Shown here: piece by piece, positions 1 to 64,000 of the stretch
Position numbering within the stretch: position 1 is the first letter of the stretch
Layout: each line of letters starts with the position of its first letter
Virus record (IMG/VR): IMGVR_UViG_3300042882_000890
Coordinates: 42,605-106,604 of that record
Origin: a virus
Reading direction: 5' to 3' (one strand)
Length of the DNA: 64,000 nucleotides
Made by a program: the position numbers and the translations under genes
Notes under the pieces: model-generated
What the model was told of the DNA's origin: nothing
Database searches by the model: none
What the model saw: the letters and a program-made list of their open reading frames with translations, nothing else

Positions 1-62
1 ACGGATTTAATTTTAAGTCTAATAGCGGTGATTATCACCGGTAACTATAAAAAGAATAAATT

Positions 63-170
63 ATGAAATTATTTGTATTAGGAGTTATAATCGGTTTTAC
101 GTTTGGCATTCTAGTAATTGGATTCTTGTGGGTAAAAACATTAAAAAAAGTTAGTAATCAAAAAAAGTAA
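63..170 (+). CDS. small membrane protein (35 aa)
   Basis: ATG63-TAA170 gives MKLFVLGVIIGFTFGILVIGFLWVKTLKKVSNQKK, one TM helix and a basic tail. Not in the ORF track because it is too short. Confidence 0.6.
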   Translation: MKLFVLGVIIGFTFGILVIGFLWVKTLKKVSNQKK

Positions 171-173
171 ATT

Positions 174-551
174 ATGAAAACATTATTAAACGGGTTAAAT
201 CCCTTGTCTTTTAGAACAAAAGTATATATAGCTACCGCTATTGCATTTTTGTTGCTTCTAGTAGCTTGTATCTTACTCTACCGGAGTAATCAAAACGCAA
301 AGAACGAACTAAAAATAGACAAAGTAGAAAAAGAAAAAGAAGTAACAAAAGAAGAAGTAAAACAATGGAACGATAAAATCGATTCCCACAACAAAGAGTT
401 CATAGAAACTCAAAAAGATTTAGTAAACAAAGCAAAAGAAGTTCGTAAAAACACAAAACCTAGTAAATTACCTAATTATGAAAAACCTGTTATCCATTCT
501 CGCAGTTACAATGATATGCTTGACACCTTGCTTATCGCACAGCCAAACTAG
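174..551 (+). CDS. putative inner-membrane spanin-like protein
   Basis: N-terminal TM helix (VYIATAIAFLLLLVACILLY) followed by a charged coiled coil. Overlaps the next ORF by 74 nt, as in overlapped two-component spanins. Confidence 0.5.
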   Translation: MKTLLNGLNPLSFRTKVYIATAIAFLLLLVACILLYRSNQNAKNELKIDKVEKEKEVTKEEVKQWNDKIDSHNKEFIETQKDLVNKAKEVRKNTKPSKLPNYEKPVIHSRSYNDMLDTLLIAQPN

Positions 552-930
552 AAGTTTAAATACTCCGGAGCGTGTCGAAGCACTCTACAAGATTAACGAA
601 CAGCGTAAAGCATATTACAAACAGATTCAAGACTGTAAAAATCGCTACAATGCTGAAGTGTCTAAGTACGAAAAAGCATTAGATTCCATTACGAGTATAG
701 CGGTTCAAATGGGGGAGAAGAGTGAAGAGTTTGTATCACATAACCTAGACCTACAAGAGGGGCTATTAGGCTCTTTGAAGAAACAAGAGCAACAAGAGAT
801 TGAATTAGCTAAGCTAAAAGCTAAAAGGAAGAAGCGTTTTGGGGTAGGTCTTTACGGGGGGTATGATGCTTTTCACACAAATTGGAGTGCTGGGGCAAGT
901 TTAAACTATAATCTTTTTTATCTGTTTTAG
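478..930 (+). CDS. putative outer-membrane spanin-like protein (signal peptide, coiled coil, C-terminal beta-hairpin)
   Basis: Signal peptide ending ..SHS|Q, long coiled coil, and C-terminal RFGVGLYGGYD..WSAGASLNYNLFYLF amphipathic strands ending in Phe. Confidence 0.5.
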   Translation: MKNLLSILAVTMICLTPCLSHSQTRSLNTPERVEALYKINEQRKAYYKQIQDCKNRYNAEVSKYEKALDSITSIAVQMGEKSEEFVSHNLDLQEGLLGSLKKQEQQEIELAKLKAKRKKRFGVGLYGGYDAFHTNWSAGASLNYNLFYLF

Positions 931-938
931 TACATCTT

Positions 939-1085
939 ATGAAAATAATCTATATGGAACAGACCTTAAAGCTTATAGCCAAGACACAAGGTGTCGAAGT
1001 AGCCAAAGCAATAGAAAAAACGGGGGAGATAAAATATCTAAAAGATGCTCCATATTTAGTTGTAGAATTAGAAAAGATTTTGTAA
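939..1085 (+). CDS. hypothetical protein (48 aa)
   Basis: ATG939-TAA1085 open frame fills the gap between neighbouring genes. Confidence 0.4.
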   Translation: MKIIYMEQTLKLIAKTQGVEVAKAIEKTGEIKYLKDAPYLVVELEKIL

Positions 1086-1090
1086 CTTTG
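1059..1090 (+). promoter_or_regulatory. Bacteroidota primary-sigma promoter
   Basis: GTTG-N20-TAACTTTG upstream of ORF 1111. Confidence 0.7.
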
Positions 1091-1110
1091 CAGTCTTAAT
1101 AAAAAACAAT

Positions 1111-1599
1111 ATGTCAGAAAAAGTATTAAAGGTATCCGACCTTGTAAAATTCTCGGAGAATGATTACCTAGAAACAAAAAAGACTCTAAAGGTAATGGAC
1201 GGTATGGTGCAAGAGTATGTAGGCAGTATTGATAACTTAGACCAGTTAGAAGACTTAAAGAAGAGGTTTAACGGGTACCTTGTATATCTAGCCGGATATT
1301 ACAGTAAAATTAGATGTTTTAGAGAAAACTTCGAGTACTTAGAGGCTCAGAGAAAGCGTATTAAAAGCGAGGCGATAGAAGACTTAATCAGAAATAGCGA
1401 AATAAAGCTAACTCAATCTGCCGCTGAGAAAGTTGTGTATTCACACCCGTATTACACAGAGCGAGTTAGTTTATTAGAACAGCTAAAAAGATTCTTCTAC
1501 TTAACCGAATTTAGTTACAACAACTACCAAGACGTTCAGAGAAGTATCTATCAGAGTATATCAGTATTATCAAAAGAAAAACAATCAACAATATCATAG
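1111..1599 (+). CDS. helical protein, possibly UvsY-like recombination mediator
   Basis: All-helical 162 aa with a KLTQSAAEKVVYSHPYY segment reminiscent of UvsY-like phage proteins. Weak. Confidence 0.4.
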   Translation: MSEKVLKVSDLVKFSENDYLETKKTLKVMDGMVQEYVGSIDNLDQLEDLKKRFNGYLVYLAGYYSKIRCFRENFEYLEAQRKRIKSEAIEDLIRNSEIKLTQSAAEKVVYSHPYYTERVSLLEQLKRFFYLTEFSYNNYQDVQRSIYQSISVLSKEKQSTIS

Positions 1600-1600
1600 T

Positions 1601-2032
1601 ATGGGAAGTGTAATGGGACACATAGAATGTCCAAGATGTAAAAGCGAAGAGTGTTTCGAGGATTATTATTACAAGACGGGGGAAGAGTATGTAAGCTGTC
1701 CGGATTGTGGTTATTCTAGGTCTTTTGTGTATGAGAGAGATGAAGAGGGGAATCTTATTAAAAAAGACGAGAGTAAAGGTTACGAGTTCGACAATCTAGT
1801 AGCAAAAGAAAATTTGTTGGAAGAACCTTTCGGGGCGTATATTATACGGTACAACAGTGGTGTTGGTTCGGGGGGAGCAATACCAACAGAAGACGACTAC
1901 AATATGTTTGTGTCAGACATAGTATCTTTGACCAATCAGCCAGACCATGAAATGGAGAGTGTAGTTGTCAGCAGATTTGTTGACGGGGAAATTAAAAAAG
2001 AAACAATATGGGAAACCGTTAATAAAGAATAA
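1601..2032 (+). CDS. Zn-ribbon protein
   Basis: CPRC ... CPDC near the N-terminus, acidic remainder. Confidence 0.65.
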   Translation: MGSVMGHIECPRCKSEECFEDYYYKTGEEYVSCPDCGYSRSFVYERDEEGNLIKKDESKGYEFDNLVAKENLLEEPFGAYIIRYNSGVGSGGAIPTEDDYNMFVSDIVSLTNQPDHEMESVVVSRFVDGEIKKETIWETVNKE

Positions 2033-2034
2033 TT

Positions 2035-2427
2035 ATGAAAAAGTTAATTTTATTTTTGCTGTTGGTTCTAACAATCAACACAACATTCGCACAAGAAACA
2101 CCACAACAGTTCAGACGAGTTTATTCAGAAATAGCTATCATAAAAGGCGATGATGTTTCAAGAGCAAAATCTGAAAATACTATCCTTTTTAACTACGGTA
2201 ACGAGGCAGTAATAAAAATGTATATGGCAGACGGTTCTATTAGATACTTCGACCAAGTAGCAGAAAGAGGTGAGGGTAATACCGAGGGGGGTATGGGTTA
2301 CAATGGTGCTATGTTTAAAGATAGATATCAAGGTATGACAGTTTACGTACAGCTTTTTGAAGACCGGCAATACGGTGTTAGGTTGATTTTTAAGAATGGG
2401 GATATGATACAATTTTTTGAGTACTAA
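2035..2427 (+). CDS. exported protein with signal peptide
   Basis: MKKLILFLLLVLTINTTFA|Q is a signal peptidase I site followed by Gln, typical of Bacteroidota. Confidence 0.7.
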   Translation: MKKLILFLLLVLTINTTFAQETPQQFRRVYSEIAIIKGDDVSRAKSENTILFNYGNEAVIKMYMADGSIRYFDQVAERGEGNTEGGMGYNGAMFKDRYQGMTVYVQLFEDRQYGVRLIFKNGDMIQFFEY

Positions 2428-2708
2428 TGAAAAACATACACGTATTACCACAAGAAGAACCTAAACAAACAGATGAAAAAGGAAGACCTATGACTTATTG
2501 GGGTGGATTAGAAGAACCTAAAAAAGAAACACTTGAAGAAGTTGCTGAAAATTTTTGGTTAAATGATGATTCTATGACTGATAATGACAGAATATCTTAT
2601 GTAAATGGTTTCTTAGCTTGTGCTAAATGGCAACAAGAACAGATAGGTAAGTCAGAATTTCTACAAAGATTAAGAGCAACATTATCTGACACGTTTAAAA
2701 AGAAATAA
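2427..2708 (+). CDS. mosaic small protein (ETLEE/KWQQE/FKKK family)
   Basis: Motifs EEPKKETLEEVAE, CAKWQQE and terminal FKKK* are shared with neighbouring ORFs. Confidence 0.7.
   Translation: MKNIHVLPQEEPKQTDEKGRPMTYWGGLEEPKKETLEEVAENFWLNDDSMTDNDRISYVNGFLACAKWQQEQIGKSEFLQRLRATLSDTFKKK
2694..2708 (+). repeat. dispersed 15-nt gene-junction box TTTAAAAAGAAATAA (6 copies)
   Basis: Copies at 2694-2708, 3028-3042, 3135-3149, 11317-11331, 11701-11715 (CTT variant) and 14013-14027. Confidence 0.85.
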
Positions 2709-2709
2709 G

Positions 2710-3042
2710 ATGAAACAAGAAACACCAAAAACATTCAAAGAATTGTTTGCCAACACAGGTATAGAACCAACAACAAATGAGAATGGTAACATACAATATA
2801 ATTTTAAAGCTACTATTAAAGAAAAATCTAAACAAGAAACACTTGAAGAAGTTGCTAAAAATTATGCAAACTATAATGAACAAATAAATAAAGCAGTACA
2901 AGAAGCAGTAAAATTTGGTTATAAATTAGGACAAGAAAAAAGTTATAGTGAAGAAGAAGTAATTAAGATTGTAGAAAAAAGCAGAGAAACAGGATTAACT
3001 GCTGAATTTTTACTTTTAACTGAACAATTTAAAAAGAAATAA
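2710..3042 (+). CDS. mosaic small protein (ETLEE/YSEEEV/FKKK family)
   Basis: KQETLEEVAK, YSEEEV and EQFKKK*. Confidence 0.7.
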   Translation: MKQETPKTFKELFANTGIEPTTNENGNIQYNFKATIKEKSKQETLEEVAKNYANYNEQINKAVQEAVKFGYKLGQEKSYSEEEVIKIVEKSRETGLTAEFLLLTEQFKKK

Positions 3043-3043
3043 T

Positions 3044-3139
3044 ATGGTAGAAGGTTATTGGAAAAAAGAAGATAGAGATGCGAGAATGTATTTTTATTAT
3101 GATGTTATTTTAGGATTAGTTTATTATTCAGGAATTTAA
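3044..3139 (+). CDS. hypothetical peptide (31 aa)
   Basis: ATG3044-TAA3139, flanked on both sides by the 15-nt junction box. Confidence 0.45.
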   Translation: MVEGYWKKEDRDARMYFYYDVILGLVYYSGI

Positions 3140-3150
3140 AAAGAAATAAG

Positions 3151-3471
3151 ATGATAAAAAAATTAACGGGTGCAATACTAATGAGATTAGGCATCAAAAG
3201 AGCAGTAGCTCACGCAAACGTGGAAGTAAAAGGTTGGTCAGACCAAGCCTACAATTACCTACTAGATTACGCTACAAAACACTCACAGTTTATGGTGGAA
3301 GATGTACGGGAAGCATCTAAGGGTGTTATACCGGTTCCTCCAAGTACGAGAGCGTGGGGTGGAGTTGTTGTCCGAGCATCAAGAGCCGGAGTAATCAGAA
3401 GAAAGGGTTTCCAAAATGTTAAAAACACCAAGGCACATTGCACACCGGCAACTTTGTGGGAAGTAATCTAG
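3151..3471 (+). CDS. hypothetical protein, possible winged helix
   Basis: ORF track, compact phage-type protein. Confidence 0.6.
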   Translation: MIKKLTGAILMRLGIKRAVAHANVEVKGWSDQAYNYLLDYATKHSQFMVEDVREASKGVIPVPPSTRAWGGVVVRASRAGVIRRKGFQNVKNTKAHCTPATLWEVI

Positions 3472-3476
3472 AAGTT

Positions 3477-3851
3477 ATGGAAAAAGAATTTATCCCTTAC
3501 GCAGAAGCATTAGCATTAAAAGAATTAGGATTTGATGAACCTTGTTTTGCTTATTATGGTGAAATTAATGGTGGAGAAATTATGTTGTTTCTTAAAAAGA
3601 ATTTTGATAATCAAGCATTATATTTTTTAGCACCACTTTACCAACAAGCATTTAGATGGTTTAGAGAGAAGTATGGTTTAGATAGTTGGGTATATAAATC
3701 AAGAGATTACGCTTATTTTTATTCTATACTTAAAGATAGTAGATATTTATCTCCAAGTATTGAATTTAATTCATACGAAGAAGCAGAACTTGAATGTCTC
3801 CGTAAATTAATAGAAATAGTAAAAGAAAAGTTTGCACAATTAAAAAATTAG
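3477..3851 (+). CDS. conserved phage hypothetical protein
   Basis: Start moved to ATG3477. Pattern KEFIPY.EAL.LKELGFDEPC ... APLYQQAFRWFREKY ... YEEAELECL. Confidence 0.65.
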   Translation: MEKEFIPYAEALALKELGFDEPCFAYYGEINGGEIMLFLKKNFDNQALYFLAPLYQQAFRWFREKYGLDSWVYKSRDYAYFYSILKDSRYLSPSIEFNSYEEAELECLRKLIEIVKEKFAQLKN

Positions 3852-3862
3852 TTGTAATTTTG
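3831..3862 (+). promoter_or_regulatory. Bacteroidota primary-sigma promoter
   Basis: TTTG-N20-TAATTTTG. Confidence 0.8.
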
Positions 3863-3887
3863 CACAGAATCTAAAAATATATAAAAA

Positions 3888-4961
3888 ATGAAGTTATTAA
3901 GAGACATTCCTACAAGACATTTTGTAGCGATTGACATTGAGACAGTGAGAATTGTCGAGAAGTACGAGGACTTATCCGATGAGTGGAAGTCAGCGTGGGA
4001 GTACAAGAACAAACAGTCCGGAGAGGTGCCTTTCTTTGAGGAGTTGTCAGACAGTTGGGAAAAAACAGCATCTTTGTATGCGGAGTTCAGTAAAGTTTGT
4101 GCTGTCAGCGTGACGTTCTTATCTAAAAGTGAAGACAAATTACTTTGTAAAGAGTTCTTCGGTACGGAAGAGAGTGTACTATTATATCAGTTAGGAGAGT
4201 TTTTAAACCAAATCTCTGGTAGTAGCAAAGATTTCAGATTGGTAGGACATGCCGCTAAGTACTTTGATTACCCTTTCTTATGTAAAAGGTATATCATCAA
4301 CAGTCTAGTAATACCGACATTGCTAGATACAGCCCACTTAAAACCTTGGGAAAGCAGAAACCTTTGTACCAATGCAGACATTTGGAAAATGGGTGGTACG
4401 GGTGCCGGTAGTTCTTTACAAGCGTTGTGTACTTCCTTGGCAATCCCAATCAGTAAGGTTGATTTAGTTGGAGATGAGGTTGGTAATGCGTATTACAGAG
4501 GAGAGGTAGAGAGAATTGCTCACTATTGTTCACTTGACACTATTGCTACGTTCAACGTAATTCGTAGAATTAAAGCAGAGAGAATCTTTCAGTTTGATGA
4601 AGTATCTTACCTAGACAGAAAAGAAAAGTCTAATGTAGCCAAACCGGTTGCTAAAAAAGAAGCTGTTGCTAAAAAGACCGCTACTAAAAAAGAGGTTGCT
4701 GAGAAAAGAGAGCCGGAAGATGTGTTGTTTGAGAAGTTACCTATACTTCACAGAATCTTAAATGCCACGGAGATACTTCCGGAAACAAGACAAGAGTTAG
4801 AGGCTTTGTTAAAGAAGAAAAAGATGACTAAGAAAGACCGAGTTATCGTGGAAGACATATTAGTTAATCTGTATGTTAACAGCGAGATGTTTAAGTCTGA
4901 CAAGCCGGAAGTAAAAGAGAGTAAAAAAGCCGAGATTAAAGAAATTTTAGATAGTATATAA
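3888..4961 (+). CDS. DEDDy 3'-5' exonuclease, PolB-exonuclease-related family
   Basis: ExoI DIET, ExoII GH...FDYPFL, KPWE, ExoIII YCSLD, and a Lys/Ala-rich linker to a C-terminal helical domain. Confidence 0.85.
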   Translation: MKLLRDIPTRHFVAIDIETVRIVEKYEDLSDEWKSAWEYKNKQSGEVPFFEELSDSWEKTASLYAEFSKVCAVSVTFLSKSEDKLLCKEFFGTEESVLLYQLGEFLNQISGSSKDFRLVGHAAKYFDYPFLCKRYIINSLVIPTLLDTAHLKPWESRNLCTNADIWKMGGTGAGSSLQALCTSLAIPISKVDLVGDEVGNAYYRGEVERIAHYCSLDTIATFNVIRRIKAERIFQFDEVSYLDRKEKSNVAKPVAKKEAVAKKTATKKEVAEKREPEDVLFEKLPILHRILNATEILPETRQELEALLKKKKMTKKDRVIVEDILVNLYVNSEMFKSDKPEVKESKKAEIKEILDSI

Positions 4962-5653
4962 TGACAAAAGAAAAAATGCTAGACTTACCAAAAGTCTATG
5001 AGAACGAGGGTGGTAATTATCCTCAACACGTAAACAAGCCGAAACTATCTTACTCAGCCTACAATTCTTTTTGTGAGGAGAGTTACAAAGGGGAGTTCTT
5101 TGCTAATTACTTCTTAGGTATTCGAGGCGAGGGTAATATCTTCACGGAGTATGGAAGTAAGTGTGGAGAGTATTTAGAGAAGCTAGAGAAGTCAGATTTA
5201 TCAGAGTTCGACATCTCAGTCCTAGAAAAGATTGAACGCCCTGAGAATGCTCGTTATGAGGTAGAAGTTGTAATCGACAGAGGTTCTTACGTTATCCAAG
5301 GGTTTATTGACCAAGAGTACAAAACCATAAATGGGTTACTAGTAATCAAGGATTTAAAAACCGGAGCGATTGACAAAAAAGCCAAAGACTATGCTGGGGG
5401 AGATTACCAACAGACAACTCTTTATGCTCACCAAAGAACATTAGAGGGGGAGAATGTAGTTTATTCAGGAGTTATGCTTTTAGACCGCAAAGGAAATGGT
5501 GCCGAAAAACACCCACTAAGACTTACTGGAGAGATTGCAGACATTCCTACACCTTATTCTAAAGAGAGAGCAGAAGAGTTCTTACAGAAGTTTGACAAGG
5601 TAGCAAAGCAGATTGAAGAGTACCACAAAGTTTACAAAAAATATTTTAAATAA
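4961..5653 (+). CDS. PD-(D/E)XK exonuclease (Cas4/RecB-like)
   Basis: LSYS, E..V, GFID, IKDLKTG and Q..LY motifs. Confidence 0.8.
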   Translation: MTKEKMLDLPKVYENEGGNYPQHVNKPKLSYSAYNSFCEESYKGEFFANYFLGIRGEGNIFTEYGSKCGEYLEKLEKSDLSEFDISVLEKIERPENARYEVEVVIDRGSYVIQGFIDQEYKTINGLLVIKDLKTGAIDKKAKDYAGGDYQQTTLYAHQRTLEGENVVYSGVMLLDRKGNGAEKHPLRLTGEIADIPTPYSKERAEEFLQKFDKVAKQIEEYHKVYKKYFK

Positions 5654-5655
5654 AG

Positions 5656-5687
5656 TTTGCAGGATTAAAAAATAAGTTGTACCTTTG
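5656..5687 (+). promoter_or_regulatory. Bacteroidota primary-sigma promoter driving the RNA island
   Basis: TTTG-N20-TACCTTTG. Confidence 0.85.
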
Positions 5688-5704
5688 CAAAACAAAATTA
5701 GAAC

Positions 5705-6365
5705 ATAACCTGTACCCCCGAAAAACTCGTATTAATGATAAGCAGGTTATCCCGACATAAAGGGGTAGGAGAATTAGGGAAAATAAAGATTATGAATGTG
5801 GTGCGACTTCTGCACAGATAGCTTAAAAGTCAGTAAACGAGCAGATAACTGAACTGCCACACAATCTTTATCTGTGTAAATATAGTAAATAGACGTAAGG
5901 CAGAGGGTCTTGAGTTAAATCGGACATTCCCCCCTACATAGGTAGCACGGAATTTATTTTTTAAGGTTAAACATTCAAACCTTTGTAATAGACTGTTAGG
6001 GGTCTTTAAGACGGAGTGCTACTTTACATAAAAGAAGTATTTTGCTTTACATAAAAAATGTTAATAGGTTAAACATTGAATACCTTTGTAAACAAAAAGC
6101 CTGCCTTAATGAGGTCTGCGTTAAAAGACTTGGCTATAGTAGTCTGTTTACATAAAGATACATGCAGTAATGTATGAACGTGAGTTGCCTTGAGAAAGCA
6201 ATAAATATTAAGAGTATTAAATTGATATACTACTCACGTAATGAGCCTCGGCAAGTAGTTAATCAGGTGTGAGTTCAGTAATCCTCCCAATTACACATCG
6301 AAAGGAGGTAGTTAACTACGTGACCCTACTCTTATGTCGCAAGACTATGGATAAGAAAGAGGGTG
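5705..6365 (+). ncRNA. large structured non-coding RNA (ROOL/GOLLD-like size class, family unassigned)
   Basis: About 700 nt with no credible ORF behind a promoter. Many helices: 5705-12/5743-50, 5753-69/6325-39, 5896-903/6101-08, 5942-48/6016-22, 6178-85/6232-39, 6255-63/6311-19. Confidence 0.65.
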
Positions 6366-6388
6366 CTAAAATTTTAAATAAATAAAAA

Positions 6389-6553
6389 ATGAAAAAAGTA
6401 TTTTTGGCATTAGCTGTTGTTATGGCGATTGCAGTTACAAGTTGTAAACCTGCACCGGCAGAAGTTACAGAAACTCCTACGACAGAAGTTGATACACCAA
6501 GTGTGGATACAACAACAGTTGATACTACCACTACTGTAGATACAGCTGAGTAG
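6389..6553 (+). CDS. small Thr/Asp-rich lipoprotein (54 aa)
   Basis: MKKVFLALAVVMAIAVTS|CKPAPAEVTETPTTEVDTPSVDTTTVDTTTTVDTAE with lipobox VTSC. Missing from the ORF track. Confidence 0.85.
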   Translation: MKKVFLALAVVMAIAVTSCKPAPAEVTETPTTEVDTPSVDTTTVDTTTTVDTAE

Positions 6554-6612
6554 TATTTAAGAGTCGAGGCTCAATCCTTTGATTTGAGCACGCTACCTCG
6601 GACTTTGACAAG

Positions 6613-6635
6613 TGCCCCCACACGGGGGATTTTTT
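6613..6635 (+). terminator. intrinsic terminator
   Basis: CCCCC-acac-GGGGG followed by a T6 tract. Confidence 0.6.
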
Positions 6636-6645
6636 AAAGAATGTT

Positions 6646-6755
6646 TTGGGTATGTTGAATGGTAAACAAGCACTGTGACCAGTGTGGCATAGAGTTGAGA
6701 GTCCGGATGTCAAAACTCTTATAAGTCCTTGGGGGTTCGAGTCCCTCTACCTAAT
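6646..6755 (+). ncRNA. tRNA-like RNA with 4-nt anticodon loop and 46-nt variable region
   Basis: Acceptor TTGGGTA/TACCTAA, D arm TTG-AATGGTAAA-CAA, stem CACTG-TGAC-CAGTG, T arm GGGGG-TTCGAGT-CCCTC. Confidence 0.65.
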
Positions 6756-6768
6756 CAAAATTATAGAT

Positions 6769-7134
6769 ATGGAAATAGTAGAAAGCGTAGTAAAAAGAGC
6801 TAATAGTTATTTAAGAGATACAGAAGACTGTATAGAATACCCCATACTAAATAAAGATGGCTATGGAGAAATGCAAACTTATTTATTAGGTAAGAAAAAG
6901 CATTATTTGATGCACAGAGTATCTTTCCAAATATTTAGCGGTATAGATATAAGTTCAGATAATATTATTTGTCATAAGTGTGATAACCCTAGTTGTATAA
7001 ACCCTAGACATTTAGTTTTAGGCACTCATTTAGAAAATGTAAAAGATAGGGTTATAAAAAACAGAAGTGCTAAAGGTAAAAATAATGGTAGGTATAAACA
7101 TGGTACCTATGTAAAAAATAACCCAAATGGGTAA
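6769..7134 (+). CDS. free-standing HNH homing endonuclease
   Basis: HRVSF...ICHKCDNPSCINPRHL..GTHLENVKD. Start moved to ATG6769 because the longer ORF overlaps the tRNA-like element. Confidence 0.9.
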   Translation: MEIVESVVKRANSYLRDTEDCIEYPILNKDGYGEMQTYLLGKKKHYLMHRVSFQIFSGIDISSDNIICHKCDNPSCINPRHLVLGTHLENVKDRVIKNRSAKGKNNGRYKHGTYVKNNPNG

Positions 7135-7140
7135 CAGAAA

Positions 7141-7473
7141 AGTAGTTTGTTGATATATTATTGAAGTTGACCAACACCCGAGTTCGACTCTCGGCATCTC
7201 CACTAATCACTTGGTATTAAGGTGGTTACAGTTTCCTTGAACTATAAACAAGGTGGTGGAGTCACTGAGCAATCAGTTGACCTAAAGGGGCTTTTGGAAG
7301 ATTGTGCCACTTTATAAAAAACAATCTATATAAGGGGATGACTGGTTTTGATTGGCAATAAGTAGGTAGTAAGGAGAATGTACTTTAAACACAAACGGAG
7401 ACGTTTACCAACTTGGTGGTGTTCAGCTTAGAGCTGTAGCATAACCACGCCTGAGGAGAGCGAAATCTCCTCA
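7141..7473 (+). ncRNA. ssrA: circularly permuted tmRNA
   Basis: The acceptor piece (T arm CCGAG-TTCGACT-CTCGG, CATCTCC-A 7195-7202) lies UPSTREAM of the coding piece (GGGGATGACTGGTTTTGA at 7334). G3.U70 Ala identity pair. Tag frame 7397-7444 reads GDVYQLGGVQLRAVA*. Confidence 0.88.
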
Positions 7474-7476
7474 AAT

Positions 7477-7550
7477 GCCCCCATAGCTCAGTTGGTCAGA
7501 GCAACTGACTCATAATCAGTAGGTCACAGGTTCAAGCCCTGTTGGGGGCA
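7477..7550 (+). tRNA. tRNA-CAU, most likely Ile2 (lysidine type), otherwise elongator Met
   Basis: Full cloverleaf, loop CTCATAA, C4-G69/C5-G68 and discriminator A. CCA is not encoded. Confidence 0.9.
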
Positions 7551-7569
7551 CAAACTAAAAACAAATAAT

Positions 7570-7851
7570 ATGATAAAAATTAATGAAAAGTACTCGATAA
7601 ACACATCGGGAGAAGGTTGCTCTTTAGAAGCCAAAGAGATGAAACAAAAAGATGAAGTTATTGACAAAGTAAAAACAGGAAAAAAAGTGGATTTCTTATC
7701 TAAGGAAGTTTATTACTACAGTACTGTTGAACAATGTCTTAACAAAATCTTATCTTTAGAGCTAGAAGACTCTGAGGATATTAAAGGAGTTTTAGCAAAA
7801 ATAGAAGAGGTTCGAGTTTTAATAAAAGGTTTAACTAATTTGCGAAAGTAA
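7570..7851 (+). CDS. hypothetical protein
   Basis: ORF track. Confidence 0.6.
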   Translation: MIKINEKYSINTSGEGCSLEAKEMKQKDEVIDKVKTGKKVDFLSKEVYYYSTVEQCLNKILSLELEDSEDIKGVLAKIEEVRVLIKGLTNLRK

Positions 7852-7870
7852 TTTTATTTTATTACCTTTG
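7839..7870 (+). promoter_or_regulatory. Bacteroidota primary-sigma promoter (nrdB)
   Basis: TTTG-N20-TACCTTTG. Confidence 0.75.
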
Positions 7871-7882
7871 CACTTAACATAG

Positions 7883-7916
7883 AGTATCTCTTTTAATTAG
7901 GGGATACTTTTTTTTA
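7883..7916 (+). terminator. intrinsic terminator-like hairpin in the nrdB leader
   Basis: AGTATCTCT...AGGGGATACT followed by a long T tract. Confidence 0.65.
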
Positions 7917-7940
7917 CCTTTAATAATTAAAAAATAAACC

Positions 7941-8918
7941 ATGAGCATCTTCGTAGAAAGAAAAAATTACAAGCCATTCGAGTATAATGGCATTACAGAC
8001 CCACTAATCAATGCAATGTGGGCGAGTCATTGGACTCACAACGAATTTAACTTCTTGAATGATATTCAAGACTATAAAACAAAACTAACAGTTGAAGAAC
8101 AAGGGGTAATAAAAAGAGCCATTTTGTTGACCTCGCAAGTAGAGGTTGCTGTAAAATCTTATTGGTCTAATATAGGAAAGTTACTTCCTAAACCGGAGAT
8201 AGCAGACATGGGTGCTGTTTTTGGTGGAGTTGAAGTTATTCACTCAAAAGCTTACGCAGAGATTTTATCTAAGCTAGGGTTAGAAGACCAGTTTAATGAT
8301 ATTTTTAACGAGCCGGTTGTTGTCGGTAGAGTTAACTACTTGTCAAAGTATATCAACAAGATTTATAAAAACGACCACAAGAACATTTGTTACTCTTTGG
8401 TTCTTTTTACATTGTTTACTGAGAACACAGCACTATTCTCTCAGTTTTACACTATCCTAGGTTTTAACAGATTTAGAGGTGTTTTGAAAGATGTTGCAAA
8501 TGTTGTTCAATACACATCAAAAGAGGAAAATTTACATGCTGAGGGGGGAATTGCTTTACTTAACCAAATCAGAGCAGAGCACCCAGAATTATTTGATTCG
8601 GAGTTTACTCAAAAAATCCAAGAAGAGGTACAAGAGGCTTTCATAGCTGAGTCGGACTTGATTGATTGGATTTTGGAAGGGTATCAGAATGAGTTTTTGT
8701 CTCCGGAAATATTGAAAGGGTACATCAAGATTAGATTAAATGATTCTTTGGTAAAAATTGGAATGGAGCCGGCATTTGAGATTGACTCAGAAATAAGAGA
8801 AAAGACACTATGGATGGAAGAAGAGGTTTACGCAAGTGCCTTGACTGACTTCTTTCACAAAAAGCCTATTGACTACTCTAAAAAAATGAAAGTATATAAC
8901 GAAGAAGGATTGTTTTAA
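7941..8918 (+). CDS. nrdB: ribonucleotide reductase class I beta subunit
   Basis: W..HW...E, EVIHSKAY, ENTALFSQF, KEENLH and C-terminal DFF....DY. Confidence 0.95.
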   Translation: MSIFVERKNYKPFEYNGITDPLINAMWASHWTHNEFNFLNDIQDYKTKLTVEEQGVIKRAILLTSQVEVAVKSYWSNIGKLLPKPEIADMGAVFGGVEVIHSKAYAEILSKLGLEDQFNDIFNEPVVVGRVNYLSKYINKIYKNDHKNICYSLVLFTLFTENTALFSQFYTILGFNRFRGVLKDVANVVQYTSKEENLHAEGGIALLNQIRAEHPELFDSEFTQKIQEEVQEAFIAESDLIDWILEGYQNEFLSPEILKGYIKIRLNDSLVKIGMEPAFEIDSEIREKTLWMEEEVYASALTDFFHKKPIDYSKKMKVYNEEGLF

Positions 8919-8919
8919 T

Positions 8920-10566
8920 ATGAAAAATTATTATTGGTTAAATGAAGATTCTAGGAAATTCCTAGCAAAAGATTATTTACTTCCGGAAGCTACACCGGAA
9001 GCACGTGTTAGAGAGATTGCAGAAACAGCCGAAAAGATTCTAGGTATACAAGGTTTTGCAGACAAATTTGAAGGGTATATGGCTAGAGGATTTTTCTCTT
9101 TGGCTACACCGGTTTGGATGAACTTTGGGTTAGACCGTGGTTTACCTATTTCTTGTTATGGAATTGACATACAAGACGACACCATGGATATTTTAAGAGC
9201 AAATGCTGAGATTGGTGCCCTCACAAAAATGGGCGGTGGTACTGCCGGTTACTTCGGAAAGTTGAGAGGGCGAGGGGCTCCTATCAGAAACAACGGAGTT
9301 TCTAACGGGGCTGTTAGCTTCTTGTTACCATTCCAAACTACAACAGATGTTATCACCCAAGGACAAGCACGTAGAGGTTACTTTGCGGCTTACTACCCAG
9401 TAGATGGTGCTGACATCGAGGAGTTCTTACACTGTCGAGAAGAGGGGCACATTATCCAAAATATAGCATTGGGGGTTTGTATCTCAGATGAGTGGATGGA
9501 AGCGGTGGAAGCCGGAGATAAAGATAAGAGAAAGATTTTAGCTAAGATACACCAAAAGAGAGCTGAGTCAGGTTTTCCTTATATCTTCTTTACTGGGAAT
9601 GTTAACAAAAACAAGCCTAAGGTTTACAAAGACAAAGATATGCAGATTAACCACTCTCAGATGTGTACCGAGATTTTAGAATACACAGACGAGTTCAAGT
9701 CTTTTGTTTGCTGTTTATCTTCTATAAACCTTTTACATTGGGACGAGATTGTAGAGACAGATGCTGTTGAAACTTTGGCTTACTTCTTAGATGCAGTTTA
9801 CACAGAGTTTATTCAAAAAGCCGAGGGTATTCCTTTTATGGAAAAAGCTTTATTGTTTGCAAAAGAACACAGAAGTATCGGTATTGGAGTTCTAGGTTGG
9901 CATAGTTTATTGCAGTCTAAGTTAATTCCTTTTGAGGGGTTAGAGTCTAAGATGTTGAACGCTGAGATATTCAGAACAATCAACGATAAGAGTTTGATTG
10001 CTAGTATGCAGTTGGCTACAATGTTTGGAGAGCCAAAAATGTTAGAGGGTTATGGGCAAAGATTTACCACTAGGTTAGCTATTGCCCCTACAACTAGTTC
10101 TTCTTTCATTCTTGGACAAGTTAGTCCGGGAATCGAGCCACTAGAATCTAATTATTTTATCAAGGATTTAGCTAAAGGTAAGTTCGTTTACAGAAACCCT
10201 TACTTGAAACAGCTACTAAAAGATAAAGGGCAGGACGTTCCGGAAGTATGGAATACAATCCTGTTAAAAGGTGGCTCAGTACAGCACCTAGATTTCTTAG
10301 ACGAAAGAGAAAAAGGAGTCTTCAAAACATTTGGTGAGATTAGCCAATTAGAGATTGTACAACAAGCTGCTCAAAGACAAAAATTTATTGACCAAGGGCA
10401 ATCATTAAATTTGATGATTCATCCGGATGTACCATTAAAAGAAGTTAACGCTTTGTTTTATGAGGCATGGAAACTTGGTATCAAAACCTTATATTATCAA
10501 CGTAGTGTGAATATGGCTCAGCAAGTCGGAAGAGAACTTATGAACTGTAGTTCGTGTGAAGGGTAA
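8920..10566 (+). CDS. nrdA: ribonucleotide reductase class I alpha subunit
   Basis: LPISC, SQMCTEI, VCCLSS, AIAPTTSSS, IDQGQSLN, KTLYY and C-terminal CSSC. No ATP cone. Confidence 0.95.
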   Translation: MKNYYWLNEDSRKFLAKDYLLPEATPEARVREIAETAEKILGIQGFADKFEGYMARGFFSLATPVWMNFGLDRGLPISCYGIDIQDDTMDILRANAEIGALTKMGGGTAGYFGKLRGRGAPIRNNGVSNGAVSFLLPFQTTTDVITQGQARRGYFAAYYPVDGADIEEFLHCREEGHIIQNIALGVCISDEWMEAVEAGDKDKRKILAKIHQKRAESGFPYIFFTGNVNKNKPKVYKDKDMQINHSQMCTEILEYTDEFKSFVCCLSSINLLHWDEIVETDAVETLAYFLDAVYTEFIQKAEGIPFMEKALLFAKEHRSIGIGVLGWHSLLQSKLIPFEGLESKMLNAEIFRTINDKSLIASMQLATMFGEPKMLEGYGQRFTTRLAIAPTTSSSFILGQVSPGIEPLESNYFIKDLAKGKFVYRNPYLKQLLKDKGQDVPEVWNTILLKGGSVQHLDFLDEREKGVFKTFGEISQLEIVQQAAQRQKFIDQGQSLNLMIHPDVPLKEVNALFYEAWKLGIKTLYYQRSVNMAQQVGRELMNCSSCEG

Positions 10567-10591
10567 TTAGTTGTTATGTTATTTTTAGTTT

Positions 10592-10620
10592 AAGCCCTCC
10601 AGAAATGGGGGGTTTTTGTT
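10592..10620 (+). terminator. intrinsic terminator after nrdA
   Basis: AAGCCCTCCA-GAAA-TGGGGGGTTT followed by a T tract. Confidence 0.8.
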
Positions 10621-10644
10621 TAATTAAAAAAAGTTTAACTTTTA

Positions 10645-10676
10645 TTTGCACATGTTAAATATTCTCCATATCTTTG
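10645..10676 (+). promoter_or_regulatory. Bacteroidota primary-sigma promoter
   Basis: TTTG-N20-TATCTTTG. Confidence 0.8.
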
Positions 10677-10703
10677 CAAAGTAAAATTGAAACATTAAAA
10701 ATT

Positions 10704-10907
10704 ATGAAGATAGTATTGCTTTTATTAGGAGTTGTAACATTGTCTTGCTCTTCTGTTGAAGAAAGGATAAAAGACCACTCTTACACAAACGAATGGTACC
10801 AATTAAATACCGAAATGTACCAAGTGTACAAAACAAGAACCGGTAAAAAGTACATCACAGTGCTTAACGATAAACAAACTAATTTAAAACGTAAATACAT
10901 TAACTAA
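10704..10907 (+). CDS. small lipoprotein
   Basis: MKIVLLLLGVVTLS|CSS lipobox, start at ATG10704. Confidence 0.7.
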   Translation: MKIVLLLLGVVTLSCSSVEERIKDHSYTNEWYQLNTEMYQVYKTRTGKKYITVLNDKQTNLKRKYIN

Positions 10908-10908
10908 T

Positions 10909-11331
10909 ATGCACATAATAACAGTATGCCCAAGATGTAATGAGGATTTTATGTACCACGCTTCAGACAGTCATCTATTCAGAGATGAAACTATAGTTGA
11001 TGAAGTTGGTAATAACGAGGTAGTAGAAACAGTTATCTGCCAAGACTGTTGCCAAAAAGAGGTAGTAAAAATTATAGAAGAGTCTAAAAGAGAAGTGTAC
11101 TTAGTAAACGCCAATGAAGTTGTTGATACTAGAAACCCTCTTCTTATAGACGAATCTGGACATTGGAATTTCCCAAGACCCAAGATGTATAGTGAAGAAG
11201 AGGTTATTGAACTATTACAAAAAGCACTTACACATAGAGATGATAGAGAAACAGGTAGTTTAGTTACAGCACAAGGGGAAATAAGAACAGCTAACTTTTT
11301 TAGTTGGTTTGAGCGATTTAAAAAGAAATAA
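10909..11331 (+). CDS. Zn-finger protein fused to a YSEEEV/FKKK module
   Basis: CPRC...CQDC and C-terminal MYSEEEV...WFERFKKK*. Confidence 0.65.
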   Translation: MHIITVCPRCNEDFMYHASDSHLFRDETIVDEVGNNEVVETVICQDCCQKEVVKIIEESKREVYLVNANEVVDTRNPLLIDESGHWNFPRPKMYSEEEVIELLQKALTHRDDRETGSLVTAQGEIRTANFFSWFERFKKK

Positions 11332-11335
11332 CTAT

Positions 11336-11695
11336 ATGATTGGATTAAAATATTCAACTAGGATTGTAATAATACTCAAGAATGTAGTTATCAAAATACC
11401 TATAAGCAGAAGAGGTTATCTACAAGGAATCAACGAAAAAAAGATTTGGGATAAATATAAAAATATTACATCATTAGCAGAACTAAAATGGATGTTTATG
11501 GGTATAGTCTGTCAAAAGAGATATGATGGTATTCAATCAATACCAAACAGTGTTGTTAAACTTAACAAATCATTAATGCGTGAATTTGATTTTGAGAACT
11601 GTGATTTATACAATCCTGAAAACTGGGGAATTGATGGTAAAAAATATATTTTACTTGATTATGGTATTAATGAACACATTGCAAGTTTATACTAA
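11336..11695 (+). CDS. minimal protein-kinase-like protein
   Basis: STRIV...VVIKIP (Lys), helix-C Glu (NEKK), DLYNPENWG catalytic loop and LLDYG. Confidence 0.7.
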   Translation: MIGLKYSTRIVIILKNVVIKIPISRRGYLQGINEKKIWDKYKNITSLAELKWMFMGIVCQKRYDGIQSIPNSVVKLNKSLMREFDFENCDLYNPENWGIDGKKYILLDYGINEHIASLY

Positions 11696-11772
11696 AACAA
11701 CTTAAAAAGAAATAACCTTTAACAACAAGATAAACCCTAAAATTTGGGGTTTATGTAATAACAAAAAGTAAT

Positions 11773-11910
11773 ATGAAATTTGAAACGTGGTTAGACGAAA
11801 ATTACCCATACAGAAACAGAAACTACAAACAAGAGACACTGTATGCTAAGAGCAAGTATGATGAAACGTATTTAAAAAATGAATTATTAGAAATATACAA
11901 CGAATTATGA
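11773..11910 (+). CDS. hypothetical protein (45 aa)
   Basis: ATG11773-TGA11910, with an ATGA overlap to the next ORF. Confidence 0.45.
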   Translation: MKFETWLDENYPYRNRNYKQETLYAKSKYDETYLKNELLEIYNEL

Positions 11911-11999
11911 AGTACTTATTAATATGGGCGGCTTATGAGTTTATCAGACCAAAAATGATTTGGTTGTTTTATTATCTAATTAGAAAAGGAGAGAGATAA
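11907..11999 (+). CDS. hypothetical hydrophobic peptide (30 aa)
   Basis: MKYLLIWAAYEFIRPKMIWLFYYLIRKGER*. Confidence 0.4.
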   Translation: MKYLLIWAAYEFIRPKMIWLFYYLIRKGER

Positions 12000-12102
12000 A
12001 AAAGGGTTATGAGTGATAAAGAAGAAAAAGTACCCTACTACAAATGGTGCTACGGAAAGTTTATCCTAGTAGGGTATGTAACAAAAGATAAAAAATAAAA
12101 TT

Positions 12103-12663
12103 ATGTACAGATTTAATCGAGAAAAGTTAGCTTACGAAAAAGTTAACGTCAGGAAGTATATCGGGATGATAATGCTTTCTTTTTTAGCAGTCCTAGTTTT
12201 GAGCTCTTTTATTTTAAAAGAAGTAGTTGTAGTTCACGCAGAAAAAGAAGTGGTATTAAAGACTAATGACAGTTTCTCTAAAGAAAAGCTGTTCTTGGAA
12301 ATAGACAAGTATTCTTTCAAATACCCCGATATTATTAAGGCACAGGCTTTAGTGGAAAGTGGGCATTTCAAATCACCAGTTTTCAAGCAAAACAGTAATA
12401 TGTTTGGTATGAAACAAGCCATGGTTAGAGTGACAACCGCACAAGGCTCAAACTTGAACCATGCCTATTATACCAACTGGAAAGATTGTGTTATTGACAG
12501 GGCTTTGTATGAAGCTAGGTTCCTATCAAAACTGACTAAAGAAGAATACTTTTCATACTTAGACCAAACTTATGCTGAGGGAAAAGGTTACAGCAATCTA
12601 TTAAAGCAAGTAATTCAAAAAAACAATTTAAGTAGTGATACAGCAGAAGAAAAAGTTTTGTAA
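12103..12663 (+). CDS. membrane-anchored glucosaminidase-domain (GH73) peptidoglycan hydrolase
   Basis: N-terminal TM, then AQALVESG, NMFGMK, Y..W..CV.D and YAE..Y. Confidence 0.8.
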   Translation: MYRFNREKLAYEKVNVRKYIGMIMLSFLAVLVLSSFILKEVVVVHAEKEVVLKTNDSFSKEKLFLEIDKYSFKYPDIIKAQALVESGHFKSPVFKQNSNMFGMKQAMVRVTTAQGSNLNHAYYTNWKDCVIDRALYEARFLSKLTKEEYFSYLDQTYAEGKGYSNLLKQVIQKNNLSSDTAEEKVL

Positions 12664-13162
12664 GAACTGCCAGACAGAGCAATATATTTTCTCAAAAGGT
12701 AGGTGCCAAAGATGTGCTACTATTGAAGACAGCAAGCCCATATCTAGGGGTTCCACTATTAAGAAGCAGACCGATAAAAACAAGGCAAATCGCAAATCGC
12801 AATTTGCGATACGAGAAGTGTACTTTGACTATCATATACGTAATTGTAGGAGTTCAGAGCATAGTGGTGCCATTATTTTTTACCCTACTAGAGCAAATTG
12901 CTGTCATCTTTTTGATAAAGCCCGGCACCCAAGCGTACAAGGTAATTTGATAAACTGTGTTTACTTGACTCTGGATGAGCATACCAAGTTTGACCAGTTG
13001 TTGTACAGTCACGAGTTTGATAAGTTGGAAGAAGAGTTCCCAAATGCTTGGAAAATTGCTAGTAGTAGAATGGTGTTATTATTACCGGAAGTAAAAGAAG
13101 AAACTAAATTTAAAAATAAGTTTGAAGAATGGATACAATTAAAACAGTTAGAGATAGACTAA
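12635..13162 (+). CDS. Zn-finger / HNH-like nuclease (NinG/Ref-like)
   Basis: CKNC..CQRC, then NCCHLFDK..HPSV....NCVYL...EH. Confidence 0.55.
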   Translation: MIQQKKKFCKNCQTEQYIFSKGRCQRCATIEDSKPISRGSTIKKQTDKNKANRKSQFAIREVYFDYHIRNCRSSEHSGAIIFYPTRANCCHLFDKARHPSVQGNLINCVYLTLDEHTKFDQLLYSHEFDKLEEEFPNAWKIASSRMVLLLPEVKEETKFKNKFEEWIQLKQLEID

Positions 13163-13275
13163 ATCATGTGAAGTCCGACTTATCTCAACTATTACAGCCA
13201 AAGATGGGTAAGAGTTATTTTGATAACCAAAGAATCTTTACTCTGGAGCAAGAAAAAAAAGTTTTAGAAGAAAAG

Positions 13276-13307
13276 CTTGCAGAACTAAAAAACAATTCGT
13301 AACTTTG
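13276..13307 (+). promoter_or_regulatory. Bacteroidota primary-sigma promoter
   Basis: CTTG-N20-TAACTTTG. Confidence 0.8.
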
Positions 13308-13320
13308 CAAAAAAATAATT

Positions 13321-13557
13321 ATGATAGGGACAGTAAAAAAAGACAAAGAAGGTAACTTTATAGTAGTTTACCACAAAGAGTGCATAGAAGATTCAGATGC
13401 TGTAGTAAGAGTTTCTTGTAATCTAATGCCTAGTTATAAGTATTGCAAATTTGAAGATGGCGAAACTATAGAGTTTGAGCTATTGGAGTTTGTACAAAAG
13501 GACGGTAGTTTTGATATCTATGCTAAGCCTTATTTTGATAACTTTAGTAGGATGTAA
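13321..13557 (+). CDS. hypothetical protein
   Basis: ORF directly after a promoter. Confidence 0.55.
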   Translation: MIGTVKKDKEGNFIVVYHKECIEDSDAVVRVSCNLMPSYKYCKFEDGETIEFELLEFVQKDGSFDIYAKPYFDNFSRM

Positions 13558-13561
13558 TATT

Positions 13562-14017
13562 ATGAAAGAACAGCAAAAAAAGCATCTAATCGAGATGATG
13601 CAACAGGACGAAGAGTTGGGGTTGTACGAAGAAATCAAATTAGAAGATGTCTTCAACGATGGTAAAAGAGAGAATATTAAAAAGTTTATTGATGAAATAA
13701 ATAATTCTCCCGAACCAAATCAAGCACTTAAAGATGCTGCTGAAAAATATGCTGAAATTTATAGATGTCCAGCAACAAATTCGGATGAGTATTGCAGACA
13801 CGATATTATATCAGCAATAAATTTTGGTATTAAGTTGCAACAAGAACAAGACAGATGGAAAACAGTCTTTGAAGAAATACCACCAAGCAATATCGAGCTA
13901 TTAGCTGAAAGTCCTGATGGAGTTATTCACTTAACAGACTGGAGAGCAGGATATCAAATCTTCTCTTGCCAAGCTAAGTCAGAGTCAACTGATGGTTGGA
14001 AATGGAAAATAATTTAA
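13562..14017 (+). CDS. mosaic hypothetical protein
   Basis: Start ATG13562. LKDAAEKYA..GIKLQQEQ module plus a DUF551-like W-rich tail. Confidence 0.6.
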   Translation: MKEQQKKHLIEMMQQDEELGLYEEIKLEDVFNDGKRENIKKFIDEINNSPEPNQALKDAAEKYAEIYRCPATNSDEYCRHDIISAINFGIKLQQEQDRWKTVFEEIPPSNIELLAESPDGVIHLTDWRAGYQIFSCQAKSESTDGWKWKII

Positions 14018-14028
14018 AAAGAAATAAT

Positions 14029-14235
14029 ATGAAACCTTGGATAACAACAAAAATACAAAACCACTGTGAGCAAGTCATAGAAATAACAGCAGATGAATCA
14101 TTTTCTTCAATCGAGTTTTCTTTTTCAGAAGCAGATGGTACCCACATGACAAACCCTCTTTATATTAATAAAGATGAACTTCCGGTGCTTATACAAAAAT
14201 TACAAGAAATGATGGAGTACGTAACAACTAAATAA
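14029..14235 (+). CDS. hypothetical protein
   Basis: Start ATG14029 right after a junction box. Confidence 0.55.
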   Translation: MKPWITTKIQNHCEQVIEITADESFSSIEFSFSEADGTHMTNPLYINKDELPVLIQKLQEMMEYVTTK

Positions 14236-14236
14236 A

Positions 14237-14533
14237 ATGAAAATAGTAATATCAGAGCATTGTTTTGGCAATGACGTTTATGTTGATGGTGTAGATTTAA
14301 CAGAGGCAGAAGAGGGATTGTTTGACCCCCAAAAACAGAAGGACTGTCGTGGGGCTATTCTTCTTGAAATTATGCAGAATATGGATAATATCTCGGCATA
14401 CCATTGGAATGAATTAGTACAAATGGCAGTAGAAAATAATCCAAGATACCAATTAAACGCAGAAGAAAGTTCTAGTGAAGTTTGTGAGCAATGTGGGAAT
14501 TGGAACAGTAGCACAGTATATGACAAAATATGA
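14237..14533 (+). CDS. hypothetical protein
   Basis: ORF track, with CEQC. Confidence 0.6.
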   Translation: MKIVISEHCFGNDVYVDGVDLTEAEEGLFDPQKQKDCRGAILLEIMQNMDNISAYHWNELVQMAVENNPRYQLNAEESSSEVCEQCGNWNSSTVYDKI

Positions 14534-14775
14534 GAGATAGTTTAAAACTTTTCACAACAGGGTTTGTGCAGGTATTTTTTGTAGCGGTTAACACTTACTT
14601 TCTGAGTAAAAGCTTTTTTGTGGGGGTGTTTATATGTGGGTTTATGATTTCATTTATATGGAGTTGGAATGTTAAAAAAGTTGCATTTGGAACAATGCAC
14701 GATAGAATAGCTTACGCAAGTGGAGCCGGATTTGGTTCCTTAATAGGATTAATAATTTCAAAATTTATAATTTAA
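14530..14775 (+). CDS. small multi-pass membrane protein
   Basis: Three hydrophobic segments. Confidence 0.65.
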   Translation: MRDSLKLFTTGFVQVFFVAVNTYFLSKSFFVGVFICGFMISFIWSWNVKKVAFGTMHDRIAYASGAGFGSLIGLIISKFII

Positions 14776-14776
14776 T

Positions 14777-15304
14777 ATGCAAGTAAAAGTAAAAAGATTA
14801 TCAGAAGATGCAGTAATCCCTATGTATGGGAAACCGGGGGATGCCGGTATGGATTTAACAGCAACTTCAAGACACTTCGATTCAGACGGTAACGTGGTTT
14901 ACGGAACAGATTTAGCCTTTGAAATACCGGAAGGTTTTGTAGGATTACTGTTTCCTAGGAGCTCCAATGCCAAGAAAGATTTAACATTAACTAATTCGGT
15001 AGGTGTTATCGACAGTGGCTATAGAGGAGAAGTGTCGTTTAAATTCAAACCAGCCGCTTTCTTTGCAGAAGATTCGTGGGAAAATCCTGGAGATAAAGAT
15101 ATTAAAAGTTATTGGTTTGATTACACTATGTTACCAAAAGGTCAAAATCAAGATAGTGATAACTACGGATGTGAGTTATACAAAATTGGAGATAGAATAG
15201 GTCAAATTATAATTATGCCTTACCCCCAAGTAACCTTTGAAGAGGTTTCAGAACTTTCATCTACAGAGCGTGGAGAAGGTGGTTTTGGTAGTACTGGTAA
15301 ATAA
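14777..15304 (+). CDS. dut: trimeric dUTPase
   Basis: AGMDL, PRSS, GVIDSGYRGE, RIGQ and RGEGGFGSTG. Confidence 0.95.
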   Translation: MQVKVKRLSEDAVIPMYGKPGDAGMDLTATSRHFDSDGNVVYGTDLAFEIPEGFVGLLFPRSSNAKKDLTLTNSVGVIDSGYRGEVSFKFKPAAFFAEDSWENPGDKDIKSYWFDYTMLPKGQNQDSDNYGCELYKIGDRIGQIIIMPYPQVTFEEVSELSSTERGEGGFGSTGK

Positions 15305-15306
15305 AT

Positions 15307-15337
15307 TTTGTTTATTGTAAAATAAGTTGTATCTTTG
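15307..15337 (+). promoter_or_regulatory. Bacteroidota primary-sigma promoter
   Basis: TTTG-N19-TATCTTTG. Confidence 0.75.
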
Positions 15338-15444
15338 CAGAATGAAAAAAAGAATTATGTTTTGGTTATGGGTACTCTGGTACTTTTTTATAATAGGTGT
15401 CGAGATATATTGTTCAATTTGGTTATTAAAAAAAGTTTTCTAAG

Positions 15445-16047
15445 ATGTACATAAATTTTGAATTAGCTAAAACAAAAGGGTTGACCCCCACAGATGTAGT
15501 TAACCTACAACTTATTTCTCAGAACAAGACAGAGAATTTAGAAGGGGTTATTTTTGATAATATCCCCCTTCGTATTCTTCACTCTTACCAAGAGCAAGAA
15601 CTTGTTACGTTAATCAAAGCAAAGAACAAAAGCGAATCTATTCATAATAGAGTTAGGCTAACACCAAAGGGGCATGCTTTACTAGAAGACTTACAAGTAC
15701 CTGAGGTAAATGAGGATGATTTACAACTGTACGGTTGGCTAGAATCAACTTACCAAAGAGAGGGCAAAGAGTTAGGTAACAGAAAGAAGACTAAGCTTTA
15801 TATTGCTTTATTCAGAGGACACTCAGGTATTGATAGAAACAAGTTAGCCCTTCTTTGTAAAGCTTTTATGAATGACAGCAGTCAATTTGAGTGGTCAAAG
15901 AGATTAGAGTTTTTGTTCTTTAAGCCCGGAAATGTGTTCTCAGTTAGGTTTGATTTAGAGCAGTCCAAGTTGTACCAATACTACATAAAGCACAAAGAAG
16001 AATTTGATGATAAATTTAAAAAAATAGACGAAAAAGAAAATGATTAG
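15445..16047 (+). CDS. putative replication protein (winged-helix N-terminus), possibly an initiator or helicase loader
   Basis: VRLTPKG wing motif, and overlaps the helicase start. Confidence 0.45.
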   Translation: MYINFELAKTKGLTPTDVVNLQLISQNKTENLEGVIFDNIPLRILHSYQEQELVTLIKAKNKSESIHNRVRLTPKGHALLEDLQVPEVNEDDLQLYGWLESTYQREGKELGNRKKTKLYIALFRGHSGIDRNKLALLCKAFMNDSSQFEWSKRLEFLFFKPGNVFSVRFDLEQSKLYQYYIKHKEEFDDKFKKIDEKEND

Positions 16048-17197
16048 ACCCTTAGGAGAAGTAGTAGACAGGTCGTTTAGAGACTTAAACAAATACCAAA
16101 AAGGTAAAAGTAAGCCAGTTAAGACTGGGAGAGAGTGGTTAGATGAAATCTTTGGGGGGCTATTGCCAGGAGACATTACCACTATTGCCGGACAATCCGG
16201 GGGTGGTAAGTCCTTTGAGTTACAGCGTATCAAAAACTTTGTAATGCAGGTAGATAACAATGTAGATGCCAAAGATTTTATTTGGTTAGACTATGCTTGG
16301 GAGATGCGTTTTTTGTCTAATATTCTTCGTGACCTTAACAAGAGCTTGAAGAAGACTAAGAAAGAAATCTTAACAGAAGAGTTCTCAGATGAGGAAAAAG
16401 CGTTAGTTAAATCTTATGCAGAAAATTTATCTGACGGTAGATTTTTTATTAACGAGGAAACTATAACTCCCAGAGCCTTTGAAAAAGAGGCTAGGGCTTT
16501 CTTAGAGCAACACAAAGATAAAAAAGGTGTCTTTATATCAGTTGACCACATTGCGTTGGCTATGGACGAAACAGGAGAGAAAAAAGCCACTGTAGATGCA
16601 ATCATTGAGATTATCAACAGATTAAAGAAAGAGTTTCCTAATACATACTGGATTATCTTATCGCAGATGAACCGTAACATACTAGGTAGAATTAAAGATA
16701 AGGACATAAACGCTATGCCAAATAGGTCAGACATCTTTCAGTCAGATGCTATGTTCTTTATTTCCGATTACTTATATGTTTGTCACAATCCATATAGACT
16801 TGGTATCAAGCAGTTCTCTAGGGTTAATGAAGAAGCTTACGAATATTTAAGTAACCATTTCTGTGAGGAAAAGAACGGTAAGGTATCGTTTGACACTTTA
16901 GGTAAGATGTTCTACCTTGTACTTAAATCTAGAGAGTCAGACGTAATGTTTAAAGATATCTTTATTGAGGATGTTGGTGTTAAAGATAAAGAAAAATACC
17001 GGGATAAGCCAGAGTCGGTTACTCAATCAATTGATGTGCCCTTTTTCAAAAACAAAGTTGAGGATGTTATATTTGAGCCCCCTGCTCCTAAACTATCTAA
17101 TCCGCAAGAGGCTTTTGGTGCAGCTTTTGATAGTACCAAAGCTTTTTCTTTTAGTCAACCACCTGTTGATGACGATGACGACAATGCACCGTTTTAA
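16040..17197 (+). CDS. DnaB-like (SF4) replicative helicase
   Basis: Walker A AGQSGGGKS, WEM, Walker B ISVDH, LSQMNR, P.RSD and an acidic DDDDDNAPF tail. Confidence 0.9.
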   Translation: MIRPLGEVVDRSFRDLNKYQKGKSKPVKTGREWLDEIFGGLLPGDITTIAGQSGGGKSFELQRIKNFVMQVDNNVDAKDFIWLDYAWEMRFLSNILRDLNKSLKKTKKEILTEEFSDEEKALVKSYAENLSDGRFFINEETITPRAFEKEARAFLEQHKDKKGVFISVDHIALAMDETGEKKATVDAIIEIINRLKKEFPNTYWIILSQMNRNILGRIKDKDINAMPNRSDIFQSDAMFFISDYLYVCHNPYRLGIKQFSRVNEEAYEYLSNHFCEEKNGKVSFDTLGKMFYLVLKSRESDVMFKDIFIEDVGVKDKEKYRDKPESVTQSIDVPFFKNKVEDVIFEPPAPKLSNPQEAFGAAFDSTKAFSFSQPPVDDDDDNAPF

Positions 17198-17201
17198 TAC
17201 T

Positions 17202-17233
17202 AGCCCCCTCTATTAACTTAGTGGGGGTTTTTT
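17202..17233 (+). terminator. intrinsic terminator
   Basis: AGCCCCC...GGGGGTT followed by a T tract. Confidence 0.75.
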
Positions 17234-17307
17234 GTTCATTATAATTCAGTGTTCACGTAGAATGAACAGAGCAAAAAAATGAACATTAAAAAATATTTAC
17301 AAAAAAG

Positions 17308-17339
17308 CTTGTGTAATTAAAAAACTTATCGTAATTTTG
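17308..17339 (+). promoter_or_regulatory. Bacteroidota primary-sigma promoter
   Basis: CTTG-N20-TAATTTTG. Confidence 0.8.
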
Positions 17340-17363
17340 CAAAGTGAAATTAAAACATTAATT

Positions 17364-17552
17364 ATGAGCAATAAAATTAAATCCGTATTCAATGCTTTCA
17401 AAAAAGATTTTATTAATGACTATCCCGATAACGAGGGTTGTGATAAATTCCTAGTAAGACCAGAGAATGTTTACTCAAAGAAAACATTAACCCTAAACAG
17501 AGATTTAGGTATTCATAAACTAAATAAAAAACAAAATGACAAAGTACGATAA
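17364..17552 (+). CDS. hypothetical protein
   Basis: Start ATG17364 after a promoter. Confidence 0.5.
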   Translation: MSNKIKSVFNAFKKDFINDYPDNEGCDKFLVRPENVYSKKTLTLNRDLGIHKLNKKQNDKVR

Positions 17553-17790
17553 CCTAATGAAGCATTTTTTAGACAAAGGTTTTTCTGTTAAAGAGGATGT
17601 CTATATAGAGACTGTAGGGTATGATAAACCTACAGAAGAGTATGGCTTTACTGTACAAATAAAAAAATCTAAAAAGAAAGTTGTAGAGCTTTTTTATAGC
17701 TTCAAAGACAACAAGGACGTTATTGATTACGTCCAAATGTGGGAAACAAAATTCAAGTTAGTAGAAAAAGAACAAAAACAAATTTTTTAA
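17536..17790 (+). CDS. hypothetical protein
   Basis: ORF track. Confidence 0.55.
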   Translation: MTKYDNLMKHFLDKGFSVKEDVYIETVGYDKPTEEYGFTVQIKKSKKKVVELFYSFKDNKDVIDYVQMWETKFKLVEKEQKQIF

Positions 17791-17791
17791 T

Positions 17792-18478
17792 ATGGTAATA
17801 GGTATTAGTGGGCGATTAGGCTCAGGAAAAGACACAGTAGGAGAAATTATCCAGTATTTAACTTTGCCAGGAGAACGTGGTGAATACATAGGATTTCAAA
17901 CTTATGATAATACTACTCTTGAAAGAAACTCTACTTTTAAGATTAAGAAATTCGCAGGGAAGTTAAAAACTATTGCATCATTGCTTACAGGTATCCCTGT
18001 AGAAAGATTTGAAGACCAAGAGTTTAAGAAGCAGTATATGGAACTTGAATGGGAGATGACTTACAGAGAGTTTCTTCAGAAGCTTGGTACAGAAGCAATG
18101 CGTGAAGGGTTACATAAAAATGTATGGGTGAATGCTTTGTTTGCTGATTATAAATGTGAACATGAAATTATATTTGACTCGCAAAGAACTAACAATCCTT
18201 TACAACCTAAGGAAGTTACTAATGAATTACTTCAGTATCCTAACTGGATTCTGACAGACATGAGATTTCCTAATGAGATGGAAGCTGTTGAATTAAGAGA
18301 AGGTATTACTATTAGAGTAAATAGAAATAATGGTACAAGAGCAATTGATGTAAATCCTCATCCAAGCGAAACAGCTCTTGATGATGCTAAGTTTGATTAT
18401 GTAATTGATAACGATGGAACTTTGGATGAGTTAGTTGAAAAAGTTCGTGTAATATTAACCAAAGAAAAAATAATATAA
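17792..18478 (+). CDS. deoxynucleoside monophosphate kinase
   Basis: GISGRLGSGKDT, KFAGKLK, REFLQKLGTE, TDMRFPNE and HPSE. Confidence 0.9.
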   Translation: MVIGISGRLGSGKDTVGEIIQYLTLPGERGEYIGFQTYDNTTLERNSTFKIKKFAGKLKTIASLLTGIPVERFEDQEFKKQYMELEWEMTYREFLQKLGTEAMREGLHKNVWVNALFADYKCEHEIIFDSQRTNNPLQPKEVTNELLQYPNWILTDMRFPNEMEAVELREGITIRVNRNNGTRAIDVNPHPSETALDDAKFDYVIDNDGTLDELVEKVRVILTKEKII

Positions 18479-18762
18479 TGGAGTATGTAGGAATTAATGA
18501 AGAGTTCGATACTTGGAGAGACTCTTGGCAGGATAGTAAGTTTATAATTGAACTTAACCAGAGACAACGAGAAAAAGATTTCCGTGAAGGTTATAGGAGA
18601 GGTTTTGAGATGGCTATAAAAGTAGCAGAAAAAGTAACAAGACTAGAAGTAATACAACATTCTGCTCCATACAACGGAAGAGCTTACACAAACTATGCCG
18701 CCAAAGAGGTGGAAGTTCAATATCAAGATGGTGGCAGAACACTCAAAGTATTTTGTAAATAA
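18478..18762 (+). CDS. hypothetical protein
   Basis: ORF track, with TAATG overlaps at both ends. Confidence 0.6.
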   Translation: MEYVGINEEFDTWRDSWQDSKFIIELNQRQREKDFREGYRRGFEMAIKVAEKVTRLEVIQHSAPYNGRAYTNYAAKEVEVQYQDGGRTLKVFCK

Positions 18763-20708
18763 TGGATTTAGATGATAAAATATACATAATAGATTTTGAG
18801 TCAGACGGACTCGTTGACCAAGCCACAAAGATATGGACTATGGGAGTCGGGTGGAAAGACAAAAAGGGGGAATGGAAAGTTAAGTCTACTACGAATTATG
18901 ATGATATGCGAAAAGTTCTTGGTAATCCGGAGAACACTGTAGTATGTCATAATATAATAAGGTTTGATGTACCTCTGTATGAGAAGATTATAGGAGAAAA
19001 AGTACAGGCAAACATTGTGGACTCCTTAGGGTTGTCTTGGTACTTGTACCCGGAAAGGGGACAAGGAGAGCATGGATTAGCTGTTTGGGGCGAGTTTTTT
19101 GGTGTGCCAAAACCTAAGATTGATGATTGGGAAAACCTTACTATAGAAGAGTACTGTCATCGTGTGGAAGAGGATATAAAAATCAACATTAAACTTTGGG
19201 TAAAACAATACGAATATCTCAAGGAAATCTACGAAGAGCCTAAAGACATAGCCAGAATTATCCACTACCTGAACTTTAAACTAACTTGTTTGAAAATACA
19301 AGAGGACGAAAAGATTTTGATTGATATAAAGCAATGCCAAAAAAACTTAGATTTCTTACAAGGTATCGAAGGAGAGAAAAAAGGTTTATTAGAGGCTGCT
19401 ATGCCAAAACTACCAATAATAAAAAATATGACTAAGCCAAAAGTGATGTTCAAGAAAAACGGTTCTCTGAGTATTGCCGGTACTAAGTGGTTTGAGATAT
19501 TAGAAGCAAATAATATACCGAGAGATTACGAAGGAGAATTAAACATTACAACGGGTTTTGAGGAGCCAAATGCAGGTAGTCCAACTCAAGTTAAAGATTG
19601 GTTAATGAAACTTGGATGGAAACCTTTACTGTTTGAAGACGGTAGAAACGGTAAAGTCCCCCAAGTACGTGATAAAGATAAGATGCTTTGTAAAAGTGTT
19701 TTGGCTCTGAAAGAAGTTGAGCCGGCAATCGAACACTTAGAAGGGTTGTCTGTAGTGACACACAGAGCTGGGTATTTGAAAGGTTTCTTAGAAAAAGTAG
19801 ATGAGAATGGTTACGCTGTAGCATTTGCCCACGGGTTCACAAAAACTCTAAGGTTGAAACATGCCAAGCCATTTGTTAACTTACCTAAACCTACATCACC
19901 TTATGGGGATTTAGTTCGTGGTGTTATGATTGCACCGGAAGGGAGTGTGCTAGTTGGTTCCGATGTTAGTAGTTTGGAAGATAAAATGAAACAGATTTCT
20001 ATCTACCCCTATGACCCGGAGTATGTTGAAGATATGAATAGACCGGGATGGGATGCTCACCTTGATATTGGTATCCGAAGTGGTATGATTTCTCAAGATG
20101 AATCAGACTTTTTTAGATGGTATAAAAAGAAAGATAAAAAGATAGAGGATTTACCGGAGTCTTTCAAAGATTTTTCTGATGAGCGATTGTCTGAAGAGTT
20201 TGAAAAAGTAACTAAAAAAAGAGCTGTTGCTAAGACTGTTAACTATGCTTGTACATACGGTGCCGGTGTTGCTAAGATTGCAGAGTCTTCTAGTTTACCT
20301 CAGAAAGATGCCAAAAAGTTACATGTTGGTTACTGGGATAGAAATTGGTCTGTTAAAAAATATGCTGAAGACCAAAGAGTAAAAAATGTTAATGGTAAGT
20401 CTTGGATTTGGAATCCTATTACTAATTTTTATTACTTCTTGGCTTCAGAAAAAGACCGCTTTTCTGCTTGTAATCAGTCTGCCGGTGTTCGAGTGTTTGA
20501 TGGGTATGTGTATGAGATGATTAAACGTGGTGTAAAACCTATTTTTCAAGCCCATGACGAGGTTTTATTAAGAGTTAAGAATGAAGATGTGGATTCTACT
20601 ACAAGTGCCCTTAAAGAGGCTATAAATAGAGTGAATGCACAATACAAGTTTCCAGTAGAGATTGAGATAGATATTCAAACAGGTATGAATTATGCAGAAG
20701 TACATTAA
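18762..20708 (+). CDS. polA: family A DNA polymerase (T7-like, with 3'-5' exonuclease)
   Basis: DFESDG, HNIIRFD, YC...D, motif A GSDVSSLE, motif B RAVAKTVNYACTYG (Tyr at the 762-equivalent position) and motif C HDE. Confidence 0.95.
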   Translation: MDLDDKIYIIDFESDGLVDQATKIWTMGVGWKDKKGEWKVKSTTNYDDMRKVLGNPENTVVCHNIIRFDVPLYEKIIGEKVQANIVDSLGLSWYLYPERGQGEHGLAVWGEFFGVPKPKIDDWENLTIEEYCHRVEEDIKINIKLWVKQYEYLKEIYEEPKDIARIIHYLNFKLTCLKIQEDEKILIDIKQCQKNLDFLQGIEGEKKGLLEAAMPKLPIIKNMTKPKVMFKKNGSLSIAGTKWFEILEANNIPRDYEGELNITTGFEEPNAGSPTQVKDWLMKLGWKPLLFEDGRNGKVPQVRDKDKMLCKSVLALKEVEPAIEHLEGLSVVTHRAGYLKGFLEKVDENGYAVAFAHGFTKTLRLKHAKPFVNLPKPTSPYGDLVRGVMIAPEGSVLVGSDVSSLEDKMKQISIYPYDPEYVEDMNRPGWDAHLDIGIRSGMISQDESDFFRWYKKKDKKIEDLPESFKDFSDERLSEEFEKVTKKRAVAKTVNYACTYGAGVAKIAESSSLPQKDAKKLHVGYWDRNWSVKKYAEDQRVKNVNGKSWIWNPITNFYYFLASEKDRFSACNQSAGVRVFDGYVYEMIKRGVKPIFQAHDEVLLRVKNEDVDSTTSALKEAINRVNAQYKFPVEIEIDIQTGMNYAEVH

Positions 20709-21213
20709 TAAATTAGCGGTTTTGTTTTTTGTAGCTCTATTTTTAGTAGGGTTTTCCAAAGTTTCCAAATCAGGATTAAAAAAGGGAGATACCATTGATT
20801 GCATAGAGGTTTACAAAGATAACAGAGAGATGAGAGTTTACTCAAAGGGTAAGCTTTTGAAGACTTATGATATAGCTTTAGGTTTTAGACCTAGAGGTAA
20901 GAAGCACTTCCAGGGGGACGGAAAGACCCCCGAAGGTGTGTATTACATAAACGATAAGAACCCGAATAGCATAGCTCATAAAAACTTAGGTGTATCTTAC
21001 CCAAATTCTGAGGATATAAGGTATGCTAGAGAAAGTGGAATGTCGCCTGGTGGAGAGATAAAAATCCATGGTCTTATGAAAAAATGGAAGTTCTATGGTA
21101 GCTTTCATAAGTATGTAGATTGGACTGGCGGTTGTATAGCTGTAACAAATTCCGAGATGGATGAGTTATATAAGCATGTTAAAATAGGTGCTAAAATAAA
21201 AATTTTTGAATAA
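20692..21213 (+). CDS. L,D-transpeptidase family protein (YkuD fold, YafK/DpaA-like)
   Basis: N-terminal signal/TM, GDGKTPEGVY, SYPN, GGEIKIHG and WTGGCIAV (catalytic His/Cys). Confidence 0.9.
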   Translation: MQKYINKLAVLFFVALFLVGFSKVSKSGLKKGDTIDCIEVYKDNREMRVYSKGKLLKTYDIALGFRPRGKKHFQGDGKTPEGVYYINDKNPNSIAHKNLGVSYPNSEDIRYARESGMSPGGEIKIHGLMKKWKFYGSFHKYVDWTGGCIAVTNSEMDELYKHVKIGAKIKIFE

Positions 21214-21216
21214 AAG

Positions 21217-21248
21217 CTTGCAGGATTAAAAAACAGTTCGTATCTTTG
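21217..21248 (+). promoter_or_regulatory. Bacteroidota primary-sigma promoter
   Basis: CTTG-N20-TATCTTTG, nearly identical to the 5656 promoter. Confidence 0.8.
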
Positions 21249-21267
21249 CAAAATAAAATTAGAAAAT

Positions 21268-21414
21268 ATGGTATTAATATCTTTATTAGCTCTAGCGATG
21301 GTTGTTGAGGGCATCTGGTCTCCGAGATTTGATTATATCTCTAAAGAGAATATGTTATTGTTACACTACAATAAAAAGTGGTCAAGAAATTATTTAGTAA
21401 TCTTTAAATTTTAA
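21268..21414 (+). CDS. hypothetical protein (48 aa)
   Basis: ATG21268-TAA21414 after a promoter. Confidence 0.5.
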   Translation: MVLISLLALAMVVEGIWSPRFDYISKENMLLLHYNKKWSRNYLVIFKF

Positions 21415-21417
21415 AAA

Positions 21418-21651
21418 ATGGAAATGGAAATAGAATACTTAGGTGTGCCCCTTTCAATAGAGGGTAATTATTATCCTTCTGAAGCTCAAGTTACGTATTA
21501 TTCAGACATGTCAGGCTACCCCGGAAGTCCGGCAGAATTTGAAATTATAAAAATAACTGTGACAGACAGTGATGTGGATATTTGGGAACTTTTTTCACAA
21601 AGACAAATTGATGAAATTACTGAGCTAGTAATCCAAAAAACAGAGGAGTAG
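21418..21651 (+). CDS. acidic hypothetical protein
   Basis: ORF track, with YPGSPAEFEI motif. Confidence 0.6.
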   Translation: MEMEIEYLGVPLSIEGNYYPSEAQVTYYSDMSGYPGSPAEFEIIKITVTDSDVDIWELFSQRQIDEITELVIQKTEE

Positions 21652-21923
21652 TGCAAGCAACAAAAAAAGAAGAGGGTATAATTTTGGATATCTATCGAGA
21701 GCTTTACAAAGAGTCTACTCCAATCGGAGATTTTGACAAGTTGATAAGCTCAGAGAAAAAGGATGTCTTTTTTATGGATTATGAAATACCTGAAGAGACT
21801 TTTTTTAAAATACTAGAAAGTCACCTAAAAGGAAAAAGAATAACTAAGTTAAAAAAACAAGCGATTCGTAATACTATACTATTAGGTTGCAGCCCTAAAT
21901 TTACAAACCCTATAAAAGATTAA
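21651..21923 (+). CDS. hypothetical protein
   Basis: ORF track, GTG start overlapping the upstream stop. Confidence 0.6.
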   Translation: MQATKKEEGIILDIYRELYKESTPIGDFDKLISSEKKDVFFMDYEIPEETFFKILESHLKGKRITKLKKQAIRNTILLGCSPKFTNPIKD

Positions 21924-21940
21924 ATTAAATGTGTATTAAC

Positions 21941-22102
21941 ATGATAAATATAGAATTTGTAATAGGTTGCTTTTTAGTACTCCTGATAATAGTTGGGTTA
22001 ATAGTGTTTGGTGTCTGGTTTGTGAAAAAGATAAGTTCAAGACCAGAAGAAGATTTTAAAGATTGGGATATAACTTTAATGGACGGTTTAAAAGATAAAT
22101 AA
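21941..22102 (+). CDS. small membrane protein (53 aa)
   Basis: TM helix followed by DWDITLMDGL. Confidence 0.6.
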   Translation: MINIEFVIGCFLVLLIIVGLIVFGVWFVKKISSRPEEDFKDWDITLMDGLKDK

Positions 22103-22110
22103 ATAAAAAT

Positions 22111-22371
22111 ATGCACTACAGATTAATTAGAGAAGAAGATGGACTTATGAAAGAGTCCAAAGACATCAAATGGATTGAGTTTGATGAGCAAGGTAAATTT
22201 AAGAAAGCTTACAAAACCCCTAAGAAGGGTAGAAGCTTATTGATGAGTCCTTTTAATATGTTTTTTACTTGGCAAACAACAGAGGTTGTAAAAGTAGTAG
22301 AAAAAACAGAAACTATGGTTCATTTCAAAACCAAAAATTCAGAATATAAACTTTATAAGGTAGAAAACTAA
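22111..22371 (+). CDS. hypothetical protein
   Basis: ORF track, with FTWQTT..FKTKNSEY. Confidence 0.65.
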   Translation: MHYRLIREEDGLMKESKDIKWIEFDEQGKFKKAYKTPKKGRSLLMSPFNMFFTWQTTEVVKVVEKTETMVHFKTKNSEYKLYKVEN

Positions 22372-22541
22372 TGGGAAATTTAATTGTATTACAGCATATT
22401 TTTAATGCGTTTTGTATAGTATTTTGTTTATGGATGTGCTTTAGGTGGACAACAAAAACATTCCCGGACTCAATGATAAAAGTATTTTTATTTTTAGTGT
22501 CCCTTATAGGAGTATTAGTAGAACTAAAAAATATAAGCTAA
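22371..22541 (+). CDS. small two-TM protein (56 aa)
   Basis: TAATG overlaps at both ends and two hydrophobic segments. Confidence 0.55.
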   Translation: MGNLIVLQHIFNAFCIVFCLWMCFRWTTKTFPDSMIKVFLFLVSLIGVLVELKNIS

Positions 22542-23107
22542 TGGAAGGCATTTTAAGATTTCAACAAGCAACAGATAGCTGGGTTATAGAGCACGAAGAG
22601 CACTTCAGAACTGTAAAAGACGAAAATGGTAATGCTTATGGTGCCGATACTATTGTAAAAACAATTCAAGTAGAGCCACATTCATGCCCAGGAAATTACC
22701 CTACAGATATAATAACTCACGATGGTATGAAAGTAGTTTTTGAAGTAGTTACTTTAGTTTTTGAAAAAGATGAGTTCAATATCCAAGAGGGGGATTTTGC
22801 TAAGATTAATTGGGAAACTCCTAAAAACGATGTTTCAGTAGAAGAAGACGATGATTCTTATTCTCCTTATTGCCCGGTGTGTACCGGTTGTGGAGAAGCA
22901 GGTTGTTGTAGTCCTTTACATTGTGAGCCGGATAACCCGGAGTGCCAATACCCTAAAACTTATATCGAAGACCTTAAACTAGGATACCGTACTTTTGAGA
23001 AATGGTATAATTTACTAGATGAAAACGAATGGTTCGGTAAAAAGGATGAGTTTATGAAGATTTACCACGAAATGTTAGAAATTAGATTTAGACAAGATGA
23101 AGAATAA
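22541..23107 (+). CDS. Cys-rich hypothetical protein
   Basis: Start moved to ATG22541. YCPVCTGCGEAGCCSPLHC...CQYP. Confidence 0.6.
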   Translation: MEGILRFQQATDSWVIEHEEHFRTVKDENGNAYGADTIVKTIQVEPHSCPGNYPTDIITHDGMKVVFEVVTLVFEKDEFNIQEGDFAKINWETPKNDVSVEEDDDSYSPYCPVCTGCGEAGCCSPLHCEPDNPECQYPKTYIEDLKLGYRTFEKWYNLLDENEWFGKKDEFMKIYHEMLEIRFRQDEE

Positions 23108-23564
23108 GTTTATAAAATTATTTGAGTACTTTTTTGGAAAAAGGAAAGTAGTACATACACCCTCGGACATACTACATAGCCAAGTTACTTGCTTAGAGTG
23201 TGGTGAGGTATTGGTTAGTAAAAGTAGACACGATTACAAAACTTGCTCTTGTCCTAATGAAACTATGATTGACGGGGGTAACGAATACGTTAGATTTGGG
23301 GGTAAGGACTTGTCAAAAATCGATGTTTTTACAGTTTTTGATACTGACGATTTTAAGTTTGTTCGTAGGTATGCTTCTCGTGGAGGTCGTGGTGTTAACG
23401 GGGATGAGCCACTAACTTGGACTAAATTGTGTGATATGAATGACAGTTGGTTAGAAGCTGTCTTGAGATACTACCCTGAGGGCACCGATAACTCACACTT
23501 GAGACTTATTCGTAAAGAAATTGAATACCGTAAACAACACAGAATACATGGAAAAAACGTATAG
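23097..23564 (+). CDS. Zn-binding phage protein
   Basis: CLECG..L.S..RHD...CSC....IDGG. Confidence 0.65.
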   Translation: MKNKFIKLFEYFFGKRKVVHTPSDILHSQVTCLECGEVLVSKSRHDYKTCSCPNETMIDGGNEYVRFGGKDLSKIDVFTVFDTDDFKFVRRYASRGGRGVNGDEPLTWTKLCDMNDSWLEAVLRYYPEGTDNSHLRLIRKEIEYRKQHRIHGKNV

Positions 23565-24000
23565 AAAAGTAGGTAAGAGGTATGTTGAGATTGAACAATC
23601 TTTACCTTTGAATCAAGAAATTGTATTGAGTTGTGCCTTTAGATATGCTTTAGGTAGAGCTACATACGTAGTTGGCTCTATTTGTGAAGAGCTTATCAGG
23701 TTACTTGATGTTCTACCAGAGAATTTTAAATACCGGACAGCTAAAGAAATACAAGAGTACCAAGACGAACATGGTAAAGCTGGTTGGGATTGTGATAACG
23801 ATGAATGGAACTACATAAAGTGGTTATTTACTCCAGAAAGAAGAGTTATACTAGAAGCAAATTATTATCAAACTGATAAGTGGAAAGAAGTAGAAGCAGT
23901 GCGAAGCGATGAGTTAGACGAAAATGGTGAAGTAAAGTATTTATCATTAACAGACAAAGACAGTTATTATTTTAAAGTAAGAAACGTAAGAAACAAGTAA
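23548..24000 (+). CDS. hypothetical protein
   Basis: Start ATG23548, with AFRYALGRATY motif. Confidence 0.6.
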   Translation: MEKTYRKVGKRYVEIEQSLPLNQEIVLSCAFRYALGRATYVVGSICEELIRLLDVLPENFKYRTAKEIQEYQDEHGKAGWDCDNDEWNYIKWLFTPERRVILEANYYQTDKWKEVEAVRSDELDENGEVKYLSLTDKDSYYFKVRNVRNK

Positions 24001-24896
24001 TGAATGAAATATCCTTTTTTTACTACCCGGCAGACATCCGGATACCTACTCCAATTGGAAGAGTTACTTTTCAACAATTCTTGAAAGCTAACAAAAGTCC
24101 TAAGGGAGAGATTGTATCTCTTTTTGAACAAATAGAAGAAGCTACAAAAAAAGGGGATTTAGAGTTAAAAAGTAAACTTAAAGAAAAGCTGTATTACTTT
24201 ACACCTTGTGTAGAAACAGATGGGATTGGTCGTTGTTACTCTAACATAAGGAGTTTTAATGGTTTAGCAGTCCTTGACTTTGATAAGTTGCCAGATGCAC
24301 CGGCTTTTAAGCAATTCTTGTTCGATAACTTGAAGTGTGTTGTGGCGGCTTATCTTTCACCCTCAAAAAAAGGTTGTAAGTTCATAGTTAGAATACCTAA
24401 ATGCCAAACCATAGATGAGTTCAAAAGCTATTTTTATGGTTTGGGTTTTTATATGGAGAAATATGAAGGTTTTGACCCCTCTACACAGAATTGTATCCTA
24501 CCATTGTACTTATCTATTGACCCGGACTTATTATACCGAGAAGATGCAGAAGTGTGGGATATTAAAGGAGAGAAGCTAGATGAGTTCAAAGTGTTTGATG
24601 GGGTAATCGAGGTTCTAGATAACATTACAGAGGATGATAAAGACAGAGTCAAAAGTATTATTAAAAGGTCAATGGAAAAGATAGTAGATTCTGGTCATTA
24701 TATTGTCAGGTCAACTTCTTTATCTGGTGGTGGGTATGTTGCTAGTGGGTATTGCACCCAAGAAGAAATGGAAGATTTGATTTACGAGCTTATAGAAAAT
24801 AATGATTACTGTAAAAAGAATATTAGGGGCTATAAACAAACAGCCAAGGAAATGATTATTAGGGGTATGAAAAGCCCTTTATATTTAAGAGATTAA
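24000..24896 (+). CDS. BT4734/VirE-N-like archaeo-eukaryotic primase family protein
   Basis: LK.KLYYFTP, GLAVLDFD, YLSPSKKGCKFIV, D.S....LS.DP and a C-terminal helical domain. Confidence 0.7.
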   Translation: MNEISFFYYPADIRIPTPIGRVTFQQFLKANKSPKGEIVSLFEQIEEATKKGDLELKSKLKEKLYYFTPCVETDGIGRCYSNIRSFNGLAVLDFDKLPDAPAFKQFLFDNLKCVVAAYLSPSKKGCKFIVRIPKCQTIDEFKSYFYGLGFYMEKYEGFDPSTQNCILPLYLSIDPDLLYREDAEVWDIKGEKLDEFKVFDGVIEVLDNITEDDKDRVKSIIKRSMEKIVDSGHYIVRSTSLSGGGYVASGYCTQEEMEDLIYELIENNDYCKKNIRGYKQTAKEMIIRGMKSPLYLRD

Positions 24897-24959
24897 ATTA
24901 TGACCAAAAAAGACTTTTATAGGAAAGATTTTTTAACATACAAACAAAAATTTAATAAA

Positions 24960-24991
24960 TTTGGAGAAACCAAAAAAGATTCGTAATTTTG
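24960..24991 (+). promoter_or_regulatory. Bacteroidota primary-sigma promoter
   Basis: TTTG-N20-TAATTTTG. Confidence 0.7.
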
Positions 24992-25017
24992 TAAGAGTAT
25001 TAACCAATTAAAAAAAT

Positions 25018-26247
25018 ATGGAATTAAACAAAGAAAGGTTACGTGAACTCTTCGAGCAAGAGCAAAGCAAAACCAATGCCGCTAAAGCCTACTGTAAAGA
25101 GATGGGTATTGAGTACTCAGAGTCATTTAGAAAAAAAGCAAATTCTGCTATTTTATCAAGTGCTAGTAAAACCAACGATTTAGAAAACGAAACAGAAACT
25201 GAGACTAACCAGTACACAACTTCTCCTCTATCAGCCCTCAAAGAAGACGGTAAGATTATGAGTATCCAGGAGTACTGTGAATTTTATAATATCCCTTTTG
25301 AGCAAGTGCGAACTTTTAAGTTGGTTACTCATACCGGTAAAGGTGCTTATTACAACATAGCCTCTAACGCTATCGAAGGAGATGGTTTTAAGGCGTTTTA
25401 CGAACAGATGTTAAAAGACATAGCTGATATACCAAATAAGCCTAAAACTATTCTTAGATTCCCAGAAATGTCTCTTACAGATAAAGAGGAATACTTGCTT
25501 GTTATAGACCCATGTGATTTACATATTGGTAAACTAGCTGAAAGTTTTGAAACAGGTGAAGATTATGATAGTCAGATAGCTGTAAAAAGAGCTAAAGAAG
25601 GTGTTAAAGGTATTTTAGATAAGACTAAAGGTTTTAGTATTGACAAAATACTTTTTATAGGGGGTAATGATATTCTTCATATAGATACACCTAAAAGAAC
25701 AACTACATCAGGTACGCCACAAGACACTGTAGGTAGTTGGTATTCAAATTTCTTAGTGGCTAAAGAATTGTATATAGATATTTTAAGTGAGCTTATTGAA
25801 GTCGCTGATGTACATTTTGTATTTAACCCCAGTAACCACGATTGGACTCATGGATTCTTTTTAGCAGATGTGATTCAAACTTATTTTAAAGATTGTGAAA
25901 ACATTACTTTTGACTGTGACTTAACACATAGAAAGTACTTTAGATATTTTGATAATTTAATAGGTTCAACACATGGGGATAGTGCAAAAATACCAGACTT
26001 ACCTCTACTTATGGCACATGAAAGTGCTGATTGGAGCTTTTGTAAACACAAATATATTTATACGCACCATGTACATCACAAATCAAGTAAAGATTATATG
26101 GGAGTAAATGTTGAGTCTATGAGAAGTGCTAGTGGTACAGACGGTTGGCATCACAGGTCAGGATATGCTCACGCCCCTAAGGCGATTGAAGGATTTTTGC
26201 ACTCTAAGATTCATGGTCAAATTTGTAGAATTGTGCATATTTTTTAG
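25018..26247 (+). CDS. calcineurin-like metallophosphoesterase
   Basis: DLH, GGND, SNHD, HGD and HHVHH. Confidence 0.85.
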   Translation: MELNKERLRELFEQEQSKTNAAKAYCKEMGIEYSESFRKKANSAILSSASKTNDLENETETETNQYTTSPLSALKEDGKIMSIQEYCEFYNIPFEQVRTFKLVTHTGKGAYYNIASNAIEGDGFKAFYEQMLKDIADIPNKPKTILRFPEMSLTDKEEYLLVIDPCDLHIGKLAESFETGEDYDSQIAVKRAKEGVKGILDKTKGFSIDKILFIGGNDILHIDTPKRTTTSGTPQDTVGSWYSNFLVAKELYIDILSELIEVADVHFVFNPSNHDWTHGFFLADVIQTYFKDCENITFDCDLTHRKYFRYFDNLIGSTHGDSAKIPDLPLLMAHESADWSFCKHKYIYTHHVHHKSSKDYMGVNVESMRSASGTDGWHHRSGYAHAPKAIEGFLHSKIHGQICRIVHIF

Positions 26248-26249
26248 AT

Positions 26250-26864
26250 ATGGAAAAAATTTGTGGTATTTATAAAATAACTTCCCCTAATGGAAAAATC
26301 TACATAGGTGAAAGCTCTGATATTGATACTAGAAAATATTATTATAAAATAGTAAGTTGCCATAAACAAATTAAATTATACAACTCTTTAAAAAAGTATG
26401 GGTGGAATGCTCATACTTTTGAGATTTTAGAAGAATGTGATTTTGGGGAATTACTCTGTAGAGAAAGATACTGGCAAGATTTCTATGATGTTTTAGGAAG
26501 CAAGGGTTTAAACTTAGAGCTTACTAATTGTGGAGACAAAAAAAGAGTACTAAGTCAATTAAGTAAAGATAAAATAAGCAAGGCTAATTCTGGAGTAAAT
26601 AACGGTATGTTTGGTAGGAGTCTTTCCAAGGAACACTTAAAAATTTTACAAGAGCACAAGCATACAAATGAGGCTATTCTAAAAATAAGGGAAAGGAGTT
26701 TTGGGGAAAATAACCCAAATGCAAAGTTGGTTCTAAATACAGAAACTGGTATATTTTATGGTTGTGTAAAAGATGCAGCTTTTACTATAGGTATGTTAAG
26801 AGATACCTTAAAACAACAACTTAATGGGAGAAGAAAAAACAAAACTTCTTTTATGTATGTATAA
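26250..26864 (+). CDS. GIY-YIG homing endonuclease (NUMOD3-type repeats, C-terminal HTH)
   Basis: GIYKIT...KIYIGES, RERYW and GVNNGMFG/GENNPN repeats. Confidence 0.9.
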   Translation: MEKICGIYKITSPNGKIYIGESSDIDTRKYYYKIVSCHKQIKLYNSLKKYGWNAHTFEILEECDFGELLCRERYWQDFYDVLGSKGLNLELTNCGDKKRVLSQLSKDKISKANSGVNNGMFGRSLSKEHLKILQEHKHTNEAILKIRERSFGENNPNAKLVLNTETGIFYGCVKDAAFTIGMLRDTLKQQLNGRRKNKTSFMYV

Positions 26865-26908
26865 AAAATAAACCCCCAAAGACTTAAAAATCTGAGGGGG
26901 TTTTTCTT
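26863..26908. terminator. bidirectional terminator where the two arms converge
   Basis: A tract, then AACCCCC...GGGGGTT, then a T tract. Confidence 0.8.
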
Positions 26909-26991
26909 TGCTTATACCTAACACCACTTACACCTATTGGCTGGATTCAGAACTGCCGGGGACACCCCAACAGCGATAAGCTACATGTATT

Positions 26992-29900
26992 TTAAATATC
27001 TTCTTCGTCTAATACCCAAGCTACTGGAATAAGAGCTTCCTCTTTGTTAAAGTAGTCAAAGGCATCTCTCTGAGATTTTAAGTTCTCTGCATTCCAAACA
27101 TCAAACATAGATTTAGCACCTGTTATATTTTTGATAAGATAAACTTGTTGTTTTGTCAAACCTTGATATCTACCTCTCTCAACTACGCTTGTGTCTAGTA
27201 AGTTCCCAATTTTAACTAAATTCTCAATTTTTTGTAAACCTACTACAGGCTCTTTGAAAGATGAATAAAATTCACCAAAAGAACCTAATTGAGAAGAAGC
27301 TACCTCGGTTGTTGTTCTTTCAAACAAGTATGCTGATAGTTGTGCTCCCCACAAATCTTCTTCGTCATCTGCAAAACTAGATAAGAATATGGTTAGCAAG
27401 AACAAACCTGAAAGGAATAACAACTCTTTACTGGCTCTTTCAAGATTTTTTCTAGTTGTTTCATCACCGTTAATATATAAGTCTTTAAACTCATTCATTA
27501 TACCTTTTAGCTTACCTTTTTTGTAACCCATATTTATTGCATCAACAAAGTAGTTAGCTGCTGTAACGTATGTCCCTTCTTCTACTTTACCTGTCTGGAA
27601 GTTTATGTGTCTTCTTTTAAAACGGTTAGCGGCAGATATTGCTAACCAACCTTTATGTGTCATTACAAATCTACCTAAAACGTCTCTCTGTAAAGTTGTT
27701 CTTTCTTCATTTGTGATTTGACCGTCAATTCTTTCGACTAGTTTCTTAGTCTTAGATATAACGCCTAACTCAATATTCCGGAAATCTTTTCTGAACTCTT
27801 CGTCATTAGCTCTATTCATATCCTTAGCCAAAGATTCAAACTCGTAAGTCATAGTTGGATAAGGTTTGCCATTTTTATCTTCTGTAAGAATGTAATTGTA
27901 TAAAGCTTTGCTTTCTAAGGCTTTCCAGGCTGCGGTTACATCTTTGATATTAGCTCTTGAACCTAAAGCGTTATTAAACATTACTTTAAACTGCTCAAAA
28001 TCTACTATCTTGCCTTCATAAACTCTGTTACCATATAGCTGCGATAGCATAGCTTTTGATAGTGGTACGAAGTTACCAGCTGTATGTAAAATATACATCG
28101 ACTTACTAAGTGCTCTAGGAGCCTTATTATACATAGAGTCTTGGAATCTACGGTCTAAATCAAATATTCCGAAGTACTCCCCCATCAATGATAATTTAGC
28201 TCTGGAATTTAACTCCAAACTTTCTTTCATTGCCGGTGTAGATAGTTTGTAAAACTCTTTTCTGGCTAAGTTGTAAGAACCAGAATCTACATATTGCTCT
28301 AGTAATCTCTCTATAATTAAGGAAGCTTCTGCTGTCATCCAAGAAGTTATAGGAACAATAAAGTTTCTACCAAGAGAGTTATTTCTAAGCCAGTTGTGTA
28401 GTTTGTTAATAACTTTTGTAACATCTACTTGTCCTAAAACAGGTAAGTTTACTCTCCAGTTTCTTCTTTCTTTTACTCCAAATAAGTTGTAATCCATATA
28501 AGACTTAAACATCTTATAGGTGTTGGTAGCCTCAGCTGATTTACCCCCTGGGTAAGCTCTATTTAAAGCTTTGTCATTAAGGGTTGCGAACTCAGAATAC
28601 CTATCTTTTTTAGATTTGTATAACTCTGCTTGTTGAGCCATCAAAGCTGAAGTATAAAATAAATCCTCTGACACAAAATCCTTTTCAGAGAGTCTGTTCA
28701 AGAAGTACTTAGGTATTACTCTAAAACCTTCATTCTTTATAAAAGCTTCTCCCTTGTTTGCCTCATCTCCAAAAGCTTGTTCATCTATTCTAAATCTCAA
28801 GAAATCCTGCCACATATCTTTTGTAGAACCTTTTGGGTCTTTCAAGAAATCCATAGTTTTATTAAAACTTGTTTTTGATATTTGTGGTGCCAAATACAAG
28901 TTGTGTAATCCTAGTTCTCCATAAGAACGTAAAGTATCTTTTTGGAAGTTTATGTACTCTTTGTATAACTCAAATAACTCTTTATTAGAGTTTGCTTGCA
29001 TATTGCCATCAGCATCTAATACCGGGTTGTTTTCAGAGTCTCTTTTAGGGTTAAATAGCTGAACGAATCTACTGTTTGAATACTGTGATAATTTAGGTTG
29101 TCTTGAACCACCCTCAAAATCTTCTCTGTAATTACTGTTCTTAAATTTAATCTCCCCCATTTCGTAATAAGAGAAGTTATTGCTAACTTTTACATCATCT
29201 CTATTATTCAAAGAATTAACTAATCCAAAAACATTACCGTTGCCCTCTTTTAGGTTCGTGTAAAACTCAGACAATCCTACTGGAGCAAAAGCTTTGTAGT
29301 ACATTGCTATTTTTGACTCTGCGTATTTTAAAACAATGTCTTCTACCTCTTCTTTTAAGATATCTTCTCTACCTACTATGTTCTCTATTAACTTTTTGCT
29401 TGCGGCAGTTATAGGTCTATTTTTGGTAAAGTTTTCTAGTGCATCTCTTAATCTTTCTACTCTTCTTCTATTGGTAAGAGTCATGTTTTTTAATGCAAAA
29501 TCTATTTTGTCAGAAGTCTCTGTTATACCTTTGTCTTTTAAAGAATCGTAGTAAGCTTGGTTTGGGGTTACTTCTGAAACTTTTTCAGCTTCTTCACCCA
29601 TTTCACTTATAGTACTCTTTTGAAAAGTTTTGTATAATTCAGAATACAACTCATCAATCCTTTCTGATAAATCTAACACATTTTTTCTAATATCATCCGA
29701 CATTTCGTCTGCCAAAATATTAGTATAGTTTCTAGAGTCCTGGAACTTTTTTAGTATAGCTTTTCTTTTATCTAAGCTTTCTTTGTATTCGTTTATTTTT
29801 AGTATTGTTAACTCATCTGCTTCCGGGTCTTGTTCATACAAATCAAGCTCTGTCATCAATGTTTCAGAAGAATTAAAGCTGTTCCAAAAATCATTTGAGA

Positions 29901-32721
29901 AACCTACAGTGGAGTTCAACAAGAAGAACTCAACAGCTGCCTCTCTACCTTCTTCCGTTTCTATTCTACTAAGCTCTTCTAAGAACTTCGGTGCTAATTT
30001 ATCTACATCAATTTTTTGACCAGACAGCTCAGCCTCTCTTTTCTTTTGTGCTAATACATCAAGGTCTAGTTTAGTTATTTCAAAAGCAGTTCTTGAATCT
30101 GGGTCGTTTGGATTAGCTAATTCATAGTAAGTACCGTTTACTTCTAGTGTTTCATTAGAAGGAAAATTTACTTTTTTAATCCCACTTCTTAGAGTACCGT
30201 CATTTTCAAAAAAAGATTTTAGTTGCTTTCTTTTTAGATTAAAACCATCTAATTCGTGTTTATCTTGTAATGTGTATCTTGGTAATCCTTTTTCTGTTTT
30301 AACCCTAGCCATAAGCTCCCCTAAATCCATAGATAAAAGGCTTAGCTCTGTTTTTGTTGTTTCAGAAATACCTAGTCTAGTATAACGGTCTTCTCTTTCT
30401 TGGTAGTACTCATCTGTAAAGCTTCTCTCTACGATAGAGTTTACAGCTTTGCTTACTTCTTGTTTGTATAAAAACTCATTGCCACCATCTGCCGCATCTT
30501 TTATTTTAGGTAAACTATTTGTATTAAGCCCTTCAATTATTTCTGCATCAGTCATATTGTGACCGCTATATTTTTTGAAGTTTTCTACTTTTATATTAAG
30601 TATATCTTTCTCAAATTTAGACCAGTCGTACATACTTACAATATAGCCATCTTCATCAAAAAACTTGGTTAAGTCTTTTTCAGTAAAACCTAACTCTCTA
30701 ACCTTCATTTGAAAGGCTTTAGTTCTGTTTATGTATGTTAATTCTGCATCTCTGTTCATATCAGAAATTACAGTACTCAACATATTTAGTATGGGGTCAT
30801 TTGCGTGTGAAAGCTGTCCAAATAGAGCGTAAACCATTTGAGTATCTCTCATAGCTACATCTATAGCTTTCTCTAACTCAGGTCTTAAATCATCACTTAG
30901 GTTGTGTCTTACCATTAACCTGTTTACGATTTCATCTATAATCTTAGTTTCCGTAAGTTGTACTTTTGCTGTAACTGCTGATATAGAAGTCTCTACACTT
31001 TCTAAATCTGGAATCAAAGTTTTTAAGCTTGGGTCATTTTGTACTATTACCCTAAGCTTGCTCAGTAATGGGCTAATTTCATCCTTTAAACTACGAAGTA
31101 CAATGCCCTCTTCATTAGACAAAGTTTTACCTTTTTTATTTGCGTTGTCAATAGCAAACCCTACGTATCTAGCTTGGCTTTTTGCTAGAGAAATTAGGTC
31201 TAAAGCGGAACTCTTTGTAAGCTCTTTGTCCAGGATATCGTTAAGTTTTTGAATTGTGGCTCTAGAACCTCTACCTGCTTTTCTTAGATTTTTTTCTTGC
31301 TCAATCAAAGACATAACCAATTGTTTTGAAACAGCCGATTTAGCATCTAAAGCTGGGTCTCCGCTTGGATTCAATTGATACATTCTAAACTTTTTCTCTT
31401 TAGCTTTTTCTAATTTTAGATACTGGTTTACGTTTTTGGTTATAATTAAATCTTCTACTTTATCAGTAAGCTTTGCTATATCGTCATAGAAGCTTTGTTC
31501 AGAAATTATACTATCAAAAAAGTTTTTAAATAGCTCAAAAATCCTAGCTAAGATATTAGTTTGTATTTCTGTTTTACCTTCTGTACTAAATCTGTTTTGT
31601 AAGGCTTTGGCTAGTTCTTTTCCTAATATCTCTCTTCTTAATAGGTTCTCTATTTGCTCAGATGACATAGCAGGATTCTCAGAAATATAAACCTCTCTGT
31701 AATTCTGTGATAACTCTTGGTAAGTTTGTGTTTTGTGTATGTTTCTAAGAATATTTTCAATATCAGCATCATCCCAAGTTTCAACTATAAAGTGAGATGT
31801 CTCTTCTAGTAAACCGTCTGTGGATATCTCTCCATCTCTGTACGCTATCACTTGTTGTGATATGTCTAATAGCGTTTTAGCATCCGGAGAAATCCCATTT
31901 CTTATTTCGTAGTTTTTTACGTATTCGTCTATAGACATTACACTAACGCCCATTGCGTTAAGTAAGTCCATCAATCTCATTTTTAATGATTCTTCATTAG
32001 TATCTATGGTTTCCCCACTTAGCCCCGAAGGTAAAACTTCTCTAACTAACTTATTCAAAAATAAAGACTTTCCTTGAGCTTCCCCAAACTTTGACTTTAA
32101 ATCTTCCATAGAAGCTTTTGCAATCTCTTCAGTTGTAGCTGTCTTACCGTTAGACTCAATTTTGTTTTTACCGTCTTTTAGCTCTATTCTACCGTCTTTG
32201 AATATTTTTGTGTTGCTTTTTCCTAAACGAATTATAGCTTCATCTTTTATGATTTGCTCATTAGCTAATTGTAAGATTTGGTTGGTTCCCTCTGCCTTAT
32301 GGTAATTCTTTCCTGATTCTATTATTTTTTCATCAGACAACATATCCTCTTTGATAAGGCTGTTTATAAAACCTTCGTATGTTTCTGTGTTTGTGTTTGA
32401 AGATATTTTTTGTAATACTGTAAATGTGTCATTAACCGGTATTCCCACTTCAATCTCCCCACCTGTAGAGTCTTTCAATGCCTCTTTGAAAGAGTTGAAT
32501 GTGTTTCCTTTATCTGACTTAAAAGATAAGTTTGGCTCCACTTCCTGATTAGATAAGTTTATCTTATCTGAATAGACATTTTTAAAAGTCTCTAGGGCTT
32601 CTTCCAGGGAGCTGGTATGAGGCAGTCTGGCAATTTGTTTAAACAATCTACTTTCTGTGCCATTAGGCGTAAGTACATTATCTATTCCCCCGGTTTTATT
32701 AAATTTTATTGTACAAGTCAT
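26992..32721 (-). CDS. giant virion cargo/ejection protein (1909 aa)
   Basis: Helical, with a degenerate zincin motif (EETSH..REILGK), a C-terminal TM segment and a single Cys at residue 3. Position matches crAss-like cargo genes. Confidence 0.7.
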   Translation of the reverse strand: MTCTIKFNKTGGIDNVLTPNGTESRLFKQIARLPHTSSLEEALETFKNVYSDKINLSNQEVEPNLSFKSDKGNTFNSFKEALKDSTGGEIEVGIPVNDTFTVLQKISSNTNTETYEGFINSLIKEDMLSDEKIIESGKNYHKAEGTNQILQLANEQIIKDEAIIRLGKSNTKIFKDGRIELKDGKNKIESNGKTATTEEIAKASMEDLKSKFGEAQGKSLFLNKLVREVLPSGLSGETIDTNEESLKMRLMDLLNAMGVSVMSIDEYVKNYEIRNGISPDAKTLLDISQQVIAYRDGEISTDGLLEETSHFIVETWDDADIENILRNIHKTQTYQELSQNYREVYISENPAMSSEQIENLLRREILGKELAKALQNRFSTEGKTEIQTNILARIFELFKNFFDSIISEQSFYDDIAKLTDKVEDLIITKNVNQYLKLEKAKEKKFRMYQLNPSGDPALDAKSAVSKQLVMSLIEQEKNLRKAGRGSRATIQKLNDILDKELTKSSALDLISLAKSQARYVGFAIDNANKKGKTLSNEEGIVLRSLKDEISPLLSKLRVIVQNDPSLKTLIPDLESVETSISAVTAKVQLTETKIIDEIVNRLMVRHNLSDDLRPELEKAIDVAMRDTQMVYALFGQLSHANDPILNMLSTVISDMNRDAELTYINRTKAFQMKVRELGFTEKDLTKFFDEDGYIVSMYDWSKFEKDILNIKVENFKKYSGHNMTDAEIIEGLNTNSLPKIKDAADGGNEFLYKQEVSKAVNSIVERSFTDEYYQEREDRYTRLGISETTKTELSLLSMDLGELMARVKTEKGLPRYTLQDKHELDGFNLKRKQLKSFFENDGTLRSGIKKVNFPSNETLEVNGTYYELANPNDPDSRTAFEITKLDLDVLAQKKREAELSGQKIDVDKLAPKFLEELSRIETEEGREAAVEFFLLNSTVGFSNDFWNSFNSSETLMTELDLYEQDPEADELTILKINEYKESLDKRKAILKKFQDSRNYTNILADEMSDDIRKNVLDLSERIDELYSELYKTFQKSTISEMGEEAEKVSEVTPNQAYYDSLKDKGITETSDKIDFALKNMTLTNRRRVERLRDALENFTKNRPITAASKKLIENIVGREDILKEEVEDIVLKYAESKIAMYYKAFAPVGLSEFYTNLKEGNGNVFGLVNSLNNRDDVKVSNNFSYYEMGEIKFKNSNYREDFEGGSRQPKLSQYSNSRFVQLFNPKRDSENNPVLDADGNMQANSNKELFELYKEYINFQKDTLRSYGELGLHNLYLAPQISKTSFNKTMDFLKDPKGSTKDMWQDFLRFRIDEQAFGDEANKGEAFIKNEGFRVIPKYFLNRLSEKDFVSEDLFYTSALMAQQAELYKSKKDRYSEFATLNDKALNRAYPGGKSAEATNTYKMFKSYMDYNLFGVKERRNWRVNLPVLGQVDVTKVINKLHNWLRNNSLGRNFIVPITSWMTAEASLIIERLLEQYVDSGSYNLARKEFYKLSTPAMKESLELNSRAKLSLMGEYFGIFDLDRRFQDSMYNKAPRALSKSMYILHTAGNFVPLSKAMLSQLYGNRVYEGKIVDFEQFKVMFNNALGSRANIKDVTAAWKALESKALYNYILTEDKNGKPYPTMTYEFESLAKDMNRANDEEFRKDFRNIELGVISKTKKLVERIDGQITNEERTTLQRDVLGRFVMTHKGWLAISAANRFKRRHINFQTGKVEEGTYVTAANYFVDAINMGYKKGKLKGIMNEFKDLYINGDETTRKNLERASKELLFLSGLFLLTIFLSSFADDEEDLWGAQLSAYLFERTTTEVASSQLGSFGEFYSSFKEPVVGLQKIENLVKIGNLLDTSVVERGRYQGLTKQQVYLIKNITGAKSMFDVWNAENLKSQRDAFDYFNKEEALIPVAWVLDEEDI

Positions 32722-32740
32722 CTTTTTTATTTGTTTTGTG

Positions 32741-32772
32741 CAAAATTAATATTTTTTTTTGAATTACGCAAA
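32741..32772 (-). promoter_or_regulatory. Bacteroidota primary-sigma promoter
   Basis: Minus strand TTTG-N20-TAATTTTG. Confidence 0.75.
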
Positions 32773-32777
32773 TAGAT

Positions 32778-32808
32778 TAAAAAAGTTAGGCTACTTTTCA
32801 GTAGCCTT
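32778..32808 (-). terminator. intrinsic terminator
   Basis: AGGCTAC/GTAGCCT hairpin followed by a T tract on the minus strand. Confidence 0.6.
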
Positions 32809-32813
32809 TCTTT

Positions 32814-35800
32814 TTATTGACATCCGAAGTATTCTTCGTTTATGTCATCCAACTCTTTCTTAGAGTAATAATTTTTAGAAGTTTTAAAAGCTTCCGGTGC
32901 ATTTGCCAAGTACATGTATTCTTGAAAACTTATGTCTGAGAAAGGTGCTTCCACATTTACTTTCTTATATCCTGTTCTCTTATCTGTATCTAACTTACCG
33001 TAGAATTTTATATTCTCGAACTCAAATATCTTTTCAAAAACTCCTATTGGTGTCTTTACAAAAGTCTCACTTTCATTTTTTACAGCTAAAACTCCGTCTT
33101 TTAAGTAGGTGTATTGCCCTGATACTTTTTTGACTCTATCTGGGTTATTAACCGCTTTTTGTCTTTGTTCTAATTGAGTATTTATATCTTCTGGCTTCTC
33201 TTCTAACAAAGGCATCTCCAGGTTCAAACTGTCTGATATGATGTTGTATTCTGCCAGCTCTTGTTTGAATCTTTCTGGTACACTATCAACAGCTTCAGAC
33301 TTAGACATTTCATCGCTGTTTACCAATTCTATACCTTTACCAGTCACTTTAAAGTACGGGTTAGATGTTGTCAGTATCCACTTGTTGAAATCTTTCAAGA
33401 ACTCATCTGTCAAGTACTCCTCTGAATTAGTTATCTTATTGAAATTATCAACTTTAACAGTAGGTCTTTGTGTAGACATCGGGAAATCAAAAAACTTTTT
33501 GTAAAGGAATATTTTCTCCAAGTTATCAACATCAACTTCGTAATCAGAAACTTCTAGTAAACTTGCATTTCTCTCTACATATAGTTTTAAAGCTTCAAGT
33601 GTATCTATACCTTCCGGTAGTAAATTTTTGTATTCAAAAAAGCTTTCGTACAAGCTGTCCAAAGACTGTTCTTTTACCTTTCTATAGATACCATCATCCT
33701 TCTTAATTAATCCGAACTCAGAAAACATCTCGTATTCAGATAAAGGCTCTTCAACAACTACATCATTTTCACTATTAGTTTTTATAACTTCTGTTTTAGC
33801 TTCTTTATCACCGAGTATCTTGTAATATCTTTCAGTGAACTCAATCATGTTTTCTGGGTTACTAGGGTCTTCTATAACATCCTCCATAGAATCTAAAAAT
33901 CCTAGTACCTCGTCTCTTGATAACTCTAAAGCTAGGGTAGGGAAGTTTCTTAAATCAATACCATTTACCTGAACATTTTTCTTAATCTTATTAAGGACTT
34001 TTGATACATTTTTTAAATCACTATTGAATATCTCTTTGTCAATACCTTGTCTCAAAAACGCAATATCTTCAGTAATAGAAATGTCTAAATCATCAGTCAT
34101 TGTATTTAATAGCATACCTTCGACATCTTCTGTTTTGTCCACCAACTCCCCATCCACTACAGTTTTTATTGGAGCCTTTTTGTGGTCTCTAGCAATAGAA
34201 TCTACTGTTTCTTTGAAGTTAGGGTCTGTATAGTATTTGTTAGAGAAAGTTGTTGGTAAAGCTTCGTCAATTTCTGACTCTTCTAACCCGGCTACACTTT
34301 CTACTAAGTCTTTTTCTACAATACTAGGATTAGTAACCTCTTGCTTTCCGAACTGGTTTACTTCTCTACCTTGTGGTATAATAAAGTTTTCATCGTAATC
34401 TAATTCAAATGGCTCACTGTTTCTTAGAGATAGTAAGCTTTCTTTTATTTGCTTTTGTAACTTAGGTGAACTAAGTATAGTGTTTATTTCAAAAATGTTG
34501 TACAGTTTACTTCTTTGTAAAGATAGCTTATCAAACAGTACAATACCATTCTTCATCAAAGCTTTCTCCATTTTTTCAACTAACTCTTTTGAACTTTTCA
34601 CTTTTAAAGCCATTGCTGCGTTCTTTGCAGCTTTTAATCCTTCTAAACCTAAAGGTTTAACTTTAGAGTTTGAAAAATCCATCAGAGTTTTTATAGAGGG
34701 CTCTCCGTTAGAGTCCGTATCTTTTAAAGAAACTGGTCTAGCTTTTCTTACCATCTCAAAATCGGAAGTTTTTTCAAATCCTAAAGAAGTATAAAAAGAC
34801 TCAAGTCTTTCAGGCTTAGTGGTGGTGTCTCTTGGGCTTACCATCAAGTAAACATCTTTTCCTTGTGCATCGGTTCCATTTAAGAACAACTCCGCAGCTT
34901 TCCTTGCATTACCTTGACCTCTTTCAGTAGACTCTATAAGTTCCCACTCAACGCCCTCAAGTTTCTCTCCGGTTATCGGATTAACTCTATCCTTTGCAAA
35001 TATTTTAGTACCGTTTAACTCTAAGGAGGGCTGTCTGGTTACAGTAGGTGTGGTTGGTGTATTTAATACTGACATCCTTTTACCTTCTGGAGAATTTACG
35101 ATACTACTATATGTGCTCTTATACTCCTGAGGTAAATCAGAGTTATTTATTATATCTGAAATCTCTTCTTGGCTCAGTTTGGTATAATTCTCGTTTAAGC
35201 TGTATACACTATCATATCTATTCTCTCTATTTCTATAGTTATTTAAGTCTAGATATAGTTGTTTTAGTTTTTCGTTTTTAGGAACTGGTATTATAGATTT
35301 GTAACCTTTTGATGAATTGCTATCATAATTTTCTTGAAAAGGTTTTTTTACAGTTGCCCCCTCAGATACTTGCGTATCATTAGGCTTGTGTTCTTTAATA
35401 CTTTGAGCTCTAGTTCTGTTTTGCCATTCTGCTACAACCATCTCATATCCAAAATCTGCTGCTACTTTTGTAACATAAGCAACTTGGGTATTTGGGTCAA
35501 AGGCTTTTCCTGGATACTCTTTAGAATGGAGTTCTCTTGCTTTTTCAATAAGGTTCAAGCTATCTGTATTAAAGTCATAAACTTTATCCATAGGTATTTT
35601 TACCATGTATTTAGACTCTCCTCTAATCATGGTTTCACTGTCCTCTGGTCTAGAATAGTACATAGCAAGTCCTCCTACTTTTGCTAAAGCTTGAGCTTCT
35701 TCTCTAGAAGTTGCTGTAGTGTCTCCAGAAGTTCTTTTTATCACCTCATAGCCACTTGTACCTACATGGTAGAAAACAAAATTTCCTTGTCCATCTTCTG

Positions 35801-38800
35801 TCAAGTTTGCATAATTAGAAGAGTTCTCAGAAGTTATGTTTTCTGTTTTTGGCATAGACACCCACTCTGGTAAAAGTCCCACTTTTTGTTCTGCAAAAGA
35901 CATCTCTTCATAAACTTCCTCAGTTAACTTTTTGGCTTCTTCTAGTTTACCTTCTTGTCTTAAAACTCTAGCTTTATCTCTTTTTTTGAAAGCTTCGTCA
36001 TTTACCCCTGAGAAATTTACCCATGAATTTTGACCTCTTGTTTCTGTAGTCATAGCTCTTCTAGCTAGTGGAGAATACATTCTTGCATGAATGTTCCAAG
36101 CATTCTCTTCTCCAATTGCTCCAAAACCATTCCCAAACTTAGCGTGTCCAAAAAAGTCGTGCACAAATCGGAATACATCATTGGCTAATAAAGGTAATCC
36201 ATTAACATCTTTGTACTTAGTTTCTTGTAACAAAAGATTATCCTCTCTTTGTTTATCTGTTATTGCCTCATCACCAAAACCGGATTCTGTAGAAAAGATT
36301 TTCATACGTTTGTTGTCACGTAAGTCTGAAATCATATCAGCAGAACTGTCATAAGGTTCTAAATTGTTTATTTCTACTTTGTAACCTTTGCTTAGTATTT
36401 TTTCGTATTGCTCTAATGTCTCTTCTACCATTGCATTATATGCGGCTTTAGTTTGAGGGTCATTAGGTGTAGCTTGCATTTTATCAAACTCTTGAGCTAT
36501 TCTTTTACTGTTTTCTTTATCCAATTTTGTTATTTTTTGGATAGGTGCAGTACTCATTTTTTTATCAGCCATGTATTCATCTGCTATGATAGATGCTTCT
36601 TCTAAAGGCTCATTAAATAATTTATTCCCTGAAACAATAGAAAAGTTTATGTTTGGGTCTGTATCTCCAAACTTGGCTTTTGCTTCTTGGGTTTTTTCGT
36701 AAACTTTTTTGAAGTCTTCAAAAGATAAATCCTTTCTTCTAGCATAGGCTCTTATCATATACATTCCTCCAAAAGTGCCGGCATCTAAATGTACAGGTTT
36801 ACCCTCTTTTATACCCCAATTTGCTATATTTGTTAAATCTCCATAGATTATATCATAATCTAGAAAATCTTGTAATCCATAGCTTTTAAGTACCTCTATT
36901 AAGTCTGGATTTCTAGTATCAAAATCAGCTTGCCCATAAGGTGTCAGCTCTTGTATCATAACATCTGCATCTTCAGTATCGTACTGCTTTCCAGTATTGA
37001 TATCGTAAACAGGTACTTTTGCTTTATTTTCGAGCACTTCTAGTTTTTCAACCACTACATAGTTCAATCCTGTTTCATAAACTTGTGGAAGTAACCCCTT
37101 AGATATTAAATCAGAGTCTCCCTCTTGCATATTTTGTGCAAGACCCCTAGCTGTATTAGCCACTTTTAGAACTTTACCTTCTCCTAAGTCAAATACGACT
37201 CTATCAGAGCCTGAAGATATTTTAGTTAAGTTTGGTATATCAAATCTTTCTCTAGCTACTTGGTTAGTATCATATTTATATCTTAGGTAAGCGTTATTTT
37301 CACCCATATTTCTTGTTATCCTATTCCCGGATAACATCTCTGTAGCCGAAGCTGTTCCGAAATCAGCCAATGTCATATTAGCTACTTCGTCTGCTGTGTA
37401 ACTAGTCAATCCTAAGATATCTTTGATAGACTCCCAAACACTTTTTAACCAATCTGCTATACTGTCTTCTTTTTTAGAATTAACTAATTTAGCACCTTGG
37501 TCTCCAATCACTTGTGCTAGTACCTCATTGTTAAATTTTTCTGAGCCCTCTTCTAAATCAGGTTGAGTTTCTTTTACAATATCAATATACTGTTGAGCCT
37601 CTTCTTTATTTTTACCAATAAGAGATAGTCCGGCTTGGTATAAGTCAGTTCTATTTTCTTTTAGCCAATCTAGATGTAAATGCCCAAATTCGTGAATAGG
37701 GGTATCTAATCGCATAGCATCTGTGTTTAAATACACATCTCCTTTGTAGGTAAATCCAGCTGTGGTTAACTGTACACCATTGTAACTTAGCCTTTCAAAT
37801 TCTTCTCTTTCTAATATCTGACTTTCAATGTACTCATCAGATAACAAGTAAAGATAATCCTCTTCTGGGATATTGTTTTCTATTTGGTAAGGTCTTAATA
37901 CTTCCTCTGCTATACTTTTTCTTGTATTGTTATTGGTTAGTAACTCCTCTATAAAATTAACATAGTCTTGGTCTGTATAAGTAGAATCTCCATTATCATC
38001 TCTGATTTCAGAATTTTCCCAAAGACTCTGAGCTATTTGGTTTATAGACGGGGCAGTTTTACTTATTAAGCTCATTCTTGCTTTTACTTCCCCCTTACTA
38101 TTTCTGTATAGCTTTTTTATAGATTCTTCAGATACTCTTCCTCCGGATAAAAAGTAATTGGCTACTTCTACCTCTGGGGTATAAGCCTCTATTTTTAGAG
38201 CCTCTTTTATTACTTTTAATCTTGTATCCCTTCTTGCTAACTGTTTTGAAAATTGTATTTGCTCATCTATTGTTACATCATTTTCATCAAATACTACATA
38301 GTTAAACCCTCTTGCTGTGTCTGAAGTTGCTCCACGAGCAATACTTTCAGCAGGGTATTTTATTCCGTCAATACCTGACTCTAATAAAAATAATGAAGCT
38401 TCTTTTTGCCCTTCAAAATATCCACTTAAATATCTGTATAAATTTGCTCCATCTAAAACTTTGTCGCTAACAGATGCAGGTATAATACCCTCGTTAACCC
38501 ACATATCTAAAACTTCTGCTATTTGTTTATTTTTTTCAGACAGTGTTTTAATTACCCCTTTACTTACAGGCTTGTCCCACTCTAACCAATTATACTCTCC
38601 TACTTCTTTTCCTTTTTGTAAAGATACTTTGTATATATTTTTTGAAGGTTTATTAAAAGTTATGTTATCAAAGACAGCCTTTTCTTCATTTACTTTTTCT
38701 AAAGCTTCTTTATAATAGTTGTCTTTAGTATCTAAATACTCTTTTTCTAATAATTTTATTTGGTTTTTGTAAAAATTGTTTCCTATTTCTTTAAATTCTT

Positions 38801-40568
38801 CAAAACTTTCTAAATCAGTATAAGATATATTTTCAGTAGACCCATAAAATCTATTTCTCAAAACATAGTCGGTTTGGACTTCTGCTAGTCTTGTTGCATA
38901 TTCTTTTGCAATATCTTCTAAATCAGTAAAATATAATCCCCATCCAAATGCTTGATTACCTTCTCCAGTACCCATTTTTTCAGTGGTAAAACGGTCAAAA
39001 GAATAAGGTGAACCATGATAAGCCACTACACTTTTGGCTGTCTCTGGGCTTATGCCAAGTTCTATTAACTTTGCTTCTATCTCGGCATTAGTCATTTTAT
39101 AGACATTATTAGCTAGACCGGATTGTTCTAAACGGTCTGTAACTTGGTCTAATACTTCTTTTTGATTTGATTCTATTTGATTAAAAGATGTTCTGTTCTG
39201 AGGAATAAATATTTGATTTTCTCTAGCATTCTCCTCTGTGTCTTGTAGCAAAGAATACAGTCTTTCTTTAGGAGTCATCTTTAAACGTTTTTCTACGTTT
39301 CTAGCTTCTTCCTCCCCCATAGCAGAACGGTATTTTTTATATAAATAATCCGAAGGTGCAAATATAATGTCTCTAATTTCAGAAGGTGCATCATACCATT
39401 TTTTGCCCTCTTTTGTTAATTTTTCTTGGGCTTTTTTCTTTTCTTCAGATAAGTTTTTATACTCATTTTGTTGCTCTTGTGTTAAATAAGAGTATATCGC
39501 AACAGTGTTTGACCCTCTTGCAAAGCCTTCTTTTTGTTGAATCCAGTGCTGTATTTCGTGTAGGGTTACGGGTAACAATACAGCGTTTAAGTTATTAAAA
39601 TCTGATTTTTGTAATGCTTCATCTGAACCCCTTTTAAAATTTCTTACTAATTCCGAAAATTTATCATTATAAGTTAAAAAATCAGAGCCATAAGTCGTCT
39701 TATTCACGTTTGCATAACCAAACTTATTAAGTATTTCTAAGTCTGCATCTCTTTCTTCTCTTGTATATTTTTCGTAGGCTTTACGATAGGCATCTGAATA
39801 AGACATCCCGGCATCTCTAAGAGAATCCTCATAGGCATCTATTTCTATAAACTTTTTTACCACTCTTATGACTTCAGGGTCTAATTTTTTAAACTCCTCA
39901 GCTTTGCTTTTAGCTTCAAAAAAATCCTTTAGTTTATTACTTTCTATACCCAATACAATTTGGCTACCGTCAAAGAATCCCTCTGTGGTAGTACCTCCTT
40001 TTTTAGATACAGATATTTTAACATCGTTCAATTCTGGGTACGCTTTGAATAACTCCGGGTAATTTAGTATACTTTTTAAACTGTATTTTTTACCAAGCTT
40101 GTTAATAGAATCTATGTTTAGATTCAAAGAGGCTTTTGAACTATCTAATTCATACTTCCATTGATTATCAGCACCTCTTTGCCATCCGGTAGCTATTTTT
40201 ATTTTAAGAGGCGTTTCATTGCTCCTCTCCATTTCTATAGCCACCTCTAAATTGTCTACTATTACAGTACTACCTGAAATAGTATCTAAATTTTGTGCTC
40301 CTTTTAACCCCACTATAGAAAATCTTGCATCTGCTGGAGCTACTTTTACTATGTTTTTAAAACGCTCTTTAAATGCGTTTAATTTAGCCGCCATAGCATC
40401 TTTTAACTCTTCAACTTCGGTTAGGGCATAAATGTTTAAGGCGGTATTTCTATTACCGCCTGTTATATTTACTAGATTGTCAAAAAGTTTACTTCTGTTA
40501 CCGTTCTCGGCATTAACAAAATCTATCTGACCTTTTTCATCTCTGAAAACTCTACATTTTAAGCTCAT
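32814..40568 (-). CDS. large polyvalent virion protein (2584 aa): LPD23, zincin peptidases, ADP-ribosyltransferase, protein kinase, GNAT
   Basis: ATGWQRGAD.QWKYE; HEIQH..GEEEAR; YHGSP..GWGLYF..YVVFD; HEFGH..EVLA; GSDRVV..VLKVA..DL...NWG..LDAG; HDFFGH; RGQG..FY..LGF. Confidence 0.85.
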   Translation of the reverse strand: MSLKCRVFRDEKGQIDFVNAENGNRSKLFDNLVNITGGNRNTALNIYALTEVEELKDAMAAKLNAFKERFKNIVKVAPADARFSIVGLKGAQNLDTISGSTVIVDNLEVAIEMERSNETPLKIKIATGWQRGADNQWKYELDSSKASLNLNIDSINKLGKKYSLKSILNYPELFKAYPELNDVKISVSKKGGTTTEGFFDGSQIVLGIESNKLKDFFEAKSKAEEFKKLDPEVIRVVKKFIEIDAYEDSLRDAGMSYSDAYRKAYEKYTREERDADLEILNKFGYANVNKTTYGSDFLTYNDKFSELVRNFKRGSDEALQKSDFNNLNAVLLPVTLHEIQHWIQQKEGFARGSNTVAIYSYLTQEQQNEYKNLSEEKKKAQEKLTKEGKKWYDAPSEIRDIIFAPSDYLYKKYRSAMGEEEARNVEKRLKMTPKERLYSLLQDTEENARENQIFIPQNRTSFNQIESNQKEVLDQVTDRLEQSGLANNVYKMTNAEIEAKLIELGISPETAKSVVAYHGSPYSFDRFTTEKMGTGEGNQAFGWGLYFTDLEDIAKEYATRLAEVQTDYVLRNRFYGSTENISYTDLESFEEFKEIGNNFYKNQIKLLEKEYLDTKDNYYKEALEKVNEEKAVFDNITFNKPSKNIYKVSLQKGKEVGEYNWLEWDKPVSKGVIKTLSEKNKQIAEVLDMWVNEGIIPASVSDKVLDGANLYRYLSGYFEGQKEASLFLLESGIDGIKYPAESIARGATSDTARGFNYVVFDENDVTIDEQIQFSKQLARRDTRLKVIKEALKIEAYTPEVEVANYFLSGGRVSEESIKKLYRNSKGEVKARMSLISKTAPSINQIAQSLWENSEIRDDNGDSTYTDQDYVNFIEELLTNNNTRKSIAEEVLRPYQIENNIPEEDYLYLLSDEYIESQILEREEFERLSYNGVQLTTAGFTYKGDVYLNTDAMRLDTPIHEFGHLHLDWLKENRTDLYQAGLSLIGKNKEEAQQYIDIVKETQPDLEEGSEKFNNEVLAQVIGDQGAKLVNSKKEDSIADWLKSVWESIKDILGLTSYTADEVANMTLADFGTASATEMLSGNRITRNMGENNAYLRYKYDTNQVARERFDIPNLTKISSGSDRVVFDLGEGKVLKVANTARGLAQNMQEGDSDLISKGLLPQVYETGLNYVVVEKLEVLENKAKVPVYDINTGKQYDTEDADVMIQELTPYGQADFDTRNPDLIEVLKSYGLQDFLDYDIIYGDLTNIANWGIKEGKPVHLDAGTFGGMYMIRAYARRKDLSFEDFKKVYEKTQEAKAKFGDTDPNINFSIVSGNKLFNEPLEEASIIADEYMADKKMSTAPIQKITKLDKENSKRIAQEFDKMQATPNDPQTKAAYNAMVEETLEQYEKILSKGYKVEINNLEPYDSSADMISDLRDNKRMKIFSTESGFGDEAITDKQREDNLLLQETKYKDVNGLPLLANDVFRFVHDFFGHAKFGNGFGAIGEENAWNIHARMYSPLARRAMTTETRGQNSWVNFSGVNDEAFKKRDKARVLRQEGKLEEAKKLTEEVYEEMSFAEQKVGLLPEWVSMPKTENITSENSSNYANLTEDGQGNFVFYHVGTSGYEVIKRTSGDTTATSREEAQALAKVGGLAMYYSRPEDSETMIRGESKYMVKIPMDKVYDFNTDSLNLIEKARELHSKEYPGKAFDPNTQVAYVTKVAADFGYEMVVAEWQNRTRAQSIKEHKPNDTQVSEGATVKKPFQENYDSNSSKGYKSIIPVPKNEKLKQLYLDLNNYRNRENRYDSVYSLNENYTKLSQEEISDIINNSDLPQEYKSTYSSIVNSPEGKRMSVLNTPTTPTVTRQPSLELNGTKIFAKDRVNPITGEKLEGVEWELIESTERGQGNARKAAELFLNGTDAQGKDVYLMVSPRDTTTKPERLESFYTSLGFEKTSDFEMVRKARPVSLKDTDSNGEPSIKTLMDFSNSKVKPLGLEGLKAAKNAAMALKVKSSKELVEKMEKALMKNGIVLFDKLSLQRSKLYNIFEINTILSSPKLQKQIKESLLSLRNSEPFELDYDENFIIPQGREVNQFGKQEVTNPSIVEKDLVESVAGLEESEIDEALPTTFSNKYYTDPNFKETVDSIARDHKKAPIKTVVDGELVDKTEDVEGMLLNTMTDDLDISITEDIAFLRQGIDKEIFNSDLKNVSKVLNKIKKNVQVNGIDLRNFPTLALELSRDEVLGFLDSMEDVIEDPSNPENMIEFTERYYKILGDKEAKTEVIKTNSENDVVVEEPLSEYEMFSEFGLIKKDDGIYRKVKEQSLDSLYESFFEYKNLLPEGIDTLEALKLYVERNASLLEVSDYEVDVDNLEKIFLYKKFFDFPMSTQRPTVKVDNFNKITNSEEYLTDEFLKDFNKWILTTSNPYFKVTGKGIELVNSDEMSKSEAVDSVPERFKQELAEYNIISDSLNLEMPLLEEKPEDINTQLEQRQKAVNNPDRVKKVSGQYTYLKDGVLAVKNESETFVKTPIGVFEKIFEFENIKFYGKLDTDKRTGYKKVNVEAPFSDISFQEYMYLANAPEAFKTSKNYYSKKELDDINEEYFGCQ

Positions 40569-40588
40569 TGTTTTGATTTATTTTTATG

Positions 40589-40620
40589 CAAAATTAAGAA
40601 TTTATTTTATAAAAAACAAA
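40589..40620 (-). promoter_or_regulatory. Bacteroidota primary-sigma promoter
   Basis: Minus strand TTTG-N20-TAATTTTG. Confidence 0.75.
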
Positions 40621-40634
40621 TTTGTTAACTTTTT

Positions 40635-43600
40635 TTATTCGCAAGGTTTATTTTTTTCGCTGTCTACATCTTTTTGAGATTGGTTGTTTAGCTCATACAG
40701 TCTGTCCAATGCTTCTGTAACTCTATCGCTTTGTACAAATTGAGCTTCCTGTAAAGATATCTTCTTTCTTAAAAATATTTTAGTAGCTATCTCTAGAGCT
40801 TTCTCTTCACTAACATCCCCTTCTCTCTCAGCTTCTGTATACCAATCTTTTACTCCCTCTTTTAATTCATCTAACTCTATGATAGGTTTTGGTGAAGAGA
40901 ACATGTTGTTAGCCATATCTAAGCCTATACTAGCCTCATTGGCTAAGTCAGTAGTTGTGTGCTCAGGTAACATCCAATCTTTAACACTACTTACGTTTGT
41001 AACACTGGCTAAGTCATCTATAGCTTTTAGTAAATCTTTTGTAGGGAATCCTTCAGAATCTAATATGTTTTGGTTACTTTCGTCCATATAAAACAAATTG
41101 TAAGCTGCTGGAGAAAAACCGTTGTCTGCTAATAGCTGATTAAGTTTTATAGCTGCTTCAGCTCTATTTTTAGAGTCTGTGAATATGTCAGTAACTTGGT
41201 CAGATAAGTTAGCTTCGGATTCTTTTAAAGCTACTGGGAAAGCTATCAAGTACTTGCCTTGTTTAACTACAACCACTGGTTGGTTTGTTCTTCCTAGTAA
41301 TCCTTTTATAAAATCTTCTCTTACCCCTTTTGTATTGTTTTTTAGAACTAGTTTACCGTCTTCAATATAACCGTAGTCTATAACTTGCTCCGGTATAATG
41401 TCAAACATTTTTATAGCTCCATTTTCAAAAGTAAAATTAGGAGAGCCTAAAAATATATGTTTTATGTAACTTGTTTTTGATAGTGAAGCTACACCCATAA
41501 TACCAGACTCCATTCTTGATTTGAATATCTCAAAAGCCTCTCTTCTCAAGTCTAAGTATCCTGGGATACCTGCTATATCGTAAGCTGCTTTTAAATCCCC
41601 AAGTTTTCTACCGTCTGTATCAAGTACGTTTACTTTTATGTTTTCAAAAAGTTCTTTTTCTAGTTCCTCAACATTCCTTCCTTCGTCTAAGCCCTCTTCG
41701 TATTTTTGGATAAGTTTTAGATTATACTCATCATTCATATCCAGGCTGAAAGTAACTTCTGCTGATTCCCCCGGCTCCATATTATAGATTTCTCTAGGAG
41801 AATATTCAGATGCGTTTCTGTAGTCTGTTTTTAGCTTCTCTCCGGTCTCCAAATCATAAACAGGAGAATACCCCCCATTTCTATTTAGAGTGCCTTCTAC
41901 ATGCTTCATATTAGCTTCAGCCATAACTTTAGGGAAGTCTTCGCTTTTCAAAGATATAGCACCACTTCTTTCTACTGTTAAATTAACTTTGCTTCCATCT
42001 GCAAGTGTAACTATAAAGTTAGCTCCAGGTAAAGAGTTTTCCTCTACTTCTTCTGGTGTAATTACTTTAGCTGAACCTTTTACTTCTACATTTTTACCTT
42101 TTTCCCATTTAGTTTGTACATAACCTATATCACCGGTTATTCCCATTCTTTCTAAAAGTCCAGGAAGAGTTAAATGTGATATTTGTACAGAGTTTCCTTT
42201 CTTTTTAACAAATACATTTTCGTATACTTGTATGTACTGTTCGTTTCTAATACCGCTGGCTCCGTCTACTTCTAGAGGCTCGTTATCAGATAAGTTTATT
42301 AAGTCTGAGTCTGTAAGTTTTTCTCTGATTATCGGCTCTACTGTTTGTCTAACTGCTACAGCTTGTGTTATCATTTGTTGTAGAGATACTCCGTTTTCGT
42401 TTTGGTATCCTTCTATCAACTGCCAGTTAGCCATCTTTTGGTTTAGCTCTTGTAATCTAGTTATTTCAGCCTTTGTTAAAGACGGTCTTGTTGTAGGAGA
42501 AAATCTCTTAGAGTCGTAAGGGTTTTTAAAAGCCACTAACTCCGTATCAATACGTGGGTCATCAATAGCTTTAGCCGCTAAGTCATAAAACTCTTCTATC
42601 TCGGCTTCAGTAGGAACTAAGTCTAAGATATTTTCACCAAAATTCTCTAGTAAGTATGGACTGTTTTTTACCATTTCAACTATAGAGTCTATCAGTGACT
42701 TTTTCTCTTGTACCGGCTCTTGCGTTTTGTCTTGATATTTTTTATCAATAGCATCTAACTTAGCTTGTTTTTCTTTTTCAAGCTTTTTGATTTCCTTGCT
42801 GTTGTCTGCTTTTTGTTGTGTGTTACCTATTTTTGATAACTCTTCATTTAGTAAAGCTAGAGTACTATTAACATGTGCGTAAAACTCATTTGAGTCAGTA
42901 TTTTTACCGGCAGGTTTTGTAGGTAAATTCATTGTGTTATTAAAAGATTCTAAATCTTCTTTAGAATCACTTAAAAAACCTATACCATCTTTTAGTTTAC
43001 CATTACCGTTATCTTCTCTACTTTCGATACCCCCTATCCCTTCGTTAAGTATTTTAGAAAGTTTTTCAAATAGTTGAAAGCCATAACTATTATTTATCTG
43101 CTCTTCTGAACCTTTGTTTATCCATCCAGCTTCTACCCCGATACCAAAAACAGCATACCAATTACCTGCTTTTACACTTTTCTTACCTGCTTGACCAGTA
43201 CTAATGTAAAAAGGTATATTGTATTTACCTATTTTCATCATTACCATTACTCTATCTGAGTAATCAACTACATTGTAATCTTTACCATTGATATTTATTG
43301 AAGAGAGTAAATTATTATCTTTTAACCAATTTAACTTTTCTTCTAATGTGTTTAGTTTATTTAACTCTGCTACTATGTCTGCTACTGGAGTAGATATTAT
43401 ATTAACACCTTCTTGACCTTTTAACAACGGTGTTATTAGCTTGTCATATCTATCATAGATTTCTTCAAACTTAGCTATATCTTCTGGATTAGTTAATTTG
43501 TTTTTGTCTACTTTACCATCTGTCAGGGCATTTTTTGCCTCCGGTATAGCTGCAAGTAATTCTTTTTGTTCTTGCTCTCTTAACTTAGCTATTTGTTTAG

Positions 43601-46532
43601 GGCTGTCTTCTACATCAACTACCTCTTCGGCTGTTGTTTGTAAACCTGCTATCTTGGCATCATACTCGTCTCTTACTTTTTGCTTTTCTGCTTCTTTTGC
43701 GGCTTGTTTTTCCTCAGCTGTAGGCATAGGTATAGTATCCCCATCTTTTTGAGTTTCTCTGACTTCTTCAGGTGCCTTACCTTCTTCTCCTTTGTCTGTA
43801 ACATCTTGTACTGCTTTGTTACCCTCAACAGTAGCTTCAACAACTTGGTTTTTAGCTTGTACCATTCTAGGTAGCAAAGATTCAATCATTTCGATTGTAG
43901 CCTCATTAGGAGATTTGTCTCTTTTGATTTCAGATATAAAATTTCTTTTACCTCTAAGTCCTAATTTAGGGTCTGTGATTTGTCTTGCTAAATCTGCGTA
44001 TCTTTGGAAAGAGCTCAGTGATTTAGTATACTCCTCTACTAATTTTTGTAGCTCTAAGGCATCTTGTGGGCTTACTCTTTCATAAGAAGATACTAAGTCT
44101 TTTATAGCTTTAGATTGCTCTTGTAAAACTTCTAGTTTAGCAGCTGTAATAATTACGTTTGAACCGTCTTTACTAAAAGGGTTGCTTAGCTTAGCTGTGC
44201 TAAACAATATGTCTGTTTCTTTAGCTAGATTAGTTCTTTCTTGTTCTAGCTGTGCTTTTTTGGAAGTTATTGCATCCATCTTTCCTAGCAAGCTTTTCTT
44301 CTGTTCTTCAGAAGTAGAGTTGTAGAAAGTGGTTTCTAATTTTTTATATTGTTCGTCTAAAGACATCATCTCAGACTTTAATTTCGTTATCTGAGAAACT
44401 TTCTTTTCAACTTGTCTTTTTGTATCTTTACCGGCTTTTGATAATACATGCTCAATATCTAGGGTGTCAGATATATCTTGACCTAGTATTGTGGTACCAA
44501 CTTTATTTTTTATAGCTTGTAGAATATTGCTAGAAAAAGTATCCATTTCGGCACCCATGGTCAATTCGTAAGCTAAAGCTTCTCTAAGAGCTGTTACATC
44601 GTGCTCTTTAAGTTCTGCCTTTTCCTCTTTTGATAGTTTTGAGTTTATAAAATAATTAGCAAAATCGCTATTCTTTTTATAGTTATTTGCTGTAGTTTTA
44701 TACTCCTCTATCATACTTTGTTTCAACTCATCTGCACCTTTCTCATCTACACCGTACTCTTGCATTATAGTTTCATTATCCATATTTTTGATAGCTGTAA
44801 CAGTATCTGAAACAGCATCATCCATATACCCTAGATTATATGCAAAATTTAATTGGGCTAATGCAGCATCTTTTCTAGACACCTCTTGCCCTACAAAGTC
44901 TCCGGCTGCTTCTGCTTTTTGAGAGTTTGCTTGTGCTTGTTGTACCCTATTACCATAAGCCATAGTTTCGGCAACTCTGGTACCTGAATATGTATTTCGA
45001 GTGTCTACAATAAGTTTATTTTCAGCTACTGCTCTGCTATATTCCGGGTTCCATTTACCAGTGGCAATCTTATTACCGGCAGTTCCTCCTATTAAACCAA
45101 TGAGCATACCCATTTGTATTTCTTTCCATCCCTCAGCTGTACCATAGGTTTTAGCCAAGCCCTCAGAAAAGGCATCAATTAGCCCTAAACCATTTTTAGT
45201 ATACTGTGGGTCATACTTTGCTTCTACCCAATTTTTACCGGTGTTCTGAACTACAGATTGCATACCTTCTTCCCAAATACCCTCTGTAAACATAGGTTTA
45301 GCAAATGAGTAACTTTTTCCTATAGCTTTTTGGAGTTTGTTTGCAGAAGTCTCTACAAACTCTTCTCCTACTTTTTTATAACCTACACCAAAAAGTTTTG
45401 AGTCCATCCATTTTCCAGGTGCCGATAATGGGTTTTTTATATCAAACCACTTGCCCATAATAGCTAAGTTAGATGAGCCAACGATAGCCATATTAGTTGC
45501 AAAAACACCATCAGAAGCTGTTTTTAGATTCCTTCTAAACTCCATTTCCTCTTCTCTTGTTGGCATTCTACCATTCAATCTTTCAAAATCTGTGTAGTAA
45601 CCTTCTTCCATCTCTTTTTTGAAGGCGTTTGCTTCAAATGCGGACTCAAATCCTGCACTAGTAGCTGTAAATCTTGCTGTGTTTAATAGCTCTCCTGCTC
45701 TTCCTAAATTTGTAGCAAGCTTTGTTTCTAATTGCCCTGTAGCAAAAACTTTAGCTGCTGGATTAGATAGTGTTCTAGCTTTATTCAGTGTGTTTAAGAA
45801 TCTTTCTGATTGAGCTAATTTTGCTCCCCATCTTGCGGCAGCGGTTGACATAGCTGCTCCACCTGTAGCCCACTCCAAAGCAACCTCTGAAAGAATAGCT
45901 CCTCCAAAAAACGCCATACCATTTGCGAAATCGTCTGCCCAAGTTGTGGCATTAGTAAGGTAATCTATACCGGTAGCTTCTCTATCAGCTTTTGATTTAT
46001 ATGTTGGTAGCTTGTTATCCATATACGTATTAACATCATTCACGTAATCCATGAACTTGTTATCATATAAGGATTGCATACTGCCTGTCTGAGCAGAGTC
46101 AAATAACCCATAAGCTATACCACCAAGTTGACCACCAGTGTTAGTTAGCAACTTACCCCAAAATTTAGGTAAAGCGTTACCCCAAAGTTCCCCAGATGTT
46201 TGTTTACTAGCAGCATAGTCCTCTTGGTCTGTAGCTGTTATAGAGTATGGTTTTTCGTATCTAGCAACAAATTCTCCATCAGAATATTCTTTGAATAAGT
46301 CTTCAAATTTAACATCAGAATACCCCTCCATTTTAACTTTGTTGGTATCTGCCATAACAAAGTCCATAACAGACTTTTGCTTAGGTATTTTCCCTGCCAT
46401 TTGTAAATTACTTATGATACCATCAATTGGGGCTACTACTGATAAAGCTTTTTCTAAGTTTTTATCTCTTAAATCAGTGGCTATAAACCCTAATTCTTGG
46501 TCTTTTATGTTTAAGATGTTATCTTCTTGCAT
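40635..46532 (-). CDS. giant virion cargo/ejection protein with membrane-inserting N-terminal region (1965 aa)
   Basis: Gly/Ala-rich hydrophobic helices (AFFGGAILSEV..ATGGAA, EG..EEGMQ, GMLIGLIGG), coiled coils and a single Cys as the penultimate residue. Confidence 0.7.
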   Translation of the reverse strand: MQEDNILNIKDQELGFIATDLRDKNLEKALSVVAPIDGIISNLQMAGKIPKQKSVMDFVMADTNKVKMEGYSDVKFEDLFKEYSDGEFVARYEKPYSITATDQEDYAASKQTSGELWGNALPKFWGKLLTNTGGQLGGIAYGLFDSAQTGSMQSLYDNKFMDYVNDVNTYMDNKLPTYKSKADREATGIDYLTNATTWADDFANGMAFFGGAILSEVALEWATGGAAMSTAAARWGAKLAQSERFLNTLNKARTLSNPAAKVFATGQLETKLATNLGRAGELLNTARFTATSAGFESAFEANAFKKEMEEGYYTDFERLNGRMPTREEEMEFRRNLKTASDGVFATNMAIVGSSNLAIMGKWFDIKNPLSAPGKWMDSKLFGVGYKKVGEEFVETSANKLQKAIGKSYSFAKPMFTEGIWEEGMQSVVQNTGKNWVEAKYDPQYTKNGLGLIDAFSEGLAKTYGTAEGWKEIQMGMLIGLIGGTAGNKIATGKWNPEYSRAVAENKLIVDTRNTYSGTRVAETMAYGNRVQQAQANSQKAEAAGDFVGQEVSRKDAALAQLNFAYNLGYMDDAVSDTVTAIKNMDNETIMQEYGVDEKGADELKQSMIEEYKTTANNYKKNSDFANYFINSKLSKEEKAELKEHDVTALREALAYELTMGAEMDTFSSNILQAIKNKVGTTILGQDISDTLDIEHVLSKAGKDTKRQVEKKVSQITKLKSEMMSLDEQYKKLETTFYNSTSEEQKKSLLGKMDAITSKKAQLEQERTNLAKETDILFSTAKLSNPFSKDGSNVIITAAKLEVLQEQSKAIKDLVSSYERVSPQDALELQKLVEEYTKSLSSFQRYADLARQITDPKLGLRGKRNFISEIKRDKSPNEATIEMIESLLPRMVQAKNQVVEATVEGNKAVQDVTDKGEEGKAPEEVRETQKDGDTIPMPTAEEKQAAKEAEKQKVRDEYDAKIAGLQTTAEEVVDVEDSPKQIAKLREQEQKELLAAIPEAKNALTDGKVDKNKLTNPEDIAKFEEIYDRYDKLITPLLKGQEGVNIISTPVADIVAELNKLNTLEEKLNWLKDNNLLSSININGKDYNVVDYSDRVMVMMKIGKYNIPFYISTGQAGKKSVKAGNWYAVFGIGVEAGWINKGSEEQINNSYGFQLFEKLSKILNEGIGGIESREDNGNGKLKDGIGFLSDSKEDLESFNNTMNLPTKPAGKNTDSNEFYAHVNSTLALLNEELSKIGNTQQKADNSKEIKKLEKEKQAKLDAIDKKYQDKTQEPVQEKKSLIDSIVEMVKNSPYLLENFGENILDLVPTEAEIEEFYDLAAKAIDDPRIDTELVAFKNPYDSKRFSPTTRPSLTKAEITRLQELNQKMANWQLIEGYQNENGVSLQQMITQAVAVRQTVEPIIREKLTDSDLINLSDNEPLEVDGASGIRNEQYIQVYENVFVKKKGNSVQISHLTLPGLLERMGITGDIGYVQTKWEKGKNVEVKGSAKVITPEEVEENSLPGANFIVTLADGSKVNLTVERSGAISLKSEDFPKVMAEANMKHVEGTLNRNGGYSPVYDLETGEKLKTDYRNASEYSPREIYNMEPGESAEVTFSLDMNDEYNLKLIQKYEEGLDEGRNVEELEKELFENIKVNVLDTDGRKLGDLKAAYDIAGIPGYLDLRREAFEIFKSRMESGIMGVASLSKTSYIKHIFLGSPNFTFENGAIKMFDIIPEQVIDYGYIEDGKLVLKNNTKGVREDFIKGLLGRTNQPVVVVKQGKYLIAFPVALKESEANLSDQVTDIFTDSKNRAEAAIKLNQLLADNGFSPAAYNLFYMDESNQNILDSEGFPTKDLLKAIDDLASVTNVSSVKDWMLPEHTTTDLANEASIGLDMANNMFSSPKPIIELDELKEGVKDWYTEAEREGDVSEEKALEIATKIFLRKKISLQEAQFVQSDRVTEALDRLYELNNQSQKDVDSEKNKPCE

Positions 46533-46533
46533 T

Positions 46534-49383
46534 TTACATTGTTTGTTTATACAAAGCCTTTTTTCTCATTTCTGAAATCTGGTCTCCTATGTATTTATTA
46601 ATTAAAACTGCTGTTATCTTATTAAAATTAGAAGTATTATAATCTACAGCTAAGGGTTCTTTTTGAGCCACTTTCTTACCATCTTTTACAATATATGGTA
46701 TAAAACCTCCTCCACCTCTAGGTTTTTCAAACTCCACTGAGTAATTAGAATTTAAAACGTCATTATAAAACAGTTTTGCATCTTCTGCCGGTAAATACCT
46801 AGAGGCTTCATTTATAAATTCTTCTCTAGTTTTAAATTCTGAAAAATTAGAGCTTTGGTAAAAACTTGCTTCCTCTTGAGAAAGATTGTTATTTTCTAAA
46901 AACTTTTTTGTAAACTCATATCTAGAATCCAAATCATTAAATGGCTTGTAGCTAAAAGTTGTTTTCATTGGTGTGGGATTTCTAGAAGAAAAATCCCAAT
47001 TTGTTTCTTGTCCTAAGCTTTTTATTAAAGGTGCTGGTAGATTGCTAACAGGTATCTGTTTTTCAGTAAGTACTTGCTCTTTTGTTTGACCGCCTTTTTC
47101 TTTAGGTATAAGTACTAACTCTGTGTAAGAAACTGTTGCTACTCCATCTTTTATCCCTTTAATGGTAATAAAGTTGTTATCTTTATCCGGAGAGCCGCCT
47201 GCTGCAACAATAGCTGCTTCTATTTGACCTATATAAGCTTTATCTACTTTACTTTCTTTATTTAAAACTATAGAAGTTTCGTAAGGAGCGTTAGCTAGAT
47301 TAGGTTTTAGTATTTTATCAAATCTATCTTTTACAGAATCTTTAGATGCTGTCACTCTATCCCATACACCTTCTGATTTACCTAGTTTTATATCATCAGC
47401 TTGTACTTGTCTAAGGTCTGAATCAGTCGCTAACATTTTGTCTATTGCAAAACCACCTTGTCTATTACCTTTTAATATTTGTTCCCAATTATCTTTTATA
47501 CCTTTCTTAACTCCTGCCTCACCCTCTCTTTGGGCTTTATCTCTCCAATCAAACAAAGTTGTACCTATAACTCTGCCTGCTGTACCAATTGTCAGTCCAA
47601 ACGCCCCAGACAAAGTATTTCCAACTCCGTCCCAAAAACCTTCTTCTACAGGCTTGTATTTAATTAAGTCTTTTTCGGATATTTTATTTTTTTGTCTGAA
47701 GTTTCCGATAAAAAAGTCCATTCTTTCTTTGTCTTCATCTTCATCAAGTACATATTCTCTTATGTTTTTGGCTATCTCATATTGTGCTAATATTTTATCT
47801 CTAGCTGGAACCTGTGAAGCATCTTTATATTTTTTTAATAACTCCGCAGTTTTTGGTGCAGTTATAGATAAACCTTCTACGTTTAGGTCTTTATTTTTAC
47901 CACCAAAAAGACCGGTAAATATCTCGTTTACATCTTTACCATAGTACTCTTCTGCTTGTTTAGATAAATGGTAAGATTGCTTATTATACTGCTCTACTTT
48001 TTTGTAATTGTCAATAACATCTGATGGGTAAGCTTGTGCATTGACATCAAAACCGGTTTTAGATGCTTCTCTTAGACCCACATAAAAATTTTCAATATCT
48101 TTTGCAGATGTGCCTTTTCCTTCTTTTGCTAGTTGTTGTTTTATGGTGCCTTGTAATGTATTCCAAGCTTGTTGTCTACCATCTTTATACCTTTTTAGAA
48201 CTGAACCTTTTTTCTCTTCTCCCTCTTGGTATGCTTTAGCCTCTTCTGGAGTTAAGTCTCTTTTAAAAGCGGTGCCTGCTGGTAAACCTGGTGTACCTAA
48301 ACCTCCTGCACCTGAAGTACCAGTTCCATCTTTTTTATTAGCTGCATCTAAAAACATATCATTAAAATCGATATCTGTAATTGCTGCGTAGCTATAAGTC
48401 TTCTTGTAGGATTCGGTTAGGTTGTTTACATAGTTGTTAAATAAAAAACTATCTCTATTATAACCTTGACCATTAGCTTGAGCTTCTGTAAACTCTTTTT
48501 TCTTAGTAATAGTGGCTTTTTTCTGATTTAGTATTTGAAGTCTTTCTGCATTATCTGGGTTGGTATTTTTTATTTGGTAGTCTATTTCAGTCATCTGCAT
48601 GTTCATATTATCAAGTACAGGTTTAACTACTTCTTTATAATTACTTAATAAAGCTTCATCAGAAACCCCCCTATACTTGTAATGTGAATCTATCATTAAC
48701 TGCTGTTTAAGATTAGAATCTGTTAGTATTCTGTTTTCTACAAAGTTTGCTATTTGTTCTTCAGATAGAGTTTTTCCTTTTACTGTTTTATAAATATAGC
48801 CCCCTTCAACACTAGAGTCTACTACCTTTTCAAAACCCATTTCTTTAGCCCATTTATCTAATGGTTCGTTTAAGTTTTTTGGGACATCGTAATAAGGTTT
48901 ATATTGTAAATTTCCTAAATCATCGGTCTCACCATTCATGTAAGCAGCATACCCTGATTTATCCATAGCATACGCATAGTTTGCATCGTTATACAACTCA
49001 GGTTTTTCTTTTTTAATCCTTGCGGCTTCTTGTTGAAAGCTTTGTATTTTTTGAGAGTTACCTATTTGCGTTTTTACATTATCATCAATAGCAGTACTTA
49101 TGTAATTAGATATTTGTCTAGTTACATTATTATTGGTCATATCAACTTTAGAATTAGCATCAACCATTGACAGTAATCCGTTTAGCCTATCCCCAAGATA
49201 CTTTTTATCTTGGTCTCTAACTAAAGGTACGCTTGTAATTTTTTGTATAAGGTCATCAACCTTGGCTACATTTACATCAAACCTTTGTTGTAAGGCTGTT
49301 TGTACTTGCCCCGTAAGTTGAGCTATATCCATTGTGGATATCGTAGGACTGTATGTTAATGGGGCTGTATATGCGTTTGCCAT
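46534..49383 (-). CDS. virion cargo protein (949 aa)
   Basis: Helical N-terminus, no Cys seen, located in the cargo cluster. Confidence 0.6.
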   Translation of the reverse strand: MANAYTAPLTYSPTISTMDIAQLTGQVQTALQQRFDVNVAKVDDLIQKITSVPLVRDQDKKYLGDRLNGLLSMVDANSKVDMTNNNVTRQISNYISTAIDDNVKTQIGNSQKIQSFQQEAARIKKEKPELYNDANYAYAMDKSGYAAYMNGETDDLGNLQYKPYYDVPKNLNEPLDKWAKEMGFEKVVDSSVEGGYIYKTVKGKTLSEEQIANFVENRILTDSNLKQQLMIDSHYKYRGVSDEALLSNYKEVVKPVLDNMNMQMTEIDYQIKNTNPDNAERLQILNQKKATITKKKEFTEAQANGQGYNRDSFLFNNYVNNLTESYKKTYSYAAITDIDFNDMFLDAANKKDGTGTSGAGGLGTPGLPAGTAFKRDLTPEEAKAYQEGEEKKGSVLKRYKDGRQQAWNTLQGTIKQQLAKEGKGTSAKDIENFYVGLREASKTGFDVNAQAYPSDVIDNYKKVEQYNKQSYHLSKQAEEYYGKDVNEIFTGLFGGKNKDLNVEGLSITAPKTAELLKKYKDASQVPARDKILAQYEIAKNIREYVLDEDEDKERMDFFIGNFRQKNKISEKDLIKYKPVEEGFWDGVGNTLSGAFGLTIGTAGRVIGTTLFDWRDKAQREGEAGVKKGIKDNWEQILKGNRQGGFAIDKMLATDSDLRQVQADDIKLGKSEGVWDRVTASKDSVKDRFDKILKPNLANAPYETSIVLNKESKVDKAYIGQIEAAIVAAGGSPDKDNNFITIKGIKDGVATVSYTELVLIPKEKGGQTKEQVLTEKQIPVSNLPAPLIKSLGQETNWDFSSRNPTPMKTTFSYKPFNDLDSRYEFTKKFLENNNLSQEEASFYQSSNFSEFKTREEFINEASRYLPAEDAKLFYNDVLNSNYSVEFEKPRGGGGFIPYIVKDGKKVAQKEPLAVDYNTSNFNKITAVLINKYIGDQISEMRKKALYKQTM

Positions 49384-49401
49384 ATTGTATTAAAATTTAT
49401 G

Positions 49402-49433
49402 CAAAATTACGAATTATAATTGTTTTTTACAAA
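49402..49433 (-). promoter_or_regulatory. Bacteroidota primary-sigma promoter
   Basis: Minus strand TTTG-N20-TAATTTTG. Confidence 0.75.
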
Positions 49434-49442
49434 TTAATTAAA

Positions 49443-51374
49443 TTATTTTTTAAACCTACCTCCAAATTTTGCTGTGGCTGTCTTAGTTTTTTTACTGGTC
49501 TTGGTTTTTTTATCTTCCTTATTAAGGTTTTCTATATAGGGTACATTCCCAGTACCATAACCTATATCTCTATTTACTTCGTACCCCTCACCCGTAAACT
49601 GTACATCTGGATTTAAGGCATTATATCTATTCAAAGCTTCTATGTACTTGTAATTGTTAATCTGGTTTGATGCAAGCTTGTCATAGTATCCTTGAATCTC
49701 CTTGTCGTAATTGCCTAAAGCAGTTTGAGTTCTTTGTTCATAGCTTAAAGCATCACCTGCTGAAGCATTTTCTTCTGCATCTGAGACTTTTGCATTATAA
49801 GTATCAACAGCGTTTCTAGCGGCAGCATTTGCTCTGTTTACATCTGCTATTGCTTTATTAGACATCATATTTTCATTAGCTGTAAGTCCTATTTCAGCTG
49901 CTGCTCTTTGCTGTGGTGTTAGTTCTTGTAGTGACTGTCTAGAAGCTGCTGCTGAACGGTTCATTTCTGTTAGCTGTTGTTCTGGAGATATGTCGTTATA
50001 ACCAATTCTACTAAACCTTCTTTGTACTTTTAGGCTAGGTAGCAAGTTAGGCAACATAGGTGATTGGTCTGGTAATAGCAAAAGACCTCTTCTATTTTTT
50101 TTACCGGGGGCAGCTGCTACATTAGATTGTTCTGGAGTTTCTTCCTCTGGTAAAGTTTGGTTTGTAACATTTGGTGCTTTATATAATGGGGCAACTGGCA
50201 TAGGTGCTTTGTATTCTGGTTTTTTTGGAACACCAGCCGCTAAAGTAGGAAATCTCCAATCCCATTTATCGTCATTAAAGCCCTCTAATAAGAAATTGTT
50301 ATAGTCTTCCTTTTTTATCGCTCCATCTGGTTCTCCTGTTTGTCCTAATGGATAAGACTGTTTAAGCTTATCTTTTTCCTCTTTTGTGTAAGAAGCTGAA
50401 TCTTTATCTGGAGAGATACCAGTGTTTTCAAATACCCATGGGGCATTCTTTTTTAGCATATCTACGTGCTTTGCTGTAAGTGGTTGCCCAGAGTCTGTAA
50501 AGTATTTTATTACTTCTTCTGGTCTATTTTTAACCATCCATGCTTGTAACTTACCAGCTTCTTTTCCTAAATCTTTGGCGTTAGGGTTTACATCACCTTC
50601 ATACCCGGCTGCTTCTGCACTTTTAACAAAATCCTTAAATCTTTTTCTTCTATCTTCTTCGGTATATTCTGCTACTGCATCTTGATAGTGTGGTAAGCTT
50701 GATAAAAGTTCCTTAGCTCTTTTTGGGTCTATGCCATATCTAGAAGCTGTTTCTAAATAGCTACCGCCCATTTGCATCTTACTTCCTGATTGTTCTTTCT
50801 TAGACATCTCTTGTTCCTCAAAAAGCATCTCAAAAAACCCAGCCATCTCTTTTTCTAATGGTTGTTTTTGTTTGTTTTTAGAGTTCAAAGTGTTATTTAA
50901 AAATTGATTGTTTATAGCAAAAGTCGTTTTATCTTTTGATTTTTCTAAATCCATTTTTAAGATAAGATTCTCTATCTCTTTGTTTAGTTTAGGTAAGTCT
51001 GAAGCATTGTTAAACCTATCCAGAGCTTTTGCATAAGTGTCTGTAGCTCTAAACGGTAGTTTTAAGCTTTTAGTTAACTGCTTGGCTAAATCGGCACCAA
51101 TTTTTAAGTGGTCACTAAGTATTCTTGCACCCTCTTCTAGCTTGACTGGTGTACCACCTTTTTCGTGAGTATTCCCACCAAACTTTCTAATACCGTTTGA
51201 GTCAAAAACATACTCGTTTTTTTCCACTTCAGCGTTAGCTAAATACAATCTGTCTTTAGTCAAAGGAGCCTGGTAATTACCGGCAAGCTCCTTTGCTAAT
51301 TCTTTTTTTGTTCCCCCTTCTGAAAAGAAGATATTTTCAAATACTTCTCTAGGTATTTCTATTTTATTATTCAT
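49443..51374 (-). CDS. crAss-like cargo protein (643 aa)
   Basis: NAEVEKNE...G.THEKGG...ILSDHL domain, Ala/Asn-rich coiled coil and C-terminal AKFGGRFKK. Confidence 0.6.
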   Translation of the reverse strand: MNNKIEIPREVFENIFFSEGGTKKELAKELAGNYQAPLTKDRLYLANAEVEKNEYVFDSNGIRKFGGNTHEKGGTPVKLEEGARILSDHLKIGADLAKQLTKSLKLPFRATDTYAKALDRFNNASDLPKLNKEIENLILKMDLEKSKDKTTFAINNQFLNNTLNSKNKQKQPLEKEMAGFFEMLFEEQEMSKKEQSGSKMQMGGSYLETASRYGIDPKRAKELLSSLPHYQDAVAEYTEEDRRKRFKDFVKSAEAAGYEGDVNPNAKDLGKEAGKLQAWMVKNRPEEVIKYFTDSGQPLTAKHVDMLKKNAPWVFENTGISPDKDSASYTKEEKDKLKQSYPLGQTGEPDGAIKKEDYNNFLLEGFNDDKWDWRFPTLAAGVPKKPEYKAPMPVAPLYKAPNVTNQTLPEEETPEQSNVAAAPGKKNRRGLLLLPDQSPMLPNLLPSLKVQRRFSRIGYNDISPEQQLTEMNRSAAASRQSLQELTPQQRAAAEIGLTANENMMSNKAIADVNRANAAARNAVDTYNAKVSDAEENASAGDALSYEQRTQTALGNYDKEIQGYYDKLASNQINNYKYIEALNRYNALNPDVQFTGEGYEVNRDIGYGTGNVPYIENLNKEDKKTKTSKKTKTATAKFGGRFKK

Positions 51375-54300
51375 AGCTTACTATATATGAGTCTGTTTTT
51401 GGATTATATGTGTAGTTTTTAATAGTCTTACCTACTAAAGCTCTCATGTATTTGCCTCCTTTTGACATTTGTGGAGTACCTTCTTCTTCCTCTTCTTCAC
51501 CACCTTGCATTTCTTGAAGTATCTCTTGTATCATTTGCATAGCTTCTTCTTCAGGCATTCCCATTTGAACTAGCTGTTGTAATATTTGCTGAGGGTCTGC
51601 TCCTTGTTTTAAAGCTTGCTCTACTTGGTCTTCGATTTGTTCTGACATTGCAGATTCGTTTTCCATACCTTCGTTTTCTTCTTCCATATCATCTTCCATC
51701 ATTTCTCCACCTTCTTGCCAAGTGCCAAACTTTTTGTGCCAATATAAAGGGCTAAATGGGTCGTTTGCTTTAGCTGAATCTTTTCCTCCCATTCTGTTCC
51801 AGAAATTCTTTTTCCTGTCCTCTGAACCGTGTTGAGAAAAATCTTTCATTTTGCTATCTCCACCGTGAACTACTTTGTATTGGTCTCCTTTTTTGGCAAG
51901 AACCATCCATTTTTTACCTGGTCTTGTAGACTGTCTTTTTACTCCTACTTTTGTAAAACCATCATTTTTATATCTTTCAGGTATACCACCGCCATCTCTC
52001 ATTTGAGGAGTGTCTTGTGGTGCTTGCATTTGTTGCATTACCGCTTGAACCAGTTGTATTGCTTGGTCTTCTGGAATACCGGCTTCTACCAACATTTGTA
52101 GTACCTCTTCTGGCTGTGCTCCTTGTTGTAACATTTGTGCTACCTGTTGCATCATTTCTTGAGCTGGGTCTGCTTCAGGCTCCATACCTCCTTCTTGGTA
52201 CATATTAGACATAATTTTAGCCTGTACCTCTTTAGGTAGAGCTTTAAATCCTGGGTTATTTATACCACCTTCAGCGTACATATAGCCACCCATTTCTTTT
52301 TTATTGGCTTTTATTTTTCTTTCTTGTTCTAACATTTCTTTAGTTGGTTCTTTTCCGGAACCTGCATTATCTCTAATGTTATCCCAAAGACCTCTTCTTG
52401 AATACGAACCATCTTTACGCTTAATCATTTCTCCACCTCTTCTCATTTGTGGTGTTCCTTCCTCCATTTGTTGCCCTTGTTGTTGAACCTGCTCCATAAT
52501 AGCTTGAACCAGTTGTATTGCTTGGTCTTCAGTCATTCCAGATTCCATTAACATAGCCATAGCTTCTTGAGGTTGCATACCTTGTTGCATAGCTTGTGCT
52601 ACTTGTTGGGCTATTTGTTGTTCTCCACCATCTTGGTAGTATCCTCCGTCATAAAACATTGGTTCTACCCCTATGTAGTCTAAGCCTCTGTTTAAAGTAC
52701 CCCTGAAACCTGTAGAAGAAGGTTTTGTTTTTTTATACTCTTCTCTCCAGTTTGTTGGTAAGTATTTATCTGAACCTTCCAAAGATAACTCACGTTTAGT
52801 AGACATACCCTCTCCCGGCTTTCCGTAGCTAATAATGTTCAAAAACTCTTGTGGGGACATCTTATATTGTTTAGCTAAAGAGTTCACTTCAGATTTTGTT
52901 AATCCAGTGTTTCCTCCTGAATGTCTTACCATATCATTATCCTTAAAGCTTTTTTCATCATAAGTGTCGTAATCCCCACCATCTTGGTATTTTATAAATG
53001 GTGTGCTAGAAGGTATTTTTCCCCATACGTCTTCCAACTCTTTTTGTCTTTTTATCTTATTTTTATATTGTGCTAAATGGTATGCGTTTGCTTCTTCTGC
53101 TGTAGCATTCGCTCTTAGCCTAGGCATTCTTCTTCCGCTGTCATCAAGTGGTGGTAGAGTTATTGATGACGAGAAGTTTCTTTCTAGGAAGTTTAATGGT
53201 TTTCCGTCTAGTCCTACCATTACTCCTTTTGCATTTCTTAAATCACCCTCACTATCATTATACCACCCTTTATAAGGGTCTACATAGTTATTTTTTTTAG
53301 GTCTTGTAACTACAACTTCTTTTAGTTGACCCCCGTTATATGTCTTCTCACCCTTCGGTGATGATTTTCTTAGGTATTCTTTTTTAAATCTTGGGTCATT
53401 AAGCTCTGATAAAAGCTTCATATTATCCTTAGCAGTACCACTAGTATAACCTAGTCTTTTAGCTTCAGACCAAGGCATTCCGGTTTTAGCCACCCAAGTA
53501 TCTCTAGCTGAATTTTTGTCATAGCTTGGAGTTTCCTCTTCTTTTGTTGAAGAAGTAGCTTCAACTGCTGATTCAATAGCAGGGCTTGTTGCTAATTCAC
53601 GCTGAGTAAAATTTTGTTGCTTGCCCATCAAACTAGGCTTATTTATCATGTAATTAGGCTCTTCCTCGTATTCATACCCATATCCTTCTTCATCCTCCTC
53701 ATCTTCTCCACCATCTTTATAGTACATCATACCTCCTCTTTTTAATTGAGGTGTTGAGCCTTGTATTTCTTGCATTACAGCTTCAACCATTTGAACTGCT
53801 TGTTCTTCTGGTATTCCCATTTGAACTAGTTGTTGAATAACTTGTTGTGGGTCGGCTCCTTGTTGTAACATCTGTGCTACTTCTCCCATTATTTGCTGCT
53901 CTTGCCCTTGTTGCTCCATACCTTCTTCCATTCCTGGTTGCATTCCTCCTTCTTGGTAGTAACCTCCAAATCTACCTAGTGGTTTTTCTCTGCCTTCTCC
54001 TGTCATACCCTCTCTTTGTTTTTCGTAAGATTGTTGAGTCATATAGTTCTTTCTTCTTTCTTGACCCATACCTCCTAAAAAGTTTCTGGCTAAGCCTGTA
54101 GCTAACTTTAATCCGGAGCCTACTATACCTAGGGTATCCCCACTTTCTATAGACGAGCCTAAAGTACTTGCTGCTGTTGGTATATCAAAACCAGAGTAAG
54201 GATTAAAAAATTGGAATGGCTGTTCTCCTTTTACGTCTAGTGGAGCTACATCTGATTTTTCTTTTTCCTTAGCTCCTTCTTCTCCAAATATATTTTTGTC

Positions 54301-56163
54301 GAATGACTTGGATTCAACTAGAGGATTACCTTCTGTTTTTTGTATTGTATCAGGTACCCCGTTGTTATCTATATCCCAACTATTAACGTTTCCTGGAGCA
54401 AAAGTATTTTGTCCACTAGCTTGGTTATTTATGATTGGTGTTGGATTAGGCTGTGGTTTAGGTAATGGTTGACCATACTCATCTAACTCAGCGGTTCCTG
54501 CTAATTGGTATTTTGGTAATTGATAACCACCGTTACCGTGTACATTCTCATACATACTATAGGCAATAGCTACAGCTTGTTTTTGAGGATAGCCTTCTCT
54601 TACTAACGTAGATATTTTATCACTTATCCAGTCACTTTTTTGTCCACCTTTTCTAAACTCTGGTGTATCCCCTAATAAAAATTGATTAAAAGTCTTTTTG
54701 CCTCTTATGTTTCTATTAAAGGCTGAATTTGTTGTATTGTCCATATTATTTTGTTTACTGTTTGAAGGTCTTGTTTGTCTACTGTTTGAAGGTCTTTTAT
54801 TCCCCATGTCTGATAAAATACCGTTTTTTTGGGCTTCTATTAGAAGGTCGTGTTTACTTTCTTCTGTGATTGGAAGCGTTCCTACTACACTTCCCACAAA
54901 ATTATTATATAAATCAGATGCGTGTTCTTTAAAACTATTAGGTGAGTTCACTTCATGTGCTAATCCTGCAAGATTGGTCATTGCTATATTAGCAGATAAA
55001 CCCCCCGGTAAAGCATTAGCCCAACTAGGTAATATAGAAGATGTAGCAGCTGCACTTGAAGAGTGTCTTATAGCATCTAATCCTCCATTGTGTATACCAG
55101 TTCTTATACCTTTCTGCTTGGCTCTTTCCATAGCTCTTTTTGTTACTGGGTCTACGTACTTGCTTAAAAGCTGTCTTTCTAAGCTGGGGTTTATTTTACT
55201 TTTACCCCCTGTTTGATAACGAGGAATTAACTTTCTTGTATCTCCTGATTCTTCAGATAATTGTCTTAATGATTCATTGTTTTCAGGATACCATTTATAA
55301 TTAGTTTGACTCTTTCCATTGTTTACAATATCTTCTACATCATAGTATTCAGGTATTCTTACAACAGGTCTTAATCCTGACATGTCAGCACTTAATTCTA
55401 TATCACTTTGTATTAAACCTTCTGGTTTTAAATTGTTTTGTATTGATTTTATAGGTTGTCTAGAAACTTGGGGTGGTTCAATATAAACAATATCATATTT
55501 ACTTGGTTTTTCGTTTTTTCTATAAAACATGTTTTTTAAATCTCCTTCATATCTACCTTTAGCTATTTCAGGTGTTAAAGGTGTCCAGCTTGTATTAGCA
55601 GGTTTTACTATTACTTGTTGTTGTTGTGGTTTTTTAAATACAGGTATATACGTATCTTTTTTTCTATCAGAAAAAATTATACTAGTAGGTTTTATGTTTG
55701 ATTTTTTTACATCTTCATCATAATATTTTTTTAAAGCTTCTTTGTATTCTTTAGAATTTTTATTAGAATTTACTGTTTTTTTAAATTTTTTATCTGATGC
55801 CCATGGTTCTTTAAATCTTGATGATGTATGATTATATAACTTTAAACTATCCTGATAAGCTGTATATCTAGGGTCATTTTCTGATTCTACATATATTTTT
55901 TTACCACCTGCTTGGAAAAATGGTATTTCCTCTACATAAGATGCCCCTTTAAATTTATATTCCCCCCCAGGTTGCATAACCAGACCATTTCCCATAGGAT
56001 TACCGTTTTGGTCTAAAGGAGTGGCATATACTGGGTAAGGCGTATTAGCCATGGTTATATCCTCACTTGGTATATAGTTTACAGGATTTTTCTCTGTATC
56101 ATATCCAGGAGTATACCCTGTTTTGTTGATAAGGTTACGCTTCTTTTTTTGGCTCCTTTTCAT
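51367..56163 (-). CDS. modular virion protein / candidate polyprotein with repeated xxxGG junctions (1598 aa)
   Basis: About 18 [FYMW/K]-x-x-GG motifs separate small domains, plus four Q/M-rich helical repeats. Confidence 0.75.
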   Translation of the reverse strand: MKRSQKKKRNLINKTGYTPGYDTEKNPVNYIPSEDITMANTPYPVYATPLDQNGNPMGNGLVMQPGGEYKFKGASYVEEIPFFQAGGKKIYVESENDPRYTAYQDSLKLYNHTSSRFKEPWASDKKFKKTVNSNKNSKEYKEALKKYYDEDVKKSNIKPTSIIFSDRKKDTYIPVFKKPQQQQVIVKPANTSWTPLTPEIAKGRYEGDLKNMFYRKNEKPSKYDIVYIEPPQVSRQPIKSIQNNLKPEGLIQSDIELSADMSGLRPVVRIPEYYDVEDIVNNGKSQTNYKWYPENNESLRQLSEESGDTRKLIPRYQTGGKSKINPSLERQLLSKYVDPVTKRAMERAKQKGIRTGIHNGGLDAIRHSSSAAATSSILPSWANALPGGLSANIAMTNLAGLAHEVNSPNSFKEHASDLYNNFVGSVVGTLPITEESKHDLLIEAQKNGILSDMGNKRPSNSRQTRPSNSKQNNMDNTTNSAFNRNIRGKKTFNQFLLGDTPEFRKGGQKSDWISDKISTLVREGYPQKQAVAIAYSMYENVHGNGGYQLPKYQLAGTAELDEYGQPLPKPQPNPTPIINNQASGQNTFAPGNVNSWDIDNNGVPDTIQKTEGNPLVESKSFDKNIFGEEGAKEKEKSDVAPLDVKGEQPFQFFNPYSGFDIPTAASTLGSSIESGDTLGIVGSGLKLATGLARNFLGGMGQERRKNYMTQQSYEKQREGMTGEGREKPLGRFGGYYQEGGMQPGMEEGMEQQGQEQQIMGEVAQMLQQGADPQQVIQQLVQMGIPEEQAVQMVEAVMQEIQGSTPQLKRGGMMYYKDGGEDEEDEEGYGYEYEEEPNYMINKPSLMGKQQNFTQRELATSPAIESAVEATSSTKEEETPSYDKNSARDTWVAKTGMPWSEAKRLGYTSGTAKDNMKLLSELNDPRFKKEYLRKSSPKGEKTYNGGQLKEVVVTRPKKNNYVDPYKGWYNDSEGDLRNAKGVMVGLDGKPLNFLERNFSSSITLPPLDDSGRRMPRLRANATAEEANAYHLAQYKNKIKRQKELEDVWGKIPSSTPFIKYQDGGDYDTYDEKSFKDNDMVRHSGGNTGLTKSEVNSLAKQYKMSPQEFLNIISYGKPGEGMSTKRELSLEGSDKYLPTNWREEYKKTKPSSTGFRGTLNRGLDYIGVEPMFYDGGYYQDGGEQQIAQQVAQAMQQGMQPQEAMAMLMESGMTEDQAIQLVQAIMEQVQQQGQQMEEGTPQMRRGGEMIKRKDGSYSRRGLWDNIRDNAGSGKEPTKEMLEQERKIKANKKEMGGYMYAEGGINNPGFKALPKEVQAKIMSNMYQEGGMEPEADPAQEMMQQVAQMLQQGAQPEEVLQMLVEAGIPEDQAIQLVQAVMQQMQAPQDTPQMRDGGGIPERYKNDGFTKVGVKRQSTRPGKKWMVLAKKGDQYKVVHGGDSKMKDFSQHGSEDRKKNFWNRMGGKDSAKANDPFSPLYWHKKFGTWQEGGEMMEDDMEEENEGMENESAMSEQIEDQVEQALKQGADPQQILQQLVQMGMPEEEAMQMIQEILQEMQGGEEEEEEGTPQMSKGGKYMRALVGKTIKNYTYNPKTDSYIVSYE
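51505..53900 (-). repeat. four dispersed ~45-aa Gln/Met-rich repeats (V.QMLQQGA.P..V..QLV..G.PE.QA.Q.V)
   Basis: Copies near 53760-53900, 52470-52620, 52025-52160 and 51505-51640. 29-nt identity between 52043-52071 and 52502-52530. Confidence 0.85.
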
Positions 56164-56173
56164 TATGTTTTAA

Positions 56174-58879
56174 TTAAAGTTTTTTTGCTTTTTTTAGTTC
56201 AGATTTCCACTTAGCAACATTTTTATTTAGTAGTAAATTGTCTGAAGTTGTTTTGTAGGATTTTTTACCGTCTGATACATCAAAAATATTAGAGAAGTTA
56301 AGTACCTTATTAGTATAATCTACATCATAAGTTTTTGCCCAATCTTCTACTTTTTTACCATTTACTACACGACCCATACTGCTGTTGTAGTTTGTTACAG
56401 CTCTGTATAGTGCATCTTTTTTACTAAATCCTTTATTTAAGAATTTTTTATAATCCCTAGAAACCTTATACATTGTAGTTAAAGATACTTTGTCCTCATC
56501 ATTGAAATTATCTTTTGTGATTCCTATTTCTGTCAAATCATCGTTTCCAAAATTGGTTTCGTATTTCATTTGACCTGCACCTTTTGATACTTCATCTTTT
56601 TTGTATCCTACAGCTTTAAAGCCTGTGGCTACTGCTCTTTTTGTACCCGTAGTATATAGCTCATTTGTACCAAAATCTGACTCTTGACCTAAAATACCTA
56701 AAGAAGCTTTTGCTAAAGAGTTGTATTCGTCATCTCCTAAATTGAATACCTTTGATAAAGCTTTTTTATTTTTAGAATCATTCAAAGGTTTTATATAGTA
56801 GTTTTCTAGTTTCTCTTTTGCTGATTTAGAAGTAAAGCGGTTGTTATAATCTCCAGAAGAGAGGATTGCTGATTTTTTAGGGTCTATTCTTATAGCTAAG
56901 TCTTCTCTAATAATCTTCTTTTCTCCACTTTCTACAGCTTCGTATTTTGGTCTAAAGGCGTGTTTTACTGTAAAATTATGAATGCCGGTTGTATTATTTT
57001 TTACTAGTTCTCTATATTCTCTACCTTGCCAGTTATCTTTTGAGCCAGTGTGGTTATTATGTAGTATATAATAACTACCATCTGGGTTTACTTTATCTAC
57101 AATACCTACGTGAGTTGTACCTGTACCTGCTGCATCTGCCTCTCTTTGATAAGCACTACTACCTCCAGTATACATAGTAACTACGTCTCCGGGTTTTACA
57201 GTTTTTCTGTCTACTTCTTTACCTCCTTTAGTAGTTATGTTCTTACCAATATCCCAAGCATTACCATAAAGTCCTGTCTTAGTATTCCACTCTTGCCTAG
57301 ATACATTTGGTTGAATATTTCTAAATAACTCATTTTGAGCATACTCAGAGCATTGTCCTTCTGTACACTGTCCTAATAGTCCTTCTCCTTCTTTAAAACT
57401 ATGGTAGTTTGGGTTTGATAAGTTCTTATTGTACTCTTGGACTGCTTTTAAGGTTACTTTACCAATCTTACCATCAATACCTTGATTTTCAAACTTACCT
57501 TCTGGGTTTAAGTTATACCCTTGGTCTACTAAAAAGCTTTGTAGTTTTTTTCTTTCTGCGACTGTTTTGTAGTTAGACAGTCCTATACCTAAGTCAATGT
57601 CTTTATTCTCTATTGTATCTTCTAGTGTAGCTTTACTTGCTAATTCTTTTGAGTACTGGTCTAAATCGTTTAACGTAGTTTTTTCTTTATACTCTTTCTT
57701 TTTTGCTTGGGCTTCTATGTTTCTTTTTACTGGGGCTTCTAAGTTTGATAAGTTATCTCTTTTTGTAGTTTTATAGAGATTCTCTTTATTTTGGTTAATG
57801 ACTTCATCTACCGTTTTTTTCTTGTATTCAAACTTTGGTATTAATGGCTTCTTAGTTCCAGGTTTAGGTTTACCTTCGTCTTCTGTCTCAGTGTCTGCCT
57901 CTAACTCTACATCTGAATAGGTGTCTACAAAATCTCCTCCTTCTTCAAATCTTTTCAAGATTTTATTGAACTTTGTATAATCTATTCCACCTTGAACTCC
58001 ACCTTCTTCAAAATAGCTTGGTGCTTGTTGTGCTTGAATTTCTGGTAATTCCGGCATATACAATTGATATCCGGATTGTTGTGCGGCATAGTTTTGACCT
58101 TGTGCAAATTCTTGTTGTTGCTGTTGTGTTCTTTGGAAGTCCTCCATAAAGTTCTTCTCTTGCTGGGCTTGTGCTAACTCTTGTTTGGCAACATTTCCTT
58201 CGTTGTCTTCTTTAGACTCCTCTGTTTCGTAATAATCATTGGCTGACATATACTCCCCAGAGTTTTCGTTTAGTCTTATTGTGCTATCTACGTAGTAGTC
58301 ACCTAAAGGTTGTTCATCTTCTTGGTATTTTTGAGTTTCTTTTATAGGTTCCTCTGTATAATAGCCCTCTTCTGCATCTTTGAAATCATAAGGTTTTTTT
58401 AAAGTGTCTTTAAACACATTTTTTAAATGCTCTAGCTTTTTAGCTTTTTGATTCCTATAAACTCCTTTTCCTGATGTAGTTGGAAGTGATGCCCAAACTG
58501 GGGATGCTAAATGTGTGGCAGAGTTAAAATCTCCCTCTAAAAGTTTTTTTAGTGAACCACTTTTTCTTAATAGTTCTACCGCAGCTATATCTTGAGACTG
58601 CCTAGAAAAATCATTTAGTCCTAAATCTCTAGAAAGCCCTTCCCAAGTTGAATTTAAAAATTGATACGCTCCTTCTGCTGATGAGTAATCTTTAATAGAA
58701 GGTATCCAAACTTTTTTACCTGGTTTTTTGTCTAAATTATTAAAATATGTATACCCTACTCTTGTGTTATAACCTCTATCATTGTCTGTACCTTCTGCAT
58801 TACGTATAACACGTAGCATAGCTTGTACCTCCGGCTTTCTTAATAATTCTAAATTTTCTTTGTATCTACTTGTAGCCAT
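56174..58879 (-). CDS. virion-associated multi-domain peptidoglycan hydrolase (lambda-R-type lysozyme, PG-binding, CHAP-like, SLT-like)
   Basis: IRNAEGT..SSAEGAYQF..FS..SQD..WASLP; LQSFL..G..DGKIG..T; QCSEYA..GNAW..PGD..HVGIV; GQESDFG..KGAGQMK..YN. Confidence 0.85.
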   Translation of the reverse strand: MATSRYKENLELLRKPEVQAMLRVIRNAEGTDNDRGYNTRVGYTYFNNLDKKPGKKVWIPSIKDYSSAEGAYQFLNSTWEGLSRDLGLNDFSRQSQDIAAVELLRKSGSLKKLLEGDFNSATHLASPVWASLPTTSGKGVYRNQKAKKLEHLKNVFKDTLKKPYDFKDAEEGYYTEEPIKETQKYQEDEQPLGDYYVDSTIRLNENSGEYMSANDYYETEESKEDNEGNVAKQELAQAQQEKNFMEDFQRTQQQQQEFAQGQNYAAQQSGYQLYMPELPEIQAQQAPSYFEEGGVQGGIDYTKFNKILKRFEEGGDFVDTYSDVELEADTETEDEGKPKPGTKKPLIPKFEYKKKTVDEVINQNKENLYKTTKRDNLSNLEAPVKRNIEAQAKKKEYKEKTTLNDLDQYSKELASKATLEDTIENKDIDLGIGLSNYKTVAERKKLQSFLVDQGYNLNPEGKFENQGIDGKIGKVTLKAVQEYNKNLSNPNYHSFKEGEGLLGQCTEGQCSEYAQNELFRNIQPNVSRQEWNTKTGLYGNAWDIGKNITTKGGKEVDRKTVKPGDVVTMYTGGSSAYQREADAAGTGTTHVGIVDKVNPDGSYYILHNNHTGSKDNWQGREYRELVKNNTTGIHNFTVKHAFRPKYEAVESGEKKIIREDLAIRIDPKKSAILSSGDYNNRFTSKSAKEKLENYYIKPLNDSKNKKALSKVFNLGDDEYNSLAKASLGILGQESDFGTNELYTTGTKRAVATGFKAVGYKKDEVSKGAGQMKYETNFGNDDLTEIGITKDNFNDEDKVSLTTMYKVSRDYKKFLNKGFSKKDALYRAVTNYNSSMGRVVNGKKVEDWAKTYDVDYTNKVLNFSNIFDVSDGKKSYKTTSDNLLLNKNVAKWKSELKKAKKL

Positions 58880-58882
58880 ATA

Positions 58883-58918
58883 AAAAATTTGCCCCTAAAA
58901 ATTAAATTAGAGGCAAAA
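58883..58918 (-). terminator. intrinsic terminator overlapping the promoter -7 box
   Basis: Minus strand TTTGCCTCTA...TAGGGGCAAA followed by T6. Confidence 0.6.
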
Positions 58919-58944
58919 TTACTAAAAATTATTGTAACTTCAAA
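58914..58944 (-). promoter_or_regulatory. Bacteroidota primary-sigma promoter
   Basis: Minus strand TTTG-N19-TAATTTTG. Confidence 0.65.
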
Positions 58945-58956
58945 ATTAGTTAAATT

Positions 58957-61900
58957 TTATGTGTTCTGAGATTCGTTTAACACAAACTTTAATGTTAGAC
59001 TAAATCTACTGTCGGCATCATAAGTCAACCTGTTTAAGAACCAGTCTCCTTCCATTTTTTTAAGTGGGTTAATACCGTAGAATTTAATTACTGCTGGATT
59101 AGGTTGCTTGTCAATCTGGTTCTTATCTTGAAGTAAGAATGGTATGTTAGTCGTGTTGTACTTAATCCTATTAAAGATATAATCATAAGTAAACTGGAAG
59201 TTATCCTTATTGGTAATCAATATGTTTTGCGTATTATTTTGATTTGTTTTAGGATAGTTTTTTGTGTTAGCTAAGTTTGGCTTTTGTATATCTAGTATTA
59301 GTTGACCTGAGCATCCTACATTGTTGTAAATCAGAGATTTATTAAATGTTAAGTCAGGTGTTACAGAGAAATCGTAATCATTACTATACCTTTTTGCTTC
59401 CGTCCATAGCTTAATCCCTTTTAACCTTTTTGTCGTATACTCAGCTTTTATAGGATATTCAACAGTGAATGATTTCTTTTTACCATAAAATACTTGGTAT
59501 GATTTGTTTGTTAGTAAGTGAGACCATAAGCCTAATTCTGAACTGTCTACTGCGTTATTCCTACCTGTTTGGAAGTAAGTATTGTGACTGATGTAGTAGT
59601 TAGGGTAAAAGCTGTAAAAACTCATCCATGAACCTGTATTCAAAGAAAAAGCTATAGTCCAAGATACATCCTCAAAGTAGTTAGTGTTCGTCACGCTTAC
59701 TGGTGTTACTACAGTCTCTTGCTCTGGTGTGCCTCTGCCTGTAACTTCTACACATACATATCCTACGCCTTCCACAAATTCTACACAAGGTTTAGGTATA
59801 TAGTCTTTTTTAGTTATAAAGATTCTTCTGTATCTACTATCCCACCCCATTGTGATACCAACTCCATTATATGGATTGTCTATATCTGCATTTGGTATAG
59901 ATTTTAGTATCTTGAAAGGTAAGTGCTCTTTGAACCAGTTTCTCATTCCACTAGGTCTGTTTCCAATTGAAGTAGATATTTCTTGAATGCCGCCACTGTT
60001 TGGTGGTACCATTAATACTTGACCTCTTTTTGCATCTACCCAAAAATGACCTGCTTCACAAGAAATACTTGCAAAATTTTGAGTTCCACCATACCCTATC
60101 TTAGCATTAACAAAAGATGTGCTAGCTCTTTGGAAAAACATATTTCCTCCTAAAACTGTTGCAGTTATTGCTGAACCGGTATCTATTTTTGTGTCTATCT
60201 TATTATACAATACAGAAGTGTTGTCAAATCTAGTTAGTATAGCTCCACTTTCTACATCTATTATGTCTTTAAGTTTCCCGTAATTAGAGGGGAACTCAAA
60301 CGTGTCTAAAGGTCTATATATTAACCATGGGTCGTATATCGAGTTTTCTGTACTGTCTCTTAAACTAGCCATTATACCATTTGGCATATCTTGTACGCAA
60401 TCATCAAACTCTTTATTATAGGTAGGACTTAAAGTTCTACTTCTTATAAAAGTTGAGCTTTTTGAGTATACTGTGTTGTATTTAAAGATGTTTGGTTCTC
60501 TTATTGGTACCACACTTTCTTGTGTCCACTCTCCTAAATCTCCGCAAACAGGGTAAAAGCTTTCTCTTTTTTCTTTGCCGGAATATCTATAGTTGGTATT
60601 TATACGTGTTTCTGTTAAAAAGTTTGGTACACCATAGTAGTACAAATAAAACTTAGATGGTGGCACAAAGTAGTTACCAGAACTAGTCCTGTTATCAAAG
60701 CTAAAATCACTGCTTATATCTGGGAAAGCTTTACCACTACTGCTAAAATCTTTGTTTTGTTCGTAGCTAACATAGTACTTAGGGTTTCTACCTATATTGC
60801 TGTAGTAGAAATAGTTAAAAGGTGTTAAATCAGCTTGTTTCATAGCTGTAACTAAGAACAGTGGTATCTTTCTTTTAAAACTGTGTCTTGTTATAAATGT
60901 ATCGCCACCAAAAATAGGTAGTACTTCTACACAACTATCATTTATATTTGTTAGAGAGCCTACAAAAGATGTGGTAAGCCATTTTATAGAGTTTATTGTA
61001 TTGTACTGAGATGGTAAATAGTTTTTTAAAGCTACATAAGGGGATGCGATGTCTTTTGCAATTTCAGGGCTTCTGCCTATTGAGTTCAAACTAGACAAAA
61101 ACATTGTGGTTAAACTAGAATTATTTTTGTCATGTGTTTTGTAATAATCTGGGTAATTTACTAGAGACTTGCCTGTTGACAATATTACTGTCTTTTCTCT
61201 GTCTATATTATTAACCTTAAAAGTTTCTCTAGTAACTTCATTTGTTACATTATACCTTCCATCGCCTAGGTATTTTGCAATGTTTAAGGCTCTTAAATTA
61301 GAACCTCTCTTTGTTTCTGTATTCATATAGTTATAAAAACCCTCTGAATAATAGTAGTAGGCAAAATTTTGTGGGGCACCTAAATCTCTAAATATTTTTA
61401 GCCACTCATATCTATATCTTCCATACTTATAAACAATAGCGGTTGCGGTCTGTGCAACAAGTACAAGTGCGGCTCCTACTATACCTCCTGGGAAAACAGT
61501 ATTTGCGAAACCTATTACCCAGTTTGTGTTTGATATAGATTCTGCTACAGACATTGCTATTTCAGCTATAACTTCGAGTGTTGCTAAAGATGCGGCTAAA
61601 TTATAAGCAGAGCCAGATAGTATAACCCATCTTGGGTGTTGTCTTACTTCGTCAAAATAACCACTAGAGTTTCCAAACATATAGCCTTGAATAGACATCT
61701 CAGAAGGTAACGTAGGTTTCCCATAATCTGTTTCAGGAGAATGGAATGTATAATTTCTGTTTGAATTACCCCAAACTACTCCTTCGCTATCTATGGTTGT
61801 AATACTATCCAAGTTCAATACGTCTTTAGAGTAAGTATTGTATGGATAGTTGGAGTAGAAAACCTGTCTACCTCTTTCATTATACCTACGCATATCAAAA

Positions 61901-64000
61901 AGTAATCCTGAAGATATTACACTTCTGTCTAAAGATATATCCCCTCTGAATATCTCGTAGCTGACTATTTTTTTTCTATCTTCTGGAGATAAAAGATTGT
62001 TGTCAACAGCTATATCCAAAAAAGTGTTTATGACATTTTCATCTATTGTTATACCCATCGGATAAATAACAGATTCTGAAAATGGTAATTTTTGTTGATT
62101 ATATAAAAAAGGTGCTACTTTATTGTCTGGAAATTTAAAATGTCTTATGTTTCTACAAGTAAAATCAGCAACTTCTTTTGTTGTGTTTTGCCAAGGTTCG
62201 GATTTAAAAATATAATTGCCATCCTCTACACCGTCTGTAAAAACTTCTTTGAACTCTGTTATCGTTTCGTTAGTTAATTTGCTAGATACCCCTTCTATTC
62301 TTTCTTCGCTTATCAGAAGATTAGCTGAGTTATAAAGTTCATTATTGTCTGGGTATGTTTGTTCACTTTCCCAAAAAGCTGGTATTCCTGTTTTGTAAGG
62401 TATTGCTTTACAAGACTGGGCTACTGGTTCTTCAAAAGTACATATTGCTGTGTATAATATTTTTTTACTTAATTTTAAATTACTCCAAGATACAAAAATT
62501 CTACTGTATTCCATATCTCTTTTAGTTAGTGTGTAACAACCCTTTGTTGGGGAATTTACCCACACTGGTACTACATTACTGTTTACACAAGCACCTGACT
62601 CTAGCTCTTTTAGCTGTATTGTTAGTGGAGTATCTACAGCTATCAAATACTTACTATTTGCGAACCATCCTCCAGGTATAAGTGTAGAGGTGCCTTGTAA
62701 GTCTGTTATTAATAAATCTGTTGTGTTTTTTCTTTCAAATAAAAACGTGCCTTGACCAGCAGAGCTTGATAAATCCACGAATTTGGAAAATAAAGCTTGG
62801 GAGTCTGTACATCTTTTGAACAAGCTAAATCTAACAGTTGAGGCTATAGCTATTAAATCATCTCCTTGTGGGTCTATTTGCTTTGATAAATCTATAATAA
62901 ACCTTTCTTTAGTTTCTGTGTTACCTTTGAACCAAAGTGTGTTTTTACTTAATCTTGGATAAAATAATTGTCCTGAAAGATTCCCATTTAGATACGTTGT
63001 TTTATCACTGTACTGTAAGCTATCTGGGGTATTTGTTATCTCTCTAATTAAATTGTTTGCTTGGTCTGCTATATATAAAGTGTTCCAACCACCAAAGTCA
63101 GTATTTGGTACTAGAGCTATATCCACTGGTTCGTTAAATCTTGCTGACCAATCTACTCCATCAATTTCGACACCTGTTCCTACAAGACCTGCTGTGCCAC
63201 CAAGACCTGCTATGGTAGTAACTATTGTTTGTGTAGGATTGTTGTAAAATGATATTTTTCTAATTGCGTGGTTGTATGAATCTGCTACATAAAGGTCTCC
63301 GTTAGAGTCAATTTTTATTCCTATTGGGTTATTAAATCTTGCAACGGTAGAAACTCCGTTTGCATATCCTGGTGAAGGACTTGATGGATTACCTGCAACA
63401 AGAACCAGAGACCCTCCTGTTGCTGGTATTTTAAATATCCTATTGCTACCAGAAGATACAATATAGAGTGTTGAATCGTCTGGGCTAATAGCTATTCCAC
63501 CTAGGTCTCCTAAGCCAGTTGAGGTACCTGAGACAATAGATATGCCTAAAGTAGCCATATTTAATTCTCTTACATCATCAAGAGTTCCAGAAGTATTTGT
63601 AAAATAAATAAATGTGTCATCGGAGTTAATGGTTATACCGTATACATCTGCAAATATTGGGTCAGTTTTGAAAGTACTAACAACACGAGCTGGTGTAATT
63701 TTTCTGATTGCACTATTACCTGTATCAACTACGTAAAGATTGCCTAAAGAGTCAATAGTTATTGCGGATGGGCTATTGAATGTTGCGGCAGTTCCGGTAG
63801 CATTACCAAAGCCAGAAGCACCTGAAGTTGAACCAGCAAAAGTGGTTACTTCACCAGATGGCGTGATTTTTCTAATTGAGTGTGCGACAAAATCAGTTGC
63901 ATAAATATTACCAGATGAGTCTGATATCATACCAAGTAGCGTAGTAAATTCAGCATCAGTACCTTCACCGTCTTCAGTACCGTCCTCTCCAGAACCAGCT
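58957..64000 (-). CDS. tail muzzle / stabilisation protein (crAss-like, P22 gp10-related) with NHL beta-propeller repeats; 5' partial
   Basis: FGGDTFI, DPWLIYRP, GYGGTQ, WVDAKRG, GMRNWF, WTIAFS...WMSFYSFYP and NHL repeats (ARFNNPIGI..D..G.LYVADSYNHAIRKI). The frame stays open to the window edge. Confidence 0.8.
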   Translation of the reverse strand, partial: AGSGEDGTEDGEGTDAEFTTLLGMISDSSGNIYATDFVAHSIRKITPSGEVTTFAGSTSGASGFGNATGTAATFNSPSAITIDSLGNLYVVDTGNSAIRKITPARVVSTFKTDPIFADVYGITINSDDTFIYFTNTSGTLDDVRELNMATLGISIVSGTSTGLGDLGGIAISPDDSTLYIVSSGSNRIFKIPATGGSLVLVAGNPSSPSPGYANGVSTVARFNNPIGIKIDSNGDLYVADSYNHAIRKISFYNNPTQTIVTTIAGLGGTAGLVGTGVEIDGVDWSARFNEPVDIALVPNTDFGGWNTLYIADQANNLIREITNTPDSLQYSDKTTYLNGNLSGQLFYPRLSKNTLWFKGNTETKERFIIDLSKQIDPQGDDLIAIASTVRFSLFKRCTDSQALFSKFVDLSSSAGQGTFLFERKNTTDLLITDLQGTSTLIPGGWFANSKYLIAVDTPLTIQLKELESGACVNSNVVPVWVNSPTKGCYTLTKRDMEYSRIFVSWSNLKLSKKILYTAICTFEEPVAQSCKAIPYKTGIPAFWESEQTYPDNNELYNSANLLISEERIEGVSSKLTNETITEFKEVFTDGVEDGNYIFKSEPWQNTTKEVADFTCRNIRHFKFPDNKVAPFLYNQQKLPFSESVIYPMGITIDENVINTFLDIAVDNNLLSPEDRKKIVSYEIFRGDISLDRSVISSGLLFDMRRYNERGRQVFYSNYPYNTYSKDVLNLDSITTIDSEGVVWGNSNRNYTFHSPETDYGKPTLPSEMSIQGYMFGNSSGYFDEVRQHPRWVILSGSAYNLAASLATLEVIAEIAMSVAESISNTNWVIGFANTVFPGGIVGAALVLVAQTATAIVYKYGRYRYEWLKIFRDLGAPQNFAYYYYSEGFYNYMNTETKRGSNLRALNIAKYLGDGRYNVTNEVTRETFKVNNIDREKTVILSTGKSLVNYPDYYKTHDKNNSSLTTMFLSSLNSIGRSPEIAKDIASPYVALKNYLPSQYNTINSIKWLTTSFVGSLTNINDSCVEVLPIFGGDTFITRHSFKRKIPLFLVTAMKQADLTPFNYFYYSNIGRNPKYYVSYEQNKDFSSSGKAFPDISSDFSFDNRTSSGNYFVPPSKFYLYYYGVPNFLTETRINTNYRYSGKEKRESFYPVCGDLGEWTQESVVPIREPNIFKYNTVYSKSSTFIRSRTLSPTYNKEFDDCVQDMPNGIMASLRDSTENSIYDPWLIYRPLDTFEFPSNYGKLKDIIDVESGAILTRFDNTSVLYNKIDTKIDTGSAITATVLGGNMFFQRASTSFVNAKIGYGGTQNFASISCEAGHFWVDAKRGQVLMVPPNSGGIQEISTSIGNRPSGMRNWFKEHLPFKILKSIPNADIDNPYNGVGITMGWDSRYRRIFITKKDYIPKPCVEFVEGVGYVCVEVTGRGTPEQETVVTPVSVTNTNYFEDVSWTIAFSLNTGSWMSFYSFYPNYYISHNTYFQTGRNNAVDSSELGLWSHLLTNKSYQVFYGKKKSFTVEYPIKAEYTTKRLKGIKLWTEAKRYSNDYDFSVTPDLTFNKSLIYNNVGCSGQLILDIQKPNLANTKNYPKTNQNNTQNILITNKDNFQFTYDYIFNRIKYNTTNIPFLLQDKNQIDKQPNPAVIKFYGINPLKKMEGDWFLNRLTYDADSRFSLTLKFVLNESQNT

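What the first reader, a model, noticed from the sequence alone, without database searches (positions are those of the whole stretch)
5690..6370. Large ornate non-coding RNA heading the RNA island
Seen: ~700 nt with no credible ORF in an otherwise gene-dense genome, directly behind a perfect promoter. Long-range closure is CGACATAA..GTAGG (5753-69) with CCTACTCTTATGTCG (6325-39). Nested helices include TAAGGCAG/CTGCCTTA, GTAGCAC/GTGCTAC, ACGTGAGT/ACTCACGT and GTAGTTAAT/GTTAACTAC. Candidate pseudoknots or alternative pairings are TACCCC/GGGGTA, GCACAGATA/TATCTGTGT and CCTCC/GGAGG. Known: ROOL and GOLLD are large phage-associated RNAs found near tRNAs. Inference: this is a member of that class or a new family. 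I see no RNase P or group I core motifs.
Basis: partly seen in the sequence, partly recalled or inferred. Interest (0 to 1): 0.75.

Follow-up and report, generated by a model that had tools for sequence, protein, structure and literature searches.

The report
Uncatalogued folded phage RNA gene
The gene-free 0.7 kb holds a promoter-driven non-coding unit whose last 310 bases are one copy of a widespread, intricately folded phage RNA that no RNA catalogue lists, that a cultured relative makes in large amounts, and whose job is still unknown.

Summary
The 0.7-kb ORF-free stretch is real. It is the largest coding gap in the window and lies behind a Bacteroidota-type promoter.

It is not one giant RNA closed by a long-range helix. 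It has four parts:
- an ~75-nt pseudoknot module (5707-5780), shared with 8 other phage contigs;
- ~180 nt with no relatives and no structural support;
- an ~85-100-nt duplicate of the first two hairpins of the fourth part;
- a complete ~310-nt copy (6063-6372) of a large, uncatalogued phage RNA family.

The family has at least 146 IMG/VR copies. Its 24-mer is in more than 120 metagenome contigs, and its diagnostic 16-mer is essentially absent from 185,579 bacterial genomes. Compensatory changes support eight helices and, weakly, a pseudoknot: 94% of cells are paired, against 35-51% in slid controls. It also has a GNRA loop and variable arms.

No Rfam family matches even at E<=10 (GOLLD, ROOL, RNase P and introns included).

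The copy in Cellulophaga phage phi14:2 starts 5 nt into the g004-g005 junction, reported as an abundant, early, persistent 'long non-coding RNA'.

The RNA sits co-oriented among tRNA and tmRNA genes. It is therefore most likely a free-standing, trans-acting RNA. Its function is unknown.

The scan has met this family before on other DNA (more than 20 notes).

The parts
5656..5687 (+). Bacteroidota-type promoter (-33 TTTG, 20-nt spacer, -7 TACCTTTG). The expected start is near 5694-5697.
   Evidence: Pattern scan: 13 sites in the window against 2.3 expected. It is about 80% identical (26 of 32 bases by my count) to the site at 3831-3862 and to promoter copies in L002. The start site is inferred, not mapped.
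5707..5780 (+). 5' pseudoknot module. S1 is 5707-5712 with 5743-5748. S2, the pseudoknot, is 5713-5718 (UACCCC) with 5762-5767 (GGGGUA). S3 is 5750-5753 with 5777-5780.
   Evidence: Shared with 8 further phage contigs behind 9 loci (L016, L063, L077, L113, L114, L139-L142). S3 covaries (UCCC/GGGA, GCUC/GAGC, GUCCC/GGGGC). L113 carries a 48-nt insert with stop codons in the S1 loop, and 1-nt indels occur. S1 and S2 never vary. No Rfam match.
5781..5962 (+).
   Evidence: No nucleotide or translated relative among 326 fetched loci. Fold z-score -0.33. Neither coding nor structure is supported.
5963..6061 (+). Partial duplicate of the family's 5' end (hairpins P1 and P2, of the L112 type).
   Evidence: nhmmer with the family profile matches positions 4-86 to window 5963-6032, E 3.5e-5. 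It is 94% identical to the corresponding part of the complete copy in L112. Direct repeats D1, D2 and D8.
6063..6372 (+). Complete copy of the uncatalogued phage RNA family.
- P1: 6066-6069 with 6082-6085 (loop UAAACAUUGAA)
- P2: 6086-6093 with 6146-6154
- P3: 6161-6165 with 6172-6176, capped by GNRA loop GUAA at 6167-6170
- P4: 6178-6185 with 6232-6239
- P5: 6186-6188 with 6198-6200
- Pseudoknot: loop 6190-6196 with 6245-6251
- P7: 6255-6262 with 6312-6319
- P8 insert: 6263-6311
- P9a: 6323-6327 with 6360-6364
- P9b: 6330-6335 with 6351-6356
   Evidence: nhmmer E 1.5e-55; it is the only full copy in the 106.6-kb record. Pair counts on 52 sequences: 94.0% paired against 35-51% slid, 30 of 54 pairs changed on both sides, 0 of 500 shuffles as good. 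On 86 sequences: 92.7% against 36-47%. In this copy the pseudoknot keeps only 5 of 7 pairs.
6389..6553 (+). Small lipoprotein-like ORF (54 aa), 19 nt after the RNA. Probably on the same transcript; not part of the RNA.
   Evidence: ORF list. No Pfam or PHROG family. A similar ORF follows the RNA in L002/L016. Other members are followed by unrelated genes, tRNA, tmRNA or terminators.
6615..6634 (+). First terminator-like hairpin with a T run downstream of the promoter.
   Evidence: Terminator scan. The surrounding 6554-6632 is 86% identical to the spacer between the RNA and the tmRNA in L102.

Best explanation
Window 5656-6372 is a promoter-driven non-coding unit on the + strand. Its functional heart is 6063-6372. 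This is one complete gene copy of a large family of compactly folded phage RNAs, about 260-520 nt long. The fold has eight helices supported by pairing or compensatory change, a less well supported loop-to-strand pseudoknot, a GNRA-capped hairpin, three near-invariant single-stranded motifs and variable arms.

Upstream of the core lie three things: a separate ~75-nt pseudoknot module from a rarer family, ~180 nt of unsupported lineage-specific sequence, and a leftover duplicate of the family's first two hairpins.

Shown:
- homology, structure and strand;
- restriction to phages;
- placement as a self-contained unit among co-oriented tRNA and tmRNA genes.

Taken from a paper: the intergenic region that begins 5 nt before the phi14:2 copy is transcribed rightward, early, persistently and at a very high level.

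Inferred (about 0.3 on its own): the RNA is released from the island transcript by the enzymes that trim its tRNA and tmRNA neighbours. It then acts in trans as a stable, tightly folded particle on the translation apparatus. It might dock tRNA-like elbows or the ribosome, or soak up a host factor aimed at them. It does not regulate the gene next door.
For: Family size and range:
- The 16-mer ACGTGACCCTACTCTT hits 107 IMG/VR stretches. Of 94 non-redundant loci, 91 match the family profile.
- A second motif finds at least 120 more stretches. Of 60 new loci without the 16-mer, 55 match the profile.
- More than 120 metagenome contigs carry a 24-mer.
- In 185,579 bacterial species genomes the 16-mer hits 23 places. 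Only 3 of these, all MAG contigs, show further likeness.

Structure:
- P3, P4 and P5 have 3-5 pair types each. P9a gains C-G to U-A once ascertainment is by the other motif.
- P3 loops are GUAA, GUGA, GAGA or GAAA.

Strand:
- G-U pairs are common on the + strand (for example UG 26 of 52 in P3 and 47 of 52 in the pseudoknot). They would be C-A on the other strand.
- All 25 loci with tRNAs and all 12 with tmRNAs are co-oriented with the RNA.

Free-standing unit:
- Members are followed by unrelated ORFs, by a terminator, by a tRNA, by a tmRNA 8-79 nt away, or by a second copy.
- tRNAs end 3-90 nt before the RNA in three loci.

This record:
- Every detectable RNA gene of the record lies within 1.2 kb downstream (tRNA-Met and a permuted tmRNA candidate).

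Expression of a relative:
- The phi14:2 copy is at KC821624 2910-3290 and beyond.
- RefSeq names g004 as 2194-2904 and g006 as 4602-4901.
- Drobysheva et al. (bioRxiv 10.1101/2020.03.07.982082) report that the g004-g005 and g005-g006 junctions are transcribed above most genes, rightward, from the first time point and without later decline.
Against: - There are no reads for this phage, and none could be laid on phi14:2. The ends and the processing are inferred.
- The paper gives regions, not coordinates, and its tables are not held.
- Folding energies are no better than shuffles.
- The pseudoknot rests mostly on one-sided changes plus one divergent sequence, L066. It is weak in this very copy.
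- Only about a quarter of loci have a tRNA within 5 kb, and an eighth have a tmRNA. The link to translation RNAs is an enrichment, not a rule.
- No fixed protein neighbour was found.
- No conserved complementarity to the neighbouring tmRNAs was found.
- Only 5 of 67 members have a host-type promoter directly upstream.
Confidence: 0.78

Rival explanations
1. One reading: one ~680-nt ornate RNA whose ends are closed by 5753-5769 pairing with 6325-6339, with the other quoted helices nested inside.
For: All the strings exist. The minimum-free-energy fold of the whole stretch uses the closure. One promoter precedes the whole stretch.
Against: - In at least 86 relatives the CUCUUAU of 6325-6339 pairs locally across a variable hairpin (P9b).
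- Relatives lack the 5' partner. The 5' module occurs in only 9 contigs including this one, and in six of the other eight it is not followed by the core within 330 nt.
- TAAGGCAG and GTAGCAC have no counterparts where their partner inserts recur.
- The centroid fold drops the closure, and the z-score is -0.76.
- Pairs of 8 nt are expected by chance about 5.6 times in this stretch.
Confidence: 0.06
2. It works like GOLLD or ROOL: copies of the RNA assemble by kissing loops and A-minor contacts into an RNA-only multimer or cage, made during infection. It would do so without being a member of either family.
For: - The setting is the same: phage-borne, near tRNA genes, and next to tRNA-Met here.
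- Like GOLLD it has a conserved 3' part and a variable 5' part (PMC12286853).
- It has a GNRA loop and invariant unpaired motifs.
- The J7/9 4-mer CGUG varies only to CAUG, CGCG or UGUG, all self-complementary.
- A relative makes it in very large amounts.
Against: - No Rfam match to either family.
- It is half the size or less.
- The palindrome pattern has about a 1 in 4 chance under transitions alone.
- No tool here can test assembly.
Confidence: 0.15
3. It is a cis-acting element of the island transcript: a leader that controls the lipoprotein gene at 6389, or an antitermination, stabilising or processing signal for the structured RNAs downstream.
For: - Here and in L016 a small lipoprotein ORF starts 19-23 nt after the RNA. 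In 23 of 87 members an ORF starts within 30 nt.
- In this window the 5' module begins about 10 nt after the predicted start.
- In other contigs the 5' module precedes tRNA-like genes.
Against: - Downstream neighbours of the core are unrelated to one another, and some are terminators, tRNAs, tmRNAs or a second copy.
- Near-invariant sequence over about 150 nt is unusual for a leader.
- Only this window has a promoter in front of the 5' module.
Confidence: 0.1
4. It is a ribozyme, for example a reduced RNase P-like or intron-like catalyst that matures the neighbouring tRNA or tmRNA.
For: - It has a compact pseudoknotted core, a GNRA loop and invariant joining strands.
- Homing-endonuclease ORFs sit inside its P7/P8 loop in some loci, as in group I introns.
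- It neighbours RNase P substrates.
- There is a faint likeness between ACGUGACCC...CUUAU / GAAAGAGGGUGC and the RNase P P4 strands. This comparison is from my own memory of the E. coli sequence, not from a test.
Against: - No match to any RNase P, group I or II intron or small ribozyme model at E<=10.
- The P4-like strands form a local hairpin in the wrong order.
- There are no flanking exons, and the flanks are unrelated between loci.
Confidence: 0.07
5. It is a DNA-level feature: a replication origin with iterons, a promoter array, a homing-endonuclease target, or decayed coding DNA.
For: - There are direct repeats: TTTACATAAA three times and ACCTTTGTAA twice, plus a close copy in the promoter.
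- P1/P2 contains a TAnnTTTG look-alike.
- The stretch lies in a replication-gene neighbourhood.
- Homing endonucleases cluster around it.
- In L077-type contigs an ORF reads into the 5' module.
Against: - The repeats are the two strands of P2 and the partial duplication.
- Compensatory changes keep pairing while destroying the promoter-like motif.
- G-U pairs make the structure strand-specific.
- Indels are not in threes, and the inserts carry stop codons.
Confidence: 0.04

Closest known systems
The unexplained abundant 'long non-coding RNA' of the g004-g005 junction of Cellulophaga crAss-like phage phi14:2 (Drobysheva et al., bioRxiv 10.1101/2020.03.07.982082; later in Nature)
   Same: It belongs to the same RNA family by sequence and structure. 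The phi14:2 copy (L074:1770-2226, KC821624 from 2910) is one of the 52 aligned members. It starts 5 nt after g004. It is also followed by a tmRNA candidate (ARAGORN only).
   Different: The paper reports only transcript level and timing for the whole intergenic region. It gives no sequence family, structure, ends or function. The phi14:2 copy has an extra branch inside P3 and is ~457 nt against ~310 nt here. Here there is a host-type promoter, whereas early phi14:2 genes are read by the virion RNA polymerase.
GOLLD RNA (Rfam family; 14-mer nanocage, PMC12286853)
   Same: It is a phage-borne large structured RNA of unknown function near tRNA genes, including tRNA-Met. It has a conserved 3' region and a variable 5' region, pseudoknots and variable arms.
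   Different: No covariance-model match even at E<=10. GOLLD is about 800 nt, against a 260-520-nt family. Its hosts are different (Lactobacillales and Actinomycetota phages) whereas these are phages with Bacteroidota-type promoters. Assembly was not tested.
ROOL RNA (Rfam family; octameric nanocage, PMC12286853)
   Same: It is encoded in phages and prophages, often near tRNA islands. It has multiple pseudoknots and no known protein partner or function.
   Different: No model match. ROOL is about 580-660 nt. ROOL also occurs in prophages of sequenced bacteria, whereas this family's 16-mer is essentially absent from 185,579 bacterial genomes.
Large catalytic RNAs that host homing-endonuclease genes in peripheral loops (group I introns) or mature tRNA and tmRNA (RNase P RNA)
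   Same: It has a GNRA tetraloop, a core pseudoknot and an invariant core with variable peripheral arms. In seven loci 0.4-0.7 kb splits the RNA at the P7/P8 loop, and in L008 the insert holds an HNH ORF.
   Different: No model match. There are no exons or conserved flanks. No P4/CR-I/CR-V arrangement and no G-binding P7 were recognised. Catalysis is untested.

Membership tests
Uncatalogued phage RNA family (phi14:2 g004-g005 type) | Conserved sequence blocks in order: UAAACAUUGA loop, UUUACAUAAAGA, CUUGAGAAAG, AAAUGAGUUCUCAGCAAGU, ACGUGACCCUACUCUU, AGAGGGUGCUAA | tested here: met
   nhmmer with the 52-sequence profile covers window 6063-6372 at positions 2-334 of 336, E 1.5e-55. This copy has GAGCCUCGG in place of GAGUUCUCAG.
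Uncatalogued phage RNA family (phi14:2 g004-g005 type) | Helices P1-P5, P7 and P9 kept by compensatory change | tested here: met
   94.0% of 2711 cells are paired against 35-51% slid. 30 of 54 pairs changed on both sides. 0 of 500 shuffles do as well. With 86 sequences, 92.7% against 36-47%. All these helices form in the window copy.
Uncatalogued phage RNA family (phi14:2 g004-g005 type) | Pseudoknot between the P5 loop and the strand after P4 | tested here: inconclusive
   95.8% of cells are paired, but mostly without variation. There are U-A/U-G changes and one divergent sequence with changes on both sides. The window copy keeps 5 of 7 pairs, two of them G-U.
Uncatalogued phage RNA family (phi14:2 g004-g005 type) | Abundant discrete transcript during infection | not testable with these tools
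   Reported for the phi14:2 region only. No RNA run was listed for the phi14:2 locus.
GOLLD / ROOL | Match to the family covariance model (conserved core sequence and structure) | tested here: not met
   cmscan of the window at gathering score, and of 2201-, 361- and 386-nt slices at E<=10, gives no GOLLD or ROOL hit.
GOLLD / ROOL | Phage-borne, next to tRNA genes | tested here: met
   tRNA-Met and a tmRNA candidate lie within 1.2 kb here. 25 of 94 loci have a tRNA within 5 kb, all co-oriented.
GOLLD / ROOL | Homo-oligomeric RNA-only cage | not testable with these tools
   No tool for RNA quaternary structure. The only hint is a weak palindrome pattern in J7/9.
RNase P RNA | Model match; long-range P4 helix built from CR-I and CR-V | tested here: not met
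   No RNase P model hit at E<=10. The only P4-like strands form the local hairpin P9.
Group I / group II intron | Model match, and insertion in a host gene with conserved exon flanks | tested here: not met
   No intron model hit. The flanks differ between loci and include terminators, tRNAs and unrelated ORFs.
Riboswitch or cis-regulatory leader | Fixed position upstream of one class of gene | tested here: not met
   An ORF starts within 30 nt in only 23 of 87 members, and the ORFs are unrelated. Others are followed by a terminator, tRNA, tmRNA or a second copy.
HEARO / omega RNA, retron or DRT non-coding RNA | Adjacent IscB, TnpB or reverse-transcriptase gene | tested here: not met
   Neighbour clustering over +/-5 kb of 94 loci finds replication genes, HNH_3 and GIY-YIG homing endonucleases and unknowns. 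None of these partners appears.

The most novel reading that the evidence does not exclude
The core is a new class of compact, near-invariant phage RNA. It would work physically with the phage's own tRNA/tmRNA set or with the host ribosome, as an elbow-docking scaffold, a decoy for a host factor that attacks translation RNAs, or a self-assembling particle. That would make it a third ornate phage RNA class beside GOLLD and ROOL, this time with a cultured, tractable model (phi14:2 on Cellulophaga baltica).
Probability: 0.3. Interest if true: 0.85.

Novelty: new member of a known kind. Interest (0 to 1): 0.62.

Why it matters
Large, tightly conserved RNAs without a known function are rare. They have repeatedly turned out to be ribozymes, ribonucleoprotein cores or, recently, RNA-only cages.

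This family has several features that make it worth study:
- It is common in marine and freshwater phage contigs and is apparently confined to phages.
- Its sequence is conserved at a level usually seen in tRNA-processing or ribosome-associated RNAs.
- It sits in the same islands as phage tRNA and tmRNA genes.
- Unlike GOLLD and ROOL in most settings, it has a cultured lytic model in which its region is among the most abundant transcripts.

A defined structure model and borders make knock-out, pull-down and cryo-EM experiments directly possible.

For this window specifically, the result corrects the anatomy: the stretch is a 310-nt family core plus unrelated 5' modules, not a 700-nt molecule.

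Tried and rejected
- Rfam at gathering score and at E<=10 on small slices gave only chance-level hits (RT-6, TeloSII_ncR30, ST7-AS2).
- BLAST of the stretch against 50,697 phage records found nothing at 1e-5. phi14:2 appeared only at E 0.03 through two short blocks.
- For public RNA runs on the phi14:2 locus, none was listed, so no reads were laid.
- The supplementary tables of Drobysheva et al. and of the 10,006-candidate phage RNA survey (PMC10690425) are not held. I could not check whether that survey lists this motif.
- No paper in the library contains the motif strings.
- A covariance model was not built. Even the 10 shortest members align to more than 400 columns. I used a sequence profile (nhmmer) and pair counting instead.
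- Thermodynamic stability gave no signal. The minus strand scores z -2.2, but G-U pairs and gene orientation point to the + strand.
- A search for conserved complementarity between the RNA and its neighbouring tmRNA found nothing consistent.
- A search for a fixed protein partner within +/-5 kb found none. The commonest neighbour (phrog_15656, 25 loci) lies at varying distances.
- A second pseudoknot (L1 CAUU with AAUG) cannot be tested because neither side varies. My scripted test of it was mis-indexed and is void.
- No relatives of the middle 180 nt were found.
Full report
**What is at the coordinates**

The window is part of a 106.6-kb IMG/VR virus record. ORFs of at least 60 aa cover 94.2% of it. 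The longest gap is 5654-6315, which continues to the ATG at 6389 once a spurious antisense ORF is set aside. Only 32-38-aa ORFs lie on the + strand inside 5690-6370.

Directly upstream, at 5656-5687, is a Bacteroidota-type promoter: TTTG, then 20 nt, then TACCTTTG. This pattern occurs 13 times in the window against 2.3 expected. The copy here closely resembles the one at 3831-3862. The built-in sigma-70 scan does not see it.

As raw statistics they are weak:
- Inverted repeats of at least 8 nt number 14 against 5.6 +/- 3.3 in shuffles, and 6 of 300 shuffles do as well.
- Folding energies are no better than shuffles.

The case therefore has to rest on relatives.

**Relatives split the stretch into parts**

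The protein upstream led to four related contigs. Only one of them (L002/L016) shared pieces of the non-coding stretch.

A 16-mer from the 3' end (ACGTGACCCTACTCTT) then hit 107 IMG/VR stretches. Almost all carry further blocks of similarity, but only to window ~6063-6372.

A profile built from 52 full-length members finds in the whole record:
- one complete copy at window 6063-6372, E 1.5e-55;
- one fragment at window 5963-6032, E 3.5e-5, covering profile positions 4-86.

The fragment is 94% identical to the 5' end of the copy in L112. The complete copy's own 5' arm is of the L070 type. The window therefore carries a leftover duplicate of hairpins P1-P2, which looks like recombination between variant genes.

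Window 5707-5780 is a different, rarer element found in 8 further contigs. Window 5781-5962 has no nucleotide or translated relative among 326 fetched loci, and its fold z-score is -0.33.

**The core family and its fold**

The members share near-invariant blocks separated by variable-length arms.

I wrote a structure from the consensus: P1, P2, P3, P4 enclosing P5 and a variable arm, a pseudoknot between the P5 loop and the strand after P4, P7 enclosing a variable arm, and P9a/P9b enclosing a variable arm.

On the 52-sequence MAFFT alignment:
- 94.0% of 2711 cells form standard pairs, against 35-51% when partners are slid by 1-3 columns.
- 30 of 54 pairs have changes on both sides (205 cells).
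- No shuffle of 500 reaches any observed measure.

P3, P4 and P5 show three to five pair types per position. For example, the window's CGUGAGU/ACUCACG replaces the common GUGUUGU/ACAACAC.

The first set was ascertained by the 16-mer, so I fetched a second set by a different motif. Sixty of them were new non-redundant loci without the 16-mer, and 55 of those match the profile. On 86 sequences the structure holds at 92.7% against 36-47%, and P9a now shows C-G to U-A/U-G.

P3 is capped by GUAA, GUGA, GAGA or GAAA, that is, a GNRA tetraloop.

The pseudoknot is mostly invariant, with U-A/U-G changes and one divergent member with changes on both sides. I rate it probable, not proven. In the window copy it keeps only 5 of 7 pairs.

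G-U pairs are frequent on the + strand, which fixes the strand.

- Confirmed as P4 and P7: ACGTGAGT/ACTCACGT and GTAGTTAA/TTAACTAC.
- The proposed closure of 5753-5769 with 6325-6339 competes with P9b, which uses the same CUCUUAU locally in the family.
- The partners of TAAGGCAG and GTAGCAC lie in variable arms. The copies of those arms in L070 and L112 have no such upstream partner.

**The 5' module**

The module has three elements:
- S1: AACCUG with CAGGUU.
- S2, a pseudoknot: UACCCC in the S1 loop pairs with GGGGUA in the loop of a second hairpin.
- S3: the second hairpin itself, which covaries (UCCC/GGGA here; GCUC/GAGC; GUCCC/GGGGC).

L113 tolerates a 48-nt insert with stop codons, and 1-nt indels occur. 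In L077-type contigs an upstream ORF happens to read into the module, but those features argue for RNA.

What follows the module differs between contigs: directly the core (L063), another module and then the core (L016, L114), or tRNA-like genes (L077, L139, L140, L142). It is therefore an independent building block of such islands. Only in this window does it sit about 10 nt after a predicted start site.

**Not a catalogued family**

cmscan of the whole window at gathering score finds only tRNA-Met. At E<=10 on slices of 2201, 361 and 386 nt nothing but chance-level hits appear. There is no GOLLD, ROOL, RNase P, intron, tmRNA, OLE, raiA or HEARO hit over 5690-6370. No paper in the library contains the motif strings.

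**Distribution and context**

The family is common in IMG/VR and in marine and freshwater metagenome contigs; more than 120 carry an exact 24-mer. In one genome for each of 185,579 bacterial and archaeal species the 16-mer occurs 23 times. Twenty of these are bare chance matches and three are MAG contigs with the full RNA.

Around 94 non-redundant loci:
- 25 have a tRNA within 5 kb, and 14 within 1 kb.
- 12 have an ARAGORN tmRNA. Four of six tested are confirmed by Rfam at gathering score.
- All of these tRNAs and tmRNAs are on the RNA's strand.
- tmRNAs start 8-79 nt after the RNA, and tRNAs end 3-90 nt before it.

Otherwise the RNA is followed by unrelated ORFs, by an intrinsic terminator a few bases after GCUAA, or by a second copy. 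That is the behaviour of a self-contained RNA gene, not of a leader.

Neighbouring proteins are replication genes, HNH and GIY-YIG homing endonucleases and unknowns. None is at a fixed distance. In seven loci 0.4-0.7 kb splits the RNA at the P7/P8 loop, and in L008 the insert holds an HNH ORF.

In this record the only other detectable RNA genes are tRNA-Met and a permuted tmRNA candidate, and both lie within 1.2 kb downstream.

**Expression**

- The paper says that the g004-g005 and g005-g006 junctions of phi14:2 are transcribed rightward above most protein genes. This holds from the earliest time point, with no later decline, and the function is unknown.
- RefSeq carries those gene names: g004 ends at 2904 and g006 starts at 4602.
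- The family copy begins at about 2909.
- ARAGORN places a tmRNA candidate in the second junction, but Rfam does not confirm it at gathering score.

The mapping is thus well supported. However, the paper gives no ends, its tables are not held, and no RNA run was listed for me to lay reads on.

**How it most likely works**

Shown: this is a real, strand-specific, compactly folded RNA gene that is conserved far beyond its neighbours. It is phage-restricted and placed like a tRNA-type unit in RNA islands.

Inferred: it is cut out of the island transcript by the enzymes that trim its tRNA and tmRNA neighbours, and it acts in trans. I give about 0.3 to a role on the translation apparatus or its RNAs.

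The rivals, with my odds:
- self-assembly in the manner of GOLLD or ROOL: 0.15;
- a cis-acting role: 0.1;
- catalysis: 0.07;
- a DNA-level element: 0.04.

**Novelty**

Members of the family have been seen as an unexplained transcript, and this scan has flagged the family more than twenty times on other DNA. As far as I could check, it has no entry in Rfam and no described structure. I file it as a new family within the known kind 'large structured phage RNAs of unknown function near tRNA genes'.

Noticed in passing
window 6645-6761 and 7140-7525, with ORF 6771-7134: The tRNA-like piece (T-arm GGGGGTTCGAGTCCC) and the permuted-tmRNA-like region are contiguous in the closest relative, L016. Here they are separated by ~380 nt that hold an HNH homing-endonuclease ORF, so an endonuclease gene appears to sit inside the tmRNA-like gene. 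The Rfam tmRNA_permuted hit (7145-7444) scores 42.1 bits, below the gathering score of 47.
   Followed up: partly
window 6554-6634: A nested hairpin plus a CCCCCACACGGGGG stem with a T run is 86% identical to the spacer between the family RNA and the tmRNA in L102. It also follows the RNA in L101. It is a conserved inter-RNA element or terminator.
   Followed up: partly
window 6389-6553: A 54-aa lipoprotein-like ORF (signal peptide, Cys, then a D/T/V-rich tail) starts 19 nt after the RNA. A similar ORF holds the same place in L016. It has no Pfam or PHROG family.
   Followed up: no
window 6263-6311 (P8 insert of the core): This is an interleaved pair of helices: GGUGUG/CACAUC crossing CCUCC/GGAGG. 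It recurs unchanged in L072, L077, L078, L101 and L105. A variant downstream of the RNA in L075 has GCGUG/CACGC, so it may be a movable pseudoknot module.
   Followed up: partly
L008, L012, L049, L067, L085, L091, L102: The family RNA is split at the P7/P8 loop by 0.4-0.7 kb. In L008 the insert is an HNH ORF. HNH and GIY-YIG genes each lie near the RNA in 10 loci.
   Followed up: partly
L016, L113, L114 (downstream of the 5' module): A third shared non-coding module (GGUCUCUG ... AGGGAACGCUUGUGAGUGGCAG ... AACUCUCA) lies between the 5' module and the core or a tRNA. It is absent from the window.
   Followed up: no
window 11696-12102 and 13163-13474: These are the next largest ORF-free gaps of the window (407 and 312 nt). 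Rfam finds nothing there at gathering score.
   Followed up: no
family position J7/9 (window 6320-6322 and flanks): When members are found by another motif, ACGUGA varies only to AUGUGA, ACAUGA or ACGCGA. The inner 4-mer stays self-complementary (CGUG, UGUG, CAUG, CGCG). This is a weak hint of a kissing contact.
   Followed up: partly

Follow-up and report, generated by a model that had tools for sequence, protein, structure and literature searches.

Species 1 and 2 of bacteriophage T4 (rnaC/rnaD) are small stable non-tRNA RNAs encoded in a phage tRNA cluster; they are transcribed together with tRNA-like genes and set free by the enzymes that process tRNAs. In permuted tmRNA genes, an intervening segment (IVS) runs from the 3' end of the acceptor piece to the 5' end of the coding piece and is absent from the mature tmRNA (tmRNA database 2025, PMC11915505). 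Two MAGs are reported with cargo in such a segment, one with a tRNA-Ala gene and the other with a repetitive element (PMC11915505). The IVS is treated as discarded sequence; in the phage gene described here its core is conserved better than any other part, and a separate structured RNA lies within it. The closest described relative of that RNA is wcaG, an orphan motif of marine metagenomes and T4-like cyanophages that was put forward as a cis-regulatory riboswitch candidate (Weinberg et al., 2010; PMC2864571).

A two-piece tmRNA gene in a lake phage

The window, a stretch of 64,000 nucleotides, is part of a 106.6-kb IMG/VR virus record. The record is a lake-phage contig, and lake and freshwater metagenomes contain DNA near-identical to the window. 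ARAGORN reports a permuted tmRNA (tmRNA*) with the tag GDVYQLGGVQLRAVA* and, next to it, a tRNA-Met. The order on the plus strand is acceptor piece (7141-7202), IVS (7203-7333), coding piece (7334 to about 7475) and tRNA-Met(CAT) (7477-7551; Rfam 76.3 bits). The Rfam model for permuted tmRNA (RF04321, tmRNA_permuted) aligns with 7145-7444 at 42.1 bits (E 6e-7), below its cut-off of 47 bits because about 115 nt of the long IVS are inserted in the loop of the model; the relative L003 scores 53.2 bits with the same model. Only in this phage does an inserted HNH endonuclease gene (6770-7134, plus strand; Pfam HNH_3 match on the ORF 6682-7134) separate the acceptor piece from a tRNA-like element (6646-6755); in the relatives the tRNA-like element directly adjoins the acceptor piece.

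The acceptor piece, recognized by ARAGORN, RF04321 and helix covariation, contains the P2 3' strands, the T-arm (7178-7194), the acceptor 3' strand CATCTCC (7195-7201) and the discriminator A7202. CCA is not encoded after A7202, where CTA stands instead. The coding piece, recognized by ARAGORN, RF04321, alifold and covariation counts, starts with G1 at 7334 and holds the acceptor 5' strand GGGGATG and the P2 5' strands. GGGGATG and CATCTCC form a 7-bp acceptor stem that includes the pair G3.U70. The boundaries of the IVS were drawn from the sequence and the Rfam alignment, and the initial annotation, which had placed them at 7203 and 7333, was exact. The tag ORF (7397-7444) encodes GDVYQLGGVQLRAVA*, with a hydrophobic, Ala-rich C-terminus, and ends in the stop codon TAA at 7442-7444; the tags of the relatives are DNVYQLGGVQLRAVA* and DNVYQLGGVQRRFAA*. 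According to alifold, GGTGG within the tag pairs with CCAC 3' of the stop. An 8-bp 3' hairpin (7452-7473) is the sole hairpin between the tag stop and the tRNA-Met at 7477, which bears out the earlier remark that little room is left for pk2-4. The tRNA-Met lies directly 3' of the coding piece, a layout kept in the relatives, and its 5' processing would set the 3' end of the coding piece.

Nine distinct genes were compared, namely that of the window and those of L020, L021, L022, L050, L060, L062, L072 and L074. The relatives were found through the RNR small-subunit gene, which lies 400 nt downstream, through a scan for the conserved block described below, through a tag pattern and, in metagenomes, through an acceptor-piece pattern; six chance matches of the tag pattern inside ORFs (L064-L068 and L070) were left out. 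Across the nine genes, compensatory changes occur in the T-arm, the acceptor stem, P2b (alignment columns 17-23 with 229-235), P2c (columns 4-9 with 240-245) and the 3' hairpin. The covariation of these helices identifies a genuine two-piece tmRNA that does without pk2-4. An SmpB gene was not found in the 106.6-kb record, which is weak evidence given that the record is an estimated 70% complete. A blastn search of GenBank phages with the tmRNA region returned tRNA-Met look-alikes only.

Permuted tmRNAs with the same 5' end carry very different segments. The 17 phage loci that share the exact tmRNA 5' end have highly varied IVSs: 17-18 nt in L004, L011, L012, L014 and L019; 51 nt in L003, the T-arm of which is identical to that of the window; a complete tRNA-Ala(TGC) gene in L005, L010 and L013; and an unrelated segment of about 116-120 nt in L018 and L007. 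None of the permuted tmRNAs from these 17 loci contained the IVS of the window or its module. As such tmRNAs manage with other IVSs, the tmRNA does not need this one.

The intervening segment and its conserved core

At the 5' side of the IVS lies an insertion of 23 nt (7207-7229, plus strand), which is a gap in all eight relatives and holds GTGGTTA and a second AAGGTGGT. It is followed by a wcaG-like RNA module of 55 nt (7230-7284, plus strand), recognized by block identity, by a hidden Markov model (HMM) and by the covariance model (CM) R1. The module consists of a conserved block (7230-7263), a first hairpin H1 (7235-7253), the linker UGGUGG and a second hairpin H2 (7257-7284). A third hairpin, H3 (7299-7327, plus strand), has three pairs that are changed on both sides among the relatives. 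All three hairpins had been noticed in the initial annotation and are present: H1 by pairing of CCTTG (7235-7239) with CAAGG (7249-7253), H2 as GTC-A-CTGA GCAA TCAG-TT-GAC (7261-7281) and H3 by pairing of AGATTGT (7299-7305) with ACAATCT (7321-7327). H2 has the GNRA loop GCAA and a closure of the form GG...C(C/U). H3 ends 6 nt upstream of G1 with no U-run after it, and every member of the clade has a hairpin at this position, 4-7 nt before G1, none of them with a U-run.

The block 7230-7263 (AGTTTCCTTGAACTATAAACAAGGTGGTGGAGTC) has a mean pairwise identity of 0.99, with 32 of its 34 columns invariant. The corresponding values are 0.82 for the acceptor 5' extension, 0.78-0.80 for the parts of the coding piece, 0.71 for the T-arm with the acceptor strand and 0.50 for the 3' part of the IVS. 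This pattern is the opposite of that expected for a spacer, and the earlier thought that the spacer might prove unconserved does not hold for its core, the most conserved part of the gene. Relatives that were fetched independently of the IVS, by RNR protein, acceptor-piece pattern or tag pattern, all carry the block. L074 is a mosaic, combining a window-type 3' half of the IVS with a tRNA-like domain of the L021 type.

H1 and the lower part of H2 fall inside the block and are invariant in the clade; since they never vary, their folding is not provable by covariation within the clade. The top of H2 varies on one side only, with the loops GCAA, GAAA and TTA. The folding of the IVS alone is not unusual (z = -0.97), 36 of 200 shuffled sequences folding as well. 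No sigma-70-like promoter or terminator was found within the IVS, no part of the block recurs across the window, and exact scans of viral contigs for the H2 and H3 of this IVS gave no match. A degenerate tRNA was rejected after a search that gave no tRNA match in the IVS at E <= 10. A small ORF in the IVS (LNYKQGGGV...) was rejected as well, its frame and stop not being conserved and its changes, by eye, being non-synonymous. A pseudoknot of the H1 loop with the U-rich tract after H2 could form in all members; one possible compensating change, in L072, is too little to claim it on. The clade has no conserved pseudoknot pairing. Octamers resembling CTCCACCA occur 53 times in the window, an enrichment over the expectation of 26.6, and no link between them and the module was found.

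The initial annotation had proposed that the excised spacer docks again as the pk2-4 domain of a three-piece tmRNA. In the eight relatives the docking helices are absent or uncompensated, and the cross-piece pairings do not covary across the nine genes; the spacer is probably not a third piece of the tmRNA. Two pairings named in support of docking are real in the window and go no further. GTGGTTA (7222-7228) is complementary to TAACCAC (7442-7448), which includes the tag stop, but 7222-7228 lies in the window-only insertion and the pairing is not conserved; by the predicted fold, TAACCAC is better explained by its local helix with GGTGG in the tag. AACAATCTA (7320-7328) pairs at eight of nine positions with TAGTTTGTT (7143-7151), but this is not kept in the relatives, where the 3' strand of H3, AACAATCT, becomes ACAACTG, ACAGCCG or AACGT without a matching change in the acceptor 5' end. 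The acceptor 5' end covaries instead with the coding piece, in helix P2c. A pseudoknot between the H3 loop and AAGGTGGT, also suggested earlier, is good in the window and L074 only and is not conserved. The proposed concatenation of the pieces, carried out with ARAGORN, did not discriminate: coding piece, IVS and acceptor piece joined together, the two pieces without the IVS, and the two pieces with a shuffled IVS were all called standard tmRNAs. A ribozyme, the other option raised, finds no support in Rfam, with no ribozyme family match in 6900-7700 at E <= 10. Of what the annotation offered, its fallback of an independent small RNA fits best, the core belonging to a wcaG-like family found mostly outside tmRNA genes.

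One complementarity between the IVS and the tmRNA pieces is invariant in all nine genes, and it is the only one: GUGGAG (7256-7261) with CUCCAC (7198-7203) of the acceptor end. This pairing would compete with the acceptor stem, unzipping it.

The module family and its kinship with wcaG

A profile of the IVS gave weak matches inside two one-piece phage tmRNAs (L015, 1235-1292; L008, 8567-8600). The degenerate pattern TTTCCTT-N7-13-AAGGTGGTGG, derived from these matches, fits at least 120 IMG/VR loci, and about 80 of the matches listed have the full module layout; the two-hairpin module was seen in over 100 IMG/VR phage contigs. In this stand-alone set, TTTCCTT and AAGGTGGTGG owe their invariance partly to the pattern used in the search; the invariance in the tmRNA clade does not stem from it. 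The 5' part of the layout consists of UUUCCUU(G/A), an A/U-rich loop and (C/U)AAGG, together forming H1, followed by UGGUGG and A(G). On the 3' side a variable H2, with GG...(R)CC as its closure, is joined through an A-rich linker to a GC hairpin, after which comes a T-run. In the stand-alone modules among the matches listed, the fifth pair of H1 is G-C in 28, G.U in 12 and A-U in five. Nearly all modules among the matches listed have an H2 hairpin, with 39 distinct sequences in the 40 that were parsed.

Modules always lie in the sense orientation of transcription. Among the matches listed, 63 of 85 modules start 0-12 nt after an ORF of at least 50 aa, these ORFs belonging to 10 unrelated clusters; a GC hairpin and T-run follow most of the stand-alone modules, and the genes downstream are heterogeneous, falling into more than 20 clusters. 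At several stand-alone loci a promoter-like TTTG...TAnnTTTG box appears, by eye, to follow the terminator. The block pattern had no match in 185,579 prokaryote genomes, and a blastn search of GenBank phages with a stand-alone module found one uncultured record of 634 kb.

An HMM built from 45 stand-alone modules matches the window at 7230-7285 (E 5.9e-8). CM R1, built from stand-alone copies only, matches it at 7229-7301 with 34.6 bits (E 1.6e-8), and neither model matches anything else within the 106.6-kb record. Five further records, of 175-380 kb, have one strong match each; the module occurs about once per genome. In the window its 5' neighbour is the tmRNA acceptor end, not a stop codon, and there is no U-run terminator after H3, which occupies the site where stand-alone modules have their intrinsic terminator. 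The window copy is a context variant of the module, as are the copies in L096, L008 and L015.

L008 and L015 have the module in the pseudoknot region of a one-piece tmRNA, with the tag on one side of it and the T-arm on the other (CM 38.7 and 39.4 bits; HMM E 2.8e-7 and 4.9e-9 respectively). The initial annotation had considered that the spacer might show no similarity to the pk2-4 region; these two copies lie inside it. L096 encodes an intron-type one-piece tmRNA, in which GGGGGCG pairs with CGCCTCC, and the module follows 11 nt after the tmRNA 3' end and is itself followed by a terminator. In L105/L164 and in L140 the module stands 110-190 nt behind the tmRNA gene. A weaker UUUC...GUGG unit can be seen by eye within the tmRNA body of L096.

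The Rfam wcaG model (RF01761, cut-off 42 bits) matches the module copies of L092 at 96.8 and 39.1 bits, the second below the cut-off, and the module of L078 at 48.1 bits. A typical short stand-alone module (L087) reaches 25 bits, and the window gave no match in 6900-7700 at E <= 10. The consensus of RF01761 is uuuagUUU[cuugcuu..aagcaag]UGGUGCGGA[uGGGg..cCCCg]CC..UUUC[uugc..gcaa]GUGGCG. Set against this printed consensus, the window fits the two-hairpin layout of wcaG with AGUUUCCUUG...CAAGGUGGUGGAGUC...GACC at 7230-7282. The module matches the first two hairpins of wcaG, its 5' two-thirds.

Among GenBank phages, wcaG was found at one place each in 61 Synechococcus phage (cyanophage) records. 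In S-SCSM2R and S-H38 it starts where the preceding gene ends, at its stop codon. S-CREM1 has it within a tRNA cluster, 47 nt upstream of a tRNA-Met, and S-RSM4 about 100 nt upstream of a tRNA-Gly; the wcaG-type copy of L078 stands between tRNA-Arg and tRNA-Leu. A large family has gone undetected by Rfam, a short form of wcaG in uncultured, apparently freshwater phages. Its repeated linkage to tmRNA and tRNA genes speaks against taking wcaG, an orphan motif for 15 years, as a simple 5'-UTR riboswitch, and this context suggests new experiments.

Two metatranscriptomes from different studies contain the IVS. A contig of X18 covers 7215-7400 (186 nt, one mismatch, depth 9) and a contig of X20 covers 7217-7373 (depth 3.8); X17 looks like X18 filed twice. 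Apart from tRNA cross-matches, each is the single contig of its run over 6600-8000. The HNH gene, the ORF 7570-7851 and the start of the RNR gene have no contig cover in both runs. The lack of cover over the flanking protein genes makes DNA carry-over unlikely and places the IVS in an RNA of relatively high abundance. No contig covers the acceptor piece or the tag region either, which carries no weight in one direction or the other. The contigs join the IVS to the coding piece across the expected RNase P site at 7333/7334. Their source may be a precursor or an RNA that stays uncut, as contigs show neither ends nor levels; an excised IVS was not seen among the RNA-library contigs.

Possible roles of the module and its known counterparts

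The explanation favoured here, and considered probable by a modest measure, is that the IVS is a nested autonomous wcaG-like RNA element that is not part of the tmRNA and is released by tRNA-type processing. It is favoured because only an independent released RNA fits all contexts in which the module was seen, namely behind unrelated protein genes, before terminators, among tRNA genes, behind tmRNAs and inside an IVS. The segment is made up of three parts: the insertion 7207-7229; H1, the invariant linker GGUGGUGGAG and H2; and H3, without a U-tract. An ancestral phage would have had a one-piece tmRNA gene with module and terminator behind it, as L096 has at present. Tandem duplication of this tmRNA-module-terminator unit with loss of the outer halves would leave the acceptor half, the module, the former terminator and the coding half in that order, the 3' trailer being trapped between the two halves by the permutation itself. 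The terminator would then have lost its U-run, allowing transcription to read through. The distance of H3 from the module fits a former terminator, from which the U-run alone is missing. The layout offers a concrete picture of how this permuted gene may have originated, with the 3' trailer of a one-piece gene, terminator included, caught between the two halves.

In the present gene the precursor would be cut or trimmed after A7202, with addition of CCA, and cut by RNase P before G7334. These two tRNA-type events would free both tmRNA pieces and an RNA of about 130 nt containing the module. The released module would act as it does in other phages, independently of trans-translation, and being an orphan RNA of the wcaG type it would most probably bind a ligand or a protein. 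Against this route of release, the module inside the one-piece tmRNA of L008 and L015 cannot be freed likewise, which hints at a link to tmRNA function.

It is less probable, and on the whole unlikely, that the module is a cis-acting regulator, a riboswitch of the wcaG type, an attenuator or an element that modifies RNA polymerase and acts on its own transcript. Together with H3 it would then control read-through or processing into the coding piece, the tRNA-Met and the downstream RNR genes, and thereby the ratio of coding to acceptor piece. Such a role agrees with the one proposed for wcaG (PMC2864571). Most stand-alone modules start at an upstream stop codon and end a few nt before an intrinsic terminator. 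The nutR site of phage lambda, between cro and tR1, has a comparable position. In the window H3 is in the position of a terminator, and the RNA contigs continue past the end of the IVS into the coding piece. However, H3 lacks a U-run in all clade members and leaves no obvious expression platform, the genes downstream of the stand-alone modules fall into the more than 20 clusters noted above among the matches listed, several of these genes apparently have, by eye, a promoter-like box of their own after the terminator, and copies before tRNA genes or in tmRNA bodies have no obvious target.

There is a slim chance that RNAs of the wcaG type are tied to trans-translation, as a portable pseudoknot-like accessory domain or as a partner of tmRNA. 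The module would act on the 3' end of tmRNA and tRNA-Ala, as UGGUGGAG is exactly complementary to CUCCACCA, or on the rescue machinery, and depending on the phage it would sit in the tmRNA body, in the IVS, or beside or apart from tmRNA genes. If true, this would give orphan wcaG a function and make the present gene a tmRNA with a detachable third domain. The repeated physical linkage of the family to tmRNA genes, copies inside tmRNA bodies included, leaves a functional tie to trans-translation a low probability.

Also improbable is a broadened form of the docking proposal, in which the module serves tmRNA as an accessory domain, pseudoknot-like and detachable, built in where it occurs in L008 and L015 and here supplied by the IVS, either attached to the coding piece or non-covalently. 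The copies in the pseudoknot region of these two one-piece tmRNAs speak for it, as do the weaker unit seen by eye in the tmRNA body of L096, the want of pk2-4 in the tmRNA of the window clade, the RNA contigs that join the IVS to the coding piece, and the fact that UGGUGGAG is the exact complement of the tmRNA and tRNA-Ala 3' end CUCCACCA. However, no conserved or covarying helix docks the IVS to either piece, and the sole invariant pairing would unzip the acceptor stem. An acceptor stem with a 5' extension should be cut by RNase P. Most members of the family lie behind unrelated protein genes, and permutation by tandem duplication would be expected to put pseudoknot remnants at the outer ends of the gene rather than in the IVS.

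A role as a helper in pre-tmRNA maturation is given an equally small probability. GUGGAG of the IVS would keep CUCCAC of the acceptor end paired until transcription has reached the 5' strand; H3 would offer the cleavage site to RNase P, and degradation of the IVS would follow. The invariance of this complementarity in all nine genes and the covarying H3, 4-7 nt before G1 in every clade member, speak for it. However, GGUGGUGGAG is invariant in the stand-alone modules too, with no tmRNA end beside them, and its conservation is therefore not accounted for by the tmRNA. An IVS of 17 nt suffices in other permuted tmRNAs of phages, and in the window 23 additional nt between the two strands are tolerated. 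A selfish element or one that acts at the DNA level, be it a protein-binding or recombination site or a mobile cassette with no RNA function in the IVS, is very improbable: the flanks vary between phages, there is about one copy per genome and the clade includes mosaics such as L074, but the orientation is always sense, the pairing of H2 and H3 is kept through sequence change, the IVS is enriched over the flanking genes in the RNA libraries, and the canonical relative RF01761 is an accepted structured RNA.

Compared with a one-piece tmRNA, in which pk2-pk4 sit between the tag and the P2 3' strand, the window element lies between the acceptor 3' and 5' strands; in L008 and L015, module copies occupy the pk2-pk4 region itself. 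With wcaG the module shares UUUC-hairpin-GUGGUG and a second hairpin closed by G...CC. Both are phage-borne, occur once per genome and start at an upstream stop codon, sometimes among tRNA genes. The third hairpin of wcaG, UUUC[stem]...[stem]GUGGCG, is absent from the module, which usually has an A-rich linker and a terminator instead; in the window H3 takes its place, with different flanks. Unlike wcaG, which is found in cyanophages, the module seems to reside in non-cyanobacterial lake phages, and it has no link to exopolysaccharide or high-light genes. T4 species 1 and 2 have no sequence relation to the IVS RNA, the host gene of which is a split tmRNA and the excision of which is putative. 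In contrast to the IVS cargo described in PMC11915505, that of the window is a structured RNA other than a tRNA; it is conserved, more so than the tmRNA around it, and belongs to a family found mostly outside tmRNA genes. With such an RNA inside its IVS, a split tmRNA gene may act as a cassette from which another RNA is processed.

The upstream flank of the acceptor piece

Directly 5' of the acceptor piece of the permuted tmRNA gene lies a conserved tRNA-like element (window 6646-6755; 516-600 in L020 and approximately 1580-1676 in L021, two relatives with the wcaG-like module in the intervening segment). Its 'anticodon loop' has only 4 nt (CACTG-TGAC-CAGTG) and its extra arm is long; in L020, ARAGORN reports it as a tRNA-Met of 85 nt. 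The 5' end of the acceptor piece is probably set by 3' processing of the tRNA-like element. The two adjoin directly in all relatives, with no HNH gene between them. In the window, an HNH endonuclease gene (6770-7134) sits exactly between the element and the acceptor piece. The same phage is the only one with a 23-nt insertion in the intervening segment (7207-7229), and the match of an HNH-bearing contig from sequencing run X16 to the window ends at 7203. Together, the HNH gene, the 23-nt insertion and this end point may have been left by a homing event.

Across the whole window, 53 8-mers match CTCCACCA with at most one mismatch, versus 26.6 expected, and none of 100 shuffles reached 53. These 8-mers are mostly on the minus strand within the first 40 kb, and their excess may be a codon effect.

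Variation in the tRNA-like domain

In three genes of the clade that carries the module in the intervening segment, L060 (6092-6392), L062 (3529-3829) and L072 (2679-2981), all on the minus strand, the T-loop is aberrant, GGCAGAG or GGCAGAA replacing TTCGAxT, and the D-loop analogue reads GAAATAGTATTGA rather than GACTGGTTTTGA. The acceptor stem, tag and module remain intact in all three. The changes may represent a co-varying elbow or a tRNA-like domain in decay. The T-loop is interrupted by a group I intron in three phage tmRNA genes carrying or adjoining the module: L015 (1350-1629), L096 (7801-8048) and L140 (2297-2596, minus strand).

Modules and wcaG RNAs in other phages

Tandem wcaG and wcaG-like units are found in L092 (3322-3516, minus strand), upstream of a GDP-mannose 4,6-dehydratase-like gene, and in L078 (7380-7569, plus strand), where the variant first hairpin has CCAAG/CUUGG in place of CCUUG/CAAGG, a double compensatory change. 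In Synechococcus phage S-CREM1 (L193, record positions 9745-10643), tRNA genes are interleaved with wcaG, manA and abiF RNAs. The manA RNA there abuts tRNA-Leu and tRNA-Asn with zero spacer, a placement that reads as if RNase P and RNase Z excised it.

The stand-alone module of L153, whose H1 loop is the closest to the intervening-segment version, has a GOLLD RNA (3943-4352, 322.7 bits) 1.3 kb upstream. At module loci including L133, L115 and L113, inspection by eye alone found that the terminator T-run and following G read TTTG, with TAnnTTTG approximately 19 nt further on and an ATG 4-5 nt beyond that. This arrangement resembles a promoter of the Bacteroidota type that drives leaderless genes and is fused to the terminator before it. 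In L090, L093, L098, L103, L105, L114 and L140, the first ORF past the stand-alone module and its terminator encodes otherwise unrelated proteins whose N-termini have a motif in common, for example MNIKRILLxESEKKxILSLH. This motif may serve all of them for targeting or cleavage, or it may belong to a mobile cassette.

tRNA-Ala genes within intervening segments

In three phage loci, the intervening segment of a permuted tmRNA gene holds a complete tRNA-Ala(TGC) gene: L005 (3674-3748, minus strand), L010 (4786-4860, minus strand) and L013 (4462-4536, plus strand). Such a nested tRNA-Ala was described as unique to one nominally archaeal MAG (2025 tmRNA database paper, PMC11915505); it seems to be a recurrent arrangement among phages.

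What the first reader, a model, noticed from the sequence alone, without database searches (positions are those of the whole stretch)
26992..46532. Three giant cargo proteins with cysteines only at their head-to-tail junctions: a disulfide-linked ejection chain?
Seen: reading all 6458 aa by eye, I find only four Cys. The 1965-aa protein ends ..KNKPCE, the 2584-aa protein starts MSLKC and ends ..YFGCQ, and the 1909-aa protein starts MTC. The two proteins with an N-terminal Cys share a homologous ~30-aa leader (C-x-[IV]-xxxxx-G-x-ID-x-V-xxx-NG-xx-S-x-LF). The first protein lacks the leader and the last lacks a C-terminal Cys, exactly as expected for a 1->2->3 chain in gene order. Inference: the leader is a docking module that captures the preceding protein's C-terminal Cys-X tail. 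This would couple the cargo into one covalent train for ordered packaging and threading through the tail, with release in the reducing cytoplasm.
Basis: partly seen in the sequence, partly recalled or inferred. Interest (0 to 1): 0.88.

Follow-up and report, generated by a model that had tools for sequence, protein, structure and literature searches.

The report
Terminal cysteines chain phage cargo proteins
Three giant proteins that this crAss-related phage probably packs into its particle and injects have no cysteine except one at each end that faces the next protein. Hundreds of relatives keep this rule, which points to untested end-to-end disulfide links joining the three into one chain.

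Summary
Proteins A (1965 aa), B (2584 aa) and C (1909 aa) hold four Cys in 6458 residues: A-1964, B-5, B-2583 and C-3. About 99 would be expected from the early genes.

The rule is conserved:
- 119 of 120 A homologues have a C-terminal Cys.
- 126 of 132 full-length C-family representatives have Cys at position 3-6, and the other six have truncated N-termini.
- Every full-length B homologue has exactly two Cys, one at each end.
- Two-protein relatives keep just one pair.
- phi4:1, phi14:2, crAss001, DAC15, crAss002 and other crassviruses follow the rule.
- Where two of the genes are fused, the junction carries no Cys, but the remaining free junction keeps its pair.

A ~53-aa leader starting at the Cys is shared by B and C. 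It is not universal, whereas the Cys is.

The best reading is a head-to-tail disulfide-linked chain A-B-C in the virion (confidence 0.7). It is untested for this phage group. Cryo-EM of cyanopodophage A4 shows exactly such a bond (gp27 Cys1715 to gp26 Cys5). Here the middle link is a polyvalent ADP-ribosyltransferase-bearing effector, not the RNA polymerase.

The docking role proposed for the leader is not shown. This scan has already noted the same pattern on at least 200 other genomes.

The parts
40635..46532 (-). Protein A, 1965 aa, first link. It is an orthologue of phi4:1 gp038 and a distant relative of crAss001 gp47. It has no N-terminal Cys.
   Evidence: BLASTP 7e-86 to gp038, 1e-12 to gp47; phrog_32390.
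40641..40643 (-). Cys1964 codon (TGC), the penultimate residue of A and its only Cys.
   Evidence: 119 of 120 homologues have a Cys in the last 6 residues, and for 117 it is their sole Cys.
40582..40597 (-). Promoter-like box TTAATTTTGCATAAAA, 14 nt upstream of the B start.
   Evidence: 6 matches in the window against 0.68 expected.
32814..40568 (-). Protein B, 2584 aa, middle link. It is a polyvalent effector built as a Cys-leader, a variable payload and a conserved C-terminal module.
   Evidence: Homologues range from 517 to 2584 aa with both ends conserved.
40398..40556 (-). B leader, residues 5-57, starting at Cys5 (codon 40554-40556).
   Evidence: C5 is one of 8 invariant columns among 20 B homologues.
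40122..40268 (-). LPD23 domain of B (residues 101-149).
   Evidence: Pfam PF18838, 40.2 bits against a cut-off of 27.
38670..39029 (-). ART-PolyVal ADP-ribosyltransferase domain of B (residues 514-633).
   Evidence: Pfam PF18760, 36.5 bits against a cut-off of 31.2.
32820..34352 (-). Conserved C-terminal module of B (residues 2073-2583), equivalent to almost the whole of phi4:1 gp037. It ends in a predicted helix followed by G-C-Q.
   Evidence: BLASTP 5e-20. AF2 of the last 300 aa gives pLDDT 74.7 with a terminal helix at model residues 286-297.
32820..32822 (-). Cys2583 codon (TGT), the penultimate residue of B.
   Evidence: It is invariant.
32788..32807 (-). Terminator-like hairpin followed by a T run between B and C.
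   Evidence: Read from the sequence.
32734..32749 (-). Promoter-like box TTAATTTTGCACAAAA, 13 nt upstream of the C start.
26992..32721 (-). Protein C, 1909 aa, last link. It is an orthologue of phi4:1 gp035 and a distant relative of crAss001 gp49, phi14:2 gp65 and cr118_1 gp15. It has no C-terminal Cys.
   Evidence: The family has 2790 cluster representatives.
32557..32715 (-). C leader, residues 3-55, starting at Cys3 (codon 32713-32715). The predicted fold is a beta-hairpin plus two helices.
   Evidence: C3 is one of 17 invariant columns among 50 representatives that are mostly under 50% identical to the window's protein.

Best explanation
A, B and C are internal virion (cargo or ejection) proteins that are joined head to tail by two disulfide bonds: A-Cys1964 to B-Cys5 and B-Cys2583 to C-Cys3. 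The result is one linear chain of about 6,460 residues, the post-translational equivalent of the polyprotein that some crassviruses encode as fused genes.

The rest of each protein is kept free of Cys, as in other ejected phage proteins. No other thiol can therefore interfere while the chains pass, at least partly unfolded, through the tail and the periplasm.

Because the links sit at the extreme ends, the chain stays thread-like. It fixes a 1:1:1 stoichiometry and an order of exit. It can be taken apart by reduction once it reaches the cytoplasm.

In this lineage the middle link is a swappable polyvalent effector carrying an ADP-ribosyltransferase domain and HExxH motifs. It sits between two constant couplers: an N-terminal Cys-leader and a C-terminal module ending in helix-G-C-Q.

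Shown here: the Cys pattern, its conservation, its behaviour at gene fusions and in two-protein systems, and the shared leader.

Inferred: the bonds themselves, the time at which they form, ordered ejection, and reductive release.
For: 1. Placement and depletion are far beyond chance.

2. Conservation.
- All 79 IMG/VR loci examined follow the rule. The one apparent exception (L028) simply uses a GTG start.
- 126 of 132 full-length C-family representatives have Cys at position 3-6, mostly as their only Cys. None has a C-terminal Cys, and the other six have truncated N-termini.
- 119 of 120 A homologues end in a Cys-containing tail. Only the Cys is conserved in that tail.
- All nine full-length B homologues found by the protein search have exactly two Cys, one at each end.
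- C3, C5 and C2583 are among the very few invariant alignment columns.

3. The number of C-terminal Cys equals the number of N-terminal Cys in every system.
- Three-protein systems have two pairs.
- Two-protein systems (L018, L020, L022, L024) have one pair.

4. Cultured phages obey the rule.
- phi4:1: gp038 / gp037 / gp035, proven in the virion by mass spectrometry.
- phi14:2: g067 / g066 / g065.
- crAss001: gp47 / gp50 / gp49.
- DAC15.

5. Gene fusions behave as predicted.
- The A+B fusions (cr118_1 gp14, cr50_1 gp059, cr113_1 gp38) and the B+C fusions (crAss002 gp33, cr3_1 gp24) keep the Cys pair only at the junction that remains free.
- In the two fusions that were mapped (cr118_1, crAss002), no Cys lies within 240 residues of the fused junction.
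- The vRNAP preprint states that the three proteins are fused in some phages (10.1101/2020.03.07.982082).

6. Precedents.
- Cryo-EM of cyanopodophage A4 shows a disulfide between gp27 Cys1715 and gp26 Cys5 in the pre-ejectosome (PMC12002296).
- In the A-4L record these are the sole Cys of a 1717-aa and a 1114-aa protein.
- Inter-subunit disulfides exist in crAss001 virions (PMC10172136).

7. AF2 places Cys3 just before the first strand of the leader. It places Cys2583 just after a terminal helix, as in A4 gp27.
Against: - No disulfide between these proteins has been observed in any crAss-like phage. The crAss001 atlas lists disulfides in the tail and portal vertex but none for the cargo.
- The host cytoplasm is reducing, and gut relatives live without oxygen. 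When and how the bonds would form is therefore open. No sulfhydryl oxidase was found in this partial genome, although that search was uninformative.
- The sequence alone cannot tell a chain A-B-C from an A-C link plus a B that is cyclised through its own two ends.
- There is no detectable sequence or fold similarity to the A4 proteins.
Confidence: 0.7

Rival explanations
1. The terminal Cys are free thiols in the particle. They are oxidised only during infection by the host's periplasmic thiol-disulfide oxidoreductases, so the proteins are coupled while they assemble a trans-envelope conduit.
For: Cys suppression in ejected proteins is explained in the literature by passage through the oxidising periplasm (PMC11445570). 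This reading avoids the problem of oxidising proteins made in a reducing cytoplasm or in an anoxic gut.
Against: In A4 the equivalent bond is already present in the purified virion. Fused-gene forms are covalently joined before packaging, so a joined state is compatible with packaging.
Confidence: 0.1
2. The terminal Cys do not pair with each other in gene order. They might bond to other virion proteins (portal, inner capsid), form homodimers (A-A, C-C), or form an A-C link plus a self-cyclised B. Alternatively they might jointly hold a metal ion.
For: Sequence cannot assign partners. Other virion proteins of this phage and of crAss001 do contain Cys.
Against: The counts of N- and C-terminal Cys always match within the block, in two-, three- and fused systems. 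The head-to-tail order matches the order in the fused polyproteins. The neighbouring cargo proteins D, E and F have no Cys. No conserved His or further Cys accompanies the terminal Cys to complete a metal site.
Confidence: 0.08
3. The Cys serve a non-disulfide thiol chemistry. Candidates are an acyl-shift or ligation reaction that makes a true peptide bond between the proteins, a thioester, or S-acylation that anchors the ends in a membrane.
For: A Cys close to the N-terminus facing a C-terminal Cys superficially recalls ligation chemistry. Fused forms show that a peptide bond at these junctions is functional.
Against: The N-terminal Cys is at position 3-6, not 1, and no processing site is evident. 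There is no intein-like block: no N-terminal intein half of about 100 aa starting with Cys, and no C-terminal half ending in HN before the Cys. There is no signal peptide or lipobox. Recombinant phi14:2 gp66 was purified and crystallised as an unmodified 2180-aa chain.
Confidence: 0.04
4. There is no covalent link at all. The terminal Cys are conserved for another reason, such as a packaging or processing signal or redox sensing by each protein alone.
For: No experiment yet shows a bond in this phage group.
Against: This does not explain why the first protein has only a C-terminal Cys and the last only an N-terminal one. It does not explain why the pairs vanish at fused junctions, or why the only solved case shows a bond.
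Confidence: 0.08

Closest known systems
Cyanopodophage A4 / Anabaena phage A-4L ejection proteins gp27 and gp26 (pre-ejectosome; PNAS 2025, PMC12002296; PDB 9k3a holds gp26)
   Same: These are two consecutive internal virion proteins. Each has a single Cys: gp27 at 1715 of 1717 (..NPCQF) and gp26 at 5 (MSKHC). Cryo-EM shows the two bonded, and the C-terminal helix of gp27 docks into gp26. Window A ends ..NKPCE. B and C start with Cys at 5 and 3, and B ends in a predicted helix followed by G-C-Q.
   Different: A4 has one link, not two. The proteins are not detectably related in sequence or fold. A4 is a 42-kb T7-like cyanophage. The A4 paper treats the bond as a structural detail, not as a conserved rule. 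Here the bond is only inferred.
RNA-polymerase cargo block of Crassvirales: phi14:2 g067-g066-g065 and crAss001 gp47-gp50-gp49
   Same: A is homologous to gp47 and C to gp49 / gp65. The position at the end of the virion module is the same, and so is the terminal-Cys rule. The proteins are virion-packaged according to PMC10172136 and 10.1101/2020.03.07.982082.
   Different: In Crassvirales the middle protein is the two-barrel virion RNA polymerase. Window B has no DFDxD-type motif and no match to 6VR4. It is a polyvalent effector instead. Neither paper mentions the cargo cysteines.
Cellulophaga phages phi4:1 and phi17:2 (Lightbulbvirus), gp038-gp037-gp035
   Same: These are the nearest cultured relatives at 27-29% identity. 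All three proteins were found in the virion by MS/MS. The Cys sit at residue 1957 of 1957, at 4 and 516 of 517, and at 3 of 1914.
   Different: The middle protein is only 517 aa, consisting of the C-terminal module alone with a different N-terminal sequence. A small non-virion gene (gp036) lies between the middle and last links.
Cys-free ejection proteins of Schitoviridae (N4 gp50, DEV gp71 / gp72 / gp73)
   Same: These are giant ejected proteins almost devoid of Cys. The depletion is ascribed to passage through the periplasm (PMC11445570).
   Different: Those proteins have no Cys at all. Here one Cys is kept at each junction-facing end.
Polyvalent proteins of phages and conjugative elements (Pfam LPD and ART-PolyVal domains)
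   Same: B carries LPD23 and ART-PolyVal above the Pfam cut-offs. Payload domains are shuffled between relatives.
   Different: As far as I could find, no terminal-Cys coupler architecture has been described for that class.

Membership tests
Disulfide-coupled ejection proteins of the A4 gp27-gp26 type | Consecutive internal virion or ejection proteins | tested here: met
   A, B's C-module and C are homologous to phi4:1 gp038, gp037 and gp035, all detected in virions by MS/MS.
Disulfide-coupled ejection proteins of the A4 gp27-gp26 type | A lone Cys within a few residues of the C-terminus of the upstream protein and at position 3-6 of the downstream one | tested here: met
   The A-4L proteins were checked.
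Disulfide-coupled ejection proteins of the A4 gp27-gp26 type | The disulfide bond is physically present in the virion | not testable with these tools
   This needs non-reducing gels, disulfide-mapping MS or cryo-EM.
Disulfide-coupled ejection proteins of the A4 gp27-gp26 type | Homology to A4 gp26 / gp27 | tested here: inconclusive
   BLASTP gave nothing significant. Foldseek and VIA searches with the C 1-420 model did not list the A4 entry.
Crassvirales RNA-polymerase cargo block (gp47 / gp50 / gp49) | First and last proteins homologous to gp47 and to gp49 / gp65 | tested here: met
   A against gp47 gives 1e-12. C against gp49 gives 3e-11, and C against cr118_1 gp15 gives 1e-25.
Crassvirales RNA-polymerase cargo block (gp47 / gp50 / gp49) | Middle protein is a two-barrel RNA polymerase with a DFDxD catalytic motif | tested here: not met
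   No D[FYWLIVM]DxD motif occurs in A to F. B has no match to 6VR4 or any other PDB chain. Its Pfam hits are LPD23 and ART-PolyVal.
Polyvalent proteins | LPD and effector domains strung in one giant phage protein | tested here: met
   PF18838 scores 40.2 bits (cut-off 27) and PF18760 scores 36.5 bits (cut-off 31.2). Payload blocks are shared with other family members in other positions.
Split inteins / protein trans-splicing | Catalytic Cys at the first residue of an N-terminal intein half of about 100 aa, and Cys+1 after a C-terminal intein half of about 35 aa | tested here: not met
   The Cys lie 0-5 residues from the C-terminus and at position 3-6 from the N-terminus. No intein Pfam hit was found.
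Bacterial lipoproteins | Signal peptide with a lipobox before the Cys | tested here: not met
   Only 2-5 residues precede the Cys.

The most novel reading that the evidence does not exclude
The terminal Cys with their flanking modules act as portable couplers of a redox-gated cargo train. Any payload placed between an N-terminal Cys-leader and a C-terminal helix-Cys tail is hitched into a linear chain. The chain is packed at fixed stoichiometry and pulled through the tail in order. It stays intact in the oxidising periplasm and is uncoupled only by reduction in the cytoplasm.

Phages would then change the number of links (two to several) and swap payloads (RNA polymerase, ADP-ribosyltransferase, peptidases) without touching the delivery mechanism. 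A gene fusion and a Cys pair would be interchangeable solutions.
Probability: 0.4. Interest if true: 0.85.

Novelty: new variant of a known kind. Interest (0 to 1): 0.78.

Why it matters
Crass-like phages are the most abundant viruses of the human gut, and how they pack and inject about 1 MDa of protein is an open question.

A conserved end-to-end tether would explain:
- how three separately made giants are delivered together and in order;
- why some phages fuse these genes;
- how the proteins might be released, namely by reduction rather than by proteolysis.

The idea is directly testable on cultured phages (phi4:1, phi14:2, crAss001) with a gel and a mass spectrometer.

In this lineage the middle link is a variable anti-host effector. 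The couplers may therefore be a general way of loading new cargo, and could be used to deliver chosen proteins with phage particles.

Tried and rejected
- **Complex prediction.** B's last 150 aa were folded with C's first 420 aa, both as alignments. The tool gave no verdict, with scores 0.00 and 0.00 and no controls run. This counts neither for nor against docking.
- **Fold searches with the AF2 model of C 1-420.** Foldseek against the PDB found nothing at E <= 0.001. The VIA-align wide search ranked phi14:2 gp66 (6vr4_B, residues 2-94) second against model residues 13-104. Its Z of 4.8 (rmsd 2.8 A, 75 aligned) is too weak to claim a shared leader fold.
- **PDB sequence searches.** A, B and C gave no meaningful match.
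- **Megablast of the block against phage records.** No match.
- **Locus scan for Crassvirales.** An alignment spanning the window lineage and Crassvirales was too divergent to scan IMG/VR with. Reference crassviruses were fetched one by one instead.
- **Erv1/ALR sulfhydryl oxidase in the own genome.** The search was uninformative because its controls did not ring either. A thioredoxin-like ORF exists outside the window, but such genes are common next to nucleotide-reductase genes and this one says nothing about virion oxidation.
- **Possible internal leader copy.** The AF2 model of B's last 300 aa begins with a hairpin plus two helices that looks like the leader. Leader profiles found no internal copy in B, so the idea was dropped.
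- **Apparent exceptions.** L028 uses a GTG start before ASTC. The IAS virus gp055/gp056 junction is full of N and cannot be read. P0206 and six C-family representatives are truncated gene calls.
- **More chain members.** A scan of the whole 106.6-kb record with the leader profile found the leader only on B and C.
- **Split intein, lipobox and metal clasp.** These were considered and rejected on position and on the lack of accompanying residues.
Full report
**What is there**

The window is part of a 106.6-kb IMG/VR virus record. Its late, minus-strand module ends with three giant genes:
- A: 40635-46532, 1965 aa.
- B: 32814-40568, 2584 aa.
- C: 26992-32721, 1909 aa.

Together they hold four Cys in 6458 residues: A-1964 (..KNKPCE), B-5 (MSLKC), B-2583 (..YFGCQ) and C-3 (MTC). 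The three virion proteins just upstream (949, 643 and 1598 aa) hold none.

The early genes on the other strand hold 1.54% Cys. About 99 Cys would therefore be expected in A+B+C. The chance that four random Cys land one in each junction-facing end is about 9e-12.

B and C each have their own promoter-like TAATTTTGCAYAAA box 13-14 nt before the ATG, which supports the called starts.

**Who they are**

The nearest cultured relatives are Cellulophaga phages phi4:1 and phi17:2 (Lightbulbvirus) at 27-29% identity. More distant relatives are the gut phage csAssE-Sib and true Crassvirales.

- A is orthologous to phi4:1 gp038 and distantly to crAss001 gp47.
- C is orthologous to phi4:1 gp035 and distantly to crAss001 gp49, phi14:2 gp65 and cr118_1 gp15.
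- The last ~510 residues of B equal almost the whole of phi4:1 gp037.
- The phi4:1 proteins were found in virions by MS/MS.

B carries Pfam LPD23 and ART-PolyVal above their cut-offs and two HExxH motifs. It has no RNA-polymerase motif and no match to the phi14:2 polymerase structure. In this lineage the slot that holds the virion RNA polymerase in Crassvirales is therefore occupied by a polyvalent effector.

**Conservation**

- In all 79 related IMG/VR loci the rule holds. A ends in ..C or ..C plus 1-2 residues. B starts M-x-x-x-C (Cys at 3-5) and ends ..C-x. C starts with Cys at 3-5. The one apparent exception uses a GTG start.
- A profile of C's C-terminal 720 residues finds 2790 cluster representatives among 1.84 billion. 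Of the best 150, 132 look full length. Of these, 126 have Cys at position 3-6, mostly as the only Cys in 1,800-4,974 residues. None has a C-terminal Cys, and the six others start downstream of the leader.
- Of 120 A homologues, 119 have a Cys in the last six residues, and for 117 it is their only Cys. Nothing else in the tail is conserved.
- All nine full-length B homologues found by the protein search, 514-1357 aa long, have exactly two Cys, one at each end.
- In alignments, C3 (C family), C5 and C2583 (B family) are among 17 and 8 invariant columns.

**Natural experiments**

Some relatives lack a middle protein. There, A with a sole Cys at its C-terminal end (the last residue in L018, L020 and L024) is followed directly by C with Cys at 3-5, so the system has one pair instead of two.

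Cultured or reference crassviruses obey the rule:
- phi14:2: g067 (sole Cys is the last residue), g066 polymerase (Cys 3 and 2179 only), g065 (sole Cys 3).
- crAss001: gp47 (sole Cys 2339 of 2341), gp50 (Cys 5, 1334 and 2404 of 2412), gp49 (sole Cys 5).
- DAC15 follows the same pattern.

Where two of the genes are fused, only the junction that remains free keeps its Cys pair.
- A+B fusions: cr118_1, cr50_1 and cr113_1.
- B+C fusions: crAss002 and cr3_1.
- The fused junctions mapped in cr118_1 and crAss002 have no Cys within 240 residues.

[quoted passage not shown] A peptide bond and a Cys pair thus appear interchangeable at these junctions, and always in the same head-to-tail order.

**The leader**

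B and C share about 53 residues that start at the Cys.
- A profile built only from C-family leaders hits B 5-57 at 33 bits and hits nothing in A, D, E or F.
- In the whole record only B and C carry it.
- AF2 models it as a beta-hairpin plus two helices, with Cys3 just before the first strand (pLDDT about 77-89).
- Payload domains are inserted right after it, in B here and in C in other phages.
- B's C-terminal module ends in a helix followed by G-C-Q.

The leader is not universal. phi4:1 gp037, crAss001 gp50 and A4 gp26 keep the Cys with other sequences. The Cys is therefore the invariant element. The proposed docking of the tail on the leader remains untested.

**Comparison with what is known**

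- Near-absence of Cys in ejected phage proteins is known for N4-like phages and is ascribed to passage through the periplasm (PMC11445570).
- The crAss001 structural atlas reports disulfides in the tail and at the portal vertex. It is silent on cargo cysteines (PMC10172136).
- A lead from this scan's earlier notes pointed to cyanopodophage A4. Its cryo-EM structure shows a disulfide between gp27 Cys1715 and gp26 Cys5 in the pre-ejectosome, with the C-terminal helix of gp27 docked in gp26 (PMC12002296). I checked the A-4L record. These are the only Cys of a 1717-aa and a 1114-aa protein, so the rule is the same, but no sequence similarity to the window's proteins is detectable.
- My literature searches found no description of the rule, or of a multi-link chain, in crAss-like phages.
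- The scan itself has already noted the pattern in at least 200 other genomes.

**Verdict**

The best explanation is a linear A-B-C chain held by two terminal disulfides in the virion, functionally a post-translational polyprotein (confidence 0.7). The rivals are:
- oxidation only after ejection (0.1);
- other partners or a metal clasp (0.08);
- other thiol chemistry (0.04);
- no link at all (0.08).

It is a new variant of a kind known from one structure. It has two links, conserved across a very large phage group, and here a swappable effector is the middle link. The bonds, their timing and reductive release are inferred. A non-reducing gel and disulfide mapping of cultured relatives would settle them.

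Noticed in passing
window 46534-56163 (-): The three virion proteins upstream of A (949, 643 and 1598 aa) contain no Cys at all. They are related to the MS-verified phi4:1 proteins gp039 and gp040. They are probably further ejected cargo that is not hitched by Cys.
   Followed up: partly
window 32734-32749, 40582-40597, 49395-49410 (-) and 3854-3869 (+): A TAATTTTGCAYAAA box sits 13-19 nt before start codons (6 matches against 0.68 expected). It resembles a Bacteroidota -7 promoter element with a very short leader.
   Followed up: partly
window 7112-7551 (+): ARAGORN calls a permuted tmRNA (tag GDVYQLGGVQLRAVA) overlapping a tRNA-Met(CAT).
   Followed up: no
window 32814-40568 (-), B residues 337-341 and 959-963: B has two HExxH zincin-like motifs in addition to its ART-PolyVal and LPD23 domains. 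B therefore looks like a multi-enzyme effector in the slot of the crass virion RNA polymerase. No polymerase motif was found in A to F.
   Followed up: partly
L019/L020 4932-6191 / 10001-11260; P0017, P0082, P0088, P0133: In other phages the polyvalent payload domains sit in the C protein, inserted directly after the ~55-aa leader. C family members reach 4974 aa and still have a single N-terminal Cys.
   Followed up: partly
G000:C1:22720-22971 (outside the window): A thioredoxin-like ORF (Pfam PF00085, 52.5 bits). The match as reported spans one TAA.
   Followed up: no
L090 (crAss002, NC_055828) 7270-7368: The annotated start of gp33 is probably 32 codons too far upstream. The sequence M-S-C at residues 33-35 fits the family's N-terminus.
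   Followed up: no
L092 (cr113_1, NC_055896): The annotated CDS translations contain in-frame stops under table 11, consistent with stop-codon recoding in this crassvirus.
   Followed up: no
L002 (phi4:1) 11332-11691; L003 (csAssE-Sib) 8161-8739 and 11261-19075: Small Cys-containing, non-virion genes or whole accessory gene blocks are inserted between links of the chain in some relatives. The terminal Cys are not disturbed.
   Followed up: no
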